Of a DNA stretch of 64,000 nucleotides, positions 1-64,000 are shown piece by piece. The position numbers and the translations under genes were made by a program. Source of the DNA: Endomicrobiales bacterium (lineage in GTDB: Bacteria; Elusimicrobiota; Endomicrobiia; Endomicrobiales; JALOBY01). The stretch spans positions 256,001 to 320,000 of the forward strand of contig CAWCNJ010000008.1 in the NCBI GenBank assembly GCA_963796955.1, read 5' to 3'. The notes below the pieces were generated by a model. It had not been told where the DNA came from and ran no database searches. It was given only the letters and a program-made list of their open reading frames with translations. Numbering within the stretch: position 1 is the stretch's first letter; the number at the start of each line of letters is the position of its first letter.

Positions 1-60
1 GGCATCAGCGGTATTGTAACTATTTTTTTAACATACGATCCCGCGGAGGACGCAGAATGA
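1..60 (+). CDS. 3' end of an upstream membrane subunit (probably MnhB/MbhF-like), partial
   Basis: Frame 1 reads GISGIVTIFLTYDPAEDAE-stop; its TGA overlaps the next ATG (ATGA, 57-60). Identity inferred only from position before an MnhC-like gene. Confidence 0.4.
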   Translation, partial: GISGIVTIFLTYDPAEDAE

Positions 61-371
61 TACTATACTCGCTCGCGCTTACCTTGCTGGCCCTCGGGAT
101 ATACGGACTGCTGGCAAAAAAAGACCTGCTGAAAATATTCTTCTCTATATCGTTCATGGAGCTGGGCATGGTGCTGCTGTTCGTTGTTGCGGGTTACCGG
201 CAGGACCCGTTCACCGGCTTAGGCGAAATGAGCCCGCTGAGCGAATCGATAACGATCTGTCTTCTTATCGCAGGCCTTGTTTTTACGGTGATCTTCGCGG
301 CTCTGATGGTCCGGCTGAAAGCAAAATACGGCAGCCTTGATATAACCACCATGAGGAAACTAAAAGGATGA
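57..371 (+). CDS. MnhC/NuoK-like membrane subunit of an Mrp-type antiporter or group-4 hydrogenase module
   Basis: 104 aa, three hydrophobic segments, LGIYGLL..KDLLKI N-terminus, C-terminal KYGSLDITTMRKLKG typical of MnhC. Confidence 0.8.
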   Translation: MILYSLALTLLALGIYGLLAKKDLLKIFFSISFMELGMVLLFVVAGYRQDPFTGLGEMSPLSESITICLLIAGLVFTVIFAALMVRLKAKYGSLDITTMRKLKG

Positions 372-1867
372 CGATAAAACTGCTTCCCTTGTTCATACTA
401 TTACCTTTTCTGCTCTCTGTTGCGATCACCCTGTGCAGGGGTTTCGCGAAGAACACCGAGAAGCTGATACCCCTTGTCGGCACGGCCGCGCTCTTCCTGC
501 TCTCGATCGTTTCGATCAAGCCAGTATTTCAGGCATTAGTTTACCCGATCGCGGGCTTTCATCCGCCGGTCGGCTCACCCCTTATTTTCGACTCTTTATC
601 CGTTGTCATGTTGATCGCCATCAATACGGTAACGTTCGCCGTTACCCTGTACTCGTGGAATTACATAGACAGCTACACCGGAGGTTGGAAATTCTTCGCG
701 CTGCTGATGCTGATGTTGTGCGGCCTTAACGGCACGGTGCTTTCGGGCGATCTTTTCACCATGTACCTTTTCGTCGAACTCACGGCTATCACGGCCTACG
801 TGCTTGTCGCCTTCGGTAACCGCGGCGCAGAGCTGGAGGCCGCGTTAAGATACCTTGTTCTGGGAACACTTGCCTCCATTCTTATATTACTCGGCATATG
901 GCTGCTGTTCTCTTTTACCGGCACATTGAATTTTGCTGAATTATCGCGTTCGCTGCAAACCTTCGGCAATTCCTGGCTGACGAGGGCCGTCTTGCTTTTA
1001 TTTGTAACCGGTTTTGGGCTGAAAGCGGCGCTGGTACCGTTCCACGCCTGGCTGCCCGATGCCCATACTTCTGCGCCAGCCCCCGTATCCGCGATGCTTT
1101 CAGGACTGGTCATTAAAACACTCGGCATCTATGCTCTTGCAAGGATCATATTCAACGTTCTCGGCCTGACGCCCCACGCGGCCGCCGTGCTGATGCTGTT
1201 AGCGATGCTCTCTATTGTGATAGGTTCACTGCTGGCGCTGAGGCAGACCGATATCAAAAGGATGCTGGCGTACAGTTCTATAAGCCAGGTGGGTTTCATC
1301 GTCATGGGCCTGGCCCTTGCAACGCCGCTTGGTATCGTCGGCGCGCTGTTCCACCTGCTTAACCACGCTTTCGGCAAATCAACGCTGTTCCTCAACGCCG
1401 GTGCGGTGGAACACTCGACGGGCACGCGTGATTACGCACTGCTCGGAGGGCTCAAGGAAAAAATGCCGCTGACGGCCAATGTATCGCTGCTTGCTTCCAT
1501 GTCCATCGCGGGCGTTCCACCCTTCGCGGGCTTTTGGTCAAAGCTGATCATAATCATCGCCTGCGTGCAGGCCGGTTTCATAAATCTGGCTGTTTTTCTT
1601 GCCGCGGCAAGCATACTGACACTGGCCTATATGGTCAACCTGCAAAAAAGGGTTTTCTTCGGCACGCTTAAAGAGGCATTAAATGATGTTAAAGAAGCGC
1701 CGTTCTCCATGTGTTCTGCGATGGTGTTTTTAACCATTGTCAGCCTTTCGGCAATAACGCTGATGCTGCCGCTATTGTCGAACGCCGTATTCGTTAATGC
1801 GCAGCGGGTCCTGGCGTTGGGCGTTGACTACGCCCAGGTGCTTGTGCGGATCACGGGGAAATTCTAA
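368..1867 (+). CDS. MnhD/NuoM/N-like proton-conducting membrane subunit
   Basis: GDLFTMYLFVE, KAALVPFHAWLPDAH..APAPVSAMLSG, KRMLAYSSISQVG, NHAFGK and SIAGVPPFAGFWSK motifs. Confidence 0.9.
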   Translation: MTIKLLPLFILLPFLLSVAITLCRGFAKNTEKLIPLVGTAALFLLSIVSIKPVFQALVYPIAGFHPPVGSPLIFDSLSVVMLIAINTVTFAVTLYSWNYIDSYTGGWKFFALLMLMLCGLNGTVLSGDLFTMYLFVELTAITAYVLVAFGNRGAELEAALRYLVLGTLASILILLGIWLLFSFTGTLNFAELSRSLQTFGNSWLTRAVLLLFVTGFGLKAALVPFHAWLPDAHTSAPAPVSAMLSGLVIKTLGIYALARIIFNVLGLTPHAAAVLMLLAMLSIVIGSLLALRQTDIKRMLAYSSISQVGFIVMGLALATPLGIVGALFHLLNHAFGKSTLFLNAGAVEHSTGTRDYALLGGLKEKMPLTANVSLLASMSIAGVPPFAGFWSKLIIIIACVQAGFINLAVFLAAASILTLAYMVNLQKRVFFGTLKEALNDVKEAPFSMCSAMVFLTIVSLSAITLMLPLLSNAVFVNAQRVLALGVDYAQVLVRITGKF

Positions 1868-2136
1868 TGAATATATCCACTAGTATCATTGCGGTTGTCA
1901 TATGTGCGATAGTGCTTACTGCTTTTCGTCTATGGACAGGTAAAAACGTTCAGGGACGTATTACGGCGATCATCGCGCTGGAAGCACTGCTCATAGCATT
2001 TGCCCTTACCGTGGCGGCCGTGAGGGGAAGCGCAGTGCTGCTTCTCGTGACCGCCGCGTGGCTTGTTCAGGCCGGAATGCTGCTTATTGTATTGACGAAA
2101 ATCGGCGAGTCGTTAAAGGCGGACCACACCGAATGA
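1867..2136 (+). CDS. small membrane subunit (MnhF-like)
   Basis: 89 aa, three hydrophobic helices; RLWTGKNVQGRITAI resembles the MnhF R...GP...DR..A pattern; translationally coupled on both sides. Confidence 0.55.
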   Translation: MNISTSIIAVVICAIVLTAFRLWTGKNVQGRITAIIALEALLIAFALTVAAVRGSAVLLLVTAAWLVQAGMLLIVLTKIGESLKADHTE

Positions 2137-2756
2137 AATACCCGAAACTACGCGAGTTGAAGGAAGCGCTCAAAGCGATATTCAAAGGCCCCTTCACCAA
2201 TAAATTTCCCTTCGCGCCGCACACCGCGATGCCGGGTTTTCGCGGCCGACCGACCCCATCCGACAAGCACTGTATCGGCTGCGGCGCCTGCGCCGCGGTC
2301 TGTCCGCCGGGAGCGATCACGGTTGTAGAAGACCTGAAGGCGAACCCGCCGACAAGGAAATTAGTTTGGAATTATGACGTCTGCATTTTTTGCGGCCAGT
2401 GCGAACGGTTGTGCACGACCGAAAAAGGCGTAAAACTTACCCAGGAATATGACCTGGCGACGTACGACAGGGCCGGTCTTACAGACAGCGTTCAAAAGGA
2501 ACTGGTAGTCTGTGAATGCTGCAACACGGTCATTGCCCCGAAGGAACAACTGCTGTGGGCAGCCAGAAAACTAGGTCCGCTTTCTTCGGGCAATTTCAAC
2601 CTCACATTCACGGTGCAAAAAGATCTTAAGATAGCTGATGATGTTAAAACTGAACTGCCCGATACACCGGCCGCCAGGGCTAACCTGTACCGGGTGTTGT
2701 GCCCGAAGTGCCGGCATACGGTGCTTGTCTTCAACCAGACCGGAAAACAACCCTGA
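2133..2756 (+). CDS. 2x[4Fe-4S] ferredoxin-type subunit (NuoI/HyfH/EchF-like) with extra C-terminal Cys pairs
   Basis: FRGRP, CIGCGACAAVCP and CIFCGQCERLC motifs, plus CECC and CPKC. ATG at 2133 (ATGA overlap) preferred over 2058. Confidence 0.85.
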   Translation: MKYPKLRELKEALKAIFKGPFTNKFPFAPHTAMPGFRGRPTPSDKHCIGCGACAAVCPPGAITVVEDLKANPPTRKLVWNYDVCIFCGQCERLCTTEKGVKLTQEYDLATYDRAGLTDSVQKELVVCECCNTVIAPKEQLLWAARKLGPLSSGNFNLTFTVQKDLKIADDVKTELPDTPAARANLYRVLCPKCRHTVLVFNQTGKQP

Positions 2757-2759
2757 AGT

Positions 2760-3224
2760 ATGGGTGGCTTAAAAGACTTTCTGGCAAAGGCGCGCAAACC
2801 CCTTATCTTCGCGGGTGTCGGCAACAAAGAGCTGTCCGATGACGGCGCCGGCCCCGCTCTCGCCGGCAGGATCTTAAACCCGGCGTTCGAGACCGTCGAT
2901 TGCGGTACCGTACCTGAAAATTTTCTTGAAAAGATAGCTGCACTGAAGGCTGCAACAATAGTGATCATAGACGCGACCGACCTGAGAACCACGCCCGGCT
3001 CCTACTCCATTCTCCCCGCTCACCAGATCGCTCATGCAGCTATCTCAACCCACGCGTTATCGCTCGGTATGATGGCGCAGTATCTTTCTTCAGAGGGAAC
3101 CTCTGAGTTGTACCTTCTTGCTGTACAGCCGCGGACGATCTCAGAGGGTGCGTGTTTAAGCGGACCTGTCGAGAAGACCATTTTGGAACTGGCGACAATT
3201 ATTAATGCCTATCAAGAACGATAA
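2760..3224 (+). CDS. hycI: hydrogenase maturation endopeptidase (HycI family)
   Basis: GVGN...DDGAG, GTVPEN, IIDA and STH motifs. Confidence 0.85.
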   Translation: MGGLKDFLAKARKPLIFAGVGNKELSDDGAGPALAGRILNPAFETVDCGTVPENFLEKIAALKAATIVIIDATDLRTTPGSYSILPAHQIAHAAISTHALSLGMMAQYLSSEGTSELYLLAVQPRTISEGACLSGPVEKTILELATIINAYQER

Positions 3225-5502
3225 GACGATCACAAAAAAAATATTGATACGGGGAACCGTTCAAGGCATAGGCTTTCGCCCCGCTGTGCACAGGATAGCC
3301 GCCCGGCTCCGCCTGACCGGTTCCGTCGCCAATACGTCCGCCGGCGCCGAGATCATACTGGAGGGACCGGCGAACAACGTAAATAAGTTCATACCTGCGT
3401 TAAAAAAACAGCTGCCGCCGGCCTCAAAGATCACATCCCTCACCAGTGCCATGGTCCCGGCACGAGGCTTCAAGAACTTCACTATCACAGACTCGTCAAA
3501 AGATAAAAGCACTACCGCCGATCTGCCGCCTGACCTTGCGACCTGTCCAAAATGCCTCAGGGAACTTTTCACCTCATCCGACCGAAGGTACCGCTATCCA
3601 TTCATTAACTGCACGGAATGCGGACCGCGCTACACGATCTCGACCGGTTTGCCCTACGACCGCCCCGAAACGACTATGGCGGACTTTTCCATGTGCGCCG
3701 CCTGTGAAAAGGAATATCAGTCCGCGCACGATCGCCGCTTCCATGCCCAGCCCAACGCCTGCGGCGATTGCGGACCGCAGCTGACGCTCATGGATAAACA
3801 ATGGCATGTCGTGGCCAAAGAAGACGAGGCGGTCGCCAGATCCGTGGAATATTTGCAGAAAGGGAAGATACTTGCGGTGAAAAGCCTGGGCGGCTATCAC
3901 CTGGCCTGCGACGCCAGGAACCCGAACGCCATCGCCTGCCTGCGCATGCGCAAGCAGCGCCCGCATAAACCTTTCGCCGTTATGCTGCCGGACATCGCCG
4001 CTGTTCATGAATATTGTCATGTCAGCAAGGCGGAGCGGACACAGCTTTTATCAGCCGCCAGGCCGATCGTATTGTTGCGAAAAAAGATCCGGGTTGCCCG
4101 CTTAAGCCTGCCGCTGTATGATATCGCCCCGGACAACGCCTACATGGGTGTCATGCTGCCGTACACGCCGCTGCACAACCTGTTGTTCCGCCCGGCAATG
4201 GATCGGGCATGGCGGCCGCGCGCCCTTATCATGACGAGCGGAAATCGTTCAGATGAACCGATATGCAGCACGGAACCGGAAGCCCGCAGCCGGCTGGCGG
4301 GTATTGCCGACTTTCTGCTGACGAACGACCGTCCGATCCATAACCGCGCCGACGACTCCATAGTGCAGGTAATGCCTTCCGGCAACACGGTCGTAGTGCG
4401 CAGAAGCCGCGGTTTTGCGCCCCGTCCGGTAACGCTATCGATCCCCGGGGGGACACCTGCTATTTTTGCCGCCGGCGCCGAATTAAAGAACACGTTCTGT
4501 CTGACCCGGGGTTCGCAGGCCTATATTTCCCCGTACATAGGAGATCTGGACAGCGCCGAAGCGCTCTCATTCTACCGGGAATCATTCGAGCGGAACAAAA
4601 AATTTCTCGATGTAAACCCTGCGATCATAGCTCATGATCTGCACCCCGACTATCATTCAACGATCTTCGCCCGGGAACTGCGCTCAAAGGATAGGACGCT
4701 TAAACGAATTGCCGTTCAGCATCATCAGGCGCACATTGCCTCGGTCATGGCCGAGCACCGGCAGAAGGGACCGCTCACCGGCATCGCCTTCGACGGTACC
4801 GGTTTGGGGCTTGACGGCACTATCTGGGGTGGGGAATGTTTTACGGTTAATGCCGCGGGCGTTTTCGAACGCGGGGCGCACATTGGTTACTTTGCCCTGC
4901 CGGGCGGCGATATCGCCGCGCGCGAGATATGGCGGCTGGCTGTTTCCCTGCTGCACCAATCCGGGATATCAAAAGTCCCGAAGCATTTAAAAGCCTATCC
5001 CGTAAAAATGACGCGGCAGATGATACAGAAGAATATGAACAGCCCCCGGTGCTGCAGCGTCGGCAGATTATTTGACGCGGTAGCCGCGATAATTAACCTG
5101 CGGACCGAGTGTTCTTTTGAGGCGCAGGCGGCCATGGAGATGGAAGCGCTGGCAGTGGACACACCGACAAAAAAAGGATATAATTTTGTTTTCAAAGACG
5201 GTATAGTGCCTGTCGAGCCGATCATTCAGGCGGTGTACGCGGACTTTATGGCAGGGGTGCCTTCATTTGAGATAAGCGCCAGTTTTCACCTTACCTTAAG
5301 CCGCATTATTATCGCGCTGGCCGAACATTTTAATAACCGGACGGTTGCGTTAAGCGGCGGCGTTTTTCAGAACCGCGTGTTGTTGGATCTGGCGGAAAAA
5401 CAGCTGCTCAACGCAGGTTTCAAGGTGTATTATAATAATAGTGCCCCCATAAATGACGGCGGGATTTCTCTGGGGCAGGCGTATATCGCCGCAAAGGAAT
5501 AA
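3205..5502 (+). CDS. hypF: carbamoyltransferase HypF
   Basis: Acylphosphatase GTVQGIGFRP, zinc fingers CPKC/CTECGPRY/RRFHAQPNAC, HDLHPDY, QHHQAH, NDGGISLGQ. Confidence 0.97.
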   Translation: MPIKNDKTITKKILIRGTVQGIGFRPAVHRIAARLRLTGSVANTSAGAEIILEGPANNVNKFIPALKKQLPPASKITSLTSAMVPARGFKNFTITDSSKDKSTTADLPPDLATCPKCLRELFTSSDRRYRYPFINCTECGPRYTISTGLPYDRPETTMADFSMCAACEKEYQSAHDRRFHAQPNACGDCGPQLTLMDKQWHVVAKEDEAVARSVEYLQKGKILAVKSLGGYHLACDARNPNAIACLRMRKQRPHKPFAVMLPDIAAVHEYCHVSKAERTQLLSAARPIVLLRKKIRVARLSLPLYDIAPDNAYMGVMLPYTPLHNLLFRPAMDRAWRPRALIMTSGNRSDEPICSTEPEARSRLAGIADFLLTNDRPIHNRADDSIVQVMPSGNTVVVRRSRGFAPRPVTLSIPGGTPAIFAAGAELKNTFCLTRGSQAYISPYIGDLDSAEALSFYRESFERNKKFLDVNPAIIAHDLHPDYHSTIFARELRSKDRTLKRIAVQHHQAHIASVMAEHRQKGPLTGIAFDGTGLGLDGTIWGGECFTVNAAGVFERGAHIGYFALPGGDIAAREIWRLAVSLLHQSGISKVPKHLKAYPVKMTRQMIQKNMNSPRCCSVGRLFDAVAAIINLRTECSFEAQAAMEMEALAVDTPTKKGYNFVFKDGIVPVEPIIQAVYADFMAGVPSFEISASFHLTLSRIIIALAEHFNNRTVALSGGVFQNRVLLDLAEKQLLNAGFKVYYNNSAPINDGGISLGQAYIAAKE

Positions 5503-5504
5503 TT

Positions 5505-5723
5505 ATGTGCCTTGCAGTACCCGGTAAAATACTTTCTATCAACAAGGAGCGCAAGGCTGAGGTTGATTTCGGCGGAGTGACCCGTTCGGTACAATTGGAC
5601 CTGGTGCCTGCGGCGGCGTGCGGCGATTATGTGATCGTCCATGCCGGCTACGCTATTCAACAACTTTCAAAACAACAGGCTCAGGAAACCCTTGATATCA
5701 TCAAAGAGGCGTTCGGTTCCTGA
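5505..5723 (+). CDS. hypC: hydrogenase chaperone HypC
   Basis: MCLAVPGKI N-terminus; GDYVIVHAGYAI. Confidence 0.97.
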   Translation: MCLAVPGKILSINKERKAEVDFGGVTRSVQLDLVPAAACGDYVIVHAGYAIQQLSKQQAQETLDIIKEAFGS

Positions 5724-6277
5724 TGAGCAGGCAATTTGTTATGAACGACCTGGCAACACCCCGCCTGTTGCTGAGAAAGCTCACTCTTAATGATGCCCCC
5801 GATATGTTCGAATACGCCAGTGATCCGCAGGTTCCGCTCTATACCCTCTGGGAAGCCCACGAAACGATCGACTGCACCCGTACGTTCATCAATACCGTTC
5901 TTGCCGGTTACCATGTTAATGAGACTGAGCCATGGGGAATAATATACCGCGAGAACGAAAAGCTGATCGGCACCGTCGGGTTTTTCGATTACCGGGAAAC
6001 CGAAGGTATCGGTGAAATCCATTACGCCCTCTCACGCGCCTATTGGGGAAAGGGCCTGATGCCGGAAGCCGTAAAAGAAGTGATACACTATGGTTTCGAC
6101 GCCCTGGAACTGAACACCATCACCGCGAAATGCATGTTGCAAAACCTGGCCTCCGAAAAAGTAATGCAGAAAGCCGGTATGACCTTTAAGGAAATACGGG
6201 CTGAGGCGATAGAGGCGAAAGGCAAAAAATGGGACGCGAAAGTGTATTACATTAAACGATCTGACCGATCCGTCTGA
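5723..6277 (+). CDS. GNAT N-acetyltransferase, RimJ/RimL family
   Basis: TPRLLLR, GEIHYALSRAYWGKGLMPEA, NLASEKVMQKAGM. Confidence 0.88.
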   Translation: MSRQFVMNDLATPRLLLRKLTLNDAPDMFEYASDPQVPLYTLWEAHETIDCTRTFINTVLAGYHVNETEPWGIIYRENEKLIGTVGFFDYRETEGIGEIHYALSRAYWGKGLMPEAVKEVIHYGFDALELNTITAKCMLQNLASEKVMQKAGMTFKEIRAEAIEAKGKKWDAKVYYIKRSDRSV

Positions 6278-6297
6278 TCTGACTGATCCGCCCGATC
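6258..6297. repeat. 9-bp-period tandem array of five GATC
   Basis: GATC at 6258, 6267, 6276, 6285 and 6294 (GATCTGACC GATCCGTCT GATCTGACT GATCCGCCC GATC). Confidence 0.85.
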
Positions 6298-6309
6298 AAA
6301 GGGGTAACA

Positions 6310-6645
6310 ATGGAAAACAACAACGACACACATTTCTTAACATTAACCATGATGCTGGCCCAGGCAGCCTGGCAGCAGTTGGGGAAAGTTGCCAATCCCA
6401 TGACCGGTAAGATAGAAAAGGATCTAACGCACGCGCAGATGTCCATTGATATGCTGAGAATGCTCAAAGACAAGACCAAAGGCAACCTGCAGCCGGAAGA
6501 GGAAAAGATATTGTCGAACGCTGTCTGCGACCTGGAATTAAATTACGCCGATGAGGTAGACAAGACCTCTAAAGAACCAAAGAAAACGGAAACCACTCCT
6601 GCTAACGACCAACTGAAAGCTGATGAAAACAAATCCCAAGGTTAA
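6310..6645 (+). CDS. DUF1844-like conserved protein
   Basis: AWQQLGKVANPMTGK...DL..AQMSIDML.MLKDKTKGNL..EE pattern recalled for DUF1844. Confidence 0.8.
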   Translation: MENNNDTHFLTLTMMLAQAAWQQLGKVANPMTGKIEKDLTHAQMSIDMLRMLKDKTKGNLQPEEEKILSNAVCDLELNYADEVDKTSKEPKKTETTPANDQLKADENKSQG

Positions 6646-7645
6646 CATCATGGAGGTGTGCGGCACGCACACCATGTCCATTGCCAGGCACGGACTGAAA
6701 AGCATCCTTTCTGAAAGAGCGAAACTACTTTCGGGCCCGGGCTGCCCGGTATGCGTTACGCCGGTCGGCGATATCGACGTTGCGATCGCGCTTTCTAAAA
6801 TACCGAACGTCATTATCACCACCTTCGGCGATATGCTGAAGGTCCCGGGATCCACCTCGTCTCTTGAAAAAGAGCGGGCGAACGGTGCCGATGTGCGTAT
6901 GGTGTATTCCAGTGCCGATGCATTGGAGCTTGCAACTGCAAACCCGGCGAAAGAAATCGTTTTTCTCGGCATAGGTTTTGAGACCACCTCACCCGCAATA
7001 GCCGCCACCATCGCGGCGGCAAAAAAGGCCGATATCAGGAACTTCTCCGTGCTGCCCATGTTCAAGATGGTCTTACCGGCGCTGAAATATATTTTGGATA
7101 TCAAGGGCCATAAGATCGACGCCTTTATTTTACCGGGCAATGTTTCGGCGATAATCGGATCCGATACCTATAGCTTCATACCTCAGAAATACCACATTCC
7201 GGGAGTTATTGCCGGTTTTGCGCCCAGCGAAATTTTACAAGCCGTCGATATGATATTTGAACAGCTGAAGTCCGGTGTGCCCAAAGTCGGTGTAGAATAC
7301 GGTATTGTGTCGCCGGAAGGCAACCCCACGGCGAAAAGGCTGTTGAAAGAGGTTTTTTGCATACAAGACTCTACCTGGCGCGCGATCGGTAGAATACCCA
7401 AAAGCGGCATGGGTATCTGCAAAGCCTATGCCGGCTGGGATGCGTCAAGGAAATTCAAGATCACGGTACCGCCGCCAAAAGAACCGAAGAATTGCAAATG
7501 CGGCGAGATCCTGCTGGGCTTAAAACTGCCGGACAACTGCAAACTCTTCGCCAAAGCCTGCACTCCCGAACACCCGGTTGGCCCCTGCATGGTATCCAGC
7601 GAAGGCAGCTGCGCCGCACATTTTAAGTACGGAAAGGTCCTCTGA
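6623..7645 (+). CDS. hypD: hydrogenase maturation protein HypD
   Basis: MEVCGTHT, GPGCPVC, GFETT, CTPEHPVGPCMVSSEGSCAA. Confidence 0.96.
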   Translation: MKTNPKVNIMEVCGTHTMSIARHGLKSILSERAKLLSGPGCPVCVTPVGDIDVAIALSKIPNVIITTFGDMLKVPGSTSSLEKERANGADVRMVYSSADALELATANPAKEIVFLGIGFETTSPAIAATIAAAKKADIRNFSVLPMFKMVLPALKYILDIKGHKIDAFILPGNVSAIIGSDTYSFIPQKYHIPGVIAGFAPSEILQAVDMIFEQLKSGVPKVGVEYGIVSPEGNPTAKRLLKEVFCIQDSTWRAIGRIPKSGMGICKAYAGWDASRKFKITVPPPKEPKNCKCGEILLGLKLPDNCKLFAKACTPEHPVGPCMVSSEGSCAAHFKYGKVL

Positions 7646-8647
7646 ATGGAAAAAATATTATTGGCGCACGGCGCGGGCGGCAAATTAACGCATGACCTTA
7701 TAAAAACGCTTTTCAGATCGAAATTTTCAAATCCAACGCTCAACCGCATGGATGATTCCGCACTATTGAAGGCCGGCGGCGAACGTTTGGCGTTCACCAC
7801 GGATTCATTCGTGGTCAACCCGGTCATTTTTCCCGGCGGGGATATCGGTAAGCTGGCCGTCTGCGGCACTATCAACGATCTTGCCATGGCCGGCGCGCAG
7901 CCGCTTGCCATTTCTGTCGCCGCGATAATCGAGGAAGGCTTACCGCTCAGCCTGTTGAAAACCATTACCGCATCCATCGCAAAAGCTGCCGCTGAGGCAG
8001 GGGTCATTATCGCGACCGGAGACACGAAGGTGGTGGAAAAAGGCAAAGCCGATAAGCTATTCCTGACCACGACCGGGATAGGCATCGTAAAAAAGGGCAT
8101 AAAACTCTCCGGTTCTTTCGCAAAACCCGGCGATCGGATACTTATTAACGGCAGCATCGCGGAACACGGCATGGCGGTGATGGGCGCCCGCAACGATTTT
8201 AAATTCAAGTCCGCTATCATGAGCGACTGCGCCCCCCTGAACAAGCTTACCGGAGCATTATTAGCAAAGTGTCCGCAAACCCATGTCTTAAGAGACCCGA
8301 CCCGGGGCGGTGTCGCGACAACGCTCAATGAGATCGCCGAACAATCCGGCGTCGGCATCATACTGAACCAATCCGCCATCCCCGTGCAAAAAATGGTACG
8401 CGCGGCCTGCGAACTGCTGGGCATAGACCCTTTATACGTCGCAAATGAAGGGAAGGTTTTGGCTTTTGTGCCTCAGAGTCAGTCTTTAAAGGCTTTAAGC
8501 GCTTTAAAGAGCTGCAAATATGGTATACACTCAACTATTATCGGCGAGACCGTGACGGCGCCTCTGGGTGTCTGGCTTAAAACGACCTCCGGAGGGATGC
8601 GGCCTCTGACCATGCTTACCGGAGACCAGCTGCCCAGGATCTGCTGA
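7646..8647 (+). CDS. hypE: hydrogenase maturation protein HypE
   Basis: HGAGG, FTTDSFVV, GTINDLAM, DPTRGG, C-terminal LPRIC. Confidence 0.97.
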   Translation: MEKILLAHGAGGKLTHDLIKTLFRSKFSNPTLNRMDDSALLKAGGERLAFTTDSFVVNPVIFPGGDIGKLAVCGTINDLAMAGAQPLAISVAAIIEEGLPLSLLKTITASIAKAAAEAGVIIATGDTKVVEKGKADKLFLTTTGIGIVKKGIKLSGSFAKPGDRILINGSIAEHGMAVMGARNDFKFKSAIMSDCAPLNKLTGALLAKCPQTHVLRDPTRGGVATTLNEIAEQSGVGIILNQSAIPVQKMVRAACELLGIDPLYVANEGKVLAFVPQSQSLKALSALKSCKYGIHSTIIGETVTAPLGVWLKTTSGGMRPLTMLTGDQLPRIC

Positions 8648-8663
8648 CTTTCATGGGGGAAAC

Positions 8664-9014
8664 ATGAAATATATTATAATTTTGTTGTCATGCCTGTTCT
8701 TTAGCTTGTTGCCTTTACGCGCCGCGGAATTCATGGCCAATGACCCCTACAGATCGTATGTTCAACAAGTCCACAACCAGATATCACAGCACTGGACTTA
8801 CAAAGGTACCCGTCTGAAGGCTACCGTGCATTTTTTTATTGATCGCGACGGTAAGCTGGAAGGCGTACCAATAGTCAGCGAGCCTTCAGGTGATAGCACG
8901 TATGACGCCCTTGCCGTCAGAGCTGTTTACGACAGCGAACCTTTTCCGCCTCTGCCGAAAGATTATAACGAGAAGACTTTCGAAGTGTATTTCGAATTTT
9001 CGCCGATCAAATAG
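8664..9014 (+). CDS. exported protein with TonB/TolA C-terminal domain
   Basis: Signal peptide, then V.F.I.RDG, SGD..YD..A.RAV....PFPPLP. Confidence 0.75.
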   Translation: MKYIIILLSCLFFSLLPLRAAEFMANDPYRSYVQQVHNQISQHWTYKGTRLKATVHFFIDRDGKLEGVPIVSEPSGDSTYDALAVRAVYDSEPFPPLPKDYNEKTFEVYFEFSPIK

Positions 9015-9045
9015 AGCTTAATAAAATAGCGGTGTCAGGAATTTC

Positions 9046-10023
9046 ATGAAAGTGCTTGTGACCGGTTCAAACGGATTCGTCGGAAGCCATATCGTTCAAT
9101 ACCTTGCCGGGCTCGGGCATGAGGTGACCTGCCTGGTCAGGGCTACCAGCGATTGCCGCTGGATCAATGGTCTGGACGTATCATGTGTGACCGGCGACAT
9201 AGAGGATCCGCGAACCTTACAGGACGCGGTCCGCGCTGTGGATGTGATCGTGCATGCGGCAGCCCTGGTACGGGCAAACACACCCGAAGAATATTTCGCC
9301 GTTAACGCGGCCGGGACCCGGAATCTCGCCCGGGCGGTATTACAGAACAATCCTTCTCTTAAACAATTCATTTTGATATCATCCCAGGCCGCGATGGGGC
9401 CGAGCCCCGCGCTGCGGCCAAAACTGATCAGCGAGACCAACACACCCGTATCGGATTATGGCCGAAGCAAACTGGCGGGTGAGCTGGAGCTTATCAGAAC
9501 GCTGGAGGGCACCGTGCCTTACACCATACTACGCCCTACCAGTGTCTACGGGCCGCGCGATAAGGATATCCTGATCTTTTTCCAGTTGATAAATCTGGGA
9601 TTAAGACCAAAAACAAGCGATCAACGGTTCATTCAGCTGCTATATGTAGATGATATACCCGTAGCGGTGGAACGCGCCATGAGCCTGCCGGCGGCACGGA
9701 ATAAGATATATTGTCTGGGTGAGCCGGCCTGGCGCACCTGGCCGCACCTGGGCGAAGTGATGGCGATAGCGAACGACCTGAACACCCGCAGCATTCCGGT
9801 GCCGGACTGGGCTTTCACCGCGACCTCATTTGTCGCCGAGACCATAGCCCGGATATCCGGCAAGCCGGCCGTACTTAACCGGCAGAAGATCGAGGAAATG
9901 AGACAGCGTTTCTGGATAGCGGATGTCACCGCTGCCGTCAGCGAGTTGGGGATGGACTTTACAAATCTCTCCAGAGGTGCTAAAATCACGTATCAGTGGT
10001 ATAAAGAAAACAAGTGGCTGTAA
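9046..10023 (+). CDS. NAD-dependent epimerase/dehydratase (extended SDR); candidate ceramide/3-ketosphinganine reductase
   Basis: TGSNGFVG Rossmann motif, YGRSK catalytic motif, LRPTSVYGPRD; adjacent to SPT. Confidence 0.85.
   Translation: MKVLVTGSNGFVGSHIVQYLAGLGHEVTCLVRATSDCRWINGLDVSCVTGDIEDPRTLQDAVRAVDVIVHAAALVRANTPEEYFAVNAAGTRNLARAVLQNNPSLKQFILISSQAAMGPSPALRPKLISETNTPVSDYGRSKLAGELELIRTLEGTVPYTILRPTSVYGPRDKDILIFFQLINLGLRPKTSDQRFIQLLYVDDIPVAVERAMSLPAARNKIYCLGEPAWRTWPHLGEVMAIANDLNTRSIPVPDWAFTATSFVAETIARISGKPAVLNRQKIEEMRQRFWIADVTAAVSELGMDFTNLSRGAKITYQWYKENKWL
9958..9986 (+). promoter_or_regulatory. putative sigma70 promoter for spt, inside the 3' end of the epimerase gene
   Basis: TTTACA (9958-9963), 17-nt spacer, TAAAAT (9981-9986) with an extended TG. 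Confidence 0.45.
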
Positions 10024-10057
10024 TTACATACTTATTTGTGTTTTGCAAAGGGGAGAA

Positions 10058-11362
10058 ATGCAGACAGATATTTTCAGTAAATGTGTAAAATTCAATACCG
10101 CTCACGAAATAATGGCCGCGGGGCTCTACCCGTACTTCCACCAGACCGAGTCCGGCCAGGGACCCGAGATAATTATCGACGGAAAATCCAGGGTTGTGTG
10201 TTGTTCTAACAATTACCTTGGGCTGGCGAACAATCCCAAAGTCAAAGAAGCATCACGCAGGGCTATTGAAAAATACGGCACCTCCTGCACCGGCTCGCGA
10301 TTCCTGAACGGGACGATAGACCTGCACATTAAGGTCGAACAGCGTTTCGCCAGCTTTGTCGGCAAAGAATCCGCGATCCTTTTTACGACCGGCCACCATG
10401 CGAACCTCGGCGCCATTTCCACCCTCGTAGGCAAGAATGATATAGTGCTTACGGACAAACTGGACCATGCCTCTATCATCGACGGTTGTCATTTAGCCCA
10501 TGGCGAAATGGTCCGCTACCGTCATAACGACATGGACGACCTTAAACGTCTGCTTGAGAAACATTGCGAAGCGGCAAAACTTATCGTTGTGGACGGTGTA
10601 TTCAGCATGGAAGGCGATATCTGCGACCTGCCTGAAATAGTTAAACTTGCCCGCACCTATGGCGCCAGGATCATGGTGGATGAGGCCCATTCGTTAGGAG
10701 TTCTGGGGGCCTCGGGCAGAGGCACCGGAGAACACTTCGGGCTCCAGCATGAAGTTGATGTGGTCATGGCCACCGCTTCGAAATCCCTGGCCTCCATCGG
10801 CGGCTTCATCGCAAGCCGCGAAGAAGTGATACACTACGTTAAACATCTTTCCAGATCATTGATATTTACCGCCTCCCTGCCGCCCGCGAACGTGGCGGCT
10901 ATCGACGCTGCCCTTGAGGTGATGGAAACCGATAAAACATTAAAAAAACGGTTGTGGCATAATGCGAATAAAATGAAGGAAGGATTCCAGTCGCTGGGCT
11001 TTAACACCGGCTCTTCCGTTACCCCGATCATCCCGATCACCGTGGGCGACGATATGAAGGCCTTCCAGATGTGGCGGATGCTGTTCGATGAGGGCGTGTT
11101 CTGTTCTCCCGTCGTGAGCCCCGCCGTGCCGGAAGGACACGCGATAATCCGCACCAGTTATATGGCCTCGCACACCGACGAACAGCTTGATTACGTGCTG
11201 GACCGGTTCGAGAAAGTAGGCAAGCACCTGGGGATAATCCCGGGCGGCACGCGCCGGCCCAAAGCTGAAACTAAACAGGCGCGTTTCACATTTTCCAAAG
11301 AACAAATGGCGGCTGCGACCAAGAACTGGCTGAAAAATCTATGGCCCCTGAACGGCAGGTAA
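10058..11362 (+). CDS. spt: serine palmitoyltransferase-like PLP enzyme (alpha-oxoamine synthase family)
   Basis: GLYPYF, SNNYLGL, KYGTSCTGSRFLNGT.DLH, DHASIIDG, DGVFSMEGD, VDEAH, SKSLAS. YPYF and GSRFLNGT resemble bacterial SPT more than BioF/Kbl. ATG 10058 follows a GGGAG RBS. Confidence 0.75.
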   Translation: MQTDIFSKCVKFNTAHEIMAAGLYPYFHQTESGQGPEIIIDGKSRVVCCSNNYLGLANNPKVKEASRRAIEKYGTSCTGSRFLNGTIDLHIKVEQRFASFVGKESAILFTTGHHANLGAISTLVGKNDIVLTDKLDHASIIDGCHLAHGEMVRYRHNDMDDLKRLLEKHCEAAKLIVVDGVFSMEGDICDLPEIVKLARTYGARIMVDEAHSLGVLGASGRGTGEHFGLQHEVDVVMATASKSLASIGGFIASREEVIHYVKHLSRSLIFTASLPPANVAAIDAALEVMETDKTLKKRLWHNANKMKEGFQSLGFNTGSSVTPIIPITVGDDMKAFQMWRMLFDEGVFCSPVVSPAVPEGHAIIRTSYMASHTDEQLDYVLDRFEKVGKHLGIIPGGTRRPKAETKQARFTFSKEQMAAATKNWLKNLWPLNGR

Positions 11363-11364
11363 CA

Positions 11365-12477
11365 ATGAAATTCATAACGGTACAAACAAAAGCCGAATTA
11401 CACGATTTCATCACGTTCCCCTGGAAGATATACGCGGGTGACCCGCTGTGGGTACCGCAGCTGATAGAGGATTACGTATTTACCATGACGGAGCAGAACC
11501 CTTTCTGGGAACACGCCGAGAAAGAATTCTATATCTGTTACAACGATAAAGGTGAGCCGGTGGGCCGCATAGCCGCGATCATAGACCATAATTACATTAA
11601 GTTCCAGGATGAGAGCTGCGGTTTTTTCGGCTTCTTTGAATGCATAAACAACGTTTCGGTCGCAAAGGCTTTACTGGACAAAGTGCGCAACTGGCTGCAC
11701 CTTAAGGGCGTAAAACTGATGCGCGGCCCGATGAACCCTTCTACGAACGATGAGTGCGGTTTTCTCTGCGAAGGCTTTGATTCCGCACCCCGGCTTATGA
11801 TGCCGTACAATCCGCCGTATTATCTTTCGCTGATGGAGCAGGCCGGGCTGAACAAAGCGAAGGAACTCTACGCCTACGATATGGATGTGACGGAAGGGCC
11901 CATCAAGCGTCTGGAACGCCTTGCCGAGATCGCAAGGAAAAAGCTTCCGGGCCTCACGGTACGGCCGTTCAAACTTTCGGACTTCAAGAATGAAATATAC
12001 AAGGCGGTAAAAGTTTACAACGCCGCCTGGGAAAAGAACTGGGGCTTTGTGCCCTGGACGGAAAAAGAATTCTATACGATCGCCAATAAGTTAAAGGACC
12101 TGCTGTTGCTGGAAACAACGCTGTTGGCCGAGATCAACGGCGAACCGGTGGGAATGCTTATCGCGGTACCGGATTACAATCTGGTGATGCAGAAGATGAA
12201 TGGCAGACTCTGGCCCTTCGGCATCTTCAAGTTCCTCTGGTATAGAAGGAAGATCAAGGCTTTGCGCCTGATGATCATGGGTGTGGTCAAGGACTTCCGC
12301 CAGAAGGGGATAGAAGGCGTTATGTACTACGAATCGCTGAAAAGCTCGCAAAAACTCGGCTATACCAAGTGCGAGTTTTCCTGGATACTGGATGACAATG
12401 TGCTTACACAACGGGCCGCGGAAATGATGGGCGGTAAGTTGTATAAGAAATACAGGATATATGAAACAAACGTTTAA
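11365..12477 (+). CDS. tandem-GNAT acyltransferase, bacterial ceramide synthase (bCerS/YghO)-like
   Basis: FPWKIY..DP.WVP, GRIAA, GFFGFFEC, RGPMNPSTNDECG.L.EGF, MPYNPPYY, WEKNWGFVP, SWILDDN. Confidence 0.75.
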   Translation: MKFITVQTKAELHDFITFPWKIYAGDPLWVPQLIEDYVFTMTEQNPFWEHAEKEFYICYNDKGEPVGRIAAIIDHNYIKFQDESCGFFGFFECINNVSVAKALLDKVRNWLHLKGVKLMRGPMNPSTNDECGFLCEGFDSAPRLMMPYNPPYYLSLMEQAGLNKAKELYAYDMDVTEGPIKRLERLAEIARKKLPGLTVRPFKLSDFKNEIYKAVKVYNAAWEKNWGFVPWTEKEFYTIANKLKDLLLLETTLLAEINGEPVGMLIAVPDYNLVMQKMNGRLWPFGIFKFLWYRRKIKALRLMIMGVVKDFRQKGIEGVMYYESLKSSQKLGYTKCEFSWILDDNVLTQRAAEMMGGKLYKKYRIYETNV

Positions 12478-12512
12478 CCGGTTCCGGTGACACGTACTTT
12501 AAGGAGGGGAAT

Positions 12513-12950
12513 ATGGCAGTAGCTAAGAAAGCAGCAGCTAAGAAAGCGGCGCCTAAAAAGGTAAAGAAGCAGGCGGTCCCGCAGGAAACAGCGTGTATCG
12601 CGGAGGTAATGCCAAAAGCTCCTGCGCGCGTTCGAGCCTCAAAGCCTAAGACAACGGAAGCAGCGGCCAATACAAATGAACCGGTCGTATATGTCGTTAT
12701 AGACCATCCCGTCAACAATGAGCTACTGGTCCCGGGCCATTACGCTATCCGTATCGGCGCAAGCTGGGGCGGTATCGTGGAATTCCAGATCAATGACGCC
12801 GATTGGATACCCTGCCGCCATAACGCGGGCTATTGGTGGTTTGACTGGCACAACATACCGGCCGGTAAACACAAACTCGCGGCACGGCTTGTCGATAACA
12901 ACGGCACGGTGCTGAAAAAAAGCGCGATACGCCGCGTAGAAGTCAAGTAA
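12513..12950 (+). CDS. hypothetical protein: Lys/Ala-rich N-terminus plus Ig-like beta domain
   Basis: Strong AGGAGG RBS; KKAAAKKAAPKKVKK start; C-terminal IDHP...WWFDW...GKHKL.AR beta pattern. Confidence 0.7.
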   Translation: MAVAKKAAAKKAAPKKVKKQAVPQETACIAEVMPKAPARVRASKPKTTEAAANTNEPVVYVVIDHPVNNELLVPGHYAIRIGASWGGIVEFQINDADWIPCRHNAGYWWFDWHNIPAGKHKLAARLVDNNGTVLKKSAIRRVEVK

Positions 12951-13138
12951 TGGGGACAGCGCAGCAAACGGACGAAAGAGATCCCGATCATACACGCGGG
13001 CTGCTGGCGGCCGCGATCACTCTAGCAGCTCTCGCGCTGGTGGCTGTCATTGCTGTTTCCCGGACAAAAAAGCGCAGGCCTCTTAAGATCGCCGACGTAA
13101 GAGCAGCGTACGAAGGCCTTTCGCCCGAAGAGTTTTAG
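12950..13138 (+). CDS. small single-pass membrane protein
   Basis: TAATG coupling with the upstream gene; one hydrophobic helix followed by a basic stretch. Confidence 0.55.
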   Translation: MGTAQQTDERDPDHTRGLLAAAITLAALALVAVIAVSRTKKRRPLKIADVRAAYEGLSPEEF

Positions 13139-13172
13139 AAGCAAACAGCTGTTTGCCAAGGAGTTTCATAGT

Positions 13173-13604
13173 ATGGGTTCCCGAAGACACGCGCGAGAGA
13201 TCGCATTGCAGATGCTGTACCTGTGCGACAATTGCCGCTGTACTCCCACCGACGCTCGTAATTCGATCCTCAACGGGTTAGGCTCACTGCCGCAGGCCGT
13301 CAGGTCGTTCTCCCTGCAGCTTTTTGACGGCATCGCCGGCAAGAAGGAAGAACTCGACGCTATCATAGAGCAGAGCGCCGAGAACTGGGAAATGAACCGC
13401 ATGGCCTGTATTGACCGCAACATATTACGTCTCGCGGCCTTCGAGATCACGGACATGAAGGATACCCCCATCAACGTGATCATCAACGAAGCGGTTGAGA
13501 TCGCCAAGCGCTTCTCGACGGATGACTCGGGAAAATTTGTCAACGGTATTCTTGACAACATGAAAACAGCCCGCAAGAACGCGCCTCTTTTGAAAAAGAG
13601 CTGA
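13173..13604 (+). CDS. nusB: transcription antitermination factor NusB
   Basis: RRHAREIALQMLY, IDRNILRLA, INEAVEIAKRF, FVNGILD. Confidence 0.96.
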   Translation: MGSRRHAREIALQMLYLCDNCRCTPTDARNSILNGLGSLPQAVRSFSLQLFDGIAGKKEELDAIIEQSAENWEMNRMACIDRNILRLAAFEITDMKDTPINVIINEAVEIAKRFSTDDSGKFVNGILDNMKTARKNAPLLKKS

Positions 13605-15620
<2,016 letters not shown>

Positions 15621-15623
15621 CCG

Positions 15624-16292
15624 GTGCTGATATTAAAAACCTCAAAACAGCGTTTCAAAAAGAATTTCTACACCGTTCTGCTGGAAGACGGCAGGCGTAT
15701 TTCCTGTTCTGATGATATTATGGTAAAATATGGCATCAGTCCGGGCGTTGACCTTGACGACAATACGCTCTCATTATTCATCATGGAGGCGCAGCGTTCG
15801 CAGGCGATGGACGGCGCTTTGCGGCTGCTGAGCCTGCAAGCACGGAGCCGGAAAGAACTTGCGGACAAGCTTAAGGCTAAAAAATATGATCCGGCTGTGA
15901 TAGAAGCCGTCCTGAAACGCATCGCGGAACTCGGCTATCTGAATGATGATACCTACGCGCGTAACCGCGTTTCCGCGCTTATTGCCCAGGGTAAAGGGCC
16001 GGCGCTGATAACATTCGATCTGCGAAGAAAAGGAATAGCATCTGCTGTTGTGAACGACCTTCTTGCAGAAGCCTCGCGACAACCCGGGCAGGATCCGCTG
16101 TACCGGGTGCGCGATGCTGCAAAGAAATATTTACGGCGTCTGAAAGAAGAAGACCCGCGCGTGATCGCCAGAAAGCTGACCGGTTTCCTGGCCCGGCGCG
16201 GTTTTGAAATAGAAGATGTAAGAAAGATCCTTCGCGAACTTCGAACGGACCAAAGCGATGATGATGATACCGGAGCCCAACATGACCAGTAA
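15624..16292 (+). CDS. recX: regulatory protein RecX
   Basis: ALRLLS...RS.KEL..KL, GYLNDD.YA, KGP..I..DLRRKGI, FLARRGF. Confidence 0.88.
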   Translation: MLILKTSKQRFKKNFYTVLLEDGRRISCSDDIMVKYGISPGVDLDDNTLSLFIMEAQRSQAMDGALRLLSLQARSRKELADKLKAKKYDPAVIEAVLKRIAELGYLNDDTYARNRVSALIAQGKGPALITFDLRRKGIASAVVNDLLAEASRQPGQDPLYRVRDAAKKYLRRLKEEDPRVIARKLTGFLARRGFEIEDVRKILRELRTDQSDDDDTGAQHDQ

Positions 16293-17139
16293 AGACATTT
16301 CCCTTAGATCAGAAAGGTCCTTAAAAGTACTTTCTATCATAGCCTCAGTCTTAACGATCTTGATCGTCGGGTATGTTGATTACATCACCGGCGAAGAGAT
16401 ATCACTGGCGCTGTTTTACCTTATACCGATATCCGCCGCCACCTGGCTGCTGACACGCTGGGTTGGGATCACTCTTGCGTTGCTGTCTGCCGCTCTGGAA
16501 CTGTTCATTCATTACCTGGCCCAGCCGGACTCGATACAGACCTTCCATATCCTGAACTCGGCAGGCGACCTGTTCTTTTTCTCGTTCTTTGTTATCATAC
16601 TTTCAATACTAAAAAAACAGTACTACCACGAAAAAAAAGCAGCGGGCACCGACCCCCTTACCCGCGTCATGAACCTGCGGGCATTCAACACCTTCTCTAC
16701 CAGCGAGATAGAGCGGTCATACCGCTACAAACACGTCTTTTCAGTCGCCTATATGGACATAGATAATTTCAAGGAAGTCAACGACACCTTCGGGCACGCG
16801 GTGGGCGACGACGTGCTGAAAGTGGTCGCGATCACCATGCAGGAGTTTGTGCGTTCCACCGATGTCGTGGCGCGTGTGGGGGGCGATGAGTTCGTTATCT
16901 TCCTGCCGGAAACCGACGCTGATGCCGCTAAAACCGTTATGAATAAGATCCATGACATACTTAACCGGGTCATGAAACGCAATGAGTGGCCGGTAACCTT
17001 CAGCATCGGCGCTATAACGTTCCTTGACGCGCCGCGGGATTTCGATGAGATGATGAAGAAGACCGACCACCTGATGTACGACGCGAAAAAAGAAGGCAAG
17101 AATATGCTTAAACACGAGACCTACAAGTCACAGTGGTAA
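16282..17139 (+). CDS. membrane-bound diguanylate cyclase (GGDEF)
   Basis: Four TM helices, DPLT, DIDNFKEVNDTFGH..GD, RSTD I-site, GGDEF. ATG 16282 follows GGAG. Confidence 0.92.
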   Translation: MTSKDISLRSERSLKVLSIIASVLTILIVGYVDYITGEEISLALFYLIPISAATWLLTRWVGITLALLSAALELFIHYLAQPDSIQTFHILNSAGDLFFFSFFVIILSILKKQYYHEKKAAGTDPLTRVMNLRAFNTFSTSEIERSYRYKHVFSVAYMDIDNFKEVNDTFGHAVGDDVLKVVAITMQEFVRSTDVVARVGGDEFVIFLPETDADAAKTVMNKIHDILNRVMKRNEWPVTFSIGAITFLDAPRDFDEMMKKTDHLMYDAKKEGKNMLKHETYKSQW

Positions 17140-17164
17140 ATATCCTGAACAAAAGGACCGACCG

Positions 17165-18730
17165 ATGGCCATCACCAGCGCGCTGCTGAGCGTATCAGAC
17201 AAGACGGGGATCGTTGACTTCGCGAAAGGGCTTCACGAGCTTGGTATAACTATTATATCCAGCGGGGGAACGGCAAAGACCCTTAAAGAAAACGGCATTC
17301 CCTGTAAAGAGGTCTCGGATGTTACGGGATTTCCTGAGATACTGGACGGGCGTGTTAAAACGCTACAGCCCAAGATCCACGGCGGCATCCTGGCCATACG
17401 GGAAAAACAGTCTCATCAGGACGACCTTAAAAAACACGGCATCACGCCGATCGATATAGTGGTCGTGAACCTGTATCCTTTTGAAGCTACCTCGGCAAAA
17501 TATCCAAAAACAGCGTCGGGCACCGTTCCCCAGCAGATCGTCGAAGATATAGATATCGGCGGCGTGGCGCTGCTGCGTGCCTCTGCAAAGAACTTTAATG
17601 ATGTGCTGGTATTGTGTGAAAACAGCGACTACGCCGGCGTGCTTGCGGCTGTTAAGACCGGCACAGTAAGTTATTCGCTCAGAAAAGAACTCGCGGCAAA
17701 AGCCTTCCGTCATACCGCCTATTACGACTCGCTGATATCCGGTTATTTTACTGATCAGCCCTTTTCGGAGAAGATATCGCTGGGGCTTACAAGGATAGCG
17801 GGACTGCGTTACGGCGAGAACCCGCATCAGTCGGCATCGCTGTACGCGCTTGGCACGGATACGACCGGCGCCGGTATCGTGAGCGCGAAACAACACCAGG
17901 GCAAAGAGCTTTCCTACAATAATTATCTTGATATGGATTCCGCCTGGAAGCTGGTGAACGAATTTGAAAAGCCGGCCTGCGCGATAATAAAACACAACAA
18001 CCCCTGCGGCTGCGCTGAAGACGCCGATATCAAAGCCGCCTATTTGAAAGCCTATATCTGCGACACCACCAGCGCCTTCGGCGGCGTGGTCGCCTTCAAC
18101 AAACCCGTCGGGGAAGACACCGCCCTTGAGGTGACCAAGATATTTACCGAGTGCATTATCGCGCCGGCCTATACCGACGAAGCGATGAAAATATTCGCTG
18201 CAAAAAAGAACCTGCGTATATTGACCCTGCCGGTGAGGCCGACGACGCTGCCGCATCTGAACGCGGAATTCAGGCAGGTTTCCGGCGGTATGCTGGTACA
18301 GAACAAGGACAACGCTGTTTTCCAGGAAACAAAACCCGTCACAAGGCGCACGCCGTCGGCGGAGGAACTTGCTTCCCTGACGTTTGCGATGAAGGTGTGC
18401 AAACATGTTAAATCGAACGCGATCGTGCTGGTTAAAGGTAAGCAGGCGGTGGGCATAGGGGCCGGCCAGATGAGCCGGATCGATTCCCTGCAGATAGCCG
18501 CGCACAAAATGTCCCTGGTCCCTGCGGAACTGCAACCCCAGGACAAGCCGCTGGTCATGGCTTCCGACGCATTCTTCCCGTTCAACGATGTCGTACTGGA
18601 ATCGGCTAAAGCCGGTATCAAGGCGATCATCCAGCCCGGCGGCTCCATAAACGACGACAAATCCATAACTGCTGCCGATGCTAACGGCATGGCGATGGTC
18701 ATGACGGGAATGCGCCATTTCAGGCATTGA
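17165..18730 (+). CDS. purH: bifunctional AICAR transformylase/IMP cyclohydrolase
   Basis: ALLSVSDKTG, GRVKTL, IDIGG, LRYGENPHQ, KHNNPCG, SDAFFPF, RHFRH. Confidence 0.98.
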   Translation: MAITSALLSVSDKTGIVDFAKGLHELGITIISSGGTAKTLKENGIPCKEVSDVTGFPEILDGRVKTLQPKIHGGILAIREKQSHQDDLKKHGITPIDIVVVNLYPFEATSAKYPKTASGTVPQQIVEDIDIGGVALLRASAKNFNDVLVLCENSDYAGVLAAVKTGTVSYSLRKELAAKAFRHTAYYDSLISGYFTDQPFSEKISLGLTRIAGLRYGENPHQSASLYALGTDTTGAGIVSAKQHQGKELSYNNYLDMDSAWKLVNEFEKPACAIIKHNNPCGCAEDADIKAAYLKAYICDTTSAFGGVVAFNKPVGEDTALEVTKIFTECIIAPAYTDEAMKIFAAKKNLRILTLPVRPTTLPHLNAEFRQVSGGMLVQNKDNAVFQETKPVTRRTPSAEELASLTFAMKVCKHVKSNAIVLVKGKQAVGIGAGQMSRIDSLQIAAHKMSLVPAELQPQDKPLVMASDAFFPFNDVVLESAKAGIKAIIQPGGSINDDKSITAADANGMAMVMTGMRHFRH

Positions 18731-18749
18731 TAACCGCAACGGATACCAA

Positions 18750-19571
18750 TTGAAAAAACACATTTCGATCGCCGATCTCATGTCACTGAAGCCGGCGCTG
18801 CGCAAACACAATGTTAATACGGTCTGCGAAAGCGCCAGATGCCCGAATATCGGTGAGTGTTTCGCGAAGAAGCAGGCCACGTTCCTGATAGCGGGCACCA
18901 CGTGCACCCGGGGCTGCGCCTTTTGCGCGATCGAAGCCGGCCGCCCGGACGCGCTTGATGCCGCCGAACCCGCCAGGATAGCAACGATCGTCAAAGAACT
19001 TAAATTGTCATACGTTGTTATAACCTCGGTGACACGCGACGACCTGAGGGACGGCGCCGCGATGCATTTTTGCGAAACGGTGGCCGCCGTACGCGCAAAG
19101 AACCCCGGGGTTAAAATAGAGATACTGGTCCCGGATTTTCAAGGCAATTGGTTCGCCGCGCGTGATTCTTTCGCCTGCAAACCGGATGTGTACAGCCACA
19201 ACCTGGAAACCGTGCCGCGGCTGTATGAAGCCGCGCGGATCGGCGCAAGCTTTGAACGCTCACTTGACCTGCTGGACAGGGCGCACAGAGCCGGACTGCT
19301 CACAAAATCCGGTCTGATGCTGGGTCTTGGCGAAACGACGGAGGAAGTGCGCGAAACTATGAAGGCCCTGAGAGCGGCACATTGCGATATATTGACCCTC
19401 GGACAATACCTGGCTCCCGCTGATGGGAAATACCCCGTGCAACGTGAAGTGAGCGTTGCCGAGTTCGATTCGCTGAAAGCAGAAGCGCTCAGCCTTGGGT
19501 TTAAAGCCTGCGCCAGCGCGCCCTACGTGCGCAGTTCGTATCTTGCTGAAAGCTATCTTCCGGGAGATTAA
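18750..19571 (+). CDS. lipA: lipoyl synthase
   Basis: TVCESARCPNIGEC, CTRGCAFC, HNLETV, VRSSY; TTG start. Confidence 0.95.
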   Translation: MKKHISIADLMSLKPALRKHNVNTVCESARCPNIGECFAKKQATFLIAGTTCTRGCAFCAIEAGRPDALDAAEPARIATIVKELKLSYVVITSVTRDDLRDGAAMHFCETVAAVRAKNPGVKIEILVPDFQGNWFAARDSFACKPDVYSHNLETVPRLYEAARIGASFERSLDLLDRAHRAGLLTKSGLMLGLGETTEEVRETMKALRAAHCDILTLGQYLAPADGKYPVQREVSVAEFDSLKAEALSLGFKACASAPYVRSSYLAESYLPGD

Positions 19572-20984
19572 ATGCCATTACCGCGTTCTGACAAGTCGCA
19601 AACGCCCGCAAAACCGATGGAAGAACATTTCTATCGCATTATGGTGGAATCTTCCAGGGACATCATCTTCATTATCGGCAAGGATCACAAAGTCCAATAT
19701 GTTAACCCGTTCGCGGCGAAACAGCTGGGTTCAACGAAGGGAAAGCTTATCGGCAGACCGCTGCACGACCTGTTCCCGCCTGAAACGTACCTTTCGATGA
19801 AACCCAAGGTTGAAAAGGTGTTCCGCGAGGGCATCATGATATCGACGGAAGATAAAATGCCTTTCGCCTCCGGCACCCTGACCCTGGAAACGATACTGAT
19901 ACCTAACTTTGACGAAAAGGGAAAAACAACCTCCGTTATCGGAACATCCCGGAACGTGACCAGCCACCGCAAGGCCGAAGAAGCTCTGCTTGAAAGCGAG
20001 CGCAGATACAAGGAAATGTGGGACAACGCACCGGTCGCCTACCATACGCTCGACAAACACGGTATCATCACCCAGGTCAACCAGACGGAACTGCGCATTC
20101 TCGGCTATAAACGGGAAGAAATGATAGGCCATCCGATCTGGGATTTCGTGGCTCCCGAGCAACGCGATGAGGCCCGCCAGCGTTTCCTGCAGAAACTTTC
20201 AGGTGAAGAAACGCCCCGCACCTGCAACCGCATTTATTACCGTCGCGACGGCTCCAGTTTGTTCGTCGCTATCGATGATATGCTGGAATTGGATGAGAAG
20301 GGCAAGGTTACCGGTGTACGCACCACCATGGTGGATATCACCGAACGAAAAAAAGTCGAGGACGAGCTGCAGGCCTCGCTCGGCATGCTGAAAAAAACCA
20401 TTAATGACACCATCTTCGCGATGATAAAAATAGTAGAGACCCGCGACCCCTACACCGCCGGCCACCAGAAACGCGTCGCGGAGCTTGCCTGTCACATCGC
20501 CCGCGAGATGAAGCTGGAACCAGCGACGATAGAATCGATCGAGATAGCCTCGCTGATCCACGACATTGGCAAGATATACGTTCCCGCCGAGATATTGAGC
20601 AAACCCGGTAAATTATCGGATATCGAATACAGCCTGAATAAAACCCACGCGAAACTCAGCTACGACATACTTAAAACGATCGAATTTCCCTGGCCGATCG
20701 CCAGGATCGTGCTGCAGCACCACGAACGCCTGGACGGCACCGGCTATCCCTACGGCATATCCGGCAACGAGATACTTCAGGAAGCCCTGATCCTGGCAGT
20801 CGCCGACGTCGTAGAAGCCATGACCTCGCACCGCCCCTACCGCTCCTCACTCGGCCTTAAAACAGCCCTTAAAGAGATCAAGGATCAGCGCGGCCAGCAA
20901 TACGACCCAAAGGTCGTCGACGCCTGTATCCGCGTTTTCCGCAACAAAAAGATAAAGCTCGACGATTGGCAGAAAATGGCGTAG
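19572..20984 (+). CDS. PAS-PAS-HD-GYP c-di-GMP phosphodiesterase
   Basis: Two PAS/PAC domains; RDPYTAGHQ.RVA, HDIGK, HHERLDGTGYP, HRPYR. Confidence 0.93.
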   Translation: MPLPRSDKSQTPAKPMEEHFYRIMVESSRDIIFIIGKDHKVQYVNPFAAKQLGSTKGKLIGRPLHDLFPPETYLSMKPKVEKVFREGIMISTEDKMPFASGTLTLETILIPNFDEKGKTTSVIGTSRNVTSHRKAEEALLESERRYKEMWDNAPVAYHTLDKHGIITQVNQTELRILGYKREEMIGHPIWDFVAPEQRDEARQRFLQKLSGEETPRTCNRIYYRRDGSSLFVAIDDMLELDEKGKVTGVRTTMVDITERKKVEDELQASLGMLKKTINDTIFAMIKIVETRDPYTAGHQKRVAELACHIAREMKLEPATIESIEIASLIHDIGKIYVPAEILSKPGKLSDIEYSLNKTHAKLSYDILKTIEFPWPIARIVLQHHERLDGTGYPYGISGNEILQEALILAVADVVEAMTSHRPYRSSLGLKTALKEIKDQRGQQYDPKVVDACIRVFRNKKIKLDDWQKMA

Positions 20985-21000
20985 CAACACGGCTTAGACC

Positions 21001-21029
21001 TTCACAACAAAGGATAATTTTGGTAAAAT
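21001..21029 (+). promoter_or_regulatory. putative sigma70 promoter of alaS
   Basis: TTCACA (21001-21006), 17 nt, TAAAAT (21024-21029) with an extended TG. Confidence 0.5.
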
Positions 21030-21037
21030 CAATTATT

Positions 21038-23668
21038 ATGAATACTAAATCATCGGTGCAGATCAGGGCTCGTTTCCTTAAATTCTTTGAAGAACGCGGC
21101 CACAAGGTTGTGGCTTCAGATTCGCTTATTCCATCGGGTGATCCGACGCTGTTGTTCACTTCGGCGGGGATGGTGCAGTTCAAAAAGAACTTTTTGGGAC
21201 TGAGCAAGGATACCTTCAGCAGGGCCACAACGGCCCAGAAATGCCTCCGCACTTCAGATATTGACAACGTCGGACAAACGAACCGCCATCTTACGTTTTT
21301 CGAAATGCTGGGGAATTTTTCGTTCGGCGACTATTTCAAAAAAGAATCTATTCATTGGGGCTGGGAATTTCTGACGAAAGAAATGGGACTGCCGGTAGAT
21401 AAATTGTATTTGACCGTCTATAAAGATGACCGCGAAGCCGCCGAAATATGGGGAAAGATCGTTAAGGGCGACCGCATTATCCCGATGGGCGATGATACGA
21501 ATTTCTGGAACATGGGCCCCACCGGCCCCTGCGGGCCCTGTAGCGAGATATTGCTGGACCTGGGCCCTGAGATGAGCTGCGGTAAACCCGATTGCGGGCC
21601 GCAGTGTTCCTGCAACAGATATCTGGAGATCTGGAACCATGTGTTCACTCAATTTGACCGGCAGGCGGACGGGTCCCTTAAAGATCTGCCGAAAAAGAAC
21701 ATCGATACCGGCATGGGCATTGAACGCCTGGTGGCGGCTGCCAACGGTAAGAAGAATGTTTTCGAGACCGACCTTTTTATTCCGCTGATCAATACCGCTT
21801 CCGATATGTTGTCGGTGAACGAAGACCGGACAAACATCGCGGGCCTTCGTCTGATCGCCGACCATTCGCGCGCGATAACATTTATGATCGCCGACGGTAT
21901 ATTGCCTTCCAATGAAGGCCGCGGCTATGTGTTGCGCCGCTTACTGCGCAGGGCGCTGAGAAAGGGAAAACTGTTCGGGGCCACCAAGCCGATGCTGTAC
22001 AAGATGACATCGCATGTGATCGACATAATGAAAGACGGGTATCCCGACCTGGTCAGCCGCAGGGAAAACATCGCCGCCGTCGCTAAAATGGAAGAGGAAA
22101 AATTCCTTGAAACCCTTGAGGCAGGCAGCCACCTGCTGGAAAGCGTTATCTCCAAATGCGCTCCGGGCCACGTTATTCCCGGTTCCGAGGTCTTTAAACT
22201 GTACGATACTTTCGGCTTCCCCGTCGACCTTACCCGCGAGATAGCGGCGGAACACCACCTGAGCATAGACGAGGCGGGTTTCGCGGCAGCCCAGAAAGAT
22301 GCGCAGGAAAAATCGCGCGCCGCCTGGACCGGTTCGGGGGAAAAGGACCAGACATTTTATTCTACCCTGAACAAAGAATTAGGCGACACGACGTTTCGCG
22401 GTTATGAGTACGTTGACCTTACGGCAAAAGTTTCCGCGCTGCTGCAGAACGGTAAACGGGTGTATGAGCTCGGGGCCGGTGAAGAGGGCGAGGTAGTGTT
22501 GACCGAAACACCTTTTTACGCCGAGTCTGGAGGACAAACGGGTGACCACGGCACCATTACGACCGCCGATATATCTGCTAAAGTTCTGGACACCAGCAAG
22601 CCGTCGGGTGGACTGATAACACATAAAGTAAAAGTAATCAGAGGCACTTTAAAAGACGGCCTGATCGTAGAGGCCTCTGTCGATCTTGAACGGCGTAAGT
22701 CTATTATGCGGCATCATACATCAACACACCTGCTGCACAAAGCTCTTCGCCAGATACTTGGTCCGCACGTTGGCCAGGCAGGCTCGCTGGTGGGACCTGA
22801 TTCCTTCCGTTTCGACTTCACCCATTTTTCAGCCCTTAAACCGCAGGAAATAGAAGCGGTTGAAGATATAGTGAACCGCGCAATCCGGGAGAACATGCCA
22901 GTGCGGATAAAAGAAATGAAACTGCAGGAAGCCCGCGAAGCAGGCGCGATGGCCCTATTCGGCGAAAAATACGGAGAGATAGTACGCTCGGTAACCGTTA
23001 AGTCTGACACTTCCGAAGAAACTTTTTCCATGGAACTTTGCGGCGGAACCCACGTAACACGCACCGGCGATATAGGTTTCTTCAAGATAACCGGTGAATA
23101 TTCCGTCTCCTCCGGCACCCGCAGAATAGAAGCGGTGGCGGGCGCAGCGGCAACGCAGACGGTGCGTTCAGCTGAAAACCTGCTTAAAGAAGCCTCATCG
23201 TATCTGAAGGTGCCGCTCAATGAAGTGCCCGCCCGCCTTGAAAAACTTATATCCCTGCAAAAGGATAACGAGAAAGAAATAATGAAACTTAAGGGCCAGG
23301 TAGCCATGGGTGGTTCAGGGACAGGCAGTTTTAACGATGAAATTATAACCGTGAAAGGCATGAAGGTGTTGTCGAAGGTCGTGACCGGCCTTGATGCGTC
23401 CGCGCTGCGTAATTTCGCCGACACACTGAAAGGAAAGATCGGTTCGGGCATCGTGGTTGCCTTTAACACAGCGGAAGACAAAGTATCTTTCATAGTTGCA
23501 TTGACCGATGACGCACTTAAAGCAGGCTTTAATGCCGGCGTGATCGCAAAAAAACTCTCTGCCATTCTTGAAGGCTCGGGCGGCGGGAAACCTGATTTTG
23601 CCCAGGGCGGCGGCAAAGATCCTTCAAAAGTCAAATCAGCTATAGAGCAGCTTTCTTCATTATTGTAA
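21038..23668 (+). CDS. alaS: alanine--tRNA ligase
   Basis: DPTLLFTSAGM, TFFEMLGNFSFGDYFK, DTGMG.ER, HHTSTHLLH, ELCGGTHV, GGGKP..AQGGG. ATG 21038. Confidence 0.99.
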   Translation: MNTKSSVQIRARFLKFFEERGHKVVASDSLIPSGDPTLLFTSAGMVQFKKNFLGLSKDTFSRATTAQKCLRTSDIDNVGQTNRHLTFFEMLGNFSFGDYFKKESIHWGWEFLTKEMGLPVDKLYLTVYKDDREAAEIWGKIVKGDRIIPMGDDTNFWNMGPTGPCGPCSEILLDLGPEMSCGKPDCGPQCSCNRYLEIWNHVFTQFDRQADGSLKDLPKKNIDTGMGIERLVAAANGKKNVFETDLFIPLINTASDMLSVNEDRTNIAGLRLIADHSRAITFMIADGILPSNEGRGYVLRRLLRRALRKGKLFGATKPMLYKMTSHVIDIMKDGYPDLVSRRENIAAVAKMEEEKFLETLEAGSHLLESVISKCAPGHVIPGSEVFKLYDTFGFPVDLTREIAAEHHLSIDEAGFAAAQKDAQEKSRAAWTGSGEKDQTFYSTLNKELGDTTFRGYEYVDLTAKVSALLQNGKRVYELGAGEEGEVVLTETPFYAESGGQTGDHGTITTADISAKVLDTSKPSGGLITHKVKVIRGTLKDGLIVEASVDLERRKSIMRHHTSTHLLHKALRQILGPHVGQAGSLVGPDSFRFDFTHFSALKPQEIEAVEDIVNRAIRENMPVRIKEMKLQEAREAGAMALFGEKYGEIVRSVTVKSDTSEETFSMELCGGTHVTRTGDIGFFKITGEYSVSSGTRRIEAVAGAAATQTVRSAENLLKEASSYLKVPLNEVPARLEKLISLQKDNEKEIMKLKGQVAMGGSGTGSFNDEIITVKGMKVLSKVVTGLDASALRNFADTLKGKIGSGIVVAFNTAEDKVSFIVALTDDALKAGFNAGVIAKKLSAILEGSGGGKPDFAQGGGKDPSKVKSAIEQLSSLL

Positions 23669-23677
23669 GGGGGCACC

Positions 23678-24217
23678 GTGGCAAAACACATCGCGTTGTC
23701 GGTTCTGGGTCAGGACAGGCCGGGCATTGTTTCCGGTATCACGAAAGTTCTCTTTGAGACCGGCTGCAATATAGAAGACTCTTCCATGACGCTGCTGCGC
23801 AGCGAGTTCGCGATGATACTGCTGGTGGCTCTGGGGAACAACACATCCGCCGACACTCTGCGTGCCTGCTTCGCTAAAACCGCCGCCACAAGCAAACTCG
23901 CCGTATTCATTAAGCCCATCTCTTTTAAGGAAGACCTCCCTGAACCCAAAAAAGGCGAGCCGCACATTATCGCGGTCTACGGCGCCGATAAGCCCGGCAT
24001 CGTTTATCGAGTAAGCGATCAGCTGGCAAAGAAAAAGATCAATATTACCGACGTACAAACTGCGTTTTCCAGGGGTGCGAACACGTATACTATGCTGCTT
24101 GAAGCGACCCTTCCCGGCTCGATCTCACGCGCTGCCGCTAAAACAATGCTCACGACACTCGGCAAAAAGTTAGGCGTTACTATCTCCATTCAGCCGGTAG
24201 AAACATCCAACCTCTAG
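23678..24217 (+). CDS. tandem ACT-domain protein (GcvR-like)
   Basis: GQDRPGIV and GADKPGIV ACT motifs; CNIEDSSMT. Confidence 0.85.
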   Translation: MAKHIALSVLGQDRPGIVSGITKVLFETGCNIEDSSMTLLRSEFAMILLVALGNNTSADTLRACFAKTAATSKLAVFIKPISFKEDLPEPKKGEPHIIAVYGADKPGIVYRVSDQLAKKKINITDVQTAFSRGANTYTMLLEATLPGSISRAAAKTMLTTLGKKLGVTISIQPVETSNL

Positions 24218-24218
24218 C

Positions 24219-24719
24219 GTGGCTATCCTTAAAATACGCACCATCCCCGACCCGGTACTGAAAGACACAGCGAAACCGGTCACCTCAATAACCGCCGATA
24301 TCATTACGCTTGCCAACGAGATGGTCGCCACGATGCACCATTTTCCAAGATGCACCGGGATCGCCGCGCCGCAGGTGGGACATTCGGTCCGACTGGTAGT
24401 CGCTGATGCCTCGTTAACGGCAAAACCCTGTGATAATCACGGGCTCTTGATAATGATAAATCCGGCGATAACTGCCCGCTCAGGCTCGATATCCGGTCGC
24501 GAGGGCTGTCTAAGCATCCCTGATTTCACGGCCAACGTTACCAGGGCTGCAACGGTGACGGTACAATTTACGGATGAGGGCGGCCAACAACACACCTTCA
24601 CCGCGAACGGCTTTGAAGCGGTCCTGCTGCAACATGAAATAGACCATCTCGACGGATATCTTTTTCTTGACCGGGTAACGTCGCTTAAAACGGATGTGTT
24701 CCGGCGGAAAACAAAGTGA
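24219..24719 (+). CDS. def: peptide deformylase
   Basis: GIAAPQVG, EGCLS, QHEIDHLDG. Confidence 0.96.
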   Translation: MAILKIRTIPDPVLKDTAKPVTSITADIITLANEMVATMHHFPRCTGIAAPQVGHSVRLVVADASLTAKPCDNHGLLIMINPAITARSGSISGREGCLSIPDFTANVTRAATVTVQFTDEGGQQHTFTANGFEAVLLQHEIDHLDGYLFLDRVTSLKTDVFRRKTK

Positions 24720-24757
24720 TCAGACCGATCGGTCCGATCTGACGGACCTGACCGATC
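24718..24757. repeat. second 9-bp-period GATC array
   Basis: GATC at 24718, 24727, 24736 and 24754, with GACC at 24745. Confidence 0.85.
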
Positions 24758-24790
24758 AGAGAAGTTGTAGTATATTTAACCCCAAAAAAG

Positions 24791-24799
24791 TGGTATAAT
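24791..24799 (+). promoter_or_regulatory. extended -10 promoter for tRNA-Arg
   Basis: TGGTATAAT ending 10 nt before the tRNA 5' end. Confidence 0.6.
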
Positions 24800-24808
24800 C
24801 ACATTACT

Positions 24809-24881
24809 GCGCCCGTAGTTCAATTGGATAGAGCACTGGCCTCCGAAGCCAGTCGTCCCGGTTCAAGTCCGGGCGGGCGCA
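24809..24881 (+). tRNA. tRNA-Arg(CCG)
   Basis: GCGCCCG/CGGGCGC acceptor stem, anticodon arm CTGGC-CT-CCG-AA-GCCAG, GGTTCAAGTCC T arm; no encoded CCA. Confidence 0.95.
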
Positions 24882-24883
24882 TG

Positions 24884-24964
24884 AACACCACCGACCGTTG
24901 TCACTGACTGTAGCGAAATTCCGTCGTTTGGAATTTTGCGATGGTGAAATCCCCTTTAGGGGAT
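24884..24964 (-). repeat. structured repeat element, left copy (inverted relative to 25372-25453)
   Basis: Reverse complement TCACCATCGCAAAATTCCAAACGACGGAATTTCGCTACA matches 25389-25427 at 34/39 positions; GGTGGTGTT end shared. Confidence 0.8.
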
Positions 24965-25031
24965 ACAGACTTGTTTTTCGCACGCGAAACACCCTTTAGG
25001 GTGCAAACATGATTCCATTGCAATCTCGTTC

Positions 25032-25409
25032 ATGAAAATCCCTCTAATATTAACCTTGCTGATCATCTCTACTTCAATTTCTTGCGCCGCAGGGGATGCT
25101 TATACCCGGGCTATAGCTGATCATTTTGACAAAGACCCTGCCCAGATCGGGCGGTTGTTCGCTAACGGTTATGGGCGCTCCGAGCTAATTACGCTGATAC
25201 TGATAAGCAAGGCCGCGAATGTTGATCTGCTGGATGTGATCGTGATGCGCAAACACGGAAAAAAGTTTTCAGAAATTTGCCCAGCGTTTAAAGTGGATTG
25301 GAACCTTATTCAAGCGCGGTCTCTCGAAGAGAGGAACAAGATTGACGCCATTGTTACTTCTGCGGAAAGCGGCACCCCAAATGGTGTCTCACCATCGCAA
25401 AATCCCTAA
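25032..25409 (+). CDS. hypothetical exported protein
   Basis: Signal-peptide-like N-terminus MKIPLILTLLIISTSISCAA; helical body; no family recognised. Confidence 0.65.
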   Translation: MKIPLILTLLIISTSISCAAGDAYTRAIADHFDKDPAQIGRLFANGYGRSELITLILISKAANVDLLDVIVMRKHGKKFSEICPAFKVDWNLIQARSLEERNKIDAIVTSAESGTPNGVSPSQNP

Positions 25410-25453
25410 AAACGGGATTTCGCTACAAGCGATGATACTTTACAGGTGGTGTT
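25372..25453 (+). repeat. structured repeat element, right copy
   Basis: TCACCATCGCAAAATCCCTAAAAACGGGATTTCGCTACA...GGTGGTGTT; hairpins covary with the left copy. Confidence 0.8.
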
Positions 25454-25457
25454 TTCG

Positions 25458-26342
25458 ATGGCTCCAAATTATCCTGCCATTATCAACTCCCTCAACGCCA
25501 TGCTTTCACGCTGCACCCTGTGCGCCCATAATTGTAAGGTTAACCGGCTTCTTGGAAAGGCCGGGCGCTGCCATACAGGCACAACTGCCAAGATCGCCAG
25601 TTATAACGTTCATTTTGGCGAGGAACCGCCGATATCCGGCACGAAAGGTTCGGGAACTATTTTTTTTGCCAACTGCAACCTCTCCTGCGATTTTTGCCAG
25701 AACTATCCTATAAGCCAGTTGGGCCACGGTCAGGAAGTATCGCGTGCCAGGATCGCCGACATTATGCTGGAACTGCAGGACAAGGGCGTGCATAACATTA
25801 ATTTTGTCACTCCAACGCATGTTGTGCCTATGATCGTTGAAGCGGTATCTATCGCCAGGGAAAGGGGACTGGATATTCCATTAGTCTATAATTGCGGCGG
25901 TTATGAAACTGTCGAGACATTGAGGTTGTTGGACGGAATAATAGATATTTATCTTCCCGACGCAAAATATTCTGATCCGGCTATGGCGCAGAAGTATTCA
26001 AATGCGCCGGATTATCCGGCAATCAACAAGGCGGCGATCAAAGAGATGCAGCGGCAGGTTGGCACGCTGCGGCTTGATGAGAACGGGATTGCGGTGAAAG
26101 GCATTATAATACGCCATCTGGTGCTGCCAAATAACATTTCAGGAAGCATCGAGGTATTGAATTTTGTAGCGAAGGAAGTGTCCCCCGAGACATTTGTAAG
26201 TATAATGGGACAATACCATACCGCAAATAAATCTGATAGAATACCGGAGTTGGCGCGTAAAATCTCCAGCGAAGAGTACGCGGCGGTGATAACTGCGGCG
26301 GAAGAGCTTGGGATGGAAAATTGCTGGATACAGGAACTATGA
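25458..26342 (+). CDS. radical SAM protein, PflX-like
   Basis: CTLCAHNC.VNR, HFGEEPPISG..GSGTIFF..CNLSCDFCQN, NINFVTPTH, DIYLPD.KY, RHLVLP. Start is ATG 25458 or GTG 25446. Confidence 0.9.
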   Translation: MAPNYPAIINSLNAMLSRCTLCAHNCKVNRLLGKAGRCHTGTTAKIASYNVHFGEEPPISGTKGSGTIFFANCNLSCDFCQNYPISQLGHGQEVSRARIADIMLELQDKGVHNINFVTPTHVVPMIVEAVSIARERGLDIPLVYNCGGYETVETLRLLDGIIDIYLPDAKYSDPAMAQKYSNAPDYPAINKAAIKEMQRQVGTLRLDENGIAVKGIIIRHLVLPNNISGSIEVLNFVAKEVSPETFVSIMGQYHTANKSDRIPELARKISSEEYAAVITAAEELGMENCWIQEL

Positions 26343-27355
26343 GAAAGATAAAGATCTTTTTGGGGCTTATACTGTTGCTGACTTTATTCGCACCCGGCGC
26401 CTACAGTGCAGGATCCGTGCGGGCGGTCACGAACGGCGAATATTTAGAGGCCTGCCTTTCGACGATCTCTAAAGCAGCAAGCTCAATCGATATAGCCACA
26501 CTTGCCTTCGATAATGATACAACGGCTAACCGTATAAAAGACGCGCTTTATAAGGCGGTTAACAGAGGCGTGGCGTTAAGGATCATTCTGGATGATTCAG
26601 CTGCAAAAAAAGACGGCGATGTTATTGAAGAACTGCGCCAGGCAGGGATCGCGTTAAAGCTCGATGGGCCAAGACGAACACTGCATGAAAAGCTGATCAT
26701 CGTTGACCGGCGAATAGTACTGTTCGGCTCAACGAATCTGGGGTCGACGTCCATTGACCGTAATAATGAAACCGATCTTTTGGTTGATGACAAAGAGACC
26801 GGCGACGTTTTCAATGAATATTTTGAAGCTCTCTGGCACGAACCGGACCGGCAGGTAAGATTTCCGGCCGCGGTTAGTTCCGGGCTGCTGATACCGTTAA
26901 ATGCCTTTGATTACTCAAGAAAACTGCCCGGCATCATCCGAGCGGCCAGAAAACGGGTTTGGGCCGTGATGTATGACGCGCGTGTTTACGAGCCGGGTTC
27001 GAGCAACCCGACAGCTGAAATATACGAAGCCTTGTCCTCAGCGCGCGTTGCCGGAGTTGATGTGCGGGTACTATTAGAAAAAAGCGACCACGACAAAGAA
27101 CTTAACGCTTCAAATACGGAAACAGCAATGTTACTTTTAGCTGAAAAGATCCAGGTGCGCAGGGACCCGGAAGACATCATAACCCATGCAAAACTGGTGA
27201 TCGCCGATGATAGCGTTATAACGGGTTCATCCAACTGGAATGCCCGTTCCCTGAGGGTTAACAATGAGGTGAACGCGCTTATAACCATCCCGTCGGTTAC
27301 GAGCAGCTTTAGCGCATATTTCGAAAAACTATGGCAGGAAGCAACACAGGATTAG
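26339..27355 (+). CDS. exported phospholipase D-family protein (two HKD motifs)
   Basis: Signal peptide; HEKLIIVD...GSTN and HAKLVIAD...GSSNW. Confidence 0.9.
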   Translation: MRKIKIFLGLILLLTLFAPGAYSAGSVRAVTNGEYLEACLSTISKAASSIDIATLAFDNDTTANRIKDALYKAVNRGVALRIILDDSAAKKDGDVIEELRQAGIALKLDGPRRTLHEKLIIVDRRIVLFGSTNLGSTSIDRNNETDLLVDDKETGDVFNEYFEALWHEPDRQVRFPAAVSSGLLIPLNAFDYSRKLPGIIRAARKRVWAVMYDARVYEPGSSNPTAEIYEALSSARVAGVDVRVLLEKSDHDKELNASNTETAMLLLAEKIQVRRDPEDIITHAKLVIADDSVITGSSNWNARSLRVNNEVNALITIPSVTSSFSAYFEKLWQEATQD

Positions 27356-27363
27356 GGGGGAAC

Positions 27364-28161
27364 ATGAATCGCGCAGCGGTATTTGCAGGAAGCTGGTATC
27401 CTGATAACAGCACCGAGATCATTGATTATGTCGATCTTAAGGCAAAAAGAAAAAAAGCCCTGGGTGCTATGTGCCCGCATGCCGGGTGGATCTATTCCGG
27501 AGCCACCGCCGGCAAGGTATACTCAAAATTACAACCGGTCTCTACATACATATTAATAGGTCCCAACCACTCCGGGCTCGGGGCACCGGTCAGCCTGTTC
27601 GCTGAGGGCAGCTGGGCCACGCCGCTTGGGCCGCTTGAAGTAGACAACGCTCTTGCCAAAGCGATCCAGGAACGCGACGGCTTCGCGATCTTTGATACAA
27701 CCGCGCACGCGAAAGAACATTCCATAGAGGTGCAGCTGCCTTTCATAAAACTCTTCAACCATCACGCGAAGATACTACCGATAGCGCTGGGCGATTATAA
27801 TCAGGCGACCTGCCAAAGGCTCGGCTGTGCGATAGCGGATTCGCTGCGGGCGCAGCACAAAGAGAATGATGCTTTGATAATAGCATCATCCGATATGAGC
27901 CACTACTTGACGGAGCAGGACGCCGAAGCAGCCGACAAGCCGGCTCTTGACCGGTTACTAAAGCTGGATCCGGCCGGGTTGTTGAAAGTGGTGACGGAAA
28001 ATGAGATATCCATGTGCGGTTCGGGACCGGCCGCGGTCATGCTCTACGCCGCCAAATCACTGGGCGCCACTACCGCTGAACTGGTAGGCTACACCAACTC
28101 AGGGGACGTAAGCGGCGATCATTCCCAGGTGGTCACGTATGCCGGTATCATAGTCTCATGA
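27364..28161 (+). CDS. amrB: AmmeMemoRadiSam system protein B (MEMO1 family)
   Basis: AGSWYP, PHAGWIYSG, GPNH, EHSIEVQLPF, SSDMSHY, SMCG, Y.NSGD. Confidence 0.92.
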   Translation: MNRAAVFAGSWYPDNSTEIIDYVDLKAKRKKALGAMCPHAGWIYSGATAGKVYSKLQPVSTYILIGPNHSGLGAPVSLFAEGSWATPLGPLEVDNALAKAIQERDGFAIFDTTAHAKEHSIEVQLPFIKLFNHHAKILPIALGDYNQATCQRLGCAIADSLRAQHKENDALIIASSDMSHYLTEQDAEAADKPALDRLLKLDPAGLLKVVTENEISMCGSGPAAVMLYAAKSLGATTAELVGYTNSGDVSGDHSQVVTYAGIIVS

Positions 28162-28183
28162 AATATTGTATAATCAAACCACT

Positions 28184-28543
28184 ATGAAAGAAATTATCAT
28201 TTCAGTATTGCTGACGCTGCTGCTTGGGCCCGGTGTGGGACATCTGTATCTTAGAAGTTTTAAAAAAGCATGGGCGCTTATCGGGCTGACGGTGCTCGGC
28301 GCCGGCGTGTTCGTTATAAACGCCTTAAGGGGGCTGACACCGCAGCAGATCATAGCGATCCAGAACGATCCGGGAGCGTTCGCACGATCTATCACCGTTG
28401 GAAAATCGGCGCCCGGGCTTTTTTTTGATATTTTCTTCGCCGCGATCTGGGCTTATGCCGTCGTCGACGGTTATATAATCTGCCGTAAAAGAATGGAGCA
28501 GGGACCGCAGGACGGCCAAAACAGCCGGGACCACGCTGCTTAA
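28184..28543 (+). CDS. hypothetical membrane protein
   Basis: LLGPGVGHLYL and IWAYAVVDGY motifs, about three TM helices. Confidence 0.7.
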   Translation: MKEIIISVLLTLLLGPGVGHLYLRSFKKAWALIGLTVLGAGVFVINALRGLTPQQIIAIQNDPGAFARSITVGKSAPGLFFDIFFAAIWAYAVVDGYIICRKRMEQGPQDGQNSRDHAA

Positions 28544-28549
28544 AGAACT

Positions 28550-29854
28550 ATGAAACGATATGTGCTTACATTATTATTCCTGTTCAGTAGCGGTGTTGTG
28601 TCGTTCGCCGGGGATCAAACTTTCGAAGGGGTGATACACGTGAAATTAGATAACGGGCTTACGGTGCTGCTTAAAGAGAACCATCGCTACCCTGTGGCTT
28701 CGGCACAGGTGTGGGTACGGGTCGGCTCCGTTAATGAGTCACCCGCTACTTCCGGCTTGTCCCATTTTCTTGAGCATTTGATATTTAAAGGCACGGAAAA
28801 ATATCCGGGGGACGCAATCAGCAGGATAGTAGAGAACCAGGGCGGCATGATAAACGCAGCCACATCAAAAGAATTCACAGAGTTTTATATAGACACCCAA
28901 TCAACCGGTTGGAAAGACGCGGTCAGCATTTTGGCCGATGCCATGGCGAACGCCAACATGCCGGAGCAGGATATTAACAAAGAACGGCCCGTGGTCATCG
29001 AAGAGATAAGCAGGAGCGAAGACAACCCCGGACATGAACTGTATGACGTATTCAACGCGGCGATGTTCGTTGCCAGCCCCTACCGGGAACGCATAATCGG
29101 CTCTTCCGACGTCATAAAGAATATTTCCCGCGACGGTATTCTGGAATATTACCACACCCATTATGTACCGTCTAACATGGTTTTTGTGTTGGCGGGAGAT
29201 TTCAAAACGGACGAAGCACTGGCACACATCAAGGACACTTTCGGCACACAAAAGCCGGGCAACGCGCCCGCCCAGCCGGATCTGGTGGAAAAAGCCCATG
29301 AAGCAGTCACGATCAAAAATTCGAAAGAACTGGAACAATCCTACTGGATGGGCGGCTTTTTAGGACCAGTTATCACGCAGGACAGGGACTCCGCGACAGC
29401 GGACGTCGTATCCTCTATTCTCGGCGGCGGCCGCTCTTCAAGGCTGTACCGCTCGCTGAGGGAAGATAAGCAGTTGGCCTATTCGATCTGGTCCTCCTTC
29501 TGGTCACAGCGCGGCAGCGGAATATTAGCGGTTAACGGTGTATATGATCCCAAAAATGAAAAAGCGCTTATTGAAGGTGTTCGCGCTCAGATAGAGAACC
29601 TGGCTGCCAACGGACCGACCGAGGTCGAGCTGGCGCGGGCAAAACAGGTGATTAAAGCACAATGGGTGTTAGGCAATGAGACGTACCACGACGAAGCGGC
29701 CCAAATGGCCTACTGGCATTTGCAGGGAAACCCCGGCATGCTGGACCACTACCTAGAGCTGATCGGCGCGACAACAGGTGACGATGTCCGTCATTTCATG
29801 AAGACGTACTGCGTAACAGATAAATTCAATCAGGCGATACTTTCACCGAAATAA
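28550..29854 (+). CDS. M16 zinc peptidase, catalytic subunit, exported
   Basis: Signal peptide; GLSHFLEHLIFKGT (HXXEH); ER.VVIEE; SSRLY..LRE. Confidence 0.93.
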   Translation: MKRYVLTLLFLFSSGVVSFAGDQTFEGVIHVKLDNGLTVLLKENHRYPVASAQVWVRVGSVNESPATSGLSHFLEHLIFKGTEKYPGDAISRIVENQGGMINAATSKEFTEFYIDTQSTGWKDAVSILADAMANANMPEQDINKERPVVIEEISRSEDNPGHELYDVFNAAMFVASPYRERIIGSSDVIKNISRDGILEYYHTHYVPSNMVFVLAGDFKTDEALAHIKDTFGTQKPGNAPAQPDLVEKAHEAVTIKNSKELEQSYWMGGFLGPVITQDRDSATADVVSSILGGGRSSRLYRSLREDKQLAYSIWSSFWSQRGSGILAVNGVYDPKNEKALIEGVRAQIENLAANGPTEVELARAKQVIKAQWVLGNETYHDEAAQMAYWHLQGNPGMLDHYLELIGATTGDDVRHFMKTYCVTDKFNQAILSPK

Positions 29855-31173
29855 TGAAACGACTATTACACACTTTTCTGGCGATTTTCTTTTTATCAGG
29901 AGGCCTCGTGCAGGCAACTACCAATGATACCACAAACTTCAAACTTTCGAATGGCTTGATGGTCATACATCGTAATATACCGGAACATCCGATAGTCTCT
30001 GTACAGCTTTTTATCAAACACGGAGCTATCGATGAACAGGCATCGCAGGCAGGCCTGGCGTACCTTTCCCAAACGGTCATGATACAGGGAACGCAGCACC
30101 GCACCAGCGAACAACTGGCGGCGGACCTGGAAAACCTGGGAGCCTCTCTTTCAAGCGATGTTGAACATGACTACTGCAATATCGGTTTTTCGTCTCTCAG
30201 CGACAATGCGCCGAAAGCGATGGAATTATTGTCCGATATCGCGTTAAACCCTTCATTTCCAAAAACGGAGATCGAAAAAGAACGGGCAAATACGCTGGCC
30301 GGCATTAAAAGCCGCCAGGACTACATCTTTAACGCGACCCAGGATCTGTTCAATGCCGCGTTTTACGGAAAGCACCCGTACTCCTGGTCGGAAAGCGGCA
30401 AAGCTGAGACGGTTAAAAAATTCACGGCCTCTGATCTTAAAGAGTGGCATAAACAGCACTTTACCGCCGGCGGCGCACTCCTGGTAGTTGCAGGCGACAT
30501 TTCGCTCGCGGACACTAAAACACTTGCCGAAAAATATTTTGCGGTGATGCCAAAAGATGGGAAACTGCCTGTTCTGCCACCGACAACGCTTCCCAAACAT
30601 ACCGAAGAAAAACATACATCGCCTAAATTCCAGCAGGCGATGCTGATGACGGGGTGGCCCTGCCCGGATATGTCCGCCCCGGACTATCCGATAGTAAAAG
30701 TATTGAATGCCCTGATGGGCGGGCGCATGACGGGCCGCCTGTTCGTTGAGCTTCGTGAGAAAATGAGCCTGGGTTACGAGGTCAGCTCATTTTATCCGTC
30801 CCGCCGCCAGCAGAGCCGCTACGTCGTGTACCTGGGCCTAAAACAGGAAAATATCGAGCGTGCGAAAAAGCGCCTTGCGGAAATGATCTCTGAACTGAGA
30901 ACGACGCCGGTACCGGAGCAGGAATTAAGCGACACAAAGAATTATATACGAGGCGTATACCTGATGGACCACCAGACGGCTAACCGCCAGGCCTGGTACC
31001 TGGGCTGGTGGGAACTGATGGGCGGCGGCTACAAAAATGACGACACGTATCTTGATCGCCTTCAATCCGTCTCAGCGCAGGACATACAACGAATAGCGCA
31101 AAAGTATTTGACCGACGAAAATTCAGTTCAGATCGAACTGACCCCTGCTCCGAGCGCTGTTCCGGCTAAATGA
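29854..31173 (+). CDS. M16 peptidase-like non-catalytic subunit, exported
   Basis: M16 fold motifs (GLAY...QGT, RLFVELREK..LGY), but HXXEH replaced by YLSQT. Confidence 0.88.
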   Translation: MKRLLHTFLAIFFLSGGLVQATTNDTTNFKLSNGLMVIHRNIPEHPIVSVQLFIKHGAIDEQASQAGLAYLSQTVMIQGTQHRTSEQLAADLENLGASLSSDVEHDYCNIGFSSLSDNAPKAMELLSDIALNPSFPKTEIEKERANTLAGIKSRQDYIFNATQDLFNAAFYGKHPYSWSESGKAETVKKFTASDLKEWHKQHFTAGGALLVVAGDISLADTKTLAEKYFAVMPKDGKLPVLPPTTLPKHTEEKHTSPKFQQAMLMTGWPCPDMSAPDYPIVKVLNALMGGRMTGRLFVELREKMSLGYEVSSFYPSRRQQSRYVVYLGLKQENIERAKKRLAEMISELRTTPVPEQELSDTKNYIRGVYLMDHQTANRQAWYLGWWELMGGGYKNDDTYLDRLQSVSAQDIQRIAQKYLTDENSVQIELTPAPSAVPAK

Positions 31174-32780
31174 ACTATGCGGTAATATTGATCATGCTGT
31201 TTTGCGCCTCCTGCGCGAAACACACTGAAAGGACGTCTTCCAACAACACCATCGAAAGCAAAACACCGGTTAACGGCGATATGTATGTCGCCTCATCCAT
31301 CGGCGATGCCTCCTATCTCAACCCCATCCTTGCCACCGACCAGACCTCCGGTACTATAAACAACCTCATTTATAATGGTCTTCTAAAATATGATAAAGAT
31401 CTTAAGATCACGGGGGATCTCGCCGAAAGCTGGACCGTCAGTAAAGACGGTCTTACGATAACCTTTCATCTGCGGCCCGGTGTTACCTGGCACGACGGCC
31501 AACCGTTCACCTCGGCGGACGTACAGTTCACCTATAATAAACTAATAGACCCCGCGGTAAAAACTCCCTATGGAGCAGACTATCTTCTGGTAAGATCTCT
31601 TGTTACACCGGACCCCTTGACGGTTCGCGTGACCTACAAGGAGCCCTTCGCCCCGTCATTGGAATCCTGGATGATCGGCATTGTGCCGAAACATATCTTT
31701 GCAGGAACCGATTTCAACACCGCTGCAGCGAACCGCGCGCCGGTCGGCACAGGGCCGTTCATCTTTAAAGAGTGGAAAACCGATGAAAAAATAGTACTTG
31801 AGGCCAACGCCTCATATTTCGAAGGCAAACCTTTTATAAAAAAATACGTACTGAGGATCATCCCGGACCAATCCGTTGAATTCCTTGAGATGCGCCAGCA
31901 GAACATCGACGAAATAGGTCTCTCGCCAGACCAGTACCGGGCATACGATGAGTTCTTCACGCATTACAACCGCTTCAACTACCCTTCATTCTCGTATGTG
32001 TACATGGGTTTCAATCAGCAAAACCCCCTTTATAAGAACCGGGATTTCAGGCTGGCCATTGCTTCGGCACTGGATAAAACACAGATAATCGACGGTGTAT
32101 TACTGCGCATGGGCACTGCCGCTACCGGCCCCTTTGTACCGCAATCGTGGGCCTACGATCCAGCGGTAAAAGATTTTCCGTTTGATCCCGCGAAAGCACG
32201 GACGCTTTTAAAAGAACTCGGCTTTGCCGACACGAACAACGACGGTTTTCTGGAATATAAAGGCGCTCCCTGGAGCCTGACGATCATGACGAACCAGGGC
32301 AACAAAATGCGCCAGTTGACGTGTGAGATCATCCAATCCCAATTAAAAGCGGTCGGCCTGAAGGTCAATATCCGCGTGGTTGAGTGGAGCGCCTTCATAC
32401 ATCAGTTCATAGACAAAAAGAATTTCGACTGCGTGGTGCTCGGCTGGTCTCTCGGCCGGGACCCGGACCAGTATTCCATCTGGAACAGCAAACAAACGAA
32501 CGAAGGCCAGTATAACTTCATATCATACGCGAACCCAAAAGTAGATGCACTGTTGGAACGCGGCCGGCGCACCTTTAACCAAACTGAGCGCCAAAAGATC
32601 TACCGTGCCCTGCACCGTGAGCTCCATGACGATATCGCCTATATTTACCTTTATTACCCGCTGTCTCTTCCGGCAGTCAACAAAAGGTTCATAGGGCCTG
32701 AAGTAACCGCCGCTGGCCTCGGCTGGAACTTCCATAAATGGTGGGTACCTAAAGACAGACAGAAGTACTCAGTTCAATAA
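31170..32780 (+). CDS. peptide ABC transporter substrate-binding lipoprotein (OppA/AppA family)
   Basis: Lipobox-like [37 protein letters not shown]. Confidence 0.93.
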
Positions 32781-32781
32781 C

Positions 32782-33753
32782 ATGAAAAGCTATATAACCA
32801 AACGATTGATAATGATACTGCCGATGTTACTGGGCATCACACTGATGACCTTCGGTGTTATGCATCTTGCTCCCGGAAAACCGACCGATGTTATGACAGA
32901 TATGAACGCGAAGGTATCTTCATCATCACGCGCTCAACTCGTAAAATTATACGGCTTGGACAAGCCCTGGTATGTGCAATACGGCAACTGGCTTAAACGT
33001 TTCGTGCGGCTGGACTTCGGCAATTCATTCAGGGACAGCAGGCCCGCCATCAGCAAGATAGCTGAACGCCTGCCGGCCTCCATATTATTGAACCTCCTTT
33101 CTCTCGGCTTTATACTCGCGATAGCTATACCCATCGGAGTATATTCAGCGTTACATCGCAACACACTTTTCGACAGGGCGACCACCGTTTTCGTCTTTAT
33201 CGGGTTTTCAGTACCCGCCTTCTGGGTGGCCCTTCTGCTGATGATATTGTTCGGCCTGAAGCTCGGCTGGCTGCCTGCATCAGGTTTGCACTCCATAAAC
33301 TACAGTGATCTGACGTTTTTCGGCAAGCTCGTCGATACTGGACGCCACCTGATTTTGCCAGTCATCGTTTCCGCCTTCACAGGCCTTGCCGGCCTTTCTC
33401 GTTACACCCGCTCCAGTATGCTGGATACGCTTAGCCAAAATTATATCCGCACCGCCTACGCCTCGGGTCTGAGCGAACGACGTGTAATATTCGGCCACGC
33501 CTTACGCAACGCCCTTGTACCGATAGTCACTATTTTAGGCCTTTCCCTGCCGGCCCTTATCGGAGGAGGATTCATATTCGAAACCATATTCGCCTACCCT
33601 GGAATGGGCCGGCTTGGTTACGAAGCCATTATGGCGCGCGATTACCCGGTAGTAATGGCCACAGGAACAATTGCAGCTTTACTAACTTTACTGGGAAATC
33701 TATTGGCGGATATAACATACGGATTGGTTGATCCACGGATAAGGTATAAGTAA
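32782..33753 (+). CDS. peptide ABC transporter permease (OppB/AppB family)
   Basis: GLDKP..VQY, YIRTA.A.GL, HALRNAL.P, E.IF..PGMG, RDYPV, DPRI. Confidence 0.94.
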
Positions 33754-33860
33754 TTACGGGAACAACATTGTTCTTTTAGTGCTCTGGAGCGTTGGGCAGT
33801 GTCATATAAGTTTTTCTCGGACTCGAACGAGAATAGTTGTAACAGAGGCAGTTTTAAATA

Positions 33861-34697
33861 ATGTTCACAGAATTCTTAAAACAATTTAGTAAAAACAAAC
33901 TTGCTGTAACAGGAGCTGCTATAATCCTGCTGCTGGCGATTATTGCTATTTTTGCCCCTGTGATATCATCCTTTGATCCTGCTGGACAAAATTTGATAGA
34001 ACGGCTTAGTGGACCAACGCACAAACACCTTCTTGGTACGGACGACCTTGGGCGGGATGTATTTTCGAGAATGTTGTACGGTGTTCGGATTTCATTAACA
34101 GTAGGCTTTGTGGCTGTCAGCATATCTGTTATAGTGGGGACTATATTGGGGTTGATCGCCGGCTACTTTGGCGGGTGGGTGGACACGGTTATCATGCGGA
34201 CGGTGGATATTATGCTGTGCTTTCCATCGTTCTTTTTGATCTTGCTGGTCGTGGCGTTTTTGGAACCCAGTATTTATAATGTGATGGCTGTTATCGGGCT
34301 TACCTCCTGGCCCGGGCTTACACGACTGGTGCGTGCGGAAACGCTTTCCATGCGAGAGCGGCAATTCGTGCAGGCGGCAAAACTACTGGGCACGGGCAAT
34401 ATCCGCATACTTTTCATGCATATTTTGCCTAACGTCATTTCGCCGATAATCGTTTCGGCAACACTCGGGGTTGGGGACGCCATTCTGACCGAATCAGGCC
34501 TTTCTTTTCTGGGCCTCGGTGTTCAACCGCCCGCAGCCTCATGGGGTCAAATGCTGACGATAGGCAAAGATTATATATATTTTGCCTGGTGGTTGTCGGT
34601 GTTCCCGGGCCTTGCCATACTTTGCACGGTGCTGTCATTCAATCTTTTGGGCGAAGGGTTACGTGATGTCCTGGATCCGAGGAGCGGAAAGCGTTGA
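33861..34697 (+). CDS. peptide ABC transporter permease (OppC/AppC family)
   Basis: HLLGTDDLGRD, HILPN, ESGLSFLGLG, SWG.ML, LGEGLRDVLDP. Confidence 0.94.
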   Translation: MFTEFLKQFSKNKLAVTGAAIILLLAIIAIFAPVISSFDPAGQNLIERLSGPTHKHLLGTDDLGRDVFSRMLYGVRISLTVGFVAVSISVIVGTILGLIAGYFGGWVDTVIMRTVDIMLCFPSFFLILLVVAFLEPSIYNVMAVIGLTSWPGLTRLVRAETLSMRERQFVQAAKLLGTGNIRILFMHILPNVISPIIVSATLGVGDAILTESGLSFLGLGVQPPAASWGQMLTIGKDYIYFAWWLSVFPGLAILCTVLSFNLLGEGLRDVLDPRSGKR

Positions 34698-35500
34698 GTA
34701 TCCTGCTCGATATAAAAAACCTTTCTGTTGAATATTATCGCGATGATGCCGTTATCAACGCGGTCAACGACTTTTCACTGCCTGTCTATGCAGGTGAAAC
34801 GGTCGGCATAGTGGGGGAATCGGGTTGCGGCAAAAGCACGATGGCGCTTGCCGTTATGGGTTTGATCAGCCCCCGGGAAGGACGGGTCACCGGCGGAGAA
34901 ATAGTTTTTGAAGGATCGCCGTTATTAGCCAGATCACCCGGACAATGGCAGGCCTTGCGCAGCAGGCATATCTCCATGATATTCCAGGACCCCTATACGA
35001 CATTTAACCCGGTGCTCAAGATCGGGGCGCAGATCGTAGAGTGTGTTAAGGCGCATCAAATGAACCTTACTCAGAATGAAACTGCAACGCTGGTGCACGA
35101 AGCGCTGATTGATGCGCGCCTGACGGACACTAAACGTATTTTCTCATCGTATCCTCACCAACTATCCGGCGGGCAGCTGCAACGATGCGCCATAGCCATG
35201 GCCTTGTGCAACAAACCGCAGTTACTGATAGCGGATGAGCCGACGACCGCGCTGGACGTTACTATCCAGCGGGAGATCATGGACCTGCTCGATACATTGA
35301 AAGCGGAACACAACCTGACCATACTCTTTATCACTCATAACCTGCCGCTGGCTCATGAACGCTGCCAGAAGATAGCGGTGATGTATGGCGGCACGCTGGT
35401 GGAATATTCGGATAAGGAAAGCATATTCACCGCGCCGCAGGATCCCTACACGCGTACGCTTATAAATTCCGTGCCGAAATTCGTCTCTTCAAAAACATGA
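34694..35500 (+). CDS. peptide ABC transporter ATPase (OppD family)
   Basis: GESGCGKS, MIFQDP, YPHQLSGG, IADEPTTALD. Confidence 0.94.
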   Translation: MSILLDIKNLSVEYYRDDAVINAVNDFSLPVYAGETVGIVGESGCGKSTMALAVMGLISPREGRVTGGEIVFEGSPLLARSPGQWQALRSRHISMIFQDPYTTFNPVLKIGAQIVECVKAHQMNLTQNETATLVHEALIDARLTDTKRIFSSYPHQLSGGQLQRCAIAMALCNKPQLLIADEPTTALDVTIQREIMDLLDTLKAEHNLTILFITHNLPLAHERCQKIAVMYGGTLVEYSDKESIFTAPQDPYTRTLINSVPKFVSSKT

Positions 35501-36258
35501 ACACACTTTTGATCAACAACCTATCGAAGACGTTCAGGACCGGCAGCGGTTTGTTCGCGGGAGGTGAACACACCGTTCAGGCTTTGAACAATGCTTCACT
35601 TTCAATTGACGAGGGCTGCATACTGGGCCTTGTGGGAGAGTCGGGTTCCGGTAAAAGCACCTTAGGCAAGATCGTATGTAAATACTTTGAACCGGACTCC
35701 GGATCGGTTTTACTTTCTGGGAAACCGCTTCAAAGCTATTCACGACAGGAACTATCGCGCACCGTTCAAATGATCTTTCAGGACCCGTATTCCTCGCTTA
35801 ACCCGCGGCTGAACATTTCATCCGTACTTGCAGAGGCTATCCCGGGTTTCAAAGGCCGGGAAAGAATTGAAAAACTTACTTCGGTGCTCATATCCGTAGG
35901 ACTGGACAGCAGCGCCCTGAAATTATACCCGCACCAGTTCTCAGGCGGGCAGCGCCAGAGGATCGCGATCGCGCGCGCGTTGCTGAAGGAACCGAAGCTG
36001 CTTATCGCCGATGAGCCTCTCTCATCGCTCGACGTAACGATACAGGATCAGATCCTCGGGTTATTCAAAGAGCTGCGGTCTCACTATAACGTGTCGATAC
36101 TTTTCATTAGCCATGATATCGCCACAACGGCCGCCTTATGTGATACTATTACCGTATTGAAAGACGGGTCCGTCGTTGAAAACGGCCTGACAAATGATAT
36201 AATAAAAAACCCGAAAAATGATTATACAAGGAAATTGATCCTGGCGGTACCAACCTGA
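35497..36258 (+). CDS. peptide ABC transporter ATPase (OppF family)
   Basis: GESGSGKST, FQDPYSSLNPR, YPHQFSGGQRQRI. Confidence 0.94.
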   Translation: MNTLLINNLSKTFRTGSGLFAGGEHTVQALNNASLSIDEGCILGLVGESGSGKSTLGKIVCKYFEPDSGSVLLSGKPLQSYSRQELSRTVQMIFQDPYSSLNPRLNISSVLAEAIPGFKGRERIEKLTSVLISVGLDSSALKLYPHQFSGGQRQRIAIARALLKEPKLLIADEPLSSLDVTIQDQILGLFKELRSHYNVSILFISHDIATTAALCDTITVLKDGSVVENGLTNDIIKNPKNDYTRKLILAVPT

Positions 36259-37679
36259 TGAAAAACATCGTTTCAACTAAAGCTATTATCAATACCGTTA
36301 CCAGGCTTGCCGGGCCGGACGCACACGTATATATCGTAGGCGGCTGGCTGCGTGATGAGCTGATGGGCAGAAAGACCTGCGACATGGACCTGGCATTGCC
36401 GGGTGACCCCGCAAAACTAGCCGCGGCTATCGCCAGGGAACTGAAAGGCAAGTGTATCCTGCTTGACGAAAAAAATTGCGTTTACCGGGTCATTTTATTC
36501 GATTCCGAGATATGCTGCCTTGACCTCTCAAAGTTCAAAGGCCCCACGATCGAGAAGGATCTGTACTTGCGGGATTTCACTATAAACGCGCTGGCACGGC
36601 CGCTTAACGGGACACAGCTGCTGGACCCGCTGGACGCGGCTCAGGATATATCGAAAAAGGTTGTGCGCTTATGCTCCGCCGACGCCTTCAAGCAGGATCC
36701 TCTCAGGATGCTGCGCGCCTTCAGGTTCAGCGCGGAACTTGGCTTTGACATCACAACGGACACTATACGGGCTATAAAAAAATATTATTCCTTGATAACT
36801 AAGCCGGCCGGAGAGCGGGTTCGCGACGAATTTTTCCGCATATTGGCCGTACCCCACGCCGCGCCGATGCTCATTCAAATGGATTCTCTGGGCGTTCTAC
36901 CGGAACTTTTTCCTGAAATAGCAGAAATGAAAAAGCACTCAAAGAAGTATTATTTTCATGAAGGCGGTCTCTGGGAACACGTCTTGAAAACACTGGAGGC
37001 CGTGGAAGAAGTACTGTCGCACATGGAACTTTTTCTGCCTGCCAGCCACGAACAGGCCGCGGCCCATTTTGCCAAGGCATACTCCGGCGGAATAACCCGC
37101 CCGGCCCTGCTTAAGCTTACCGCGCTTTTTCACGATCTTGCCAAACCCGCCTGCTATAAAAAAATAGAAGGCCGCGTTCGTTTTCTTGGCCATGACAGCG
37201 AAGGCGCGAAAATGTTCGAAAAACTCCTGCGCCGTCTTAAACTGAGCAGATCAGAGATCGATGCGGGCAGCCTGCTGGTGGAAAACCACATGCGCCCCAT
37301 AACCCTGACCCAGGCCCCGAAATTGACTCAGCGGGCGATGTTGCGGCTGTTCTCCATAACCGGCGACTATACGCCCGAGCTAATGGTGCTCTCTTTAGCG
37401 GACTGCCTTTCTTACCGGAACGTAAAAAAACAAATGAAGCTGACCCTGCCGTTCGCCCAGCAGGCCGCGCTCTTCGACAAGATCCTCAGCCGGTATTTTC
37501 AAAAGGAAGCACAGCCGCCCATGCCCAGGATCATTGACGGAAAGATACTGATGAAAAAATTGAAGCTTAAGCCGGGGCCGGAGATCGGCAGGCTGCTTAA
37601 GCTTGTTTCAGAGGCGCAGGCGCTGGGGAAGATCAGCACGACCGGCCAGGCACTTGCGCTCGCGAAGAAAAACCTGTAG
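36258..37679 (+). CDS. CCA-adding/poly(A) polymerase-family nucleotidyltransferase with HD domain
   Basis: VGG..RD...D.D, RDFTINA, DPLRMLRAFRF, ERVRDEF, HD motif LFHDLAK, PGPEIG. Confidence 0.88.
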   Translation: MKNIVSTKAIINTVTRLAGPDAHVYIVGGWLRDELMGRKTCDMDLALPGDPAKLAAAIARELKGKCILLDEKNCVYRVILFDSEICCLDLSKFKGPTIEKDLYLRDFTINALARPLNGTQLLDPLDAAQDISKKVVRLCSADAFKQDPLRMLRAFRFSAELGFDITTDTIRAIKKYYSLITKPAGERVRDEFFRILAVPHAAPMLIQMDSLGVLPELFPEIAEMKKHSKKYYFHEGGLWEHVLKTLEAVEEVLSHMELFLPASHEQAAAHFAKAYSGGITRPALLKLTALFHDLAKPACYKKIEGRVRFLGHDSEGAKMFEKLLRRLKLSRSEIDAGSLLVENHMRPITLTQAPKLTQRAMLRLFSITGDYTPELMVLSLADCLSYRNVKKQMKLTLPFAQQAALFDKILSRYFQKEAQPPMPRIIDGKILMKKLKLKPGPEIGRLLKLVSEAQALGKISTTGQALALAKKNL

Positions 37680-37694
37680 AATACAGGCTGCCGC

Positions 37695-38672
37695 ATGTAT
37701 TATGTGAAATTTGGGGGAAAGATGTCAGTGTACTCGATCCACATGCTCTACACCGTTGTATATATAATCACCGTGTGTTTTGTCGCCGTAGGCGTGTGGT
37801 TCGGTTTTCGCGCCTGGCGCCACAGAATAATCCGCAGTATCGAAGAATCCACCTCTCATTTGCAACGACGACTTAAGGAATCTGAAGAACGCGCAAGCGT
37901 GCTGAACGGTTTTGCAATGGACATAATCCATTCAGTCGATACTACCGGCCATATACTATCAGCGAACAACTATACCTGCAAGCTGCTCGGCTACGAGCAA
38001 AAAGAACTGCTGGACCGTCCGATGCAGCAGCTCTACGGCAGAGCCACCTGGCGGGCGCTGTTTTCCAATTTCAAAAAACTCAAGGTCGAAGGCGTACTGG
38101 TGCTGCCGAACGCCCATATGGTCCGAAAAGACGGCACGGTACTGGATGTGGATATCCACGCTATCTCTATTTATGACGAACGCGGGAACTTTGTAAAAGT
38201 GCGCTGTATCATACGGGATGTTACGGACCGGCGACGCTCAGAGAACATGCTGCGGCTGCTGGAAGCAAAATACCGTACGCTGGTTGAAACCGTGCCCGGT
38301 ATCATCAGCAATATCTCAACCGACGGAAAGATATTATTCATCAACGATTTTTCCACCGAGACCCTTGGCTACAGGCCCTCGGAACTGGAAGGACAGAACT
38401 GGTGGGAAACCTTTTACCCCGATACCCTGAATGAACAAGTGCCCGCCTTCCTGAGCGCGCTCAACGAGCATGGTGAACTGCGGGATTTCCGCATGACCCT
38501 GGTCAACAAACACGGAGCCCTGCGCACTTTTTCCTGGAATGCCCGCGCCATCCGTAACGCCGTATCGTACGATCTTGACGAAATACTTTTGATAGGCACG
38601 GATGTGGCGGAACGCAAGCGTCTTGAAGACTCTCTTTACGCGCAGAAGATTTCCTCTGCCTCCAATATTTAG
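37695..38672 (+). CDS. membrane-anchored protein with two PAS domains and no output domain
   Basis: One TM helix, coiled coil, PAS/PAC ending RDVTDRR, second PAS ending DVAERKRLE, then a stop about 13 aa later. Confidence 0.8.
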   Translation: MYYVKFGGKMSVYSIHMLYTVVYIITVCFVAVGVWFGFRAWRHRIIRSIEESTSHLQRRLKESEERASVLNGFAMDIIHSVDTTGHILSANNYTCKLLGYEQKELLDRPMQQLYGRATWRALFSNFKKLKVEGVLVLPNAHMVRKDGTVLDVDIHAISIYDERGNFVKVRCIIRDVTDRRRSENMLRLLEAKYRTLVETVPGIISNISTDGKILFINDFSTETLGYRPSELEGQNWWETFYPDTLNEQVPAFLSALNEHGELRDFRMTLVNKHGALRTFSWNARAIRNAVSYDLDEILLIGTDVAERKRLEDSLYAQKISSASNI

Positions 38673-38684
38673 TAATATGTACGC

Positions 38685-41600
38685 ATGAACGGGATCAAAA
38701 ACTACTCAAATATCGTTGGCGGCGGCAAAGCGCTTTTTGCTTTACAGCTGTTGAAAGAACATCCGCTGGTGCTTGTTTCCGTCGCTGAAGAATACCTGCC
38801 GGTACTGCAGAACAACCTTACGGCCCTTATCGCGGTGTACCCCTTTACGGACGCTATTCCGCTGCACTTTTTGCCTCCTGCCCAGCAAAAAGGCCATGCG
38901 GGGGCGCTGGCTGAAATAGCCATCTCCAAAAGAGGTCTGGTATTGACCGATACTAGAACCATCGGCGAGAATACGATCTCCGCTCAGCTGCTTAATGAAA
39001 AATCCCTCACACTGAACACCGGCACGGCATATAAATACGAAGAGCTGCTGGCACGGCTTACGGAACTCGGTTTCGAGCGTGCCGAATTTGTAGAAGACGC
39101 CGGGCAGTTCAGCAGAAGAGGCGAAATATTGGACGTCTGGGCGCCGGGCAAGGAAATGCCCTGGCGGGTAGTGTTCGGCTTTAACACCGTAGAATCCATC
39201 CGTGAATTCGATGCCGCGACCCAGCTTTCCGGCAATTTCCATAAACAATTATCTCTTTATCCGCTACACATTGCGGCGGAATCCGGGCTTGAAGCCTATG
39301 TGCCGGCCGGCTCTGCGATATACATAGATTCTGCCGTTAATGAAAGTATCGCCGAAAGATTCTCAAAGTTCCCGATATATGCCAACAACCCGCTTACCGG
39401 TGACGCTATCGACGCGGGTTTTCGCCCGTGCACCCGCTGGGAAGGGAAATTCGCGCTTTTCGCCCAGGACCTTGCCAGAGCCCACCGTGAAGGGATGCAG
39501 GGCGTTATCTGCTGTGCCAACGAAGGCGAACGGGAACGGCTGGAGGACCTTTTAGCGACCGCCGGTGTAGAAGAAGGCGCGGCAAAATTATCGGTCGCCC
39601 CTTTAGATGAAAGTTTTTACGCACCCGCCCTGAAGAGGGCGTATTTCAGCGCGCAGGAAATACTGTATAAAAGAAAACCCGTCAGCTTCCCGAAATTCAA
39701 AAGCGGCCGCCGACTTGAGACGCTGTGGGAGATATCAGCCGGTGATTTTGTGGTGCATGAGAAATACGGCATCGGCAGGTATCAGGGATTGAAACGCATC
39801 GCCCGGGGGGACCAGGAAAAAGAATATCTGATGATCGAGTATAAACACGGCGACCGTATCTACGTGCCCCCGGAAGATTTCCGCGTGGTTCAAAAATACG
39901 TCGGTACGGAAGGGCACCGGCCGCGACTCTACTCGATAGATACCTCCGCATGGGAAAAAGCCAAGACCCGGGCGAAAGCCGGGGCGGAGAAAATGGCCAA
40001 CGAACTGTTAAAACTATACGCGGGCAGACAGACCGTTTCAGCCCCCTCATTTTCGACGACAGCCTGGGAACGTGAGCTTGCCGACTCGTTCAGATATGAC
40101 GAGACCGAAGACCAGGTGCGGGCCATTGAGGAAGTTAACCGGGACCTGGAAAGCCCAAAGCCGATGGAGCGGCTGATCTGCGGCGATGTGGGTTTCGGCA
40201 AAACCGAGGTAGCTATCCGCGCGGCATTTAAGGTAGCTACCAACAGCGCGCAGGTGGCGATCCTTGTGCCGACGACCGTGCTCGCGGAGCAACATTACAA
40301 TACCTTTTCAGACCGCATGGCATCTTTCCCCGTCAAGGTGGCCTTTTTAAGCCGCTTTCAAGGTAAGGATGAACAGGCCGCTATTATCGCCGGCATCAAG
40401 GACGGCAGCGTCGATATCGTTATCGGCACGCACCGGCTGCTTTCAAAAGATATCTCGTTCAAAAACCTGGGGCTCTTGATAATCGACGAAGAACACCGGT
40501 TCGGCGTAAAGCAGAAAGAAAAGATAAAGGCCTTAAAGCAGAACGTGCATATTTTGTTACTTTCCGCCACGCCGATCCCGCGCACGCTCTCTTTCGCCAT
40601 GGCGAACCTCAGGGACCTCTCGCTGATAGAAACACCGCCGTACGGCAGGCTTCCCATAGAAACACATATGAGCGTTTACGACGAAAAAGTCGTTAAGAAC
40701 GTGATCGAAGCGGAGCTGTCCCGCGGCGGGCAGGTCTACTATGTGCACAACCGCGTGCAAACCATAATCGAGTCCGCCGCCGGCATCAAAAAAATGGTGC
40801 CGCACGCGCGGGTTGGCGTTGTGCACGGCCAGCTTTCGGCAACCCAGATAGAAGAGGCGATGTACCGCTTTATGCATAACGACCTGGATGTGCTGGTGGC
40901 CTCTACGATAATCGAATCCGGTCTCGATATCCCTTCTGCCAACACCATGATCATAGAAGAAGCCGAGGATTTCGGCCTCGCCCAGCTTTATCAGCTGCGC
41001 GGCAGGATCGGGCGGGAAAAACAAAAAGCGTATTGTTACCTCTTCTTTTCAAAGGGCGCACTCAGCGAGAATGCCAGCAAAAGGCTGCAGGCTCTCTACG
41101 AATTTTCCGAGCTGGGTTCAGGTTTTCGCCTGGCGCTGCGCGATACCGAGATCAGGGGAGCCGGCAACATTCTTGGCGCCGAACAGCACGGATTCGTTAA
41201 AGAGGTCGGTTTTGAACTTTTCAGCCGCCTGCTCGCCGAAGCAAGCCCCAAAATACGCGCGGCGGGTTCTGCTAAAGGCACGCCTGAAGATGAATTCACG
41301 CCGGAACTTTCCTTTCAGGCACCGGCCCTGCTGCCGGCCGATTATATAGAAGGCGACGACATACGTATCAGCTTTTATCGCAGGCTGGCGACCGTACGAA
41401 CACCCGAAGACCTGGCCAAAATACGCTATGAGCTTACCGACCGTTTTGGTACGCTGCCGCAACCCGCCGAGAACCTGCTCACGATCTCGGATATACGGAT
41501 AATCGCCAGGAACAACCGTATCGCGGCGATTACCGAATCAGATGAAGCGCTGACCGTTTATTTATCTAATTTTATCACCCTGGATCCGGAAAACATAGTG

Positions 41601-41753
41601 AAGCTGGGCCGCGATTATTCCCGTTGTATTGAGTACCTGCGGGGCGATAAAGCAGGCGTACGATTCAAGAAAGATGCCCTGGGGGCGCCGTTGTTCCAAT
41701 TTATGAAAGAATTCTTGTTAAAAATATCCAAGTATGCTATAATTTCGCAATAA
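38685..41753 (+). CDS. mfd: transcription-repair coupling factor
   Basis: FS.RGEILD, VVHEKYGIGRY, GDVGFGKTEVA, DEEHRFGV, SATPIPRT, QLRGRIGR, RGAGNILG.EQ.G. Confidence 0.97.
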   Translation: MNGIKNYSNIVGGGKALFALQLLKEHPLVLVSVAEEYLPVLQNNLTALIAVYPFTDAIPLHFLPPAQQKGHAGALAEIAISKRGLVLTDTRTIGENTISAQLLNEKSLTLNTGTAYKYEELLARLTELGFERAEFVEDAGQFSRRGEILDVWAPGKEMPWRVVFGFNTVESIREFDAATQLSGNFHKQLSLYPLHIAAESGLEAYVPAGSAIYIDSAVNESIAERFSKFPIYANNPLTGDAIDAGFRPCTRWEGKFALFAQDLARAHREGMQGVICCANEGERERLEDLLATAGVEEGAAKLSVAPLDESFYAPALKRAYFSAQEILYKRKPVSFPKFKSGRRLETLWEISAGDFVVHEKYGIGRYQGLKRIARGDQEKEYLMIEYKHGDRIYVPPEDFRVVQKYVGTEGHRPRLYSIDTSAWEKAKTRAKAGAEKMANELLKLYAGRQTVSAPSFSTTAWERELADSFRYDETEDQVRAIEEVNRDLESPKPMERLICGDVGFGKTEVAIRAAFKVATNSAQVAILVPTTVLAEQHYNTFSDRMASFPVKVAFLSRFQGKDEQAAIIAGIKDGSVDIVIGTHRLLSKDISFKNLGLLIIDEEHRFGVKQKEKIKALKQNVHILLLSATPIPRTLSFAMANLRDLSLIETPPYGRLPIETHMSVYDEKVVKNVIEAELSRGGQVYYVHNRVQTIIESAAGIKKMVPHARVGVVHGQLSATQIEEAMYRFMHNDLDVLVASTIIESGLDIPSANTMIIEEAEDFGLAQLYQLRGRIGREKQKAYCYLFFSKGALSENASKRLQALYEFSELGSGFRLALRDTEIRGAGNILGAEQHGFVKEVGFELFSRLLAEASPKIRAAGSAKGTPEDEFTPELSFQAPALLPADYIEGDDIRISFYRRLATVRTPEDLAKIRYELTDRFGTLPQPAENLLTISDIRIIARNNRIAAITESDEALTVYLSNFITLDPENIVKLGRDYSRCIEYLRGDKAGVRFKKDALGAPLFQFMKEFLLKISKYAIISQ
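41715..41743 (+). promoter_or_regulatory. putative sigma70 promoter for the PPIase genes
   Basis: TTGTTA (41715-41720), 17 nt, TATAAT (41738-41743) with an extended TG. Confidence 0.55.
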
Positions 41754-41779
41754 TTCGCAGTATGGAGGAACAAAAGAAC

Positions 41780-42730
41780 ATGAAGAGATTTCTAGCGCTT
41801 GTTTGTTTGTCGGCAGTTGCAGTCATGGGTTGTTCCAAAGGCAAGACCATTGCGACGATAGGCTCACAGTCAATCACCGCTGAAACAGTGCAGAAACGCA
41901 TCAATGAAACACCGCCCGTCTACCGCAATTTCCTTTCCACGCCGGCCGGGAAAAAACAGTTCATCGATCTGCTGGTGCGCGAACGCGCGGTCATAGAAGC
42001 AGCGAAGAAATCGGGCTTTGAGAACCGCAAGGAATACAAAGACTCCATTACTCAATTCCAACAGGATCAGCAGCGTAAATTGAAGGAATATAAAGAAAGC
42101 CTTTTGATGGAAACCTACCTGCAGGATCTGCGTAACAGCGATCTTAAGGTCACAGGCGCGGAAATAGATAAATTTTATAACGAGCACGCGGCGGATTACC
42201 AGCACCCGGAAGAAGTCGTCGCCCGGCATATCCTGGTACCCACTAAAGAAGAGGCTGAAAAAGCCCTTGCCCGTGTGACAGCCGGAGAAGATTTCGGCAA
42301 GGTAGCGGCTGAGATGTCCACGGACTCTGTTTCAGCGAAACGCGGCGGAGAGATCGGGCCGTTCCGTAAAGGCGATCTTTTGCCTGAATTCGAAGCAGCG
42401 GTCTTTCCTCTTAAGATCGGTCAGATCTCCGGTGTAGTAAAAACACAGTTCGGTTATCATGTTATAAAGAAAGTCTCTGAGAAAGTATTGCCCGCCGTAA
42501 GCGCTGAACAGGCGAAAGACGGCATCGGCCGCCTGCTTGAAAAAGAGAAATTCGACAAATGGCTGGAAGCGACAAAAAGCAAATACGGCGTTCGCGTTGA
42601 CTATGACGCTATGAACGCGGTTCCGGTCGCACAGGAATCGGCAATGCCGGCGACACCGGACAACATGCCGCAACAGGCGCAGCCTCAGCAACAGCAGACA
42701 CCGCCCGCTAAGACGAAGAAAGCAAAGTAA
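41780..42730 (+). CDS. parvulin-type peptidyl-prolyl isomerase lipoprotein (PrsA-like)
   Basis: GGAGG RBS; lipobox VMGC; ARHILV, GEDF..VA, GG.IG.F, TQFGYHVIK. Confidence 0.9.
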   Translation: MKRFLALVCLSAVAVMGCSKGKTIATIGSQSITAETVQKRINETPPVYRNFLSTPAGKKQFIDLLVRERAVIEAAKKSGFENRKEYKDSITQFQQDQQRKLKEYKESLLMETYLQDLRNSDLKVTGAEIDKFYNEHAADYQHPEEVVARHILVPTKEEAEKALARVTAGEDFGKVAAEMSTDSVSAKRGGEIGPFRKGDLLPEFEAAVFPLKIGQISGVVKTQFGYHVIKKVSEKVLPAVSAEQAKDGIGRLLEKEKFDKWLEATKSKYGVRVDYDAMNAVPVAQESAMPATPDNMPQQAQPQQQQTPPAKTKKAK

Positions 42731-42748
42731 CAATCACAGGAGAAAACA

Positions 42749-43819
42749 ATGTTCCGTTTGTCACGCTATACCTCAATAATGGCAGTATTAATGCTGCTCT
42801 CAGGCATTTCTTTCGCCGCCGACAAGATGGTTGATAAAACTCTCGCGGTCGTTAACGGCGACGCCATAATGCAATCTGAATTCGATAAAACAGCGGCTCC
42901 GATCATGGAGCAATACACTCAGTCTGTGCCGCCCGCTTCTCAATCAGCCGATAAACTGGCTGAAATTAAGAAGAAACTTCTGGACCAGATGATCGATGAG
43001 CGCCTGTTAAAACAGGAAGCAAAAAAAGCCAAGATCAAGGTGACGAAACGCGATATAGAAGACGGCATGAAGACCGTCAAGAAACGGTTTGACAGCGAAG
43101 AAGATTTTCAGAAAGAACTGCGCCGTGAAGACATAAGCCAGCCGGCCTTTGAAAAACGCATAGAAGACCAGCTGATGGTGATGAAACTTATTGAATCCGA
43201 AGTAAAAGCAAAGACGAGCCGCCCCTCAGACCAGGATGTTAAAGCCCTGTTTGACAAGATCAACGAGCGCGTGGCGAAAGGCGTTGTAGCGTCGACCGCT
43301 CCCGCCGCGAACAAGGACGATGAAGAACTGAACGCGATGACCCGTCTTTTCACCCGCGTAGGCAATGAGCAGGTGCACGCCCGCCATATTCTGGTACAGG
43401 TAGACAAAAATGCACCCATGGCCGATAAAAGCGCTGCACTGAAAAAGATCAAAGACATCAAGTCCCAGCTGAACAAGGGAGCCGATTTTGCCGAGCTTGC
43501 CTCTAAATACTCTGACGATCCCGGCTCTAAACAGAAGGGCGGAGACCTGGGATACTTCACCAAAGGCGACATGGTCCCCGAATTTGAAAAAGCCGCCTTC
43601 GCCCTTAACGTCGGACAGGTTTCAGAACCCGTCCAGACGGATTTCGGCTGGCACATAATCAAAGTAGAAGAAAAACGCGCCGGCAAGAAAGTCTCTTTCG
43701 ACGACGCCAAGAACGACCTGACAGAGTTCCTGTTCCAGAAAGCCGCGGAAAAGAGATACGAATCCTGGCTCGCCGACATACACACAAAAGCCAGCATAAA
43801 AATAAACACAGCAGAATAA
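42749..43819 (+). CDS. SurA-like chaperone/parvulin PPIase
   Basis: Signal peptide; VDK..AVVNGD.I SurA N-domain; ARHILV, FAELA.KYSDDPGS..KGGDLG, TDFGWHIIKV. Confidence 0.9.
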   Translation: MFRLSRYTSIMAVLMLLSGISFAADKMVDKTLAVVNGDAIMQSEFDKTAAPIMEQYTQSVPPASQSADKLAEIKKKLLDQMIDERLLKQEAKKAKIKVTKRDIEDGMKTVKKRFDSEEDFQKELRREDISQPAFEKRIEDQLMVMKLIESEVKAKTSRPSDQDVKALFDKINERVAKGVVASTAPAANKDDEELNAMTRLFTRVGNEQVHARHILVQVDKNAPMADKSAALKKIKDIKSQLNKGADFAELASKYSDDPGSKQKGGDLGYFTKGDMVPEFEKAAFALNVGQVSEPVQTDFGWHIIKVEEKRAGKKVSFDDAKNDLTEFLFQKAAEKRYESWLADIHTKASIKINTAE

Positions 43820-43826
43820 ACACCCT

Positions 43827-43897
43827 GCGGGCGTAGTCTAGTGGCAAAACCCTTGCTTCCCAAGCAAGAGATGTGGGTTCGATTCCCATCGCCCGCT
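43827..43897 (+). tRNA. tRNA-Gly(CCC)
   Basis: GCGGGCG/CGCCCGC acceptor stem, anticodon arm CTTGC-TT-CCC-AA-GCAAG, GGTTCGATTCC T arm. Confidence 0.95.
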
Positions 43898-43906
43898 CCC
43901 ATGTTT

Positions 43907-44092
43907 GCGATGGGAATCGAAGCTGACCGAAGCGCCGCCGCGTAGGCGGAAAAGGTCGCCTGATAAGGCGACAGTCAGCGAGGCAGCCGGCTTCGAAGGA
44001 GCCCGACAGGGCGGGTGAGAAGGATTCCCGTTTTGCGCCCGGAATATCGATGTAGTAGTAGGTCCCGGCCAGCGAAGCAAAGCCGGGCTGCC
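43907..44092 (+). other. GC-rich multi-hairpin trailer of tRNA-Gly (possible structured RNA or repeat element)
   Basis: 15-nt exact complement of the tRNA 3' half; hairpins CCGCC/GGCGG, GTCGCC/GGCGAC and GCCC/GGGC; long-range GGGAATC/GATTCCC and GCTGAC/GTCAGC. Confidence 0.55.
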
Positions 44093-44141
44093 GTAAAGGA
44101 AGTTCCATAAAAGAAGTTCCGTAAAGGAAGTTCCCGTAAAG
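44091..44141. repeat. 14-bp tandem direct repeat, three copies plus a partial
   Basis: CCGTAAAGGAAGTT / CCATAAAAGAAGTT / CCGTAAAGGAAGTT / (C)CCGTAAAG. Confidence 0.85.
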
Positions 44142-44177
44142 AAAAAGTCTCAAGAATCGCCGCACCCATTAAACAAC

Positions 44178-45296
44178 ATGCGTCTATCAGACATCCTTAA
44201 AAACACCGGTGGCAATCAAAAACCGGCCGTCCCACAGGCGGCGCCCGCGCCCGTCTCACCCTCAGCACAACAACCCGATTTCAGACCAACCCTGTCGCAA
44301 ATGCCCAAAGCAGAAGCCCCCAGTGTTACCTCCCAGGATAACATCCTTGCCGCCTCAAATGTGTATACTAAAGCCATCAGCGAAGCAAAAACCCTTATCA
44401 ACTCAATAAGTAACGACAGCACCACCACCGACCCGATCACCTGCACTGAGCAGATCGTAAAACTTCTTGAAAACTCGAATGATGACCTGGTGATCCTTGC
44501 CGACCGCGCAACGCCCGATGTTTATCTCTACGGCCATAGCGTGAATGTGTGCATCTATTCCACCATGATGGGCAAAGGCATGGGGATGGACCATGACAAA
44601 TTAGTGCGTCTGGCGAATGCCGCCTTTTTCCATGATGTATGCCTTTCAAAACATTTGATGCTTATAATGAAGAACGGAAAGCTTGCCCAGGAAGAGGTAA
44701 ACTCTGTCCATGCCATATCGCCGCAGTGCTCTAAACTTATAGAGACGGCTATTTCAACGTTCACGCCGCTGGTGAAAACAGCGATCCTTCAAGTAATGTA
44801 CTCAATGAACGAGCGCAAATACGGCAGCCGGGAGATACCCGCCGAGCTCAACGAGGAAAACACCGAGTTCGTAAAGCTCATAACCATTACCGATATTTAT
44901 GAAGCGCTGACGCATCCGAGGCCGTACCGCGACCGCTTTCTGCCGCACGACGCGATAAAAACGATGATCAGCACGGCAGAGAACAACTTTGATCCGGTGC
45001 TGTTGAAATCCTTTATCGAAATTATTTCCTTATATCCGCTGGGCAGCTACGTCCGCCTTAACACCGACGAGATAGCCCGCGTGACCGGCGTGAACCGGGG
45101 ACTGCCCACGCGCCCGAAGATCCTTATTATCACCGACCCGTCCGGTGCGCGCCAGCCGCAAGCCAAGTTCGCGGACCTTGCCGCCTCACCAATGCTGTTC
45201 GTCAAAGAGGCCCTCGACGAAACAAAGCTTAAGCTTGCCGATAAAAAACTCATGCTGGAGCTGAAAGCCATCCGCTGGTGGGTAAAATCACTCTAA
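44178..45296 (+). CDS. degenerate HD-GYP domain protein
   Basis: HSVNV, FFHDV, D.YEALT..RPYR and YPLGS.V.LNT tail; lacks HHE and GYP; Pro/Ala/Gln-rich N-terminus. Confidence 0.8.
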   Translation: MRLSDILKNTGGNQKPAVPQAAPAPVSPSAQQPDFRPTLSQMPKAEAPSVTSQDNILAASNVYTKAISEAKTLINSISNDSTTTDPITCTEQIVKLLENSNDDLVILADRATPDVYLYGHSVNVCIYSTMMGKGMGMDHDKLVRLANAAFFHDVCLSKHLMLIMKNGKLAQEEVNSVHAISPQCSKLIETAISTFTPLVKTAILQVMYSMNERKYGSREIPAELNEENTEFVKLITITDIYEALTHPRPYRDRFLPHDAIKTMISTAENNFDPVLLKSFIEIISLYPLGSYVRLNTDEIARVTGVNRGLPTRPKILIITDPSGARQPQAKFADLAASPMLFVKEALDETKLKLADKKLMLELKAIRWWVKSL

Positions 45297-46105
45297 TGCC
45301 GCGCATTGTCCTGAAGATCGGACCGATAGCAGTATCCATCCACACGAACGAACCCGCCTGGCACCCGCTGCTTAAAGAACGTTACAAAAGTTTTTTAATT
45401 AAAAAACCATTAAAGGCCATTGCCAGCATAGAGCTGAAGACAGCTGAAGAGCGTACCGGCAAACGACAGCTCACGGTAAAGAGTACCCTCGACGGTCACG
45501 AAATATCCCGAAACGATTTCCACTCAACCTCTGATATGTACTTCAAAAGAACAAGCCTTTCATGCCTTCCAAATGTTTACTCCTTTGATTCGTGGCTGAG
45601 GGTATTCATAACTGCCGCGTATAGCACCAGGGGTATGGTATTGGTGCACGGGGCCTCTACCGGTTTTCGCCGTAAGGCCTATCTGTTCGCGGGCGTATCG
45701 GGGCGGGGCAAATCGACCATCACACGGAAGCTCGGCATTGATGCCGCTTTGAGCGATGAACTGACCCTTTTGTCGACAAAGGGGAAGAAAGTTTTCGCCC
45801 ACAGCACACCCTTCTGGGGTGAATTAGCCCGGCCGGAAACTGCAGGGCCTGTCTCATTGCCGCTGGGCCGCATATACTATTTAAAACACGGTCCCAAACT
45901 CAGCGACCGGAGTTTAACGCCGGCAGGATCATTTGCATATTTTATGACGACCATACTATTTTTTTCGACCGATGCGGGATCCGTTAACGGCATGCTGGAT
46001 ACGGCAGTCAATATAATAAAACATACCGGGGCCGCCACCCTTGCTTTTTCACTCAAGACCGGGCGCGAACAGATATGCAGATTATTGGAGGAACGTCTCT
46101 CATGA
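45296..46105 (+). CDS. HprK-related P-loop kinase-like protein (RiPP-cluster type)
   Basis: LVHGA, LFAGVSGRGKST (Walker A), SDE, STPFWGE; TAATG coupling to the upstream gene. Confidence 0.75.
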   Translation: MPRIVLKIGPIAVSIHTNEPAWHPLLKERYKSFLIKKPLKAIASIELKTAEERTGKRQLTVKSTLDGHEISRNDFHSTSDMYFKRTSLSCLPNVYSFDSWLRVFITAAYSTRGMVLVHGASTGFRRKAYLFAGVSGRGKSTITRKLGIDAALSDELTLLSTKGKKVFAHSTPFWGELARPETAGPVSLPLGRIYYLKHGPKLSDRSLTPAGSFAYFMTTILFFSTDAGSVNGMLDTAVNIIKHTGAATLAFSLKTGREQICRLLEERLS

Positions 46106-46368
46106 CGAAAGAACACATGTACCGGATAAAACCGGGCCTTGCCTGGCGCGTGATAGGGGAAACGGCCTTCGTCTTCGACCCGGCGAGATCGGAACTCCAT
46201 GAATTAAGCGAGTCAGCCACCGTGATCTGGCAGAGCCTTGATAAAAACGGTTCCGCCAACACAGCCGCGAAACGAATTTCCGACGAGTTCGACGTAACTG
46301 TCGAACGGGCGCTCCGCGATACGGGAACGCTGTTGACGGATCTTCAGGCACTGGGATTGATAGAATAA
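46102..46368 (+). CDS. PqqD-family RiPP recognition element (RRE)
   Basis: 88 aa; WRVIGE..V.D......HEL.ESA..IWQ.LD, ...I.DEFDV..E.A.RD...LL..L...GLIE. Confidence 0.9.
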   Translation: MTKEHMYRIKPGLAWRVIGETAFVFDPARSELHELSESATVIWQSLDKNGSANTAAKRISDEFDVTVERALRDTGTLLTDLQALGLIE

Positions 46369-46369
46369 T

Positions 46370-47404
46370 ATGCCAAATGTCATGGACAAGCTGTTTGCGT
46401 ATACGCAGAGACAACGCATCCCGCTGATGTGCACCTTTGAACTGACCAAAAACTGTAACCTGCATTGCCGCCACTGCTATATCCCGCACAGAGAACGCAC
46501 GCAAAAAACGCTTTCCACCGCTCAGATCATGACTGCGCTCGACCAGCTGGCACGCATGGGAACGCTGTACCTGGTTTTCACCGGGGGCGAGATCTTTCTC
46601 AGGAAAGATCTGCCGGCTCTGTGCAGACATGCCCGGAAGCTGCATTTTGATATCCGCCTTTTTACGAACGGGACCCTGTTGACGCCTGCCATGGCGAAAC
46701 AACTTGCCCGGGTCGGCGTAAGCGCGGTAGAAATTAGCATATACGGAAAACCGGACACACACGATGCTATTACCGGTCACACAGGCTCTTGGAAAAGATC
46801 GATGGATTCGATCAAAACTCTGCAAAAGCACGGCCTTAAAGCGGTCATTAAAATGCCGCTGATGACTGAAAATTATGAAGATAAAAAATACATTGAAGCG
46901 CTTTCAAAAAAACTTAATGTTAAACTTCAACTAGACGCTGTTATAACAACAATGTCGGATGGAAACAAAACACCATTATCAATGCGGCTGTCTGGAAAAA
47001 CCCTTCAAAAAATATTTAGATCCCACGACAACGGAACAGCCCCGGATGCCGGCGAAACAGACCTGATATGTTCAGCAGGAAGGAATATGCTGGCAATAGC
47101 GGCGAATGGTGATCTGTTGCCATGTATTCAACTGCCGTTTAAGCTAGGAAATATAACAAAAAGAACGATCCCTGGTTTATGGAATAATAATAAGCTCCTC
47201 GTTAAAAAATTGTTATCTATCAAGGCCTCCGATATTGCCGAGTGCAAGGAATGCGCGATGGTCTCACAGTGCCAACGGTGTCCGGGAATGGCACTGGTTG
47301 AAGACGGCTCTCTGTCCGGGCCATCGACCGCGGCCTGTTTATTGACCAGGGCAAGATATGGCAGCAAAACACCAACTAATCTAAATATTAGATCACATTC
47401 ATGA
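46370..47404 (+). CDS. radical SAM/SPASM peptide maturase
   Basis: CNLHCRHC, FTGGE, TNGTL, SIYG....HD.ITG..GS; SPASM CSAG...I.ANGDLLPC and CKEC.....CQRCPG...C. Confidence 0.92.
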   Translation: MPNVMDKLFAYTQRQRIPLMCTFELTKNCNLHCRHCYIPHRERTQKTLSTAQIMTALDQLARMGTLYLVFTGGEIFLRKDLPALCRHARKLHFDIRLFTNGTLLTPAMAKQLARVGVSAVEISIYGKPDTHDAITGHTGSWKRSMDSIKTLQKHGLKAVIKMPLMTENYEDKKYIEALSKKLNVKLQLDAVITTMSDGNKTPLSMRLSGKTLQKIFRSHDNGTAPDAGETDLICSAGRNMLAIAANGDLLPCIQLPFKLGNITKRTIPGLWNNNKLLVKKLLSIKASDIAECKECAMVSQCQRCPGMALVEDGSLSGPSTAACLLTRARYGSKTPTNLNIRSHS

Positions 47405-47491
47405 TCCACCGACGATAACGGCGCCGCGACGAGAAGTGTAATCATTACACTTATGTACACACACCACAAGACCTATTCAACAACAAATTCA

Positions 47492-47520
47492 TTGATTATT
47501 CTTGAATATTTGACTATACT
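47492..47520 (+). promoter_or_regulatory. putative sigma70 promoter for the precursor peptide and giant protein
   Basis: TTGATT (47492-47497), 17 nt, TATACT (47515-47520) in an AT-rich spacer. Confidence 0.5.
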
Positions 47521-47570
47521 TATAGCGGAACAAGGCGAAACGTAGCTTTTGTATTTTTGAGGAGTTGTTC

Positions 47571-47720
47571 ATGACACTTAGAAAGAAGCGAAAACCTTAC
47601 CTCCCACCCAAAATTTCATCACAAAAAGTAATTGAGACCGCGGCTCTTGCCTGCGGTAAATGTATAGGCGGAAATCCAATATATCAGGCGGCTTGTAGAA
47701 GTTTTTCTAAGATGTCCTAA
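47571..47720 (+). CDS. putative RiPP precursor peptide, 49 aa (absent from the ORF track)
   Basis: GAGGAG RBS at 47559-47564; MTLRKKRKPYLPPKISSQKVIETAALACGKCIGGNPIYQAACRSFSKMS*; YxxP leader motif, three Cys. Confidence 0.85.
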   Translation: MTLRKKRKPYLPPKISSQKVIETAALACGKCIGGNPIYQAACRSFSKMS

Positions 47721-47743
47721 AAACGCAGTCCGGTACATCCTGC

Positions 47744-50700
47744 ATGAGCGACACGAAAGTATTCTTAGCGACCGGCGGATCCATGCGGCCCCTGTTTTCT
47801 TCGGGTGAGCCGGTCTGGGCTGTTCCTATATCGAATAGTGAGGCGCTGCGTCCAGGTGATATTGTTATATATACGCGCGCGCGCGCAAAGTTTATGCACC
47901 GCGTTCTGTCCGTATCCGGTGACACATGCACAGTATTCAGCGACTCAGCCGTCTGCCAGCCACACACCATATCGGTCAATTCTATAATCGCAAAACCAAT
48001 TAGCCGCATGCAGGGAACACACGGCCTCCTCTGGGGCCTGGCCTGTAACGCGTTCTATCAGGTCTCCCGTTTTCTTAAACACCGCGCCTCCAGAATTTTA
48101 TCGGTTGCCGCCGTCTTAACTATTGCCTACTGCCTATTGCCTCTTACTTCACAAGCATATACCCGCGTTAAAACCGTTGAATTCAATTTCGGCGGCTATT
48201 ACTCGGCCACAAACGTTGCCAGCTGGACGCCGCCCTACGTTACCATAAACCTGCCGGATGCTATCGCTTCATCTCCCATCAAGGACGCGGTGCTTGATAT
48301 TCAATACCAATCGATCCCTGCCGTCACAAACAAGGACAGTCCAACTACTGCTATCGACGTACTATTCTCAACAGGCAATGCCGCCGGTGGAGCAGCTATA
48401 GACGGCATTGGTACGGGCGTTACTATGCCCACAAGTTCCAGAAAGAACGACATTATGTGCCTGCGTTTTGATGCAACATCAAAAATGACGGCCTGGAGCA
48501 ATACGCCGTATAGCATGAAAATAACCCTTACGGGCAGTAACGGTATTTTGTACAACTTGTATTCAGCCAAGCTGTTCATCACTTACTACTATGATGATAC
48601 GGCAACAACACAGGTAAAAACCGTACACTTTCCGCTTTTTTCGACGTCCGCAGACGGCAAGTCCGGCGTGGCATCCTACCTTGCCCAAAGAGGCAACACA
48701 ACAAGCGCGCTTTATTACGATGCTGAAATACCGGAAATATCCTTCACGCGCAAGCAGGCATGGTTCGAGGTGCGCGGATATCGCCAATCCGGCGGTTCCG
48801 CGACTGACGGCACGATATACGCCAAGATCGGCGCAAATGCCAAACAGGGAACAACGACGCTTGACGGTTCTATGACTGGCTCCTACTGGATCAGGTACCT
48901 CACATCTACCGGAACACCTGCGGGTTTCGCTGAAAACACATACCAGACGCTTAACGTGGTAACCGCTACCAATGCCACCATGAATGTTCTTGGCGGTGAA
49001 CTGGTGGAGACCTACGAGTATAACGCCACAACATTCCCGCAGGAAAAAACTCTTAACTACTTCTTGTGCCAGTCTACCGGCGGCGCCAGCGACCCGGCGA
49101 ACTTCACGGTACCGCTGTATATTAACGAATCCACCGTCACAATAAAACGCATTTACGCCCTGATGTATGGTTCTTATAACAACACCGGCGCTGCCCTGAA
49201 CCTTACCGTGAACTCTAAGATCAAGGGCCAGGCCCTTACAGCGCGGACCTATTCGCTGGCAACAACGGTAACACAGGCGTCAGGCTTTGTGCTTTATCAC
49301 GACCTTACGCAGGGGGCAACCTGGTGGGTGAACGGCTCCTCAGTAACGTTGTCATGGAACGCTAACGCCAACCTTGGCGGTATCGGCGCTGAACTGATAG
49401 TAACTTACACCTACAACAACGACGACTCCTTTACAGACTCTTACAGGATCTGGGGCGGGGAAACCACTAACCAGGTCACGAACGGCACTTATTACAACTC
49501 GAATTTAAACCTGTACTTCCCTGATCCTGAAGTGCCAACCGGCAAGAAAACACTCAGGTCGGCATTTTTCAGATATAATTTTATTCAGGGCGATTCCGCG
49601 GTCACAGCCAACCCGCAAACGACGATCGGCGTCAACGGCTCTGTTCCCGACAGGCAGGTGGTTCAGCACTACGGCACCACAGAAAACTTCCACGCTGTCG
49701 CATTATATGATTTTACCAAAAACATAACACCTGCCAGCACAACTGTTGCCGGAAATTTTACTTTGTCGAACGATCCATTCAATACAGCGGGCATAGCGTC
49801 AGTCATTTACGAGTACAAGCCGGTGCCGGTCGCGCCTTCGGCTTTGACCCAATACCAAAATGATGACGTTACGATAATGCCCCTGGGCGATTGGGAAAAC
49901 CTGCAGGGAAAACATTTAAGATTTACATTTTCAAGTAAAATAACGGGCGATTCCTTATACCCTGTTGTAGAAGTTAAGCCGGCTGCCGGTTCCTTCGACG
50001 GCATTACGAACCTTTCGACCGGAACGGTTCAAACCTATAACGGCTCTTCTCTATCGGCTGATATTTTCATAAGCACGGGCCAGGGTGCGTATCAATGGCG
50101 CGCATCGGTTGTTGGGAGCGCCGGCCGCTCGGCATGGACAAATTTCGGAGCGCCCGGCACTACACACTTCGGCATAGACCTTTCTACACCGGCCATTCCA
50201 GTCCTCGCGACGCCATCAAGCGGAACCGCGACATCAGATCAAACACCAACGCTTACATGGAACGCCTTGACAGATACCGGCGGGTCAGGACTAAGCGGTT
50301 ACCTGCTTCAAATAGCTACTTCGACAAATTTTAACCCGGTGTTTTATAGCTCTATTACTGCAAACACCTCATTCACCTCTACCTTTACCTGGACGCAAGC
50401 ACCCTATTATTGGAGAACACGGTCCCAGGACGCGGCAGGCAACTTCAGCGCGTATTCAGACACTTGGACGATAATTATCGACTCGACGCCGCCGCTGCAG
50501 GTTACAACCTACTTGGCGCCAGCTAATCAGGCATTCAGCTCATCAACGATCCAGACATTCAGCTGGGCTTCCTCCACCGACACGCCGGCTGGGGTCCAAA
50601 ACTACATACTGCAACTTTCTACGGCCGCTGATTTTTCCGCTATTGCTTACTCGTCGGTAACAGTCTCGACCGGCGCAGTAATGAACATTACGCAATCATC

Positions 50701-53700
50701 ATATACGTGGCGCGTTAACGTGCAGGATTGGGCGAACAACTACACAACATCAACACTGAAATACAGCGTGGTGATAGATTCCTCGCCACCGCCTCCGGTA
50801 ACAACGATATCAACTCCGTCTGACGACTCTGCCTCCAATGTGCAGCTCCAAACTTTCAACTGGACAGGTGTTGTCTCATTACCCGCCCCAACCAAGGCGT
50901 ATTTTCTGCAGGTTTCAACGGCGCCGGATTTCTCGGTCATCAACTATTCATCAGCTACTGCAACAAATAGCGCGCAGTTGACACTTAATCAGTCATCCTA
51001 TACCTGGCGCGTGAATGTGCAGGATTACGCGTTGAATTACACGACGAGCCCGGCAGTCTTTCATGTGATCGTCGATACTACGCAACCGGCACAGGTGACA
51101 AATTATATTGCTCCGGGCAACCAGGTGTTCAGTTCAACTACATCCACTACGTTTTCCTGGTCGGCCTCCACCGACACGCCTGCCGGCATTAAAAATTACA
51201 TCCTTCAGCTGTCGACGGCACCGGATTTCAGCGGCACGATCATATCTTCAACGACGCCGGCCTTAAGCGCCCAGATGTCTCTGAGCCAGTCGTCTTATAC
51301 CTGGCGCGTAAACGCCCAGGACTGGGCTAACAACTACACAACCTCGACCTTAAAATACAGCGTCGTTATCGACTCATCACCTCCGCCGCAGATAACTACG
51401 TTATCTACGCCGTCGAACGGCCTGGCGACAAACACCCAGACACAGACCTTCAGCTGGGTGGGTGTGGCATCTTTCCCTGCGCCGATACAAAACTATATAC
51501 TGCAGCTGTCAACTGCGGCTAATTTTACGGGTACGATAATCTCATCTGTTACCGCTGCGACAAGCGCCGTGCTCACGCTTAACCAGTCGTCTTACACCTG
51601 GCGAGTTAACGTGCAGGACTACGCCCTGAATTACACTACCAGCGCAGCGACCTTCAACCTTGTTATCGACACAACACCGCCGCCGGCGGTTTCTACATTA
51701 CTGGGTCCTTCGCCGGACGGCCTTGCCTCAGCCACTACTACGCAGGTGTTCTCCTGGACGGGAGTGACGGATACGCCTGCGCTGGTTAAAAACTATATCG
51801 TTCAAGTTTCGACCGCGGGGGATTTCTCTAAGATCGCATATTCCTCAGTAACCGCGAACACCAGTGCCACGATCGCGCTTATCCAGTCTTCGTACACCTG
51901 GCGTGTGAATGTTCAGGATTATGCCTTGAATTACACAACCTCACCCTCCGTTTATCATATCGTTATAGATACGACGCCGCCACCGGCCGTATCCACGCTC
52001 AATGGCCCTGCTAACAATGTTCCAGTTAACAACCTTAACCAAACATTCTCCTGGACCGGCGTAACAGATCTTCCGTCGATGTTGAAGAATTACATAGTGC
52101 AGCTTTCGACTGCGTCTGATTTCTCCAAGATAGCCTACTCATCCGTAACCGCGCTCAACAACGCGACTATCAGCCTGAACCAATCCTCCTACACCTGGCG
52201 CGTAAATGTGCAGGACTATGCCCTGAACTACACCACTTCATCCGCCGTATTCTTTGTGCTGGTTGATACCACCCTGCCCGTTATTACGAATTTGCAGGCA
52301 GGGGACGCAACGTGGCGAAGCGCTCCTGGCAACACCTACAACGTCCAATTTGGCGACCAGGGCTTCGCTCAGTCAAAGCTTAATTCCATCCAGTACGAAG
52401 TTATCACCGCTACCGGCTTTACGGCTATCCCCTGGACTGACATAGCCGCGCCGCCCATCAACCAGCCGACATATGTAACGCCGTGGCAAGTGAACTTTAA
52501 CGCCCTGGTAGAGGCGGTTACTAATTTCGTCTCCATTCGCGCGACGGATTTGGCGGGCAATACGTCAACGTATACCAACGCCTTCTACGTGCTGAAAGAT
52601 GTGTCCGTGCCGAGTATCGTGGACAATCAATTCGGTGATACCATCTGGCGCAACGCCGCGGGCGCCACATATGACCTGGATTTCTTTGATAACGGCGGAT
52701 CGGGCATCGACCATGTAAATTACAGCGACACATACTATGTGAACAATACTCCCGGCGCCTCAGTCTTTACGAATCGCACACTCATATCGCAGGCAACCCT
52801 GAACGCGACCACTTCGTACATCACCACATGGCAGATACCCGATTTCAATCTGCTGTTGGAAGGGAAAAACTTTATCGGCGTTACCGTCTATGACCGTGCG
52901 GGCTTAAGCCAGACGCTGTCAAGCTATCCGGAACCTTTCTACATTTTAAAAGATACAACGGCGCCGACGATAATAAACGGGCAGGCCGGCGACAACACAT
53001 GGCGGCCAGCCAACACAGGTCAGTACAATGTTGACTTTCAGGATGCCTCAAGCGGTTCGGGCGTTGCGGGCTTTGATATGCTGGCTTCCACCGTCGCGGG
53101 AGGCACGCAATCCCTGTTAATACCCTGGACGCAGGTGCTCTCAACCAACACCTACCTCTATACACAGTCGTGGCCCATTCCAGACGCGGTATTTACCGCG
53201 CTTCGCTCAGGCCACGAGCCGAACCGCATATCGCTGCGCACCTACGATTTTGCAGCTAACACCTCTGCGGTAACAACAGATGCCTTTTATATCCTGAAAG
53301 ACACGATCCCACCGACCATGTCTAACAACCAGGCAGGAGATAACACCTGGCGGACACTGGGCGGCACAACGTACAACGTCGGCTTTGCCGATGCTGAATC
53401 GTGGGCTGCTGGAGCGCGCTACACCGTGCGCAACGGGCCGACGACCGGAGACACGGAATGGGCGCCCAGCTGGCAGCCGATCTTCTCTTCGACCGGAACA
53501 CCGTCCTATAACACGAACTGGCAGCTAGACTTTAATAGCTTATGGGGAGCCACTAACTATGTATTCGTTCAATACTGGGATGTGGCCGGAACAACAATAA
53601 CACCGACAACGCCTGTCTTCTATATTAAAAAAGACAATGTCGCTCCGACGGTACAGAACAATCAATCCGGAGATAACACGTGGCGCAATGCGCCGGGAAC

Positions 53701-56700
53701 CGCCTACGACGTAGACTTCCAGGACTCCATATCAGGCGTTTCTCAGGCAGACTATATGGTGAAAGACGCTGTCGGCAACACCGTGATCCCCTGGACAAAT
53801 ATATTTACAAACCCGGCAGGGCAAGCGTCATACACCACCAACTGGGCCTTATCCGTCGCCACCTTTACCGCGCTGCTTGATGGCGCATCGAACTTTGTGT
53901 ATGTGCGGGACTACGACGTCGCCGGAAACCTTACGGCGCCCGTCAATCCGCAATTTTATATCCTTAAAGATACAGACCTGCCGACGGTGCAACTTGGCGC
54001 CCAACGATACTTCATGTCCTCACACGATCTTGGCCTGCAAAACTATCCTGATTTCTTCGATCCAAAAAACAGCCGAACACCGGGGGCGTCCGGCCTTGCC
54101 TCTATACAGTATTACATATCTACCGGTACCGCGATGACCGGCACTGCGGTTGAGAACTGGACATCTATAGCGGGACTTACCCCCGGGACCACCTGGTTTA
54201 CCAACCAGTGGTCGGTCAACTTCGCCCCTCTGCCCGGAGCGACGACATGCTACGTTTCTGTTCAGGCTACCGATCTTGCCGGGAACACAACGATCTTTAT
54301 GGATGCCTTCAGGGTTTTCAAATCAACGATCCCGGCCCCTGTGATCACCGACAACCAGACCGGGGATTATACCTGGTATACCTCTTCAAATTCATTCACT
54401 ACCAAGCAATATGATGTCGATTTTCGATCCTTCGATAACGATAACATTTCATCTGTCACCGTTCAGTCTTGGAGCGGACTGGCACAGACTGGCTCTAAGT
54501 ACGTTGACTGGACCGCCGTTGTTTCCACCGGTACGGTATTGTCCTACACCCAGAACTGGACATTGACACCCGCACCCTTCACCGGCTTTGCACCGGAATA
54601 TATCTGGAACCTGCTGCATGAAGGCACCAACTACATCACTGTCCAAGCATACGATATGGCCTTGGACTCCAGCACTAAGCAAGATGCCTTCTTTGTCCTG
54701 AAAGACACCAACGGCCCAACGATCACCAACAACCAGTCAGGCGATCTTACTTGGCGCAACGCGGTCGGTACTACCTATAACGTCGATTTCCAGGATTTGA
54801 TATCGGGCACGACCGAGGCGGATTATCTTATTAAAGATGGTTCAGGCAACCAGCTCCTCGGCTGGACCCCGGTATTCACTAATTCGGGCGGTGTGGGAAG
54901 CTACACCACGGACTGGCCGATATCGGCCGGGGCCTTCACTGCACTGCCCGACGGTTCCACCGGGTACGTTTACCTGCGCTCGTTCGATAAGGCCGGCAAT
55001 GCAACCACGAATCTCACACCGTCCTTCTACATCCTGAAAGACACAGACACACCGTTCATCAACGTAGCCGCCCAGAAGTACTACATGTCTTCGCACGACT
55101 TCAGCCTCAAGAACTATGCCGGCTTCTTTGACCCTAAGAACAGCTATACGCCCGGCGCTTCAGGATTGAACACGATCCAGTATTTTATTTCTACCGGCAC
55201 AGCCATGACCGGAACACCGGTTAAGAACTGGACGACTATCCCCGGCTTAACGGTGGGGACAACGTGGTTCACTAATAACTGGCAGATCGATTTCGCCTCC
55301 CTGCCAGGCGCGGTGACCTGCTACGTTTCGCTTTCCGCCGCTGACCTTGCAGGCAACACCTCAACTTTTGTTGACGCCTTCAGGGTCTTTAAGTCCACTA
55401 TAGCCGCACCGGTGATTACCGATAACCAGACCGGCGATTACACCTGGTATACCTCTTCAAATTCATTTACCGCCAAGCAATATGACGTCGATTTCCAATC
55501 CTTCGATAACGACTACATTTCATCCGTTACCGTTCAAGCTTGGAGCGGCCTTGCACAAAGCGGCTCTAAATATGTTGACTGGACCGCCGTTGTTTCTACC
55601 GGCACCGTATTGTCTTATACCCAGAACTGGGCGTTGTCGCCCGCACCCTTCACCGGCCTTGCGCCTGAATACCTCTGGAACCTGCTGCATGAAGGCACCA
55701 ATTACATCACCGTCCAGGCATACGATATGGCCTTGGATTCCACCACGAAACAAGATGCCTTCTTCGTCTTGAAAGACACCAACGGCCCAACGATCACCAA
55801 CAACCAGTCAGGCGACAACACCTGGCGCAATACGGTCGGCACTACCTATAACGTTGATTTCCAGGACTTGATATCAGGTACCACTGAAGCTGATTACATG
55901 ATCAAAGACGGCTCCAATAATCAACTCCTCGGCTGGACCCCGGTATTCACTAATGCCGGCGGTGTGGGAAGCTACACCACGGACTGGCCGATATCGGCCG
56001 GCGCCTTCACCGCACTACCGGACGGTTCGACCGGCTACGTTTACCTGCGCTCGTTCGATAAGGCCGGCAATGCAACCACGAATCTCACACCGTCCTTCTA
56101 CATCCTGAAAGACACAGACACACCGTTCATCAACGTAGCCGCCCAGAAGTACTACATGTCCTCGCACGACTTCAGCCTTAAGAACTATGCTACCTTCTTT
56201 GACCCTAAGAATAGCTTTACACCCGGCGCTTCCGGTTTGAACGCTATCCAATACTTTATCTCCACCGGCACCGCCATGACAGGCACACCGGTGAAGAACT
56301 GGACAACCATACCAGGCCTAACGGTGGGAACAACATGGTTTACAAATAACTGGCAAATAGACTTCGCTGCCCTGCCGGGCGCTGTTACCTGCTACGTATC
56401 TGTCTCAGCCGCCGATCTTGCCGGCAACACCTCAACCTTCGTTGATGCCTTCAGGGTCTTTAAGTCCACTATAGCCGCACCGGTGATCACCGACAACCAA
56501 TCTGGCGATTACACATGGTACACCTCTTCAAATTCATTCACCGCCAAGCAATACGATGTCGATTTCCAATCCTTCGACAACGACTACATTTCATCCGTTA
56601 CCGTCCAAGCCTGGAGCGGCCTTGCACAAAGCGGCTCTAAATATGTTGACTGGACCGCCGTTGTTTCTACCGGCACCGTATTGTCTTATACCCAGAACTG

Positions 56701-59700
56701 GGCGTTGTCGCCCGCACCCTTCACCGGCCTTGCGCCTGAATACCTCTGGAACCTGCTGCATGAAGGCACCAACTACATCACTGTCCAAGCATACGATATG
56801 GCCTTGGATTCCAGCACTAAGCAGGATGCCTTCTTCGTCCTGAAGGACACCAACGGCCCAACGATCACCAACAACCAGTCAGGCGACAACACCTGGCGCA
56901 ATACGGTCGGTACTACCTATAACGTTGATTTCCAGGACTTGATATCAGGTACCACTGAAGCTGATTACATGATCAAAGACGGCTCCAATAATCAACTCCT
57001 CGGCTGGACCCCGGTTTTCACTAATTCGGGCGGGGTGGGAAGCTACACCACGGACTGGCCGATATCGGCCGGGGCCTTCACTGCACTGCCCGACGGTTCC
57101 ACCGGGTACGTTTACCTGCGCTCGTTCGATAAGGCCGGCAATGCAACCACGAATCTCACACCGTCCTTCTACATCCTGAAAGACACAGACACGCCGTTCA
57201 TCAACGTAGCCGCCCAGAAGTACTACATGTCCTCGCACGACTTCAGCCTTAAGAACTATGCTACCTTCTTTGACCCTAAGAATAGCTTTACACCCGGCGC
57301 TTCCGGTTTGAACGCTATCCAATACTTTATCTCCACCGGCACCGCCATGACAGGCACACCGGTGAAGAACTGGACAACCATACCAGGCCTAACGGTGGGA
57401 ACAACATGGTTTACAAATAACTGGCAAATAGACTTCGCTGCCCTGCCGGGCGCTGTTACCTGCTACGTATCTGTCTCAGCCGCCGATCTTGCCGGCAACA
57501 CCTCAACCTTCGTTGATGCCTTCAGGGTCTTTAAGTCCACTATAGCCGCACCGGTGATTACCGATAACCAGACCGGCGATTACACCTGGTATACCTCTTC
57601 AAATTCATTTACCGCCAAGCAATATGACGTCGATTTCCAATCCTTCGATAACGACTACATTTCATCCGTTACCGTTCAAGCTTGGAGCGGCCTTGCACAA
57701 AGCGGCTCTAAATATGTTGACTGGACCGCCGTTGTTTCTACCGGCACCGTATTGTCTTATACCCAGAACTGGGCGTTGTCGCCCGCACCCTTCACCGGCC
57801 TTGCGCCTGAATACCTCTGGAACCTGCTGCATGAAGGCACCAATTACATCACCGTCCAGGCATACGATATGGCCTTGGATTCCACCACGAAACAAGATGC
57901 CTTCTTCGTCTTGAAAGATACCAACGGCCCAACGATCACCAACAACCAGTCAGGCGACAACACCTGGCGCAACGCGGTCGGCACTGTTTACAACGTCGAT
58001 TTCCAAGACCTGATATCGGGCACGACCGAGGCTGATTATCTTATTAAAGACGGTTCAGGCAACCAGCTCTTCGGCTGGACACCGGTATTCACTAATGCCG
58101 GCGGTGTGGGAAGCTACACCACGGACTGGCCGATATCGGCCGGCGCCTTCGCCGCCCTGCCTGACGGCTCGACAGGATATGTGTACCTGCGCTCGTTCGA
58201 TAAGGCCGGCAATGTTACCACCAACGCCTTGCCTTCCTTCTACATACTTAAGGACACTGATGTACCGACCGTTCAAGTAAATGGTCAAACATTTTTCCAG
58301 GGCGCCTACCAATTCGGCGCAATACACGACGTGGATTTCTTTGACCCGAAAAACAGCAACACACCGGGGGCATCTGGCCTTAGTTCTATCCAATACTTCA
58401 TTTCCACCGGGCCTGCCATGACAGGAACGGTCATGAAGAATTGGACGTCTATCCCTGGCTTAGTAACAGGCAGCACGTTTTACACAACAAACTGGGCAAT
58501 AGATTACACCGCTCTAACGCAGCTGGTCACCGGATACGTATCGGTACAAGCGGTCGACCAGGCAGGCAATACTACAACGTACCTGGACGCCTTCCGGGTA
58601 TTAAAAACCACCGCGACCGCACCCTTGATATCCAATAACCAGACAGGGGATTTCAAATGGTATGGCTCATCAACAGCCATGCTTTCATCAACCTACAATA
58701 TGAGCTTCCAGTCGATAGCGGGCCCCGCTGTATATATCTCGTCGGTTTCTGTTCAGATATACAGCAAACCCGGAAGTTCAGGCACAAAACTGGTGGATTG
58801 GACAACCGTTGTTTCCACAGGCAATGTATTAACATATTCTGTCCCGTGGCAGTTGAAACCGTCAACATGGACAACCCAGCCCGATTATTTCTGGAATTTG
58901 ATGCAAGAAGGTACAAACTATATTTCTGTACAGGTGCTGGACATCAATGCGGATTCTGCAACGGCAACAGATGCATTTTTTATTCGAAAAGACACAACAA
59001 CTCCCGGCATTATAAACAATCAAACAGGCGACAACGTCTGGCGCAACACAGCTGCGGCGGTATACGACGTCGATATAAATGACCTTACGTCAGGAACCAC
59101 TGAGGCTGATTACAAAATAATGGACGCTTCCAAAGTCACTACATTGGTTGACTGGACCCCGTTCTTAACCAACCCCACAGGCGTTAAATCGCAAACCGCG
59201 AATTGGGGAATAAACCCTGCTGATTTTGCCCAGCTACCAAGCGGCGCCACAAGCTATGTTTATGTTCGGGCCTTCGACCTGGCAGGCAATACCACGCAGC
59301 CTATCAACGCACAGTTTTATATTCTGAAGGACACAAATGTACCGACAGTGTCGGTAAACGCTTCAAACTACTACCTCTCGTCGCGTGACTTTGGAACTCA
59401 GAACTATGCCGGTTTCTATGACCCGCTGGTACAGGGCAGAACACCTGGCGCGTCAGGGTTGAACGCTATCCAATACTTTATCTCTACCGGCACCGCGATG
59501 ACCGGCACGCCGGTTAAGAACTGGACGGCAATACCCGGCTTAACGGTGGGGACAACGTGGTTCACTAATAACTGGCAGATCGATTTCGCCTCCCTGCCAG
59601 GCGCGGTGACCTGCTACGTTTCGCTTTCCGCCGCTGACCTTGCAGGCAACACCTCAACTTTTGTTGACGCCTTCAGGGTCTTTAAGTCCACTATAGCCGC

Positions 59701-61606
59701 ACCGGTGATCACCGACAACCAATCTGGCGATTACACCTGGTACACCTCTTCAAATTCATTTACCGCCAAGCAATATGACGTCGATTTCCAATCCTTCGAC
59801 AACGACTACATTTCATCCGTTACCGTCCAAGCCTGGAGCGGCCTTGCACAAAGCGGCTCTAAATATGTTGACTGGACCGCCGTTGTTTCTACCGGCACCG
59901 TATTATCTTACACCCAGAACTGGGCGTTGTCGCCCGCGCCCTTCACCGGCCTTGCGCCGGAATATATCTGGAACCTGCTGCATGAAGGCACCAACTACAT
60001 CACTGTCCAAGCATACGATATGGCCTTGGATTCCAGCACTAAGCAGGATGCCTTCTTTGTCCTGAAAGACACCAACGGCCCAACGATCACCAACAACCAG
60101 TCAGGCGACAATACCTGGCGCAACGTCGTCGGCACTGTGTATAACGTCGATTTCCAGGACTTGATATCGGGCACGACCGAGGCGGATTATCTTATTAAAG
60201 ACGGTTCAGGCAACCAGCTCTTCGGCTGGACCCCGGTATTCACTAATGCCGGCGGTGTGGGAAGCTACACCACGGACTGGCCGATATCGGCCGGGGCCTT
60301 CACTGCACTGCCCGACGGTTCCACCGGGTACGTCTACCTGCGCTCGTTCGATAAGGCCGGCAATGCTACCACGAATCTCACACCATCCTTCTACATCCTG
60401 AAAGACACAGACACGCCGTTCATCAACGTAGCCGCCCAGAAGTACTACATGTCCTCGCACGACTTCAGCCTTAAGAACTATGCTACCTTCTTTGACCCGA
60501 AGAATAGCTTTACACCCGGCGTTTCCGGTTTGAACGCTATCCAATACTTTATCTCTACCGGCACCGCGATGACCGGCACGCCGGTTAAGAACTGGACGGC
60601 TATCCCCGGCTTAACGGTGGGGACAACATGGTTCACTAATAACTGGCAGATCGATTTCGCCTCCCTGCCGGGCGCAGTGACCTGCTACGTTTCGCTTTCC
60701 GCAGCTGACCTTGCAGGCAACACCTCAACTTTTGTTGACGCCTTCAGGGTCTTTAAGTCCACTATAGCCGCACCGGTGATTACCGATAACCAGACCGGCG
60801 ATTACACCTGGTACACCTCTTCAAATTCATTTACCGCCAAGCAATATGACGTTGATCTCCAGTCCTTCGATAACGACTACATTTCATCCGTTACCGTCCA
60901 AGCCTGGAGCGGCCTTGCCCAAAGCGGCTCTAAATATGTTGACTGGACCGCCGTTGTTTCTACCGGCACCGTATTATCTTACACCCAGAACTGGGCGTTG
61001 TCGCCCGCACCCTTCACCGGCCTTGCGCCTGAATACATCTGGAACCTGCTGCATGAAGGCACCAACTACATCACTGTCCAAGCATACGATATGGCCCTGG
61101 ATTCCAGCACTAAACAGGATGCCTTCTTTGTCCTGAAAGACACCAACGGCCCAACGATCACCAACAACCAGTCAGGCGACAACACCTGGCGCAATACGTT
61201 CGGCACAACCTACAATGTTGATTTCCAAGACTTAATATCGGGCACGACCGAGGCGGATTATCTTATTAAAGACGGTTCAGGCAACCAGCTCTTCGGCTGG
61301 ACCCCGGTATTCACTAATTCGGGCGGCGTGGGAAGCTACACCACAGACTGGCCGATATCGGCTGGCGCCTTCGCCGCCCTGCCCGACGGTTCCACCGGGT
61401 ACGTCTACCTGCGCTCGTTCGACAAGGCCGGCAATGCTACCACAAATCTCACACCATCATTCTTTATCTTGAAAGATACCGATGCACCAACGGTAACGGT
61501 CGCGGCGCTAAATACTACATGTCATCGCATGATCTGGGACTTAAGAACTACACGAACTTCTATGATCCGCTGGTCGCCGGAAGGTCCCCGGGTGCTTCCG
61601 GCCTGA
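47744..61606 (+). CDS. giant repeat surface protein with N-terminal S24/S26-like peptidase domain and internal signal peptide (reading frame shifts near 61509)
   Basis: 4620-aa ORF; GGSMRP...GDIVIY...HRV; hydrophobic segment ending SQA at aa 138; Fn3/Ig-like repeats. Confidence 0.9.
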   Translation: MSDTKVFLATGGSMRPLFSSGEPVWAVPISNSEALRPGDIVIYTRARAKFMHRVLSVSGDTCTVFSDSAVCQPHTISVNSIIAKPISRMQGTHGLLWGLACNAFYQVSRFLKHRASRILSVAAVLTIAYCLLPLTSQAYTRVKTVEFNFGGYYSATNVASWTPPYVTINLPDAIASSPIKDAVLDIQYQSIPAVTNKDSPTTAIDVLFSTGNAAGGAAIDGIGTGVTMPTSSRKNDIMCLRFDATSKMTAWSNTPYSMKITLTGSNGILYNLYSAKLFITYYYDDTATTQVKTVHFPLFSTSADGKSGVASYLAQRGNTTSALYYDAEIPEISFTRKQAWFEVRGYRQSGGSATDGTIYAKIGANAKQGTTTLDGSMTGSYWIRYLTSTGTPAGFAENTYQTLNVVTATNATMNVLGGELVETYEYNATTFPQEKTLNYFLCQSTGGASDPANFTVPLYINESTVTIKRIYALMYGSYNNTGAALNLTVNSKIKGQALTARTYSLATTVTQASGFVLYHDLTQGATWWVNGSSVTLSWNANANLGGIGAELIVTYTYNNDDSFTDSYRIWGGETTNQVTNGTYYNSNLNLYFPDPEVPTGKKTLRSAFFRYNFIQGDSAVTANPQTTIGVNGSVPDRQVVQHYGTTENFHAVALYDFTKNITPASTTVAGNFTLSNDPFNTAGIASVIYEYKPVPVAPSALTQYQNDDVTIMPLGDWENLQGKHLRFTFSSKITGDSLYPVVEVKPAAGSFDGITNLSTGTVQTYNGSSLSADIFISTGQGAYQWRASVVGSAGRSAWTNFGAPGTTHFGIDLSTPAIPVLATPSSGTATSDQTPTLTWNALTDTGGSGLSGYLLQIATSTNFNPVFYSSITANTSFTSTFTWTQAPYYWRTRSQDAAGNFSAYSDTWTIIIDSTPPLQVTTYLAPANQAFSSSTIQTFSWASSTDTPAGVQNYILQLSTAADFSAIAYSSVTVSTGAVMNITQSSYTWRVNVQDWANNYTTSTLKYSVVIDSSPPPPVTTISTPSDDSASNVQLQTFNWTGVVSLPAPTKAYFLQVSTAPDFSVINYSSATATNSAQLTLNQSSYTWRVNVQDYALNYTTSPAVFHVIVDTTQPAQVTNYIAPGNQVFSSTTSTTFSWSASTDTPAGIKNYILQLSTAPDFSGTIISSTTPALSAQMSLSQSSYTWRVNAQDWANNYTTSTLKYSVVIDSSPPPQITTLSTPSNGLATNTQTQTFSWVGVASFPAPIQNYILQLSTAANFTGTIISSVTAATSAVLTLNQSSYTWRVNVQDYALNYTTSAATFNLVIDTTPPPAVSTLLGPSPDGLASATTTQVFSWTGVTDTPALVKNYIVQVSTAGDFSKIAYSSVTANTSATIALIQSSYTWRVNVQDYALNYTTSPSVYHIVIDTTPPPAVSTLNGPANNVPVNNLNQTFSWTGVTDLPSMLKNYIVQLSTASDFSKIAYSSVTALNNATISLNQSSYTWRVNVQDYALNYTTSSAVFFVLVDTTLPVITNLQAGDATWRSAPGNTYNVQFGDQGFAQSKLNSIQYEVITATGFTAIPWTDIAAPPINQPTYVTPWQVNFNALVEAVTNFVSIRATDLAGNTSTYTNAFYVLKDVSVPSIVDNQFGDTIWRNAAGATYDLDFFDNGGSGIDHVNYSDTYYVNNTPGASVFTNRTLISQATLNATTSYITTWQIPDFNLLLEGKNFIGVTVYDRAGLSQTLSSYPEPFYILKDTTAPTIINGQAGDNTWRPANTGQYNVDFQDASSGSGVAGFDMLASTVAGGTQSLLIPWTQVLSTNTYLYTQSWPIPDAVFTALRSGHEPNRISLRTYDFAANTSAVTTDAFYILKDTIPPTMSNNQAGDNTWRTLGGTTYNVGFADAESWAAGARYTVRNGPTTGDTEWAPSWQPIFSSTGTPSYNTNWQLDFNSLWGATNYVFVQYWDVAGTTITPTTPVFYIKKDNVAPTVQNNQSGDNTWRNAPGTAYDVDFQDSISGVSQADYMVKDAVGNTVIPWTNIFTNPAGQASYTTNWALSVATFTALLDGASNFVYVRDYDVAGNLTAPVNPQFYILKDTDLPTVQLGAQRYFMSSHDLGLQNYPDFFDPKNSRTPGASGLASIQYYISTGTAMTGTAVENWTSIAGLTPGTTWFTNQWSVNFAPLPGATTCYVSVQATDLAGNTTIFMDAFRVFKSTIPAPVITDNQTGDYTWYTSSNSFTTKQYDVDFRSFDNDNISSVTVQSWSGLAQTGSKYVDWTAVVSTGTVLSYTQNWTLTPAPFTGFAPEYIWNLLHEGTNYITVQAYDMALDSSTKQDAFFVLKDTNGPTITNNQSGDLTWRNAVGTTYNVDFQDLISGTTEADYLIKDGSGNQLLGWTPVFTNSGGVGSYTTDWPISAGAFTALPDGSTGYVYLRSFDKAGNATTNLTPSFYILKDTDTPFINVAAQKYYMSSHDFSLKNYAGFFDPKNSYTPGASGLNTIQYFISTGTAMTGTPVKNWTTIPGLTVGTTWFTNNWQIDFASLPGAVTCYVSLSAADLAGNTSTFVDAFRVFKSTIAAPVITDNQTGDYTWYTSSNSFTAKQYDVDFQSFDNDYISSVTVQAWSGLAQSGSKYVDWTAVVSTGTVLSYTQNWALSPAPFTGLAPEYLWNLLHEGTNYITVQAYDMALDSTTKQDAFFVLKDTNGPTITNNQSGDNTWRNTVGTTYNVDFQDLISGTTEADYMIKDGSNNQLLGWTPVFTNAGGVGSYTTDWPISAGAFTALPDGSTGYVYLRSFDKAGNATTNLTPSFYILKDTDTPFINVAAQKYYMSSHDFSLKNYATFFDPKNSFTPGASGLNAIQYFISTGTAMTGTPVKNWTTIPGLTVGTTWFTNNWQIDFAALPGAVTCYVSVSAADLAGNTSTFVDAFRVFKSTIAAPVITDNQSGDYTWYTSSNSFTAKQYDVDFQSFDNDYISSVTVQAWSGLAQSGSKYVDWTAVVSTGTVLSYTQNWALSPAPFTGLAPEYLWNLLHEGTNYITVQAYDMALDSSTKQDAFFVLKDTNGPTITNNQSGDNTWRNTVGTTYNVDFQDLISGTTEADYMIKDGSNNQLLGWTPVFTNSGGVGSYTTDWPISAGAFTALPDGSTGYVYLRSFDKAGNATTNLTPSFYILKDTDTPFINVAAQKYYMSSHDFSLKNYATFFDPKNSFTPGASGLNAIQYFISTGTAMTGTPVKNWTTIPGLTVGTTWFTNNWQIDFAALPGAVTCYVSVSAADLAGNTSTFVDAFRVFKSTIAAPVITDNQTGDYTWYTSSNSFTAKQYDVDFQSFDNDYISSVTVQAWSGLAQSGSKYVDWTAVVSTGTVLSYTQNWALSPAPFTGLAPEYLWNLLHEGTNYITVQAYDMALDSTTKQDAFFVLKDTNGPTITNNQSGDNTWRNAVGTVYNVDFQDLISGTTEADYLIKDGSGNQLFGWTPVFTNAGGVGSYTTDWPISAGAFAALPDGSTGYVYLRSFDKAGNVTTNALPSFYILKDTDVPTVQVNGQTFFQGAYQFGAIHDVDFFDPKNSNTPGASGLSSIQYFISTGPAMTGTVMKNWTSIPGLVTGSTFYTTNWAIDYTALTQLVTGYVSVQAVDQAGNTTTYLDAFRVLKTTATAPLISNNQTGDFKWYGSSTAMLSSTYNMSFQSIAGPAVYISSVSVQIYSKPGSSGTKLVDWTTVVSTGNVLTYSVPWQLKPSTWTTQPDYFWNLMQEGTNYISVQVLDINADSATATDAFFIRKDTTTPGIINNQTGDNVWRNTAAAVYDVDINDLTSGTTEADYKIMDASKVTTLVDWTPFLTNPTGVKSQTANWGINPADFAQLPSGATSYVYVRAFDLAGNTTQPINAQFYILKDTNVPTVSVNASNYYLSSRDFGTQNYAGFYDPLVQGRTPGASGLNAIQYFISTGTAMTGTPVKNWTAIPGLTVGTTWFTNNWQIDFASLPGAVTCYVSLSAADLAGNTSTFVDAFRVFKSTIAAPVITDNQSGDYTWYTSSNSFTAKQYDVDFQSFDNDYISSVTVQAWSGLAQSGSKYVDWTAVVSTGTVLSYTQNWALSPAPFTGLAPEYIWNLLHEGTNYITVQAYDMALDSSTKQDAFFVLKDTNGPTITNNQSGDNTWRNVVGTVYNVDFQDLISGTTEADYLIKDGSGNQLFGWTPVFTNAGGVGSYTTDWPISAGAFTALPDGSTGYVYLRSFDKAGNATTNLTPSFYILKDTDTPFINVAAQKYYMSSHDFSLKNYATFFDPKNSFTPGVSGLNAIQYFISTGTAMTGTPVKNWTAIPGLTVGTTWFTNNWQIDFASLPGAVTCYVSLSAADLAGNTSTFVDAFRVFKSTIAAPVITDNQTGDYTWYTSSNSFTAKQYDVDLQSFDNDYISSVTVQAWSGLAQSGSKYVDWTAVVSTGTVLSYTQNWALSPAPFTGLAPEYIWNLLHEGTNYITVQAYDMALDSSTKQDAFFVLKDTNGPTITNNQSGDNTWRNTFGTTYNVDFQDLISGTTEADYLIKDGSGNQLFGWTPVFTNSGGVGSYTTDWPISAGAFAALPDGSTGYVYLRSFDKAGNATTNLTPSFFILKDTDAPTVTVAALNTTCHRMIWDLRTTRTSMIRWSPEGPRVLPA
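50176..52264 (+). repeat. seven ~99-aa fibronectin-III-like repeats
   Basis: Consensus D.TPP...TFSW....D.P....NYILQ.ST..DFS...SS.T......L.QSSYTWRVNVQD.A.NYTTS. Confidence 0.85.
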
Positions 61607-63290
61607 ACTCTATCCAGTACTACATTTCCACCGCGACCGCGATGTCCGGTTCTATCCCTGTCAAAAATTGGACAGCTATCCCCGGCTTAACGCTGGGAAC
61701 AACGTGGTACACCTCCAACTGGCAAATTGATTTCGCTTCACTGCCCGGTGCGGTAACGTGTTATGTTTCAGTTCAGGCTGCCGACCTTGCCGGAAACACT
61801 TCAACCTACGTTGACGCCTTCAGGGTTTTCAAATCCACAATTGCCGCACCAGCAATAACCAACAACCAGACCGGCGATTATACGTGGTATATTTCTTCGA
61901 ACGTATTCACAACCAAACAATATGATGTTGATTTCCAATCCCTTGATAATGACTATATCTCCTCTGTAACCGTTCAAGCCTGGAGCGGTCTCGCGCAGTC
62001 TGGTTCTAAATATGTGACTGGACCGCTGTTGTTTCTACCGGCACAGTATTGTCTTATACCCAGAACTGGGCGTTGACGCCCGCACCCTTCACCGGCCTTG
62101 CGCCGGAATATATCTGGAACCTGCTGCATGAAGGCACCAACTACATCACCGTTCAGTCCTTTGATATGGCCCTGGATTCCAGCACTAAACAGGATGCCTT
62201 CTTTGTCCTGAAAGACACCAACGGCCCAACGATCACCAGCAACCAGTCAGGCGACAACACCTGGCGCAACGCGGTCGGCACTGTTTACAACGTCGATTTT
62301 CAGGACTTGATATCGGGCACGACCGAGGCGGATTATCTTATTAAAGACGGTTCAGGCAACCAGCTCTTCGGCTGGACCCCGGTATTCACTAATGCCGGCG
62401 GTGTGGGAAGCTACACCACGGACTGGCCGATATCGGGCGGCGCCTTTAACGCACTGCCTGATGGTTCCACCGGGTACGTTTACCTGCGCTCGTTCGATAA
62501 AGCCGGCAATGTTACCATGAACCTCACACCATCCTTCTTTATCTTAAAAGATACTGACACCCCTACGGTAACGGTCGCGGCGCAGAAATACTACATGTCA
62601 TCGCGCGACTTTGGCGCACGGAACTATACGAATTTCTATGACCCGCTGGTACCGGGACAATCACCCGGCGCTTCCGGCTTGAACGCTATCCAGTACTACA
62701 TTTCCACCGCGACCGCGATGTCCGGTTCTATTCCTGTCAAAAACTGGACGGCTATCCCCGGTTTGGCGGTTGGAACAACGTGGTTTACTTCCAACTGGCA
62801 AATTGATTTCGCTTCACTACCGGGAGCAGTTACCTGCTACGTCTCTGTCTCTGCTGCCGACCTTGCAGGTAACACTTCTACGTATGTTGATGCTTTCAGG
62901 ATCTTTAGATCGACCGTTCTTGCGCCGGCCATTGTGATCAATGAAGCAGCAGATTACAACTGGTACGGGGCCTCTACACCATTTGTTTCAAGGCTCCACG
63001 ACATCGATTTTGATTCCTTTGATAACGATTTTATTTCAACGGTTACCGCGAGCGCCTACAGTCTGCCGTCGCTTGGCGGCACGCAGCGCTTTGCCGACAC
63101 CATCATAATCGCCACCGGCACCGTCTATGCCTATACGGCGAACTGGCCGCTGACGCCGGTGGTAAGCGCGGCACCGGAATATCTGTGGAACCTGCTGGCC
63201 GAAGGGACTAATTACATTTCTCTGCAGGCGTATGATATCATGAATGATTCAACACCTGCTGTCGACGCCTTCAGGGTGTTTAAAGACACG
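53640..63290 (+). repeat. about nine tandem ~1071-bp (357-aa, three-domain) units
   Basis: Equivalent positions at 54411, 55482, 56553, 57624, (one diverged unit), 59775, 60846, 61922 and 62998. Confidence 0.92.
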
Positions 63291-64000
63291 ACACCGCCGG
63301 TGATCTCAAACCTGATGGCCGGCGGCGACAACACCTGGCGCAACAGCAACAGCGCGACCTACAACGTCGGTTTAAGGGACATCCTCTCAGGCCTTGGCAG
63401 TGCGGACTATATCATACATGCCAATTCCTACACAGGAACGCTGCTACAGGATTGGAGTTCGATAAACACCATAACCATCGGATCAACATTATACAATGGC
63501 GCGCCATGGAGCATTTCAGCGGCCGCATGGAACGCGATACCTGAAGGAACGACGGCGTACGTATCAGTAAGGGTTTTTGACCGCGCGAGTGTCGGCGCAA
63601 GCCAGGATTGTTTCTATATTTTGAAAGATACCACCCCGCCGACCGTGCCGGTGACGACGGCGCCAGCAACAAATGCGATCCTTGCCTCCGCCAATGTGAA
63701 CTTCTCATGGAACGGATCGACCGACACCGTAAGCCATGTTGATCATTACGATATCGTTGCCGCTACATCCAGCGACTTTGGAAATATCCGCTACAGCGCC
63801 ACCGTACCTGCTAACGCAGCATCGGCTCTCTTAAGCGAAAGTACCTGGTATTGGAAGGTGCGCTCAGCGGACACCGCCGGCAATGCTTCCGCTTACTCAA
63901 CCGCGGTTTCGTTCACCGTCAGCACCAGCGCGCCTTCAGGGCCACTGCTCAGCGCGCCGCTCAACGGCGCAACGACCAACGTCATGCTGATCAATTACCG
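61510..64000 (+). CDS. continuation of the giant protein after two -1 frameshifts; open to the window end
   Basis: Repeat sequence continues in a new frame at 61510-62015, then from 62016 with no stop to 64000 (read codon by codon); returns to Fn3-like units near 63630. Confidence 0.85.

Follow-up and report, generated by a model that had tools for sequence, protein, structure and literature searches.

A candidate relative of the LPP peptide pathway beside giant surface protein genes in Elusimicrobiota

The 64,000-nt stretch of an Endomicrobiales genome analyzed here (GCA_963796955.1, CAWCNJ010000008.1:256001-320000; hereafter, the window) carries a peptide-modification cassette that runs directly into the gene of a giant surface protein. 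Does the peptide work together with the giant protein, or are the two neighbors by accident? We consider it probable that the locus is an Elusimicrobiota relative of the LPP ("linear polyphosphorylated peptide") pathway, in which ribosomally made peptides are modified, supplemented here by a radical SAM/SPASM enzyme, and that its peptide acts with giant surface proteins. To call it a new system, as the preliminary description did, was an overstatement, because the core had already been described, in a paper of May 2026, as the LPP family found in Bacillota (Popov et al., Nat Commun 2026, PMC13381572).

Genes of the cassette and the giant protein

The cassette genes were tightly packed on the + strand and encoded an HD-GYP-family protein (372 aa, 44178..45296), an HprK-like P-loop protein (269 aa, 45296..46105), a PqqD-type RiPP recognition element (RRE; 88 aa, 46102..46368), a radical SAM/SPASM maturase (344 aa, 46370..47404), and a precursor peptide (49 aa, 47571..47720). 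The overlaps and the gap noted earlier were all recovered: TAATG at 45294-45298 (HD-GYP-like/kinase-like), ATGA at 46102-46105 (kinase-like/PqqD), and a 1-nt gap at 46369 (PqqD/radical SAM). The Cys peptide also proved to start where it had been placed, with its ATG at 47571 (SD GAGGAG 6 nt upstream), three Cys, and an end 23 nt ahead of the giant open reading frame (ATG at 47744).

The HD-GYP-family protein matched Pfam HD_5 (7.7e-10), and its best PDB sequence matches were HD-GYP enzymes (5z7c and 4mcw). The H and HD motifs were kept. The HHE...GYP stretch of the window's copy was degenerate, as had been described, unlike most of the 27 HD-GYP-family orthologues, in which HER-DGSGYP was kept. 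This gene is the first of the "type A" cassette and was present in 27 of 64 loci. The HprK-like protein gave weak NCBIfam matches to ScmC, HprK_rel_A, and HprK_rel_B (E 3e-5 to 5e-4), far below the cut-offs. Its model (pLDDT 94.4) had the PEPCK/HprK fold, with ATP-dependent PEPCK ranking first in Foldseek and HprK/P next; the Walker A motif (GxSGxGKS), the DE pair, and the TPFWGE motif were invariant in 29 homologues. The fold, the invariant P-loop, and the sub-threshold HMM matches agree with the kinase proposed earlier, and we treat the protein as a putative peptide Ser kinase.

The remaining enzyme assignments of the preliminary description held (Pfam PqqD, 4.8e-12; Radical_SAM, 1.6e-28; SPASM, 3.4e-9). 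Against NCBIfam, the PqqD protein scored 32.4 bits with PqqD_rel_X (cut-off 35) and 2.3e-7 with lasso_PqqD_Strm. The radical SAM/SPASM enzyme reached the cut-off of no NCBIfam equivalog; the PqqE and mycofactocin-maturase models matched below their cut-offs (1e-26 to 1e-29). Its best PDB sequence match was the thioether-forming sactisynthase SkfB (1.1e-21).

The precursor showed, in order, a basic N-terminus, a YxxP leader motif, [FI]ET, AALAC, CGKC, a third Cys, and a C-terminal Ser. Invariant positions in 44 aligned homologues were Y10, P13, E22, L26, C28, K30, C31, P36, C42, and S49, and the C-terminal Ser was found in 53/53 genome-derived and 80/80 metagenome-derived peptides. Among the metagenome peptides (79 parsed from 80 loci), the leader motif was FET in 65, FEQ in 8, IET in 5, and LET in 1. 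In the same peptides, the A-L-A ahead of Cys, which fits the classical −3/−1 rule, was conserved equally to the E-T motif. The cleavage site is therefore ambiguous between two equally conserved candidates, after the T of [FI]-E-T and after A-L-A.

The giant open reading frame began with an S26 peptidase domain of Sec11/SipW type (residues 1-90, 47744..48013, + strand), which sharpens the S24/S26-like assignment made before. A profile built from the N-terminus matched SEC11C (1.2e-8) and SEC11A (1.9e-8) in the PDB, and the domain model (pLDDT 91.6) gave Foldseek matches to SpsB and LexA. The putative catalytic residues were S13, H52, and D67. In 39 S26 homologues, the nucleophile column held Ser in 32 and Cys in 7, His was present in 39, and Asp was present in 37. 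A Kyte-Doolittle scan found no hydrophobic segment ahead of Ser13, so that the N-terminal membrane anchor of the S26 family was absent and the domain is predicted to face the cytoplasm. It was followed by a long helix (residues 91-131 in the model) and a single hydrophobic segment (residues 118-136; Kyte-Doolittle maximum 2.02), together at 48014..48184 on the + strand, with basic residues on the N-side and SQA after the segment, before the conserved mature N-terminus. From its sequence, this segment is predicted to act as signal-anchor or signal peptide for the giant protein. Stand-alone giant homologues carried an ordinary signal peptide at their start, ending just ahead of the same R-[IV]-K-T-V-E motif.

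Downstream on the + strand lay a conserved N-terminal module (to residue 700, 48185..49843), here called GiantN, with 34-52% identity among related loci, no Pfam match, and nothing above 0.80 in the ESM Atlas. The repeat body (49844..61606) contained Ig-like/fn3-like units, judged from the translation and a weak Big_13 match, and the gene continued at 61509..64000 in two other frames, recognized by paralogous repeat copies and by Big_3_3 and Ig_Rha78A_N matches. As assembled, the open reading frame had 4,620 codons and stopped at 61606. The protein of >5,400 aa given in the preliminary description was thus not an open frame in this assembly; reading on to the end of the window crosses two 1-nt deletions, after 61508 and after 62014, judged against paralogous repeat copies. 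Past the window, the gene went on for approximately 21 kb and reached window-equivalent 84777, which gives it a total of about 12,300 codons; this outer part had Glucodextran_B, fn3, and LTD matches, one in-frame TGA (69465-69467), and a third frame break near 77750.

This assembly therefore has three frame breaks and one stop in the giant gene, an observation that counts against our main reading.

Distribution and linkage in Elusimicrobiota

We surveyed 401 genomes of the phylum Elusimicrobiota, mapped 64 distinct loci with local HMMs, and collected 80 metagenome loci. Because the genomes are related, the counts that follow are not independent. The kinase-like gene was found in 79 of the 401 genomes (46 of 123 genera), and 51 of the 64 loci held a complete cassette (kinase-like, PqqD, radical SAM, peptide, and S26), which bears out the earlier idea of a RiPP-type cassette with a recurring precursor. 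The peptide always lay directly ahead of the S26 gene in the mapped loci and did so in 78/80 metagenome loci. Neither a lasso cyclase nor a dedicated exporter belonged to the conserved gene set, as the window had indicated, and neither an NTP transferase nor an MsbA-like exporter was among the gene families common to at least eight loci. The ABC genes near the cassette were parts of an Opp-type importer 4-6 kb upstream, with no others.

Homologous cassettes commonly adjoined large exported proteins, a test that the preliminary description had set for itself: in 37 of 51, the 3.5 kb downstream held a GiantN module or an open reading frame of 700 aa or more. Among the other 14 cassettes, 7 had <1.6 kb of sequence to inspect, and six with at least 4.8 kb of downstream sequence had no large open reading frame. 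Conversely, seven GiantN genes had no cassette gene in the 2.3-7 kb examined upstream. The protease carried in cis was a feature of this locus and of six related loci, where S26 was fused to GiantN (7 loci in all), and did not hold for most relatives, in which S26 was a separate gene of 105-160 aa directly after the peptide; the fusion is therefore a lineage-specific state. In two genomes of the same taxonomic order, stop codons parted S26 and GiantN, and in one locus (L056) S26 was fused to a different exported protein, BNR/Sortilin.

These associations could be incidental. The cassette would then yield a free-standing product (a signal, a CxxC...C metal binder, or an antimicrobial) from within a cell-surface gene island, and the fusion would be a neutral stop-codon loss followed by normal signal-peptide cleavage. 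The separate peptidase gene of most loci fits this explanation, as do type B loci, in which an Rrf2-family regulator gene between cassette and giant gene suggests a separate transcription unit. Nearly identical peptides adjoined giant proteins with two unrelated N-termini, which favors the incidental reading and argues against a specific fit between peptide and GiantN. Giant genes were also abundant: 26 open frames in this genome reached 1,700 aa or more, making such genes common neighbors. Outside the phylum, one locus (L017) combined the cassette with a stand-alone S26 and a methyltransferase and had no giant gene. Against this, S26 was fused to exported proteins on two independent occasions, and the peptide-S26-GiantN order persisted where the enzymes were elsewhere (in one genome, the enzymes were on one contig and peptide-S26-GiantN was on another). 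Furthermore, the GiantN module occurred in 36 of the 401 genomes, and 36/36 also matched the kinase-like profile found in 79, even in families where both were rare (1/11 genomes of f19 and 2/9 of f25). The peptide was also conserved across the phylum far above usual antimicrobial cores (mean column identity, 57%). We therefore regard incidental linkage as unlikely. Recurring adjacency, the two independent fusions, and genome co-occurrence point to a peptide that works together with giant surface proteins.

A second alternative keeps the surface link and shifts the task of the peptidase. In Bacillus, the SipW gene sits beside the genes of the matrix proteins TasA and TapA. S26 might likewise be mainly a dedicated processing enzyme for the giant protein, with the small peptide as a second substrate or regulator. 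It shares with SipW and Sec11 an S26B-type catalytic domain and, with SipW, a gene position beside surface or matrix protein genes, and it always adjoined or was fused to an exported protein where one was present; SipW is also named in the LPP paper (PMC13381572). However, S26 here, unlike SipW and Sec11, has no N-terminal anchor and lies on the predicted cytoplasmic side of the sole hydrophobic segment, from which it could not reach a signal-peptide cleavage site across the membrane, and its likely substrate is a leader without a hydrophobic core. Stand-alone S26 homologues ended, on inspection of their sequences, in a charged helix unlike a membrane segment; the giant proteins carried ordinary AxA-type signal-peptide ends; and the LPP homologue LppS is described as cutting a cytoplasmic leader in an RRE-dependent manner (PMC13381572). 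The SipW-like alternative is thus improbable.

A third alternative, in which the peptide would give rise to a small cofactor-like molecule for use inside the cell, in the way PqqA yields PQQ and MftA yields mycofactocin, is very improbable: the union of radical SAM/SPASM, PqqD, a peptidase, and a very conserved short peptide follows PQQ/mycofactocin logic, the sub-cut-off PqqE and mycofactocin-maturase matches agree with it, and an exporter is absent from the conserved set, but the core lacks the Glu/Tyr or Val-Tyr ends of the PqqA and MftA precursors, no PqqB/C-like or MftD/E/F-like genes belong to the conserved set, among solved structures the radical SAM enzyme is closest to SkfB rather than PqqE, and the kinase and the surface-protein linkage would be left unaccounted for.

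Comparison with known systems

The closest counterpart of the locus was LPP, compared here as far as the available portion of its description extends (PMC13381572). In both, the leader peptidase is an S26 enzyme of archaeal (SipW-like) type with a Ser/His/Asp set (S29, H68, and D93 in LppS), and the 39-residue spacing of S13-H52 equals that of S29-H68. Both co-locate S26 with a discrete PqqD-type RRE, encoded three genes upstream here and paired with S26 in 51/64 loci. An HprK-like kinase is part of both clusters, identified here by its PEPCK/HprK fold and invariant P-loop. The LPP leader (YxxPxVLxHQxIxFETxxS, cut after T) and the leader found here (Y-x-x-P ... [FI]-E-T) fit the pattern YxxPx[VLI] followed by F-E-T, and both systems lie in cell-surface loci (capsule in LPP; giant-protein and pilin-like here).

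The two also differ. The radical SAM/SPASM enzyme is part of the cassette here, whereas the text of the LPP paper names neither "radical SAM" nor "SPASM". The NTP transferase/nucleotidyltransferase and MsbA-like exporter of LPP were absent from the conserved set. LPP cores vary and span 35-200 aa; the core here is short and rich in Cys, with high conservation, and the spacing from YxxP to FET is 2 residues shorter than in the published logo. LppK phosphorylates Ser3 of the LPP core; the third residue past E-T is Leu here (A-A-L-A-C), not Ser. In one order the peptidase forms part of a giant protein, and the host phylum is Elusimicrobiota, whereas LPP is described as restricted to Bacillota (PMC13381572).

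Other systems shared parts of this set. Paeninodin-type phosphorylated lasso peptides are tailored by an HprK-like kinase, and a split B1 RRE recognizes their [Y/W]xxP motif, according to PMC5067487 and PMC13381572; here, both a lasso cyclase and a B2 cysteine protease are absent, the leader peptidase belongs to the S26 type, and the set includes a radical SAM enzyme. Sacti- and ranthipeptide systems (SkfB, PapB) share the radical SAM CxxxCxxC motif with SPASM, an RRE, and a Cys-bearing precursor; in contrast to them, the RRE here is a protein of its own and not an N-terminal fusion, the set also includes a kinase and an S26 peptidase, and the enzyme matched no curated family model at cut-off; its thioether chemistry is a prediction. 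In peptidase-containing ABC transporters, a C39 domain is fused to bacteriocin exporters. These resemble the present fusion in placing a cytoplasmic leader-peptidase domain at the N-terminus of a membrane-inserted protein; here the domain is joined to the signal peptide of a giant exported protein instead of a transporter. One metagenomic protein (P0089) had an S26-like domain fused to an ABC-B exporter.

The combination of HprK-like, PqqD, and radical SAM/SPASM proteins also occurs in the SynChlorMet cassette and the HPr-rel-A system. Membership in either was rejected, as scores fell below the NCBIfam cut-offs (ScmC, 23.6 vs 125; ScmD, 17.9 vs 100; ScmE, 112.9 vs 400; HprK_rel_A, 19.4 vs 200; PqqD_rel_X, 32.4 vs 35).

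Proposed pathway and its link to the cell surface

From homology and conservation, we propose the following pathway. The PqqD protein would bind the YxxP motif in the leader of the 49-aa precursor, and the radical SAM/SPASM enzyme would modify the invariant three-Cys core, most likely by thioether crosslinks. The HprK-like protein may phosphorylate the invariant C-terminal Ser; this target is borrowed from paeninodin kinases, which reportedly (Zhu et al., in 2016) phosphorylate a C-terminal Ser, since the residue equivalent to the LppK target is Leu. The S26 Ser/His domain would then remove the leader, most likely after the T of [FI]-E-T, as reported there for LPP, or alternatively after A-L-A. 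In this lineage, the stop codon between the S26 gene and the next gene would have been lost, with S26 then translated as the N-terminus of an approximately 12,000-aa Ig/fn3-repeat surface protein, upstream of its signal peptide. Such a position ahead of the signal peptide would tether leader removal to the membrane and to giant-protein synthesis.

The genomic data give good support to a link of the cassette with the cell surface; crosslinking, phosphorylation, and a role in surface assembly are predictions. A cassette that adjoins, or is fused to, the gene of a giant surface protein suggests that its peptide serves the cell surface.

Layout and conservation of the cassette

Five plus-strand genes were packed within 44178-47720 with the spacing given in the preliminary description, which was confirmed on re-reading. 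The genes for the HD protein and the kinase-like protein have TAATG in common, the kinase-like and PqqD genes have ATGA in common, and a 1-nt gap separates the gene for PqqD (the RRE protein) from that for the radical SAM/SPASM (rSAM) enzyme. The gene for the 49-aa peptide, which has the ribosome-binding site GAGGAG, ends 23 nt 5′ of the giant ORF. Pfam matches were HD_5, PqqD, and Radical_SAM with SPASM, and NCBIfam gave sub-threshold matches only, for the kinase-like protein (ScmC, HprK_rel_A/B) and the rSAM enzyme. The genes 5′ of the cassette were housekeeping genes (Opp transporter, CCA-adding enzyme, PAS-domain protein, Mfd, and two SurA-like isomerases); therefore, the unit begins at the HD gene. 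Two adjoining M16 (insulinase-type) peptidase genes at 28550-31173, directly before the Opp peptide-transporter operon (31170-36258), lie outside the conserved gene set. Also upstream, at 16258-17139 and 19572-20984, are a GGDEF cyclase and a PAS-PAS-HD-GYP protein whose HD_5 domain is intact (1.3e-39), and thus the genome has cyclic-di-GMP signalling apart from the HD protein of the cassette.

A search of 401 sampled genomes of the phylum Elusimicrobiota detected the kinase-like gene in 79 of them (46 of 123 genera), the weakest of these matches spanning the P-loop half only and being possible paralogues. Approximately 20 kb was fetched around 60 kinase-like genes and mapped with seven HMMs made from the proteins of the window, and 64 loci were kept after removal of eight rows (seven twice-fetched loci and one 3.7-kb fragment). 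In a separate scan, the named loci were Elusimicrobiota MAGs, with the exception of a single fragment labelled "Patescibacteria group" and an unclassified bacterium. In 51 of the 64 loci, the kinase-like, PqqD, rSAM, peptide, and S26 peptidase genes occurred together. Two gene orders were observed: type A, which includes the window (HD, kinase-like, PqqD, rSAM, peptide, S26), and type B (kinase-like, PqqD, peptide, S26, rSAM), with mostly 4-nt overlaps. The S26 gene was always directly 3′ of the peptide gene in the mapped loci. An independent peptide scan of metagenome contigs, some of which are identical to MAG contigs, returned 115 relatives, and the S26 gene adjoined the peptide in 78 of the 80 kept.

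On the 5′ side of type B cassettes (e.g., loci L078:2952-9531 and L083:6004-6438) we observed a family 2 glycosyltransferase and two pilin-like proteins with the prepilin-type N-methylation motif (N_methyl); one such protein was 835 aa long, with CarboxypepD_reg and LTD domains. Given these pilin-like proteins and the glycosyltransferase, the neighborhood is therefore cell-surface in both types. A distant variant from outside the phylum (L017:9813-13401, an unclassified bacterium MAG) had kinase-like, PqqD, and rSAM genes, a different 53-aa Cys-rich peptide with a C-terminal Ser, and a 145-aa S26 protein that stands alone and carries a GDN motif, followed by a methyltransferase; no giant gene was present at this locus.

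The S26 domain and the giant gene

That a peptidase domain opens the giant protein was supported, and the domain could be placed in S26. A profile of 39 homologues matched human SEC11C and SEC11A at 1e-8, in an alignment that covered GxSMxP, GD, HR[IV], and the Asp region, and the domain model (pLDDT 91.6) matched SpsB and LexA in structure. The nucleophile was Ser in 32 homologues and Cys in seven, the His was present in 39/39, and the Asp was present in 37/39. Judging from profile and model, the giant ORF opens with a Sec11/SipW-type S26 peptidase domain. No hydrophobic stretch was found ahead of Ser13; the sole hydrophobic segment, residues 118-136, is flanked N-terminally by basic residues and C-terminally by S-Q-A, and the conserved R-[IV]-K-T-V-E follows directly. 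Stand-alone giant homologues have an ordinary N-terminal signal peptide with the same end point as in the giant protein of the window. We infer that the S26 domain is cytoplasmic, ahead of the signal peptide of the giant protein.

A protein search with the S26 profile, restricted to lengths of 2,000 aa or less (giant fusions are beyond this range), returned 40 short proteins plus one ABC-B fusion among the longer ones. P0089, a metagenomic protein of 745 aa, carries an S26-like domain of this family at residues 20-109 (hhalign probability 97.7), N-terminal to an ABC-B exporter. It resembles the bacteriocin transporters that contain a peptidase, with S26 as the peptidase type.

The giant gene had been taken to encode a protein of more than 5,400 aa. 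Although the observation was otherwise real, the length and continuity of the ORF had to be revised: as assembled, it runs from 47744 to a stop at 61606 (4,620 codons), and alignment to paralogous repeat copies placed 1-nt deletions after 61508 and after 62014. Beyond these breaks the gene is readable in other frames up to the end of the window, and on the contig it reaches window-equivalent 84777 (approximately 12,300 codons in all), with an in-frame TGA at 69465-69467 and, as assembled, a third frame break near 77750, both outside the window. Its relatives are unbroken open frames of 8,800-10,600 aa. The body has Ig-like, fn3, and lamin-tail domains. Tandem Repeats Finder detected no arrays of period ≤500 in the gene, the repeats of which are longer protein-level units. 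The conserved N-terminal module up to residue 700 (GiantN) gave nothing above 0.80 against the ESM Atlas.

In the genome of the window (G000, 2.1 Mb), we counted 26 open frames of 1,700 aa or more (longest, 8,846 aa), amounting to approximately 96,000 codons and approximately 14% of bases. Directly 3′ of the giant gene (fetched locus L006:787-4869, window-equivalent 84787-88869) is a PQQ-like beta-propeller protein carrying a Por_Secre_tail sorting domain; next to it is an outer-membrane protein of the UPF0164/FadL type.

The peptide, its enzymes, and comparison with LPP clusters

Ten residues (Y10, P13, E22, L26, C28, K30, C31, P36, C42, and S49) were invariant in 44 aligned peptides, and the mean column identity of the peptide was 57%, above the 30-47% identity of the enzymes. 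The C-terminal Ser, the sole invariant hydroxyl residue of the core, was found in 53/53 genome-derived and 80/80 metagenome-derived peptides, always seven residues past the third Cys. Kinases of the paeninodin type reportedly target a C-terminal Ser. In lasso clusters of the paeninodin type, the kinases are tailoring enzymes that give phosphorylated peptides (PMC5067487).

The kinase-like protein kept the Walker A motif, the DE pair, and TPFWGE (29 homologues). Its model (pLDDT 94.4) matched ATP-dependent PEP carboxykinases first and HprK/P next, and the modelled fold is of the class containing HprK. The nearest solved relative of the rSAM enzyme was the thioether-forming SkfB (1.1e-21, versus 7.5e-7 for PqqE); because of this relationship and the three invariant Cys of the core, thioether crosslinks on the peptide core would be the best guess for its product. 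The HD protein is a member of the HD-GYP family, with HER-DGSGYP kept in most orthologues and degenerate in the copy of the window. It could act as a phosphohydrolase on the peptide or provide a cyclic-dinucleotide link.

The closest published counterpart is the "linear polyphosphorylated peptide" (LPP) clusters of Bacillota (Popov et al., Nat Commun 2026, PMC13381572). In that paper, the leader logo is YxxPxVLxHQxIxFETxxS with an RRE-dependent cut after T, the kinase LppK places several phosphates onto core Ser3, the clusters lie in capsule loci, and LPP is described as restricted to Bacillota. By analogy with LPP, the present leader should be cut after E-T. We compared 112 distinct peptide-peptidase pairs. 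In each of the 13 in which Q or H replaces the T of [FI]-E-T in the leader, the peptidase has Cys as nucleophile; seven further Cys-type peptidases are paired with leaders that retain T. The pairing of Q/H leaders with Cys peptidases, probably from a single clade, gives a weak lead in favor of the E-T site. A complex prediction of PqqD, the peptide, and S26 residues 1-100 scored 0.02, which counts neither for nor against binding. The alternative is a cut after A-L-A, before the first Cys, where the classical -3/-1 rule fits; A-L-A was our first choice as the primary site and was demoted for E-T on the LPP data. A lipoprotein lipobox reading of A-L-A-C was rejected, given a strongly charged leader that lacks a hydrophobic core.

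Compared with LPP, the Elusimicrobiota cassette has the same peptidase type, with an identical 39-residue Ser-to-His spacing, as well as the RRE, the kinase type, and the Y-x-x-P ... [FI]-E-T leader. In contrast, it includes an rSAM/SPASM enzyme, is without the transferase and exporter of LPP, and encodes a peptide with a short, conserved core and Leu at the position of Ser3. The terms "radical SAM," "SPASM," and "Elusimicrobi" did not occur in the text of PMC13381572. In literature searches, we found no paper uniting HPr kinase, PqqD, radical SAM, and peptidase and none on SynChlorMet, whereas a single genome-mining paper brought HPr kinase together with lasso peptides and radical SAM; among the matches listed for RiPP, radical SAM, signal peptidase, and HprK, the LPP paper was the sole relevant one. 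The claim of a new system is thus to be narrowed: given the peptidase type, RRE, kinase type, and leader in common with LPP, the cassette is a new variant within a kind that was published in 2026, not a categorically new one. The reading we favor is an LPP-like pathway to which an rSAM/SPASM step has been added.

Association with giant surface proteins

In-frame fusion of S26 to a GiantN-type protein was observed at seven loci, all from the taxonomic order of the window (the window, L007, L008, L009, L011, L054, and L012, the last with a frame break). In two genomes of the same taxonomic order, the S26 and giant genes were set apart by stop codons and 6-11 nt. At L056:12932-15571, from another Elusimicrobiota family, the fusion partner of S26 was another kind of exported protein, which has BNR/Sortilin repeats and an FlgD_ig-type C-terminal domain, which points to a second, independent fusion. 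In the taxonomic order of the window, the best reading is that the leader peptidase was captured by the N-terminus of the giant protein.

Within 3.5 kb downstream on the same strand, 37 of 51 cassettes had either a GiantN module or an ORF of 700 aa or more. Of the remaining 14, seven had <1.6 kb inspectable, one was L056, and six had at least 4.8 kb and no large ORF. In genome G071 the cassette was split between two contigs (L058, L108): the first carried the HD, kinase-like, PqqD, and rSAM genes, and the second carried peptide-S26-GiantN. The latter contig has, ahead of the peptide, a GAF-HD-GYP-PilZ protein and an M28 peptidase with Por_Secre_tail.

With residues 1-700 of the giant protein, matches were obtained in 45 of 401 genomes (GiantN module covered in 36, S26 part alone in nine), and all 45 were within the 79 carrying the kinase-like gene. 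Of the 35 other GiantN genomes, 23 had the module within approximately 11 kb of the kinase-like gene, five more had cassette genes directly upstream, and seven had no cassette gene in the 2.3-7 kb of upstream sequence examined; the genomes are mutually related, and their kinship bears on all such co-occurrence and adjacency counts. The N-terminus of a second giant matched 63 of the 401 genomes, mostly through generic fn3 repeats. The 15 genomes with near-full-length matches belonged mostly to family f24, in which the cassette is frequent anyway, and the result is uninformative on linkage.

Against a specific partnership, near-identical peptides adjoin giants of two unrelated N-terminal types, the giant gene is separated from the cassette by an Rrf2-family regulator gene at 20 type B loci, and giant frames are abundant in the genome of the window (26 of at least 1,700 aa). 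We consider it rather unlikely that the predicted crosslinked, phosphorylated peptide is a dedicated accessory of the giants, matured at the membrane by the giant-borne peptidase and needed for their export, anchoring, or function. On this reading, the HD-GYP protein encoded first in the operon may connect the peptide with cyclic-dinucleotide control of adhesion.

S26-type leader peptidases have been part of RiPP biology only since 2026. The present cassette adds that the same core of recognition, cutting, and kinase functions is widespread in a distant, mostly uncultured phylum, that these functions can occur alongside a radical SAM/SPASM enzyme acting on a Cys core of very high conservation, and that the set is tied to giant surface proteins through fusion, adjacency, and co-occurrence. 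The peptide is also a small, well-defined substrate for exploring the chemistry of an unassigned radical SAM/SPASM clade. Together with LPP in capsule loci, the cassette points to a class of modified peptides serving the cell envelope. Why LPP-like peptides accompany cell-surface machinery is the interesting question, and the cassette offers a testable handle on their role. If the peptide were indeed an accessory of the giants, a ribosomal modified peptide would be an envelope assembly or structural factor and not an antibiotic, signal, or cofactor.

Follow-up and report, generated by a model that had tools for sequence, protein, structure and literature searches.

A 49-codon gene in an Endomicrobiales genome most likely encodes the precursor of an LPP-type peptide pathway with an added radical SAM enzyme

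What does a peptide of 49 residues do between a radical SAM enzyme and a giant surface protein? The window analysed here is a stretch of 64,000 nucleotides from an Endomicrobiales bacterium, in which such a gene occurs; database records of its orthologues read 'hypothetical protein'. An initial annotation, made from the letters alone, had read the gene as a precursor peptide. This part of the reading stood, while an HprK-like kinase, a signal-peptidase-like protease and an invariant C-terminal serine had been overlooked. We conclude that the gene most likely encodes the precursor of a RiPP pathway with an added radical SAM enzyme. Compared with the linear polyphosphorylated peptides (LPPs) of Bacillota, made by LppA/K/B/S/D/N (Popov et al., Nat Commun 2026, PMC13381572), what is new is most likely a peptide-modification pathway in which a radical SAM enzyme has been added to an LPP-type set. 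The genes and signals concerned are as follows.

44178-45296, + strand: HD/HD_5-domain protein, 372 aa (Pfam HD_5, 7.7e-10)
45278-46105, + strand: HprK/PEPCK-fold P-loop kinase-like protein, 275 aa (Foldseek, invariant residues)
46075-46368, + strand: discrete PqqD-family RiPP recognition element, 97 aa (Pfam PqqD, 4.8e-12)
46370-47404, + strand: radical SAM/SPASM maturase, 344 aa (Pfam Radical_SAM, 1.6e-28; SPASM, 3.4e-9)
47492-47520, + strand: promoter-like hexamer pair TTGATT-17-TATACT, within the 166-nt gap 5' of the peptide gene
47559-47564, + strand: GAGGAG ribosome-binding site, 6 nt from the ATG
47571-47720, + strand: ORF of the predicted precursor peptide, 49 codons (49 residues, then stop)
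47744-48100, + strand: Sec11/SipW-type (S26B-like) signal-peptidase-like domain, about 117 aa (profile against PDB, invariant residues)
47744-61606, + strand: giant ORF, 4620 aa, with the peptidase-like domain in frame at its N-terminus

A real gene in a conserved module

The ORF translates as the initial annotation had quoted it, and the ribosome-binding site named there is in place; by eye, a purine-rich, Shine-Dalgarno-like run precedes the chosen start in 8 of 9 orthologues (25 nt upstream). The proposed sigma70-like promoter of its own fared less well. A scan of the gap before the peptide gene returned the hexamer pair as a single site with 9/12 matches, against a mean of 0.9 sites by chance in shuffles, which is weak evidence and leaves a function for the pair unsupported. 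Across 10 aligned orthologues, forward frame 1 is the only frame free of stops. Pairwise differences at codon positions 1, 2 and 3 number 516, 496 and 1096, and the change is synonymous in 607 of 1278 differing codon pairs. The ORF is a real gene under coding constraint.

Homologues with 49-67% identity occur at 23 other Elusimicrobiota-type loci. Of 40 further genomes from this order, 9 contain the peptide (E 1e-11 to 1e-19), and it was also found at 21 loci of species-representative MAGs. Its profile matches 341 protein clusters (E<=1e-3) and a motif scan returned at least 590 metagenome loci, so that the window locus is one member of a much larger relative of LPP. The carriers are Elusimicrobiota, Armatimonadota and soil metagenomes.

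Four genes accompany the peptide. Two encode a recognition protein of the PqqD family and a radical SAM/SPASM enzyme, and the others a kinase of HprK/PEPCK fold and a signal-peptidase-like protease of Sec11/SipW type. The first two had already been placed near the peptide in the initial annotation, which had also suggested looking for homologues beside related radical SAM genes. These exist: the radical SAM gene is present in 20 of the 21 species-representative loci and the peptidase domain in 18, and of the three loci with no peptidase match two break off about 100 nt beyond the peptide. The order HD, kinase, PqqD, radical SAM, peptide, peptidase/giant is kept in 9/9 related genome loci as far as the contigs reach (that of locus L017 stops 101 nt past the peptide). 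The kinase-like profile matches 10 of 41 genomes, exactly the peptide-bearing set (peptide E<=1e-11), and the peptidase profile matches 9 of these 10 (E<=1e-36), the tenth being the one whose contig ends 101 nt past the peptide. Among the 32 metagenome loci with at least 3 kb downstream of the peptide, 26 hold all four partners, in the order peptide-peptidase-kinase-PqqD-radical SAM, and Pfam confirmed the partner genes in 3/3 four-partner loci scanned. Thus, a five-gene module is conserved across phyla. Two kinds of exception were seen: locus L035 holds peptide, peptidase and giant gene with no radical SAM, PqqD or kinase gene within 7 kb, and 4 of the 32 metagenome loci hold the peptide and a secreted protein only.

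The enzymes and their surface-protein neighbours

The enzyme families of the module and their catalytic residues are identified. The kinase-like protein has R108, H124, G144, K145 and D160 invariant in its alignment, the family pattern being H124, K145, D160 and E/D161. Its AF2 model (pLDDT 93) matches PEPCK (Foldseek E 2.8e-8) and the HprK/P structures 1kkl and 1knx (E 1.5e-4). A fold search was needed for this kinship, because the profile search against PDB sequences gave P-loop matches only and no HprK. Among 21 kinase members scanned with NCBIfam, HprK_rel_A came up in 13, ScmC in 8 and HprK_rel_B in 5, all far below cut-off. We propose that this protein is the predicted peptide kinase. 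The PqqD protein scores 46.5 bits against a Pfam cut-off of 23.4 and is the sole PqqD match genome-wide; its true start may be an internal Met.

The radical SAM enzyme carries CNLHCRHC (CX3CX2C) and a SPASM region with seven cysteines, and has no N-terminal recognition element of its own. Among solved structures it is closest to SkfB (6efn, E 1.1e-21; next 3e-7). The top NCBIfam match, TIGR04053, reaches 121.5 bits against a cut-off of 395, and the enzyme falls below every curated NCBIfam cut-off, sactisynthase and ranthisynthase families included; its chemistry can therefore not be read from family membership. The HD gene is the first gene after tRNA-Gly and shares its last 19 nt with the start of the kinase-like gene. 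A homologue lies upstream of the cassette in 17 of the 21 species-representative loci (E<=1e-26), while a search with the window protein as query found none in the 29 metagenome loci of at least 7 kb; the HD gene accompanies the cassette in Elusimicrobiota-type loci only.

The peptidase domain contains G11-G12-S13-M-R-P, H52-R53 and D67, followed by an amphipathic or hydrophobic helix. Its profile finds SEC11A (7p2p, E 3.7e-6) and SEC11C (5.3e-5), and more weakly bacterial SPase I. H52, R53 and D67 are invariant, and S/C13, H52 and D67 are conserved in 20/20 sequences, with Ser at position 13 in 11 of them and Cys in 9, a swap that fits the catalytic nucleophile as expected. Pfam Peptidase_S24 is above cut-off in the 6 stand-alone orthologues scanned and below it for the window domain (15.8 vs 23.3 bits). 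We propose that the domain is the predicted leader peptidase, and that it belongs to the peptide pathway since loci with no giant protein still have it beside the maturases.

The giant ORF begins with the peptidase-like domain, followed by a segment resembling a signal peptide (...ILSVAAVLTIAYCLLPLTSQA|YT), a conserved region of about 770 aa that matches no known family, and Ig-like repeats. Met89 is the sole in-frame ATG/GTG/TTG codon between codon 1 and the membrane segment. The in-frame fusion occurs in the window and at 5 other loci (L016, L018, L019, L022 and L024). The N-terminal region is kept in 17/21 species-representative loci at 33-51% identity, and the giant gene is tied to the cassette in Elusimicrobiota-type loci only. 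In soil metagenomes, 11 of the 17 loci with enough flank hold an unrelated secreted protein of about 620 aa. It is probably a beta-propeller, a weak hint from a low-confidence model (pLDDT 52.9) whose Foldseek matches are generic beta-propellers only, such as BamB and designed propellers. Homology of this protein to the N-terminal region of the giant protein was rejected, with an hhalign probability of 0.1 and no significant BLASTP match. The run of same-strand genes closes with a T9SS-tailed beta-propeller, a barrel of the outer membrane, NTP_transf_5, an ABC-2 transporter and Wza/Wzc-type export genes. The NTP_transf_5 gene (80.5 bits) and the ABC-2 transporter lie about 41 kb downstream of the peptide, past the giant genes, and no exporter adjoins the peptide gene.

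Leader, core and the comparison with LPP

The peptide was divided into a predicted leader and core by homology to the LPP leader.

47571-47639, + strand: predicted leader, residues 1-23 (MTLRKKRKPYLPPKISSQKVIET)
47640-47720, + strand: predicted core, residues 24-49 (AALACGKCIGGNPIYQAACRSFSKMS), and stop codon
47652-47654, + strand: Cys28 codon
47661-47663, + strand: Cys31 codon
47694-47696, + strand: Cys42 codon
47715-47717, + strand: Ser49 codon

The predicted leader has a basic N-terminus, Y10xxP13xI15 and I21-E22-T23. The YxxP motif that the initial annotation had singled out is shared by 148 of the 150 best family representatives, and the family leader reads YxxPx[IVF]x5[IV][IF]ET, with FET in most of the wider family and IET in the window peptide. 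In the orthologue alignment, K8, Y10, P13, S17, K19 and E22 are invariant in the leader, and A24, A25, L26, C28, G29, K30, C31, P36, C42 and S49 in the core. L26, C28, K30, C42 and S49 stay invariant in a wider alignment of 51 sequences and Cys31 nearly so, which bears out the three cysteines noted earlier. From the ACGK cysteine onward, 89 of 144 of the best family representatives have just two Cys. Conservation of possible acceptor residues is limited to the cysteines, Gly29, Lys30 and Pro36. The final residue is Ser in 24/24 Elusimicrobiota-type peptides, in 144 of the best 150 family representatives and in 80/80 metagenome loci; it is the sole Ser conserved family-wide. Residues 24-49 of the window peptide include no acidic residue.

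In the LPP pathway, as the article describes it, the SpI-like LppS, the RRE LppB and the HprK-like LppK act on a precursor whose leader consensus is YxxPxVLxHQxIxFET, and LppS cuts after the Thr (T-1) of FET. Cleavage requires the RRE, F-3/E-2/T-1 are important and core residues 1-5 are dispensable; LppS docks on LppB via an N-terminal helix, the phosphosite is a conserved Ser at core position 3, and LPP clusters are also found in capsule loci (PMC13381572). Because the matching LPP leader is cut after this Thr, the window leader probably ends at Thr23 (IET|AALAC), which by analogy moves the boundary to Thr23|Ala24 and away from Ala27, where the initial annotation had ended the leader to start the core at Cys28. 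The residues at the proposed site vary with the type of peptidase: Ser-type enzymes pair with IET (9), IES (1) and LET (1), Cys-type enzymes with FEQ (6), FET (2) and FEH (1), and the ALAC/ALSC stretch occurs with both. This P3/P1 pairing may support the ET site, but is suggestive only, since related genomes are not independent.

The same pathway with a cut at Ala25-Leu26-Ala27|Cys28, giving a 22-residue core with an N-terminal Cys, appears to us rather unlikely. Among 144 of the best family representatives, the residue at -3 from Cys28 is Ala in 132, and that at -1 is Ala, Ser, Thr, Val or Gly in 138. These residues fit the classical AxA rule of signal peptidases, so the site keeps some probability, and the nearest kin of the peptidase family are Sec11 and bacterial signal peptidases. 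Against it stand the characterised LPP cut after FET and the variation described above, which follows the ET site; moreover, Val, Lys, Arg, Asn, Gln or Trp occupies -1 in 14 of the 144. Two further readings of the ALAC stretch were rejected. A lipoprotein or Sec signal is disfavoured, as judged by eye, by K19 and E22 at the position of the hydrophobic core and the lack of a hydrophobic stretch. A UmuD/LexA-type cut at Cys28|Gly29, prompted by the Pfam name Peptidase_S24, conflicts with a profile that matches Sec11 and signal peptidases, not LexA, and with the His that replaces the Lys of the LexA-type dyad.

The window module and LPP share a discrete PqqD-type RRE, a kinase resembling HprK, an archaeal/ER-type SPase-I-like Ser-His-Asp leader peptidase, a leader that follows the LPP consensus in part, with YxxPx[VIL] and then [IF]ET directly before the core, and a location beside polysaccharide-export genes. 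The Ser-to-His spacing of 39 in the window peptidase is that of LppS (S29/H68). However, the radical SAM enzyme, the invariant Cys and the invariant C-terminal Ser are features without match in LPP. The LPP product is linear and made with no cross-linking enzyme; the window module includes a radical SAM/SPASM gene, which may or may not form cross-links. With the cut at the ET site, the window core would have just 26 residues, the cysteines among them. Core position 3 is the invariant Leu26 instead of the phosphosite, and the precedent for the kinase target therefore differs from that for the cleavage site. From Tyr to Thr the window leader counts 13 residues, compared with 15 in the LPP consensus, and the L, H and Q of that consensus are not conserved in the window family (a comparison by consensus, not by direct alignment with LppA). 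The peptidase has a Cys nucleophile in 9/20 orthologues and is fused to the giant surface protein in the window, where just 12 residues precede the catalytic Ser; it thus probably has no LppS-type N-terminal helix for docking on LppB. The LPP core cluster includes an NTP transferase as well as an exporter resembling MsbA, neither of which adjoins the window peptide, although NTP_transf_5 and an ABC transporter are present 41 kb away. Finally, the hosts are Elusimicrobiota and soil bacteria, as opposed to Bacillota.

The proposed pathway, its alternatives and other known systems

We consider it likely that the gene encodes a RiPP precursor of an LPP-type pathway that gained a radical SAM enzyme. 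The chemical steps, their order, the cleavage site and the biological role we infer as follows. The discrete PqqD protein would bind the leader via Y10xxP13xI15, and the radical SAM/SPASM enzyme would then modify the A-L-x-C-G-K...C core with the leader still attached, the most likely chemistry being cross-links from Cys sulfur to carbon (thioethers). The HprK-like kinase would phosphorylate Ser49, perhaps repeatedly, like the kinases of paeninodin-type lasso peptides. Lastly, the Ser-His-Asp peptidase, in the window genome the N-terminal and presumably cytoplasmic domain of the giant ORF, would cut after I21-E22-T23 with PqqD presenting the substrate. The product would be a 26-residue peptide beginning AALACGKC. 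Thioether formation is plausible because of the full CX3CX2C motif, the seven-Cys SPASM region and the kinship with the thioether-forming SkfB. Ser49 is proposed as the kinase target because it is the only family-wide Ser, because lasso kinases provide a precedent and because H124/K145/D160/E-D161 match their motif. Several points speak against this reading: the radical SAM enzyme misses every curated cut-off and few possible acceptors are conserved, Leu replaces the LPP phosphosite at core position 3, the leader is shorter than that of LPP between Tyr and Thr, the residues before Cys28 also fit the AxA rule, the window peptidase probably has no docking helix, and L035 and 4 of the 32 metagenome loci hold the peptide with no maturases nearby.

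Other chemistry by the same enzyme is quite possible, though not what we expect: epimerisation, a cross-link centred on Lys or the backbone, or MftC-like chemistry on the terminal Ser, with the cysteines serving as a disulfide or metal ligands. No curated cut-off is reached, and models of the heme pathway, mycofactocin, PqqE and WgkB score about as well as sactisynthase models. Gly29, Lys30 and Ser49 vary no more than the cysteines do, and most of the best representatives, as counted above, keep two cysteines only. Yet among solved structures SkfB is by far the closest relative (E 1e-21 vs 3e-7), and sactipeptides and ranthipeptides are usually recognised by invariant Cys in a short core encoded beside a radical SAM/SPASM enzyme. 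At the far end, it is hardly credible that the frame is open by chance, or that it encodes a small protein with no leader and no relation to its neighbours. The ORF is short and has no Pfam or NCBIfam match, and an NCBIfam scan of 15 family peptides found no family, but its conservation, fixed stop, third-position excess of changes, and synteny and co-occurrence with four enzyme genes across phyla argue for the gene.

A further, doubtful alternative concerns the fate of the modified peptide, which may not be a free product but a partner of large surface proteins or exopolysaccharide machinery (subunit, anchor or assembly factor). A parallel is QhpC, the small subunit of quinohemoprotein amine dehydrogenase, which is cross-linked by a radical SAM enzyme. 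The in-frame fusions, the giant gene 3' of the peptide in 17/21 loci and L035, which retains peptide, peptidase and giant gene, all point this way. So do the secreted soil protein, the sole partner in 4/32 loci, the lack of an adjoining exporter, the surface and export genes that end the run, and the capsule loci of LPP clusters (PMC13381572). On the other side, the two types of large neighbour are non-homologous, many loci have the five-gene module with neither of them, the propeller model is of low confidence, and adjacency alone is weak evidence. We would give only a small chance to the cassette making a cross-linked, C-terminally phosphorylated mini-peptide that is tied to the cell surface and not to antibiosis. 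This role is proposed because the leader peptidase is repeatedly fused to or beside giant secreted proteins in exopolysaccharide-export loci, and because the soil peptide pairs with an unrelated secreted, putative beta-propeller. The mature peptide could then serve surface proteins or capsule as a subunit, as an assembly signal, or as a primer or anchor to which a phospho-linked glycan is attached. A surface-tied role, if true, would add a new class of function to the RiPPs, and the repeated association with giant surface proteins and capsule loci offers a concrete handle on the purpose of such peptides.

For the likely LPP-type pathway itself, recruitment of a radical SAM/SPASM enzyme and a Cys-bearing core predicts a new scaffold, cross-linked and phosphorylated on its last serine, and the variant also predicts a leader protease with a Ser or Cys nucleophile. 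The pathway should be easy to reconstitute because the core is short and highly conserved and the enzyme set small.

Three other known systems share parts of the module. With phosphorylated lasso peptides (paeninodin PadeK, ThcoK, SyanK, pseudomycoidin PsmK/PsmN) it has in common the HprK-like kinase and the conserved C-terminal Ser; according to PMC9266682, such kinases carry a His-Lys-Asp-Asp motif and (poly)phosphorylate this Ser of the precursor before leader removal. Here, in contrast, a radical SAM enzyme and a SpI-like peptidase stand in for cyclase and B2 protease: a scan of 12 ORFs in 36258-64000 found neither of the latter, the 81%-complete genome yields 0 matches to Transglut_core3, and the window peptide has no Asp/Glu at core positions 7-9. 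Sactipeptide and ranthipeptide pathways (SkfB, AlbA, CteB, PapB) likewise have a radical SAM/SPASM maturase, a leader-bearing Cys peptide and RRE-dependent recognition. Unlike them, the window module has its RRE as a separate protein, not an N-terminal domain, and includes kinase and signal-peptidase-like genes; their maturase models score far below cut-off (SkfB 90.5 vs 300 bits, PapB 72.6 vs 340). SynChlorMet (Scm) cassettes combine the HprK-like ScmC with the radical SAM/SPASM enzymes ScmE and ScmF (NCBIfam/TIGRFAMs). The window module has one radical SAM enzyme, not two, and scores below cut-off for all three (ScmC 23.6 bits vs 125, ScmE 112.9 vs 400, ScmF 71 vs 400). A PqqD protein is part of the SynChlorMet cassette.

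In PMC/bioRxiv full text, the scope of our search (subscription journals lie outside it), we found no description of an LPP-like variant bearing a radical SAM enzyme, no occurrence of the string ALACGK and no paper on the SynChlorMet cassette. Papers there that combine Elusimicrobiota, RiPPs and radical SAM enzymes are, by their listing, general BGC surveys only, and the passages of PMC4289311 that mention HPr kinase do so in lasso clusters only. The LPP pathway of SpI-type peptidase, RRE and kinase was described just in 2026, as a speciality of Bacillota: the article calls LPPs restricted to that phylum, and its main text makes no mention of radical SAM or SPASM (PMC13381572). Its supplement includes SpI+RRE pairs from Acidobacteriota, which are not labelled LPP.

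The peptide gene and its neighbours

The proposed precursor ORF, at 47571-47720 (+), translates as claimed to MTLRKKRKPYLPPKISSQKVIETAALACGKCIGGNPIYQAACRSFSKMS, followed by a stop codon. It lies in a same-strand gene run that begins with a tRNA.

Features of the gene run around the peptide
43827-43899: tRNA-Gly(CCC), start of the run, directly upstream of the HD gene
44178-45296: HD_5-domain protein
45278-46105: P-loop (kinase-like) protein, 275 aa, weak ScmC/HprK-related matches
46075-46368: PqqD (4.8e-12)
46370-47404: radical SAM (rSAM)/SPASM protein, CX3CX2C and a seven-Cys SPASM region
47571-47720, +: peptide
47744-61606: giant ORF, 4620 aa
61519-62076 and 62049-63998 (open end): further ORFs of the giant run, which continues on the same contig to about 345000 (G000:C8; L119, L120)

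The GAGGAG ribosome-binding site of the initial annotation is present at 47559-47564, with the ATG 6 nt further on, and a Shine-Dalgarno-like run, judged by eye, precedes eight of nine orthologue starts. For its sigma70-like promoter, we found a single 9/12 hexamer pair (47492-47520), which carries no weight since shuffled sequence yields 0.9 such sites. The rSAM and peptide genes are separated by an AT-richer gap of 166 nt (47405-47570) that could contain a promoter or regulatory element; orthologous loci have a gap here too. Between 47300 and 47900 we saw no terminator-like site.

A six-frame search detected the peptide in 9 of 40 related genomes (E 1e-11 to 1e-19), spanning seven families of the same order. 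Scanning one genome per prokaryote species resulted in 21 peptide loci, 19 labelled Elusimicrobiota, Elusimicrobia or Endomicrobia(les), one 'Deltaproteobacteria' and one 'uncultured bacterium'. Once past the basic N-terminus, ten aligned orthologues are internally gap-free, with K8, Y10, P13, S17, K19, E22, A24, A25, L26, C28, G29, K30, C31, P36, C42 and S49 invariant. Forward frame 1 is the sole frame open in all ten, pairwise differences at codon positions 1, 2 and 3 number 516, 496 and 1096, and 607 of 1278 differing codon pairs are synonymous. By these sequence criteria, purifying selection acts on the ORF, which is a real gene. The annotation as an rSAM-associated precursor with a leader is borne out as to the kind of gene, which is genuine and conserved; of its four partner enzymes, PqqD/RRE and rSAM had been recognized, and the kinase and the peptidase were missed.

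Conservation of the cassette and the wider family

The order HD-kinase-PqqD-rSAM-peptide-peptidase/giant is kept in all nine related genome loci, as far as contigs extend. A search for homologues beside related rSAM genes had been proposed as a check, and an rSAM gene is present in 20 of the 21 species loci. Kinase and PqqD were found by tblastn in 16; in two others Pfam detected PqqD, each time beside an unassigned ORF alignable with the kinase family. The peptidase domain occurs in 18 (two of the three exceptions stop about 100 nt past the peptide), the giant N-terminal region in 17 and the HD protein, whose gene overlaps that of the kinase by 19 nt in the window, in 17. The kinase profile matched exactly the 10 of 41 genomes that carry the peptide, and the peptidase profile matched nine of these ten at E≤1e-36; the tenth genome's contig stops beside the peptide.

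Some homologous loci depart from this layout. L035 (MGVC01000008.1) keeps the peptide, peptidase and giant gene, with no maturase within 7 kb; at 3342-7560 a GAF-HD_5-PilZ protein and a T9SS-tailed M28 peptidase replace kinase, PqqD and rSAM before the peptide, and the maturases of this genome may be encoded at another site or be absent. In L027 (2973-4750) and L038 (1721-3509), which diverge most among the Elusimicrobiota-type loci, the place of the HD gene just before the cassette is taken by a PIG-L deacetylase and a WecA-like glycosyltransferase of family 4, a hint of a connection to sugars or lipid carriers.

A profile of the ten peptides, searched against 1.84 billion representatives, resulted in 341 clusters (defined at 50% identity) at E≤1e-3, with the pattern KKPYxKPx[FI]xxE+[IV]FETxALxCGK...C...S. 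Among the best 150 of the 341, YxxP is found in 148 and a C-terminal Ser in 144 (Thr in 3); from the ACGK Cys to the end there are two Cys in 89 and three in 53. Family members are recorded as 'hypothetical protein', one of them in Armatimonadota, and no NCBIfam model matched the window peptide or the scanned family peptides. The motif FETxAL[AST]CGK was confirmed at no fewer than 590 metagenome loci, of which 80 peptides were kept; all 80 end in Ser. Peptide, peptidase, kinase, PqqD and rSAM follow in that order in 26 of the 32 kept loci with at least 3 kb downstream, and a Pfam scan of three such loci confirmed Peptidase_S24, PqqD and Radical_SAM plus SPASM. Queries with window proteins turned up no giant protein in the metagenome loci and, in the 29 of at least 7 kb, no HD gene. 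The presence of the peptidase with the maturases there indicates a conserved module of five genes, i.e. peptide, peptidase, kinase, RRE and rSAM, and assigns the peptidase to the peptide pathway rather than to the giant protein. The HD protein lies outside the wider module and may serve regulation or phosphate trimming.

The enzymes and their published precedents

Conserved in 20 peptidase orthologues are G11, G12, M14, R15, P16, G38, D39, Y43, H52, R53, D67 and G94. At position 13, 11 sequences have Ser and 9 have Cys, and neither His nor Asp varies, a natural swap at the nucleophile of an S26B-like peptidase. The swap was noted by comparing the window (47744-48100, with Ser) with L021, L025, L028 and L031-L036, and accompanies an IET versus FEQ change before the predicted cut. 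Among solved structures, the profile matched human SEC11A best (E 3.7e-6), with SEC11C, before bacterial signal peptidases, which points to an ER/archaeal-type (SipW/Sec11-like) Ser-His-Asp enzyme. Most loci have a stand-alone peptidase gene of 110-140 aa; in-frame fusion to the giant protein occurs in the window, L016, L018, L019, L022 and L024. In the window the fusion looks real, since there is no ATG/GTG/TTG from Met89 to the membrane segment.

The kinase-like protein has R108, H124, G144, K145 and D160 invariant. Its AlphaFold model (pLDDT 93) resembles ATP-dependent PEPCK (Foldseek E 2.8e-8) and HprK/P (1kkl, 1knx; E 1.5e-4). For the rSAM protein, the best NCBIfam model, TIGR04053, scores 121.5 bits where 395 would be required, with about 25 more SPASM families close behind; the closest solved relative is the thioether-forming SkfB (E 1.1e-21), with the following matches at about 3e-7.

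Linear polyphosphorylated peptides (LPPs) were described in Bacillota by Popov et al. 2026 (PMC13381572). There, the LppA leader reads YxxPxVLxHQxIxFET, LppB is the RRE, and the archaeal-type signal-peptidase-like LppS (S29, H68, D93) cleaves after T-1 only when LppB presents the substrate, with F-3, E-2 and T-1 important. Core Ser3 is polyphosphorylated by the HprK-like LppK; the clusters, which also encode an exporter and an NTP transferase, lie in capsule loci, and the authors state that product and role are still unknown (PMC13381572). In lasso peptides, according to a review, the HprK-like kinases PadeK, ThcoK, SyanK and PsmK, with a His-Lys-Asp-Asp motif, (poly)phosphorylate a conserved C-terminal Ser of the precursor before leader removal (PMC9266682). 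By the paper's descriptions of the Lpp proteins, our system has three enzymes and probably its leader logic in common with LPPs; the logic of the C-terminal Ser is that of paeninodin-type lasso peptides. On top of these come an rSAM/SPASM enzyme and invariant cysteines. What emerges is an uncharacterised relative of the LPP pathway that carries an rSAM enzyme, and we found no description of this variant in PMC and bioRxiv full text. LPPs are restricted to Bacillota according to the authors, whose main text has zero mentions of radical SAM, SPASM, Acidobacteria or Elusimicrobia; in the supplement, SpI+RRE pairs from Acidobacteriota fall into a network cluster of their own, not named LPP, and the domain matrix includes a Radical_SAM column (PMC13381572).

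The leader probably ends at I21-E22-T23, leaving a 26-aa core (AALACGKC...KMS). The initial annotation had placed the cut at Ala27|Cys28, which we consider unlikely and probably four residues off, although an AxA-like pattern ahead of Cys28 speaks for it. Two lines of evidence argue for the cut after Thr23. The experimental LPP cut follows the T of FET (PMC13381572), and the proposed P3/P1 residues track the peptidase type: IET, IES or LET with Ser enzymes and FEQ, FET or FEH with Cys enzymes, whereas ALAC/ALSC occurs with both. As these lineages are not independent, the association is suggestive only. We predict phosphorylation at Ser49, since the last residue is the only family-wide conserved Ser and core position 3 is Leu. 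With SkfB as nearest relative and the Cys invariant, a thioether from Cys28, Cys31 or Cys42 is our best guess for the rSAM product.

Large secreted proteins beside the peptide

The 4620-aa ORF begins with about 117 S24/S26 peptidase-like residues (GGSMRP...HRV), followed by a signal-peptide-like segment, a region of about 770 aa of no known family and Ig-like repeats. After it come, on the same strand, giant Ig/fn3-repeat ORFs of 2472, 2757 and about 2360 aa, with a beta-propeller at the end of the last; then a PQQ_2 beta-propeller of 847 aa that carries a type IX secretion (T9SS) tail, an outer-membrane barrel and an NTP_transf_5 gene, 41 kb away from the peptide. Beyond these lie polysaccharide-export genes of the Wza/Wzc type and, on the opposite strand, an ABC-2 transporter.

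Another secreted protein, about 620 aa long, adjoins the cassette in 11 of 17 soil loci with enough flank, and it is the peptide's sole neighbour in 4 of 32 metagenome loci. This family has a DWSxxH motif, with D-W-x3-H invariant directly past the signal peptide, and no Pfam match; a low-confidence model (pLDDT 52.9) suggests a probable beta-propeller. It shows no homology to the giant protein. The recurrent link of peptide loci to large secreted proteins underlies the reading, in our view a doubtful one, of the modified peptide as a partner of large surface proteins or capsule.

Members of the 620-aa family adjoin the cassette or orphan peptide copies at L044, L051, L058, L060, L075, L081, L085, L086, L092, L093, L096, L104, L108, L114 and L115. 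The giant ORFs consist of near-identical repeats of 300-400 aa, and the short overlapping ORFs at their junctions may reflect frameshifts or assembly errors in these repeats.

Follow-up and report, generated by a model that had tools for sequence, protein, structure and literature searches.

The LPP RiPP clusters of the Bacillota encode LppS, a SipW-homologous, SpI-like leader peptidase (Nat Commun 2026, PMC13381572). Not until 2026 was a SipW/Sec11-like enzyme shown to be a RiPP leader peptidase, and this in the Bacillota only. That report describes the leader of LppA as being cut by LppS only with the RRE LppB, and the S29A, H68A, and D93A variants of the enzyme as dead. The LPP precursors described there carry the motif YxxPxVLxHQxIxFETxxS, in which positions -3 and -1 are F and T, and are cut after F-E-T, and LppS's N-terminal alpha-1 helix contacts the RRE-leader sheet, a contact that is termed secondary. 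The text of PMC13381572 makes no mention of radical SAM, Elusimicrobi-, Acidobacteri-, transmembrane, or membrane anchor.

A second point of reference is the tailoring of the paeninodin-type lasso peptides, in which, according to PMC9266682, the HprK-like kinases PadeK, ThcoK, and PsmK phosphorylate the C-terminal Ser on the linear precursor. No description of the fused architecture or the Elusimicrobiota cassette presented here was found in the literature searched. Signal peptidase, S24, and S26 are never mentioned in a preprint on giant genes (10.1101/2023.11.21.568195), nor are signal peptidase, S24, S26, SipW, and Sec11 in a 2023 review of the RiPP leader proteases (PMC10885120). The lipoprotein-pathway RiPPs of PMC13056109 are a different system.

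The peptidase domain and its cassette

The window, that is, the whole stretch of 64,000 nucleotides of Elusimicrobiota DNA that was analysed, contains the following features:

44178..45296, + strand: HD_5 (HD-GYP-like) protein, 5' end of the cassette (PF13487 7.7e-10)
45278..46105, + strand: HprK-like kinase candidate, ScmC/HprK-related (TIGR04249 2.9e-5, TIGR04355 4.4e-5, TIGR04352 4.7e-4; below cut-off)
46075..46368, + strand: PqqD-family RRE, a peptide chaperone (PF05402 4.8e-12)
46370..47404, + strand: radical SAM/SPASM maturase (PF04055 1.6e-28, PF13186 3.4e-9)
47571..47720, + strand: precursor peptide gene, 49 aa, read from the sequence, with a GAGGAG Shine-Dalgarno-like site upstream
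47744..61606, + strand: whole fused ORF, a single stop-free ORF of 4,620 aa
47744..48013, + strand: SpI-like (Sec11/SipW-type, S26-like) peptidase domain, aa 1-90, with Ser13/His52/Asp67
48014..48091, + strand: C-terminal helix, aa 91-116, family-typical (G-x-x-G-L-L..., then RFLKHRASR)
48092..48157, + strand: predicted signal peptide h-/c-region of the giant protein, aa 117-138 (ILSVAAVLTIAYCLLPL-TSQA)
48158..49456, + strand: conserved head domain at the N-terminus of the mature giant protein (29 sequences in alignment A4, and AF2)

The first ~116 residues of the fused ORF would represent the enzyme that closes an LPP-like RiPP cassette, in the order HD protein, HprK-like kinase, PqqD RRE, rSAM/SPASM enzyme, precursor, and SpI-like peptidase, and the remainder would be a giant exported repeat protein, whose repeats continue beyond the fused ORF in two other frames (61519-62076, and from 62049 to the end of the window). 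The sequence-only reading had placed a set of peptidase boxes and a signal segment in one stop-free frame, and each of these elements was found in its place: Ser13 within GGSMRP (codon 47780-47782), RPGDIVIY at aa 36-43, His52 within HRV (codon 47897-47899), Asp67 within FSDS (codon 47942-47944), the basic stretch RFLKHRASR at aa 109-117, and the hydrophobic core ILSVAAVLTIAYCLLPL with TSQA|Y (aa 138|139) after it, where the predicted signal cut falls between 48157 and 48158 (A138|Y139). This observation is confirmed as a whole, and the interpretation that accompanied it, of a protease that would be cytoplasmic and membrane-tethered, is supported overall.

A phmmer search of aa 1-138 against 1.84 billion representatives recovered 71 matches at E<=1e-3, nearly all of them proteins of 98-180 aa that share the same boxes, a similarity for which chance would not account. 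In an alignment of 56 rows (A1; the window and 55 homologues), M14, P16, H52, R53, and D67 are invariant (H52 and D67 in 56/56 rows), and the column of Ser13 holds S in 41 of the 56, C in nine, and a gap in six. The A1 profile matches SEC11A (E 7e-12), SEC11C (E 8e-12), and SpsB (E 2e-7), and LexA at merely ~0.3; in the SEC11A match, Ser13 of GGSMRP aligns to the SGSMEP box, and H52 and D67 to the HRV and KGD boxes. The AF2 model of the domain (pLDDT 95.5, pTM 0.83) is paired with SpsB by Foldseek (E 4.6e-4, probability 1.0), and VIA-align gives Z scores of 10.4 for SpsB (rmsd 1.6-1.8 A across 87-88 residues), 9.9 for SipA, 9.5 for LepB, and 7.8 for SEC11C. The top 41 entries of the structural search (Foldseek, VIA-align) are all S24/S26 proteins, with the signal-peptidase/LexA fold.

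The assignment to the Ser-His S26 enzymes of the SipW/ER type, with a degenerate GD box, is thus borne out by A1, the SEC11A profile match, and the fold, and the Foldseek comparison that had been proposed for the domain does recover an S24/S26 fold. The comparison of sequences and models confirms the identity of aa 1-90 as a Sec11/SipW-type S26-like domain, for which peptidase activity is predicted. The self-cleaving S24 class (LexA, UmuD, and lambda CI, with a Ser-Lys dyad) was rejected, given the His at the base position in 56/56 rows and the E value of ~0.3 for LexA against 7e-12 for SEC11A. Taken alone, the window domain does not reach the curated cut-offs for PF00717 (16.8 bits vs 23.3), TIGR02228 (26.5 bits vs 51.85; E 5e-6), and the SipW model NF046067 (18.2 bits vs 190). 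The PF00717 cut-off is passed by seven relatives, at 27.4-33.2 bits, and the TIGR02228 match begins at model position 32, the domain itself beginning at residue 1. A paralogue search found no second copy of either the peptidase or the giant head in the genome. A word-indexed homologue search with aa 1-138 at near lengths returned 0/19 candidates at E <= 1e-3, and the A1 profile, in a word-indexed search at longer lengths, just one 533-aa PF14907 fusion, which is no useful census of the long fused forms.

The precursor of the window contains Y10-x-x-P13, V-I-E-T23, A-A-L-A-C28-G-K-C31, C42, and a C-terminal Ser49. Its family comprises peptides of 45-60 aa with YxxP, (I/F)ET, three Cys, and a C-terminal Ser, in which K8, Y10, P13, K19, E22, A24, A25, L26, C28, G29, K30, C31, and S49 are invariant among the 19 precursors aligned, and the residues ahead of A-A-L vary as (I/F)-E-(T/Q/K/S). 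A lipobox reading of A-A-L-A-C was discarded, with Leu at -2 rather than -3, and a leader that has no hydrophobic h-region. The precursor gene precedes the peptidase in 27/27 assessable loci, whatever lies downstream, and ends no more than 151 nt upstream of the peptidase catalytic motif in all 27. The proposal that the domain may act as a RiPP leader peptidase gains from this constant position after a homologous-looking precursor, and from the LppS precedent (PMC13381572).

The PqqD RRE of the window, which also has weak lasso-PqqD and HPr-rel-A PqqD matches, and the HprK-like gene, which has no Pfam match, form a set that recurs in the relatives, and the HD_5 gene occupies the same position in L022-24, L026, and L030. 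No NTP transferase or MsbA-like transporter was found among the window ORFs between 38685 and 47404; among the loci of the relatives, L046 and L033 have nucleotidyltransferases, and L027 and L046 have ABC transporter genes.

Proposed topology of the fused protein

The reading that we favour, with a probability of roughly 0.6, is that of a natural fusion, in which a cytoplasmic peptidase, tethered by the signal peptide of the giant protein, would trim the precursor. The stand-alone peptidase would be a cytoplasmic enzyme at the membrane surface, since it has no export signal of its own and its terminal helix is amphipathic and basic, and the LppS precedent likewise suggests a cytoplasmic location; the trans-side action of the solved S26 enzymes speaks against it. 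Over the 56 rows of A1, the medians for the C-terminal tails are 7 (K+R), 1 (D+E), and 0.56 (maximum hydrophobic moment), and the tail of the window has 5 K+R and 0 D+E. This amphipathic and cationic helix (aa 91-116) is the point at which the stand-alone homologues terminate. Excluding the window, 47/55 homologues have no 19-aa window at KD >= 1.6; this value is reached in 8/55, in five of these on the C-terminal helix, for which reason some members of the family may truly be membrane-inserted. In the fused ORF, there is no hydrophobic segment N-terminal to the catalytic domain, and the sole TM-grade window (aa 118-136) is C-terminal to it.

In the AF2 model, a continuous helix spans aa 91-131, and the basic helix would run directly into the h-region of the giant protein, so that the peptidase would replace the n-region of the signal peptide. 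This segment would insert N-in/C-out via Sec, and one of the two LepB enzymes of the genome (145 and 119 bits vs a cut-off of 47) would cleave it after Ala138, setting the giant protein free outside the cell, and leaving the peptidase on the cytoplasmic face, anchored by the cleaved signal peptide. The PqqD RRE would hold the YxxP leader while the peptidase removed it from the precursor, most likely, by homology with LppA/LppS, through a cut after (I/F)-E-T23. The alternative is a cut after A-L-A27; T23|A24 is ranked over A-L-A27|C28, which would follow the signal-peptidase -3/-1 rule, because LppS cuts after F-E-T.

The predicted Sec-type signal peptide is internal, beginning at about residue 109 of the ORF rather than at the N-terminus, and corresponds in position to the N-terminal signal peptides of the split orthologues. 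The h-region of the window has a KD of 2.52 (medians of 2.52 in the fused and 2.55 in the split forms), with 4 K/R in the 12 residues ahead of it and S-Q-A|Y at its end, which match the values of the 25 split orthologues. This agreement in hydrophobicity, basic n-region, and small -3/-1 residues upholds the internal signal peptide that had been proposed from the sequence. The accompanying suggestion of self-processing is disfavoured, because the cut would fall on the opposite side of the membrane from the domain, which lacks its own export signal.

The segment might otherwise act as an uncleaved signal-anchor, the giant protein being a type II protein of the inner membrane, and the peptidase its permanent cytoplasmic tail, in one molecule. 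Signal-anchors are usually built with a large N-terminal domain ahead of the signal sequence, and the helix unbroken from 91 to 131 fits this arrangement, as does the less canonical Leu at -3 in 2/7 fused forms (LYA in L016 and LEA in L017). The arrangement is nevertheless unlikely, given that a small residue at -1 and an allowed one at -3 are found within five residues of the conserved RIKTVE in 7/7 fused and 25/25 split forms, that the signal peptides of the split forms are N-terminal and ordinary, and that the window combines a 17-residue h-region with a helix-breaking Pro at -6. The first beta strand of the head also begins right after the cut site (A4, AF2). The mature giant protein begins Y-T-R-V-K-T-V-E-F-N-F-G, and its head is predicted by AF2 to form three packed jelly-roll-like beta sandwiches (pLDDT 86.3, pTM 0.89), for which the Foldseek matches, to single-chain C1q/TNF trimers, triple-jelly-roll capsids, and BcsB, are all loose (TMq <= 0.22). 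Besides this triple jelly-roll head, the giant protein carries Ig-like repeats.

Recurrence of the fusion

The same in-frame junction is found in six other Elusimicrobiota species, at 33-42% identity, with S13, H52, and D67 kept, and the fused clade covers six GTDB families besides that of the window. In the tree of the giant head, the window and five of the six fused relatives form one clade (SH-aLRT 96); the sixth, L021, was left off, given that too little of its giant is present. Two further fusions to the same giant family are placed elsewhere on this tree, and in one genome the peptidase is fused to an unrelated BNR propeller. A tree built from only the peptidase domain (35 rows, 116 columns) is unresolved, and the fusion events were counted from the giant-head tree, which suggests at least three on the giant family; the BNR propeller adds one on another cargo.

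In the split relatives, a separate peptidase gene of ~110-140 aa stops straight after the basic helix, and the giant gene behind it has a Met and a signal peptide of its own; 81-169 nt separate the peptidase stop from the RIKTVE motif of the giant gene. The comparison of fused and split relatives that had been proposed thus finds both forms. Downstream of the peptidase, seven loci are fused, seven have the giant gene adjacent, 13 have 1.1-3.2 kb of other genes (regulators, ATPases, IS200, or the rSAM gene) before the giant, and one is fused to the other cargo. Because the junction recurs in the six other species with the catalytic residues kept, sequence comparison indicates that the fusion is real and natural, most likely formed by the joining of the last gene of the cassette to the next gene. 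Public reads yielded one contig, identical to the window over 47695-47856, the junction (48014-48157) being outside it; 12% of the sampled words were present in the run that gave this contig, and a second run matched in part, over 34 nt.

The fusion could be a tolerated accident, in which the peptidase is inactive, or an internal start, such as Met89 (codon at 48008), makes two separate products. The very short gaps of the split neighbours mean that a stop is easily lost, and at least three fusions to the giant family and one to another cargo are what would be expected of a neutral, easy event. This is improbable, given the retention of all the catalytic residues in the six further families, which, at 33-42% identity, points to purifying selection on the fused enzyme. 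Met89 does exist, although it is not conserved, the other fused forms having F, L, P, or an M one position off, and no Shine-Dalgarno-like site precedes it; there is no other ATG, GTG, or TTG between Met89 and the h-region. The separate start at this codon, which had been named among the findings that would overturn the fused reading, is rejected.

SipW processes TasA, and SipA processes pilins, which provides the model for a different function, in which the peptidase would be a dedicated processor of the giant protein, located outside by way of a hairpin of two helices (93-107 out-to-in and 117-135 in-to-out, with RFLKHRASR inside), and cutting SQA|Y in cis or in trans. Trans-face action is normal for the S26 enzymes (to our knowledge, every solved one acts on the trans side of the membrane), the basic stretch is flanked by two hydrophobic stretches, and the peptidase and giant genes are linked in 27/28 peptidase-holding loci, the 28th being the fusion to another exported protein, with repeated fusion of the two. 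Even so, this function is very improbable for a 90-aa domain that has no signal or TM segment ahead of it. Only ~14 residues of the first helix are hydrophobic, and in the stand-alone homologues it is amphipathic, basic, and, in 47/55, not TM-grade. In the 13 loci with intervening genes, these separate the peptidase from the giant, while the precursor is always adjacent, and the giant gene also occurs with no cassette within 6 kb in four loci (L033, L038, L042, and L043). Two LepB genes are available for the cut, and LppS, studied experimentally, cleaves a cytoplasmic peptide. An artefact of the MAG, whether a lost stop or a frameshift, is barely credible, despite the 81% completeness of the genome, its 11 contigs, and the two apparent frame breaks in the 3' repeats of this ORF, given the same in-frame junction in independent assemblies of the six other species.

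Under the favoured natural fusion, one translation product should give both a membrane-anchored enzyme and a giant exported protein, a rare architecture in which a cytoplasmic enzyme stands at the front of the export signal of another protein. Its repetition, kept across several families, is a Rosetta-stone hint that the peptide product and the giant may work together. It is tentative, and on balance doubtful, that the fusion was selected, with the RiPP pathway and the giant forming one unit, and the peptide joining the jelly-roll head as a partner, cofactor, or covalent decoration. If this were true, the leader peptidase, carried by the signal peptide of the giant, would arrive 1:1 at the Sec site used by the giant to exit, the cleaved signal peptide would persist as the anchor of the enzyme instead of being degraded, and the matured three-Cys, C-terminally phosphorylated peptide would be released at this site. 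The recurrent independent fusions would then mark a general coupling of LPP-like peptides with giant adhesin-like proteins. The locus also provides a natural case for asking whether LepB cuts an internal signal peptide, and what the fate of the enzyme-bearing remnant may be.

Comparison with known systems

The best sequence-profile matches of the window domain are the ER/archaeal-type signal peptidases (MEROPS S26B: SEC11A/C, archaeal SPase I TIGR02228, and Bacillus SipW), with which it has in common the SM.P, HR(V/I), and GD-type boxes and the fold. It differs from them in its lack of an N-terminal membrane anchor, by which it would not be placed on the trans side, in its scores below the curated cut-offs, and in its likely substrate, a RiPP leader rather than a Sec signal peptide. 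The paeninodin-type systems have an HprK-like kinase, a PqqD-type RRE, and an invariant C-terminal Ser of the precursor, as in the window, which has an rSAM/SPASM enzyme and an S26-like peptidase instead of the lasso cyclase and B2 cysteine protease.

The closest known enzyme is LppS, compared here by its boxes, gene set, and precursor motif. Both are small homologues of the archaeal/ER-type signal peptidases, with a Ser/His/Asp catalytic set and a Ser-to-His spacing of 39 residues (S29/H68 in LppS vs S13/H52), and in both cases a discrete PqqD-like RRE and an HprK-like kinase are encoded alongside. The LPP leader, [Y/W]xxP ... F-E-T at its end, resembles the Y-x-x-P ... (I/F)-E-T of the window family, whose spacing is two residues shorter in the window, and LppS acts on a cytoplasmic peptide, as is proposed for the window enzyme. 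The alpha-1 helix of LppS is absent from the window model, in which the 12 residues before Ser13 contain a strand (5-8) and no helix. Compared with the described LPP cluster, the window cassette has an rSAM/SPASM enzyme and an HD protein in addition, and has neither the NTP transferase nor the MsbA-like exporter; in place of a phosphorylated Ser3, the core of the window family contains three invariant Cys and a Ser at the C-terminus. The locus would extend this class of enzyme to the Elusimicrobiota, as part of an uncharacterised relative of the LPP pathway that contains a radical SAM enzyme; here, in contrast with the LppS described, the peptidase domain is joined in frame to a giant exported protein's signal peptide.

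The peptidase domain

A single stop-free ORF of 4,620 aa runs from 47744 to 61606, and its first 138 residues carry, in one frame, all that the sequence-only reading had described there: the boxes GGSMRP (Ser13), RPGDIVIY, HRV (His52), and FSDS (Asp67), the basic stretch RFLKHRASR, a 17-residue hydrophobic core, and TSQA|Y. The genes 5' of it on the same strand are, in order, Mfd, two SurA/PrsA-like PPIases, HD_5, HprK-like, PqqD, rSAM/SPASM, and a 49-aa ORF.

41762-43819, same strand: tandem SurA/PrsA-like peptidyl-prolyl isomerase genes directly 5' of the cassette, which may act as chaperones of the exported giant
44178-45296, same strand: HD_5 (HD-GYP-like) gene, the first of the cassette
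47571-47720, same strand: 49-aa precursor ORF with a good Shine-Dalgarno-like site
48158-49456, same strand: head of the giant protein, predicted to form three jelly-roll-like sandwiches packed together, each closing with an (L)xxTYxY(D/N) strand
61400-64000: stretch in which the giant ORF stops (at 61606, in out-of-register sequence) and the same repeat units resume in two other frames, the first at 61519-62076 and the second from 62049 to the window end

This resumption implies that the giant gene exceeds 5,400 codons and is interrupted by two frame breaks, which are either assembly errors in the repeats or real disruptions.

Alone, aa 1-138 match PF00717 (E 0.0055; 16.8 bits, below the cut-off of 23.3) and TIGR02228 (E 5e-6; 26.5 bits, below the cut-off of 51.85). 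A complete HMMER search of 1.84 billion representatives recovered 71 proteins at E <= 1e-3, mostly of 98-180 aa with the same boxes; two of the 71 (P0002 and P0046) are repeat proteins and were left out. In the alignment of the window domain with 55 short matches (A1, 56 rows), M14, P16, H52, R53, and D67 are invariant, and the nucleophile column holds Ser in 41 rows, Cys in nine, and a gap in six; a Ser/Cys exchange is expected of a catalytic nucleophile. Against solved structures, the A1 profile matches SEC11A (E 7.1e-12), with its SM.P, HRV, and GD boxes in register, SEC11C (8.1e-12), SpsB (1.9e-7), E. coli LepB (~0.03), and LexA (~0.3). The AF2 model on A1 (pLDDT 95.5, pTM 0.83) has a beta domain up to residue 85 and a single long helix at 91-131, and its top structural matches (Foldseek, VIA-align) are all S24/S26 proteins, with VIA-align Z scores of 10.4 for SpsB (rmsd 1.6-1.8 A over 87-88 residues), 9.9 for SipA, 9.5 for LepB, 9.0 for LexA, and 7.8 for SEC11C.

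The S24/S26 fold proposed for aa 1-90 is borne out by these matches, and the proposed Ser-His S26 (SipW/ER-type) identity by SEC11A as best profile match and by the invariant H52 and D67. Given the boxes, profile, predicted fold, and structural matches, the domain is assigned as a predicted Ser-His-Asp peptidase of the ER/archaeal (S26B-like) type, although that family has an N-terminal membrane anchor and the window domain does not. Cysteine replaces the catalytic Ser (GGCMRP) in 9/50 aligned members of A1 and in 8/28 Elusimicrobiota/Ignavibacteria loci (L022-24, L026, L027, L030, L031, and L034), which suggests a Cys-His variant in the family.

Fused and split arrangements

The source genome comprises 2.1 Mb in 11 contigs (81% complete). 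When aa 1-138 were searched against 60 relatives, nine gave matches at E <= 1e-5, and one of these (G008) was rejected, its match being a different 380-aa protein. The check for fused versus split genes found both forms among the other eight, all cassette-bearing. The same in-frame junction is present in six (G013, G005, G009, G006, G007, and G003); the fused frame of G006 spans 4,174 aa, and that of G003 is broken further along, within the giant part, past the junction. The split form occurs in G004 and G012, of one GTDB family, where the giant gene has its own Met and signal peptide and stands apart from the 116-127-aa peptidase gene ahead of it.

Scanning one genome per species located 31 loci encoding the conserved start of the giant protein, 30 labelled Elusimicrobia/-ota or Endomicrobia and one labelled Ignavibacteria. 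With the window, L008, and L048 added, 28 peptidase genes were counted: seven fused to the giant gene, seven directly 5' of it (81-169 nt between stop and RIKTVE motif), 13 lying 1.1-3.2 kb upstream, and one, in G089, fused instead to a Sortilin/BNR propeller that is unrelated and has a FlgD_ig tail. No peptidase was detected in the examined flank of the giant gene in six of the 31 loci (L033, L036, L037, L038, L042, and L043), two of them on short or cut contigs. Genes lying between peptidase and giant gene include an rSAM gene and Rrf2 regulator in Elusimicrobiales, an ABC transporter in L027, and, in L022-24, an AAA_22/STAND-like AAA ATPase and an IS200-type Y1 transposase (L022 4867-5884, L023 4361-5650, L024 4989-5896).

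The peptidase-domain tree gives no resolved branching. A quick-search LG+G4 tree was built from residues 1-450 of the giant protein in its mature form (32 rows, 456 columns; L021, L037, and L008 excluded, with <300 aa of giant protein each). The window and L016-L020 form one clade (SH-aLRT 96), sister to L022-24 (100), while the fused metagenomic protein P0019 pairs with the split L026 (100) and P0015, fused via a ~130-aa linker, with the split Ignavibacteria locus L034 (100); both are known as single predicted proteins only. The AU test rejects the placement of the eight fused rows together in one clade (p 8e-7). This scatter, together with the other cargo of G089, points to at least four fusion events, G089 included.

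In the G089 locus (L048, contig C51, 3857-6571), a hydrophobic segment joins the cassette peptidase to the exported propeller protein, and the precursor contains ...FETHALGC... and has Ser as its last residue. L049 (G312:C84) encodes a more distant S24/S26-like domain, extended at its N-terminus, in a 782-aa open frame (772 aa when counted from the first start codon). By eye it looks joined to a family-2 glycosyltransferase-like region, which, if true, would be a further fusion type of this superfamily in the phylum. The HD_5 gene is preceded by two GGDEF genes in L030 (54-3600) and is joined to GAF and PilZ domains in L026 (2136-3824), a context that may point to c-di-GMP as a regulator of the locus for the peptide and the giant protein.

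Precursor, membrane, and export

The precursor gene precedes the peptidase gene in 27/27 assessable loci (L031 is cut at a contig end), irrespective of the genes downstream, and its stop lies 9-151 nt ahead of the catalytic motif. The peptide, which matches no NCBIfam or Pfam family, has the motifs Y-x-x-P-x-(I/V/F/M/L), S/T-E-K, (I/F)-E-(T/Q/K/S), and A-A-L-(A/S/G)-C-x-K-C. All 28 precursors read (window, L008, L016-L046, and L048) have three Cys (C-x-K-C ... C) and a C-terminal Ser; these residues and the HprK-like gene predict C-terminal phosphorylation and rSAM thioether-type crosslinks.

There is no hydrophobic stretch before the domain, and the stand-alone homologues finish with a tail of ~40 residues, with medians over the 56 rows of A1 of 7 K+R versus 1 D+E and a maximum hydrophobic moment of 0.56. 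A 19-residue window at KD >= 1.6 is absent from 47/55 homologues; among the other eight, it falls on the C-terminal helix in five, and P0068 is a genuine SipW-like protein with an N-terminal anchor. The missing segment and the basic amphipathic tails argue for a cytoplasmic enzyme kept at the membrane surface by its helix, which in the fusion would run on into the h-region of the signal peptide.

Split forms carry a normal signal peptide at the N-terminus, ahead of the conserved (A)TRIKTVE(Y/W/F)NFG, and fused forms have its equivalent internally. Fused and split forms have median 12-residue KD values of 2.52 and 2.55, medians of 4 and 3 K+R right before the h-region, and a site with an allowed -3 and small -1 residue within five residues of RIKTVE in 7/7 and 25/25 cases, respectively. 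Two LepB genes in the genome score over the curated cut-off. The conserved N-terminus of the mature protein forms the first beta strand in the predicted three-jelly-roll head (AF2 pLDDT 86.3, pTM 0.89), whose loose Foldseek matches include single-chain C1q/TNF trimers, nepovirus and STIV triple-jelly-roll capsid proteins, and BcsB.

Comparison with known pathways

In the best-supported reading, the domain is a RiPP leader peptidase that would stay in the cytoplasm, tethered to the membrane, and be made as one chain with the giant protein that is exported. This part of the sequence-only proposal is supported, given the invariable precursor adjacency and the LppS precedent, whereas its alternative, self-processing by the peptidase domain, is unlikely. 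According to a 2026 report (PMC13381572), the SipW homologue LppS serves as leader peptidase for the "linear polyphosphorylated peptides" (LPP); it depends on the PqqD-like RRE LppB, is dead as S29A, H68A, or D93A, and cuts after F-E-T of the leader YxxPxVLxHQxIxFETxxS. The text of PMC13381572 contains none of the terms radical SAM, Elusimicrobi-, Acidobacteri-, transmembrane, or membrane anchor.

According to the review PMC9266682, the linear precursor in lasso clusters is phosphorylated on its invariant C-terminal Ser by HprK-like kinases, which agrees with the invariant last Ser of the precursors here. The conserved LPP set, as given in PMC13381572, comprises SpI, RRE, HprK-like kinase, NTP transferase, and MsbA-like exporter. 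Of these, SpI, RRE, and kinase are present in the cassette here, as is the leader motif, and the rSAM/SPASM and HD proteins are additional. The part played by such peptidases in RiPP maturation is already published; new are the occurrence in this phylum of a pathway variant with radical SAM and the repeated fusion to the signal peptide of an adjoining giant exported protein.
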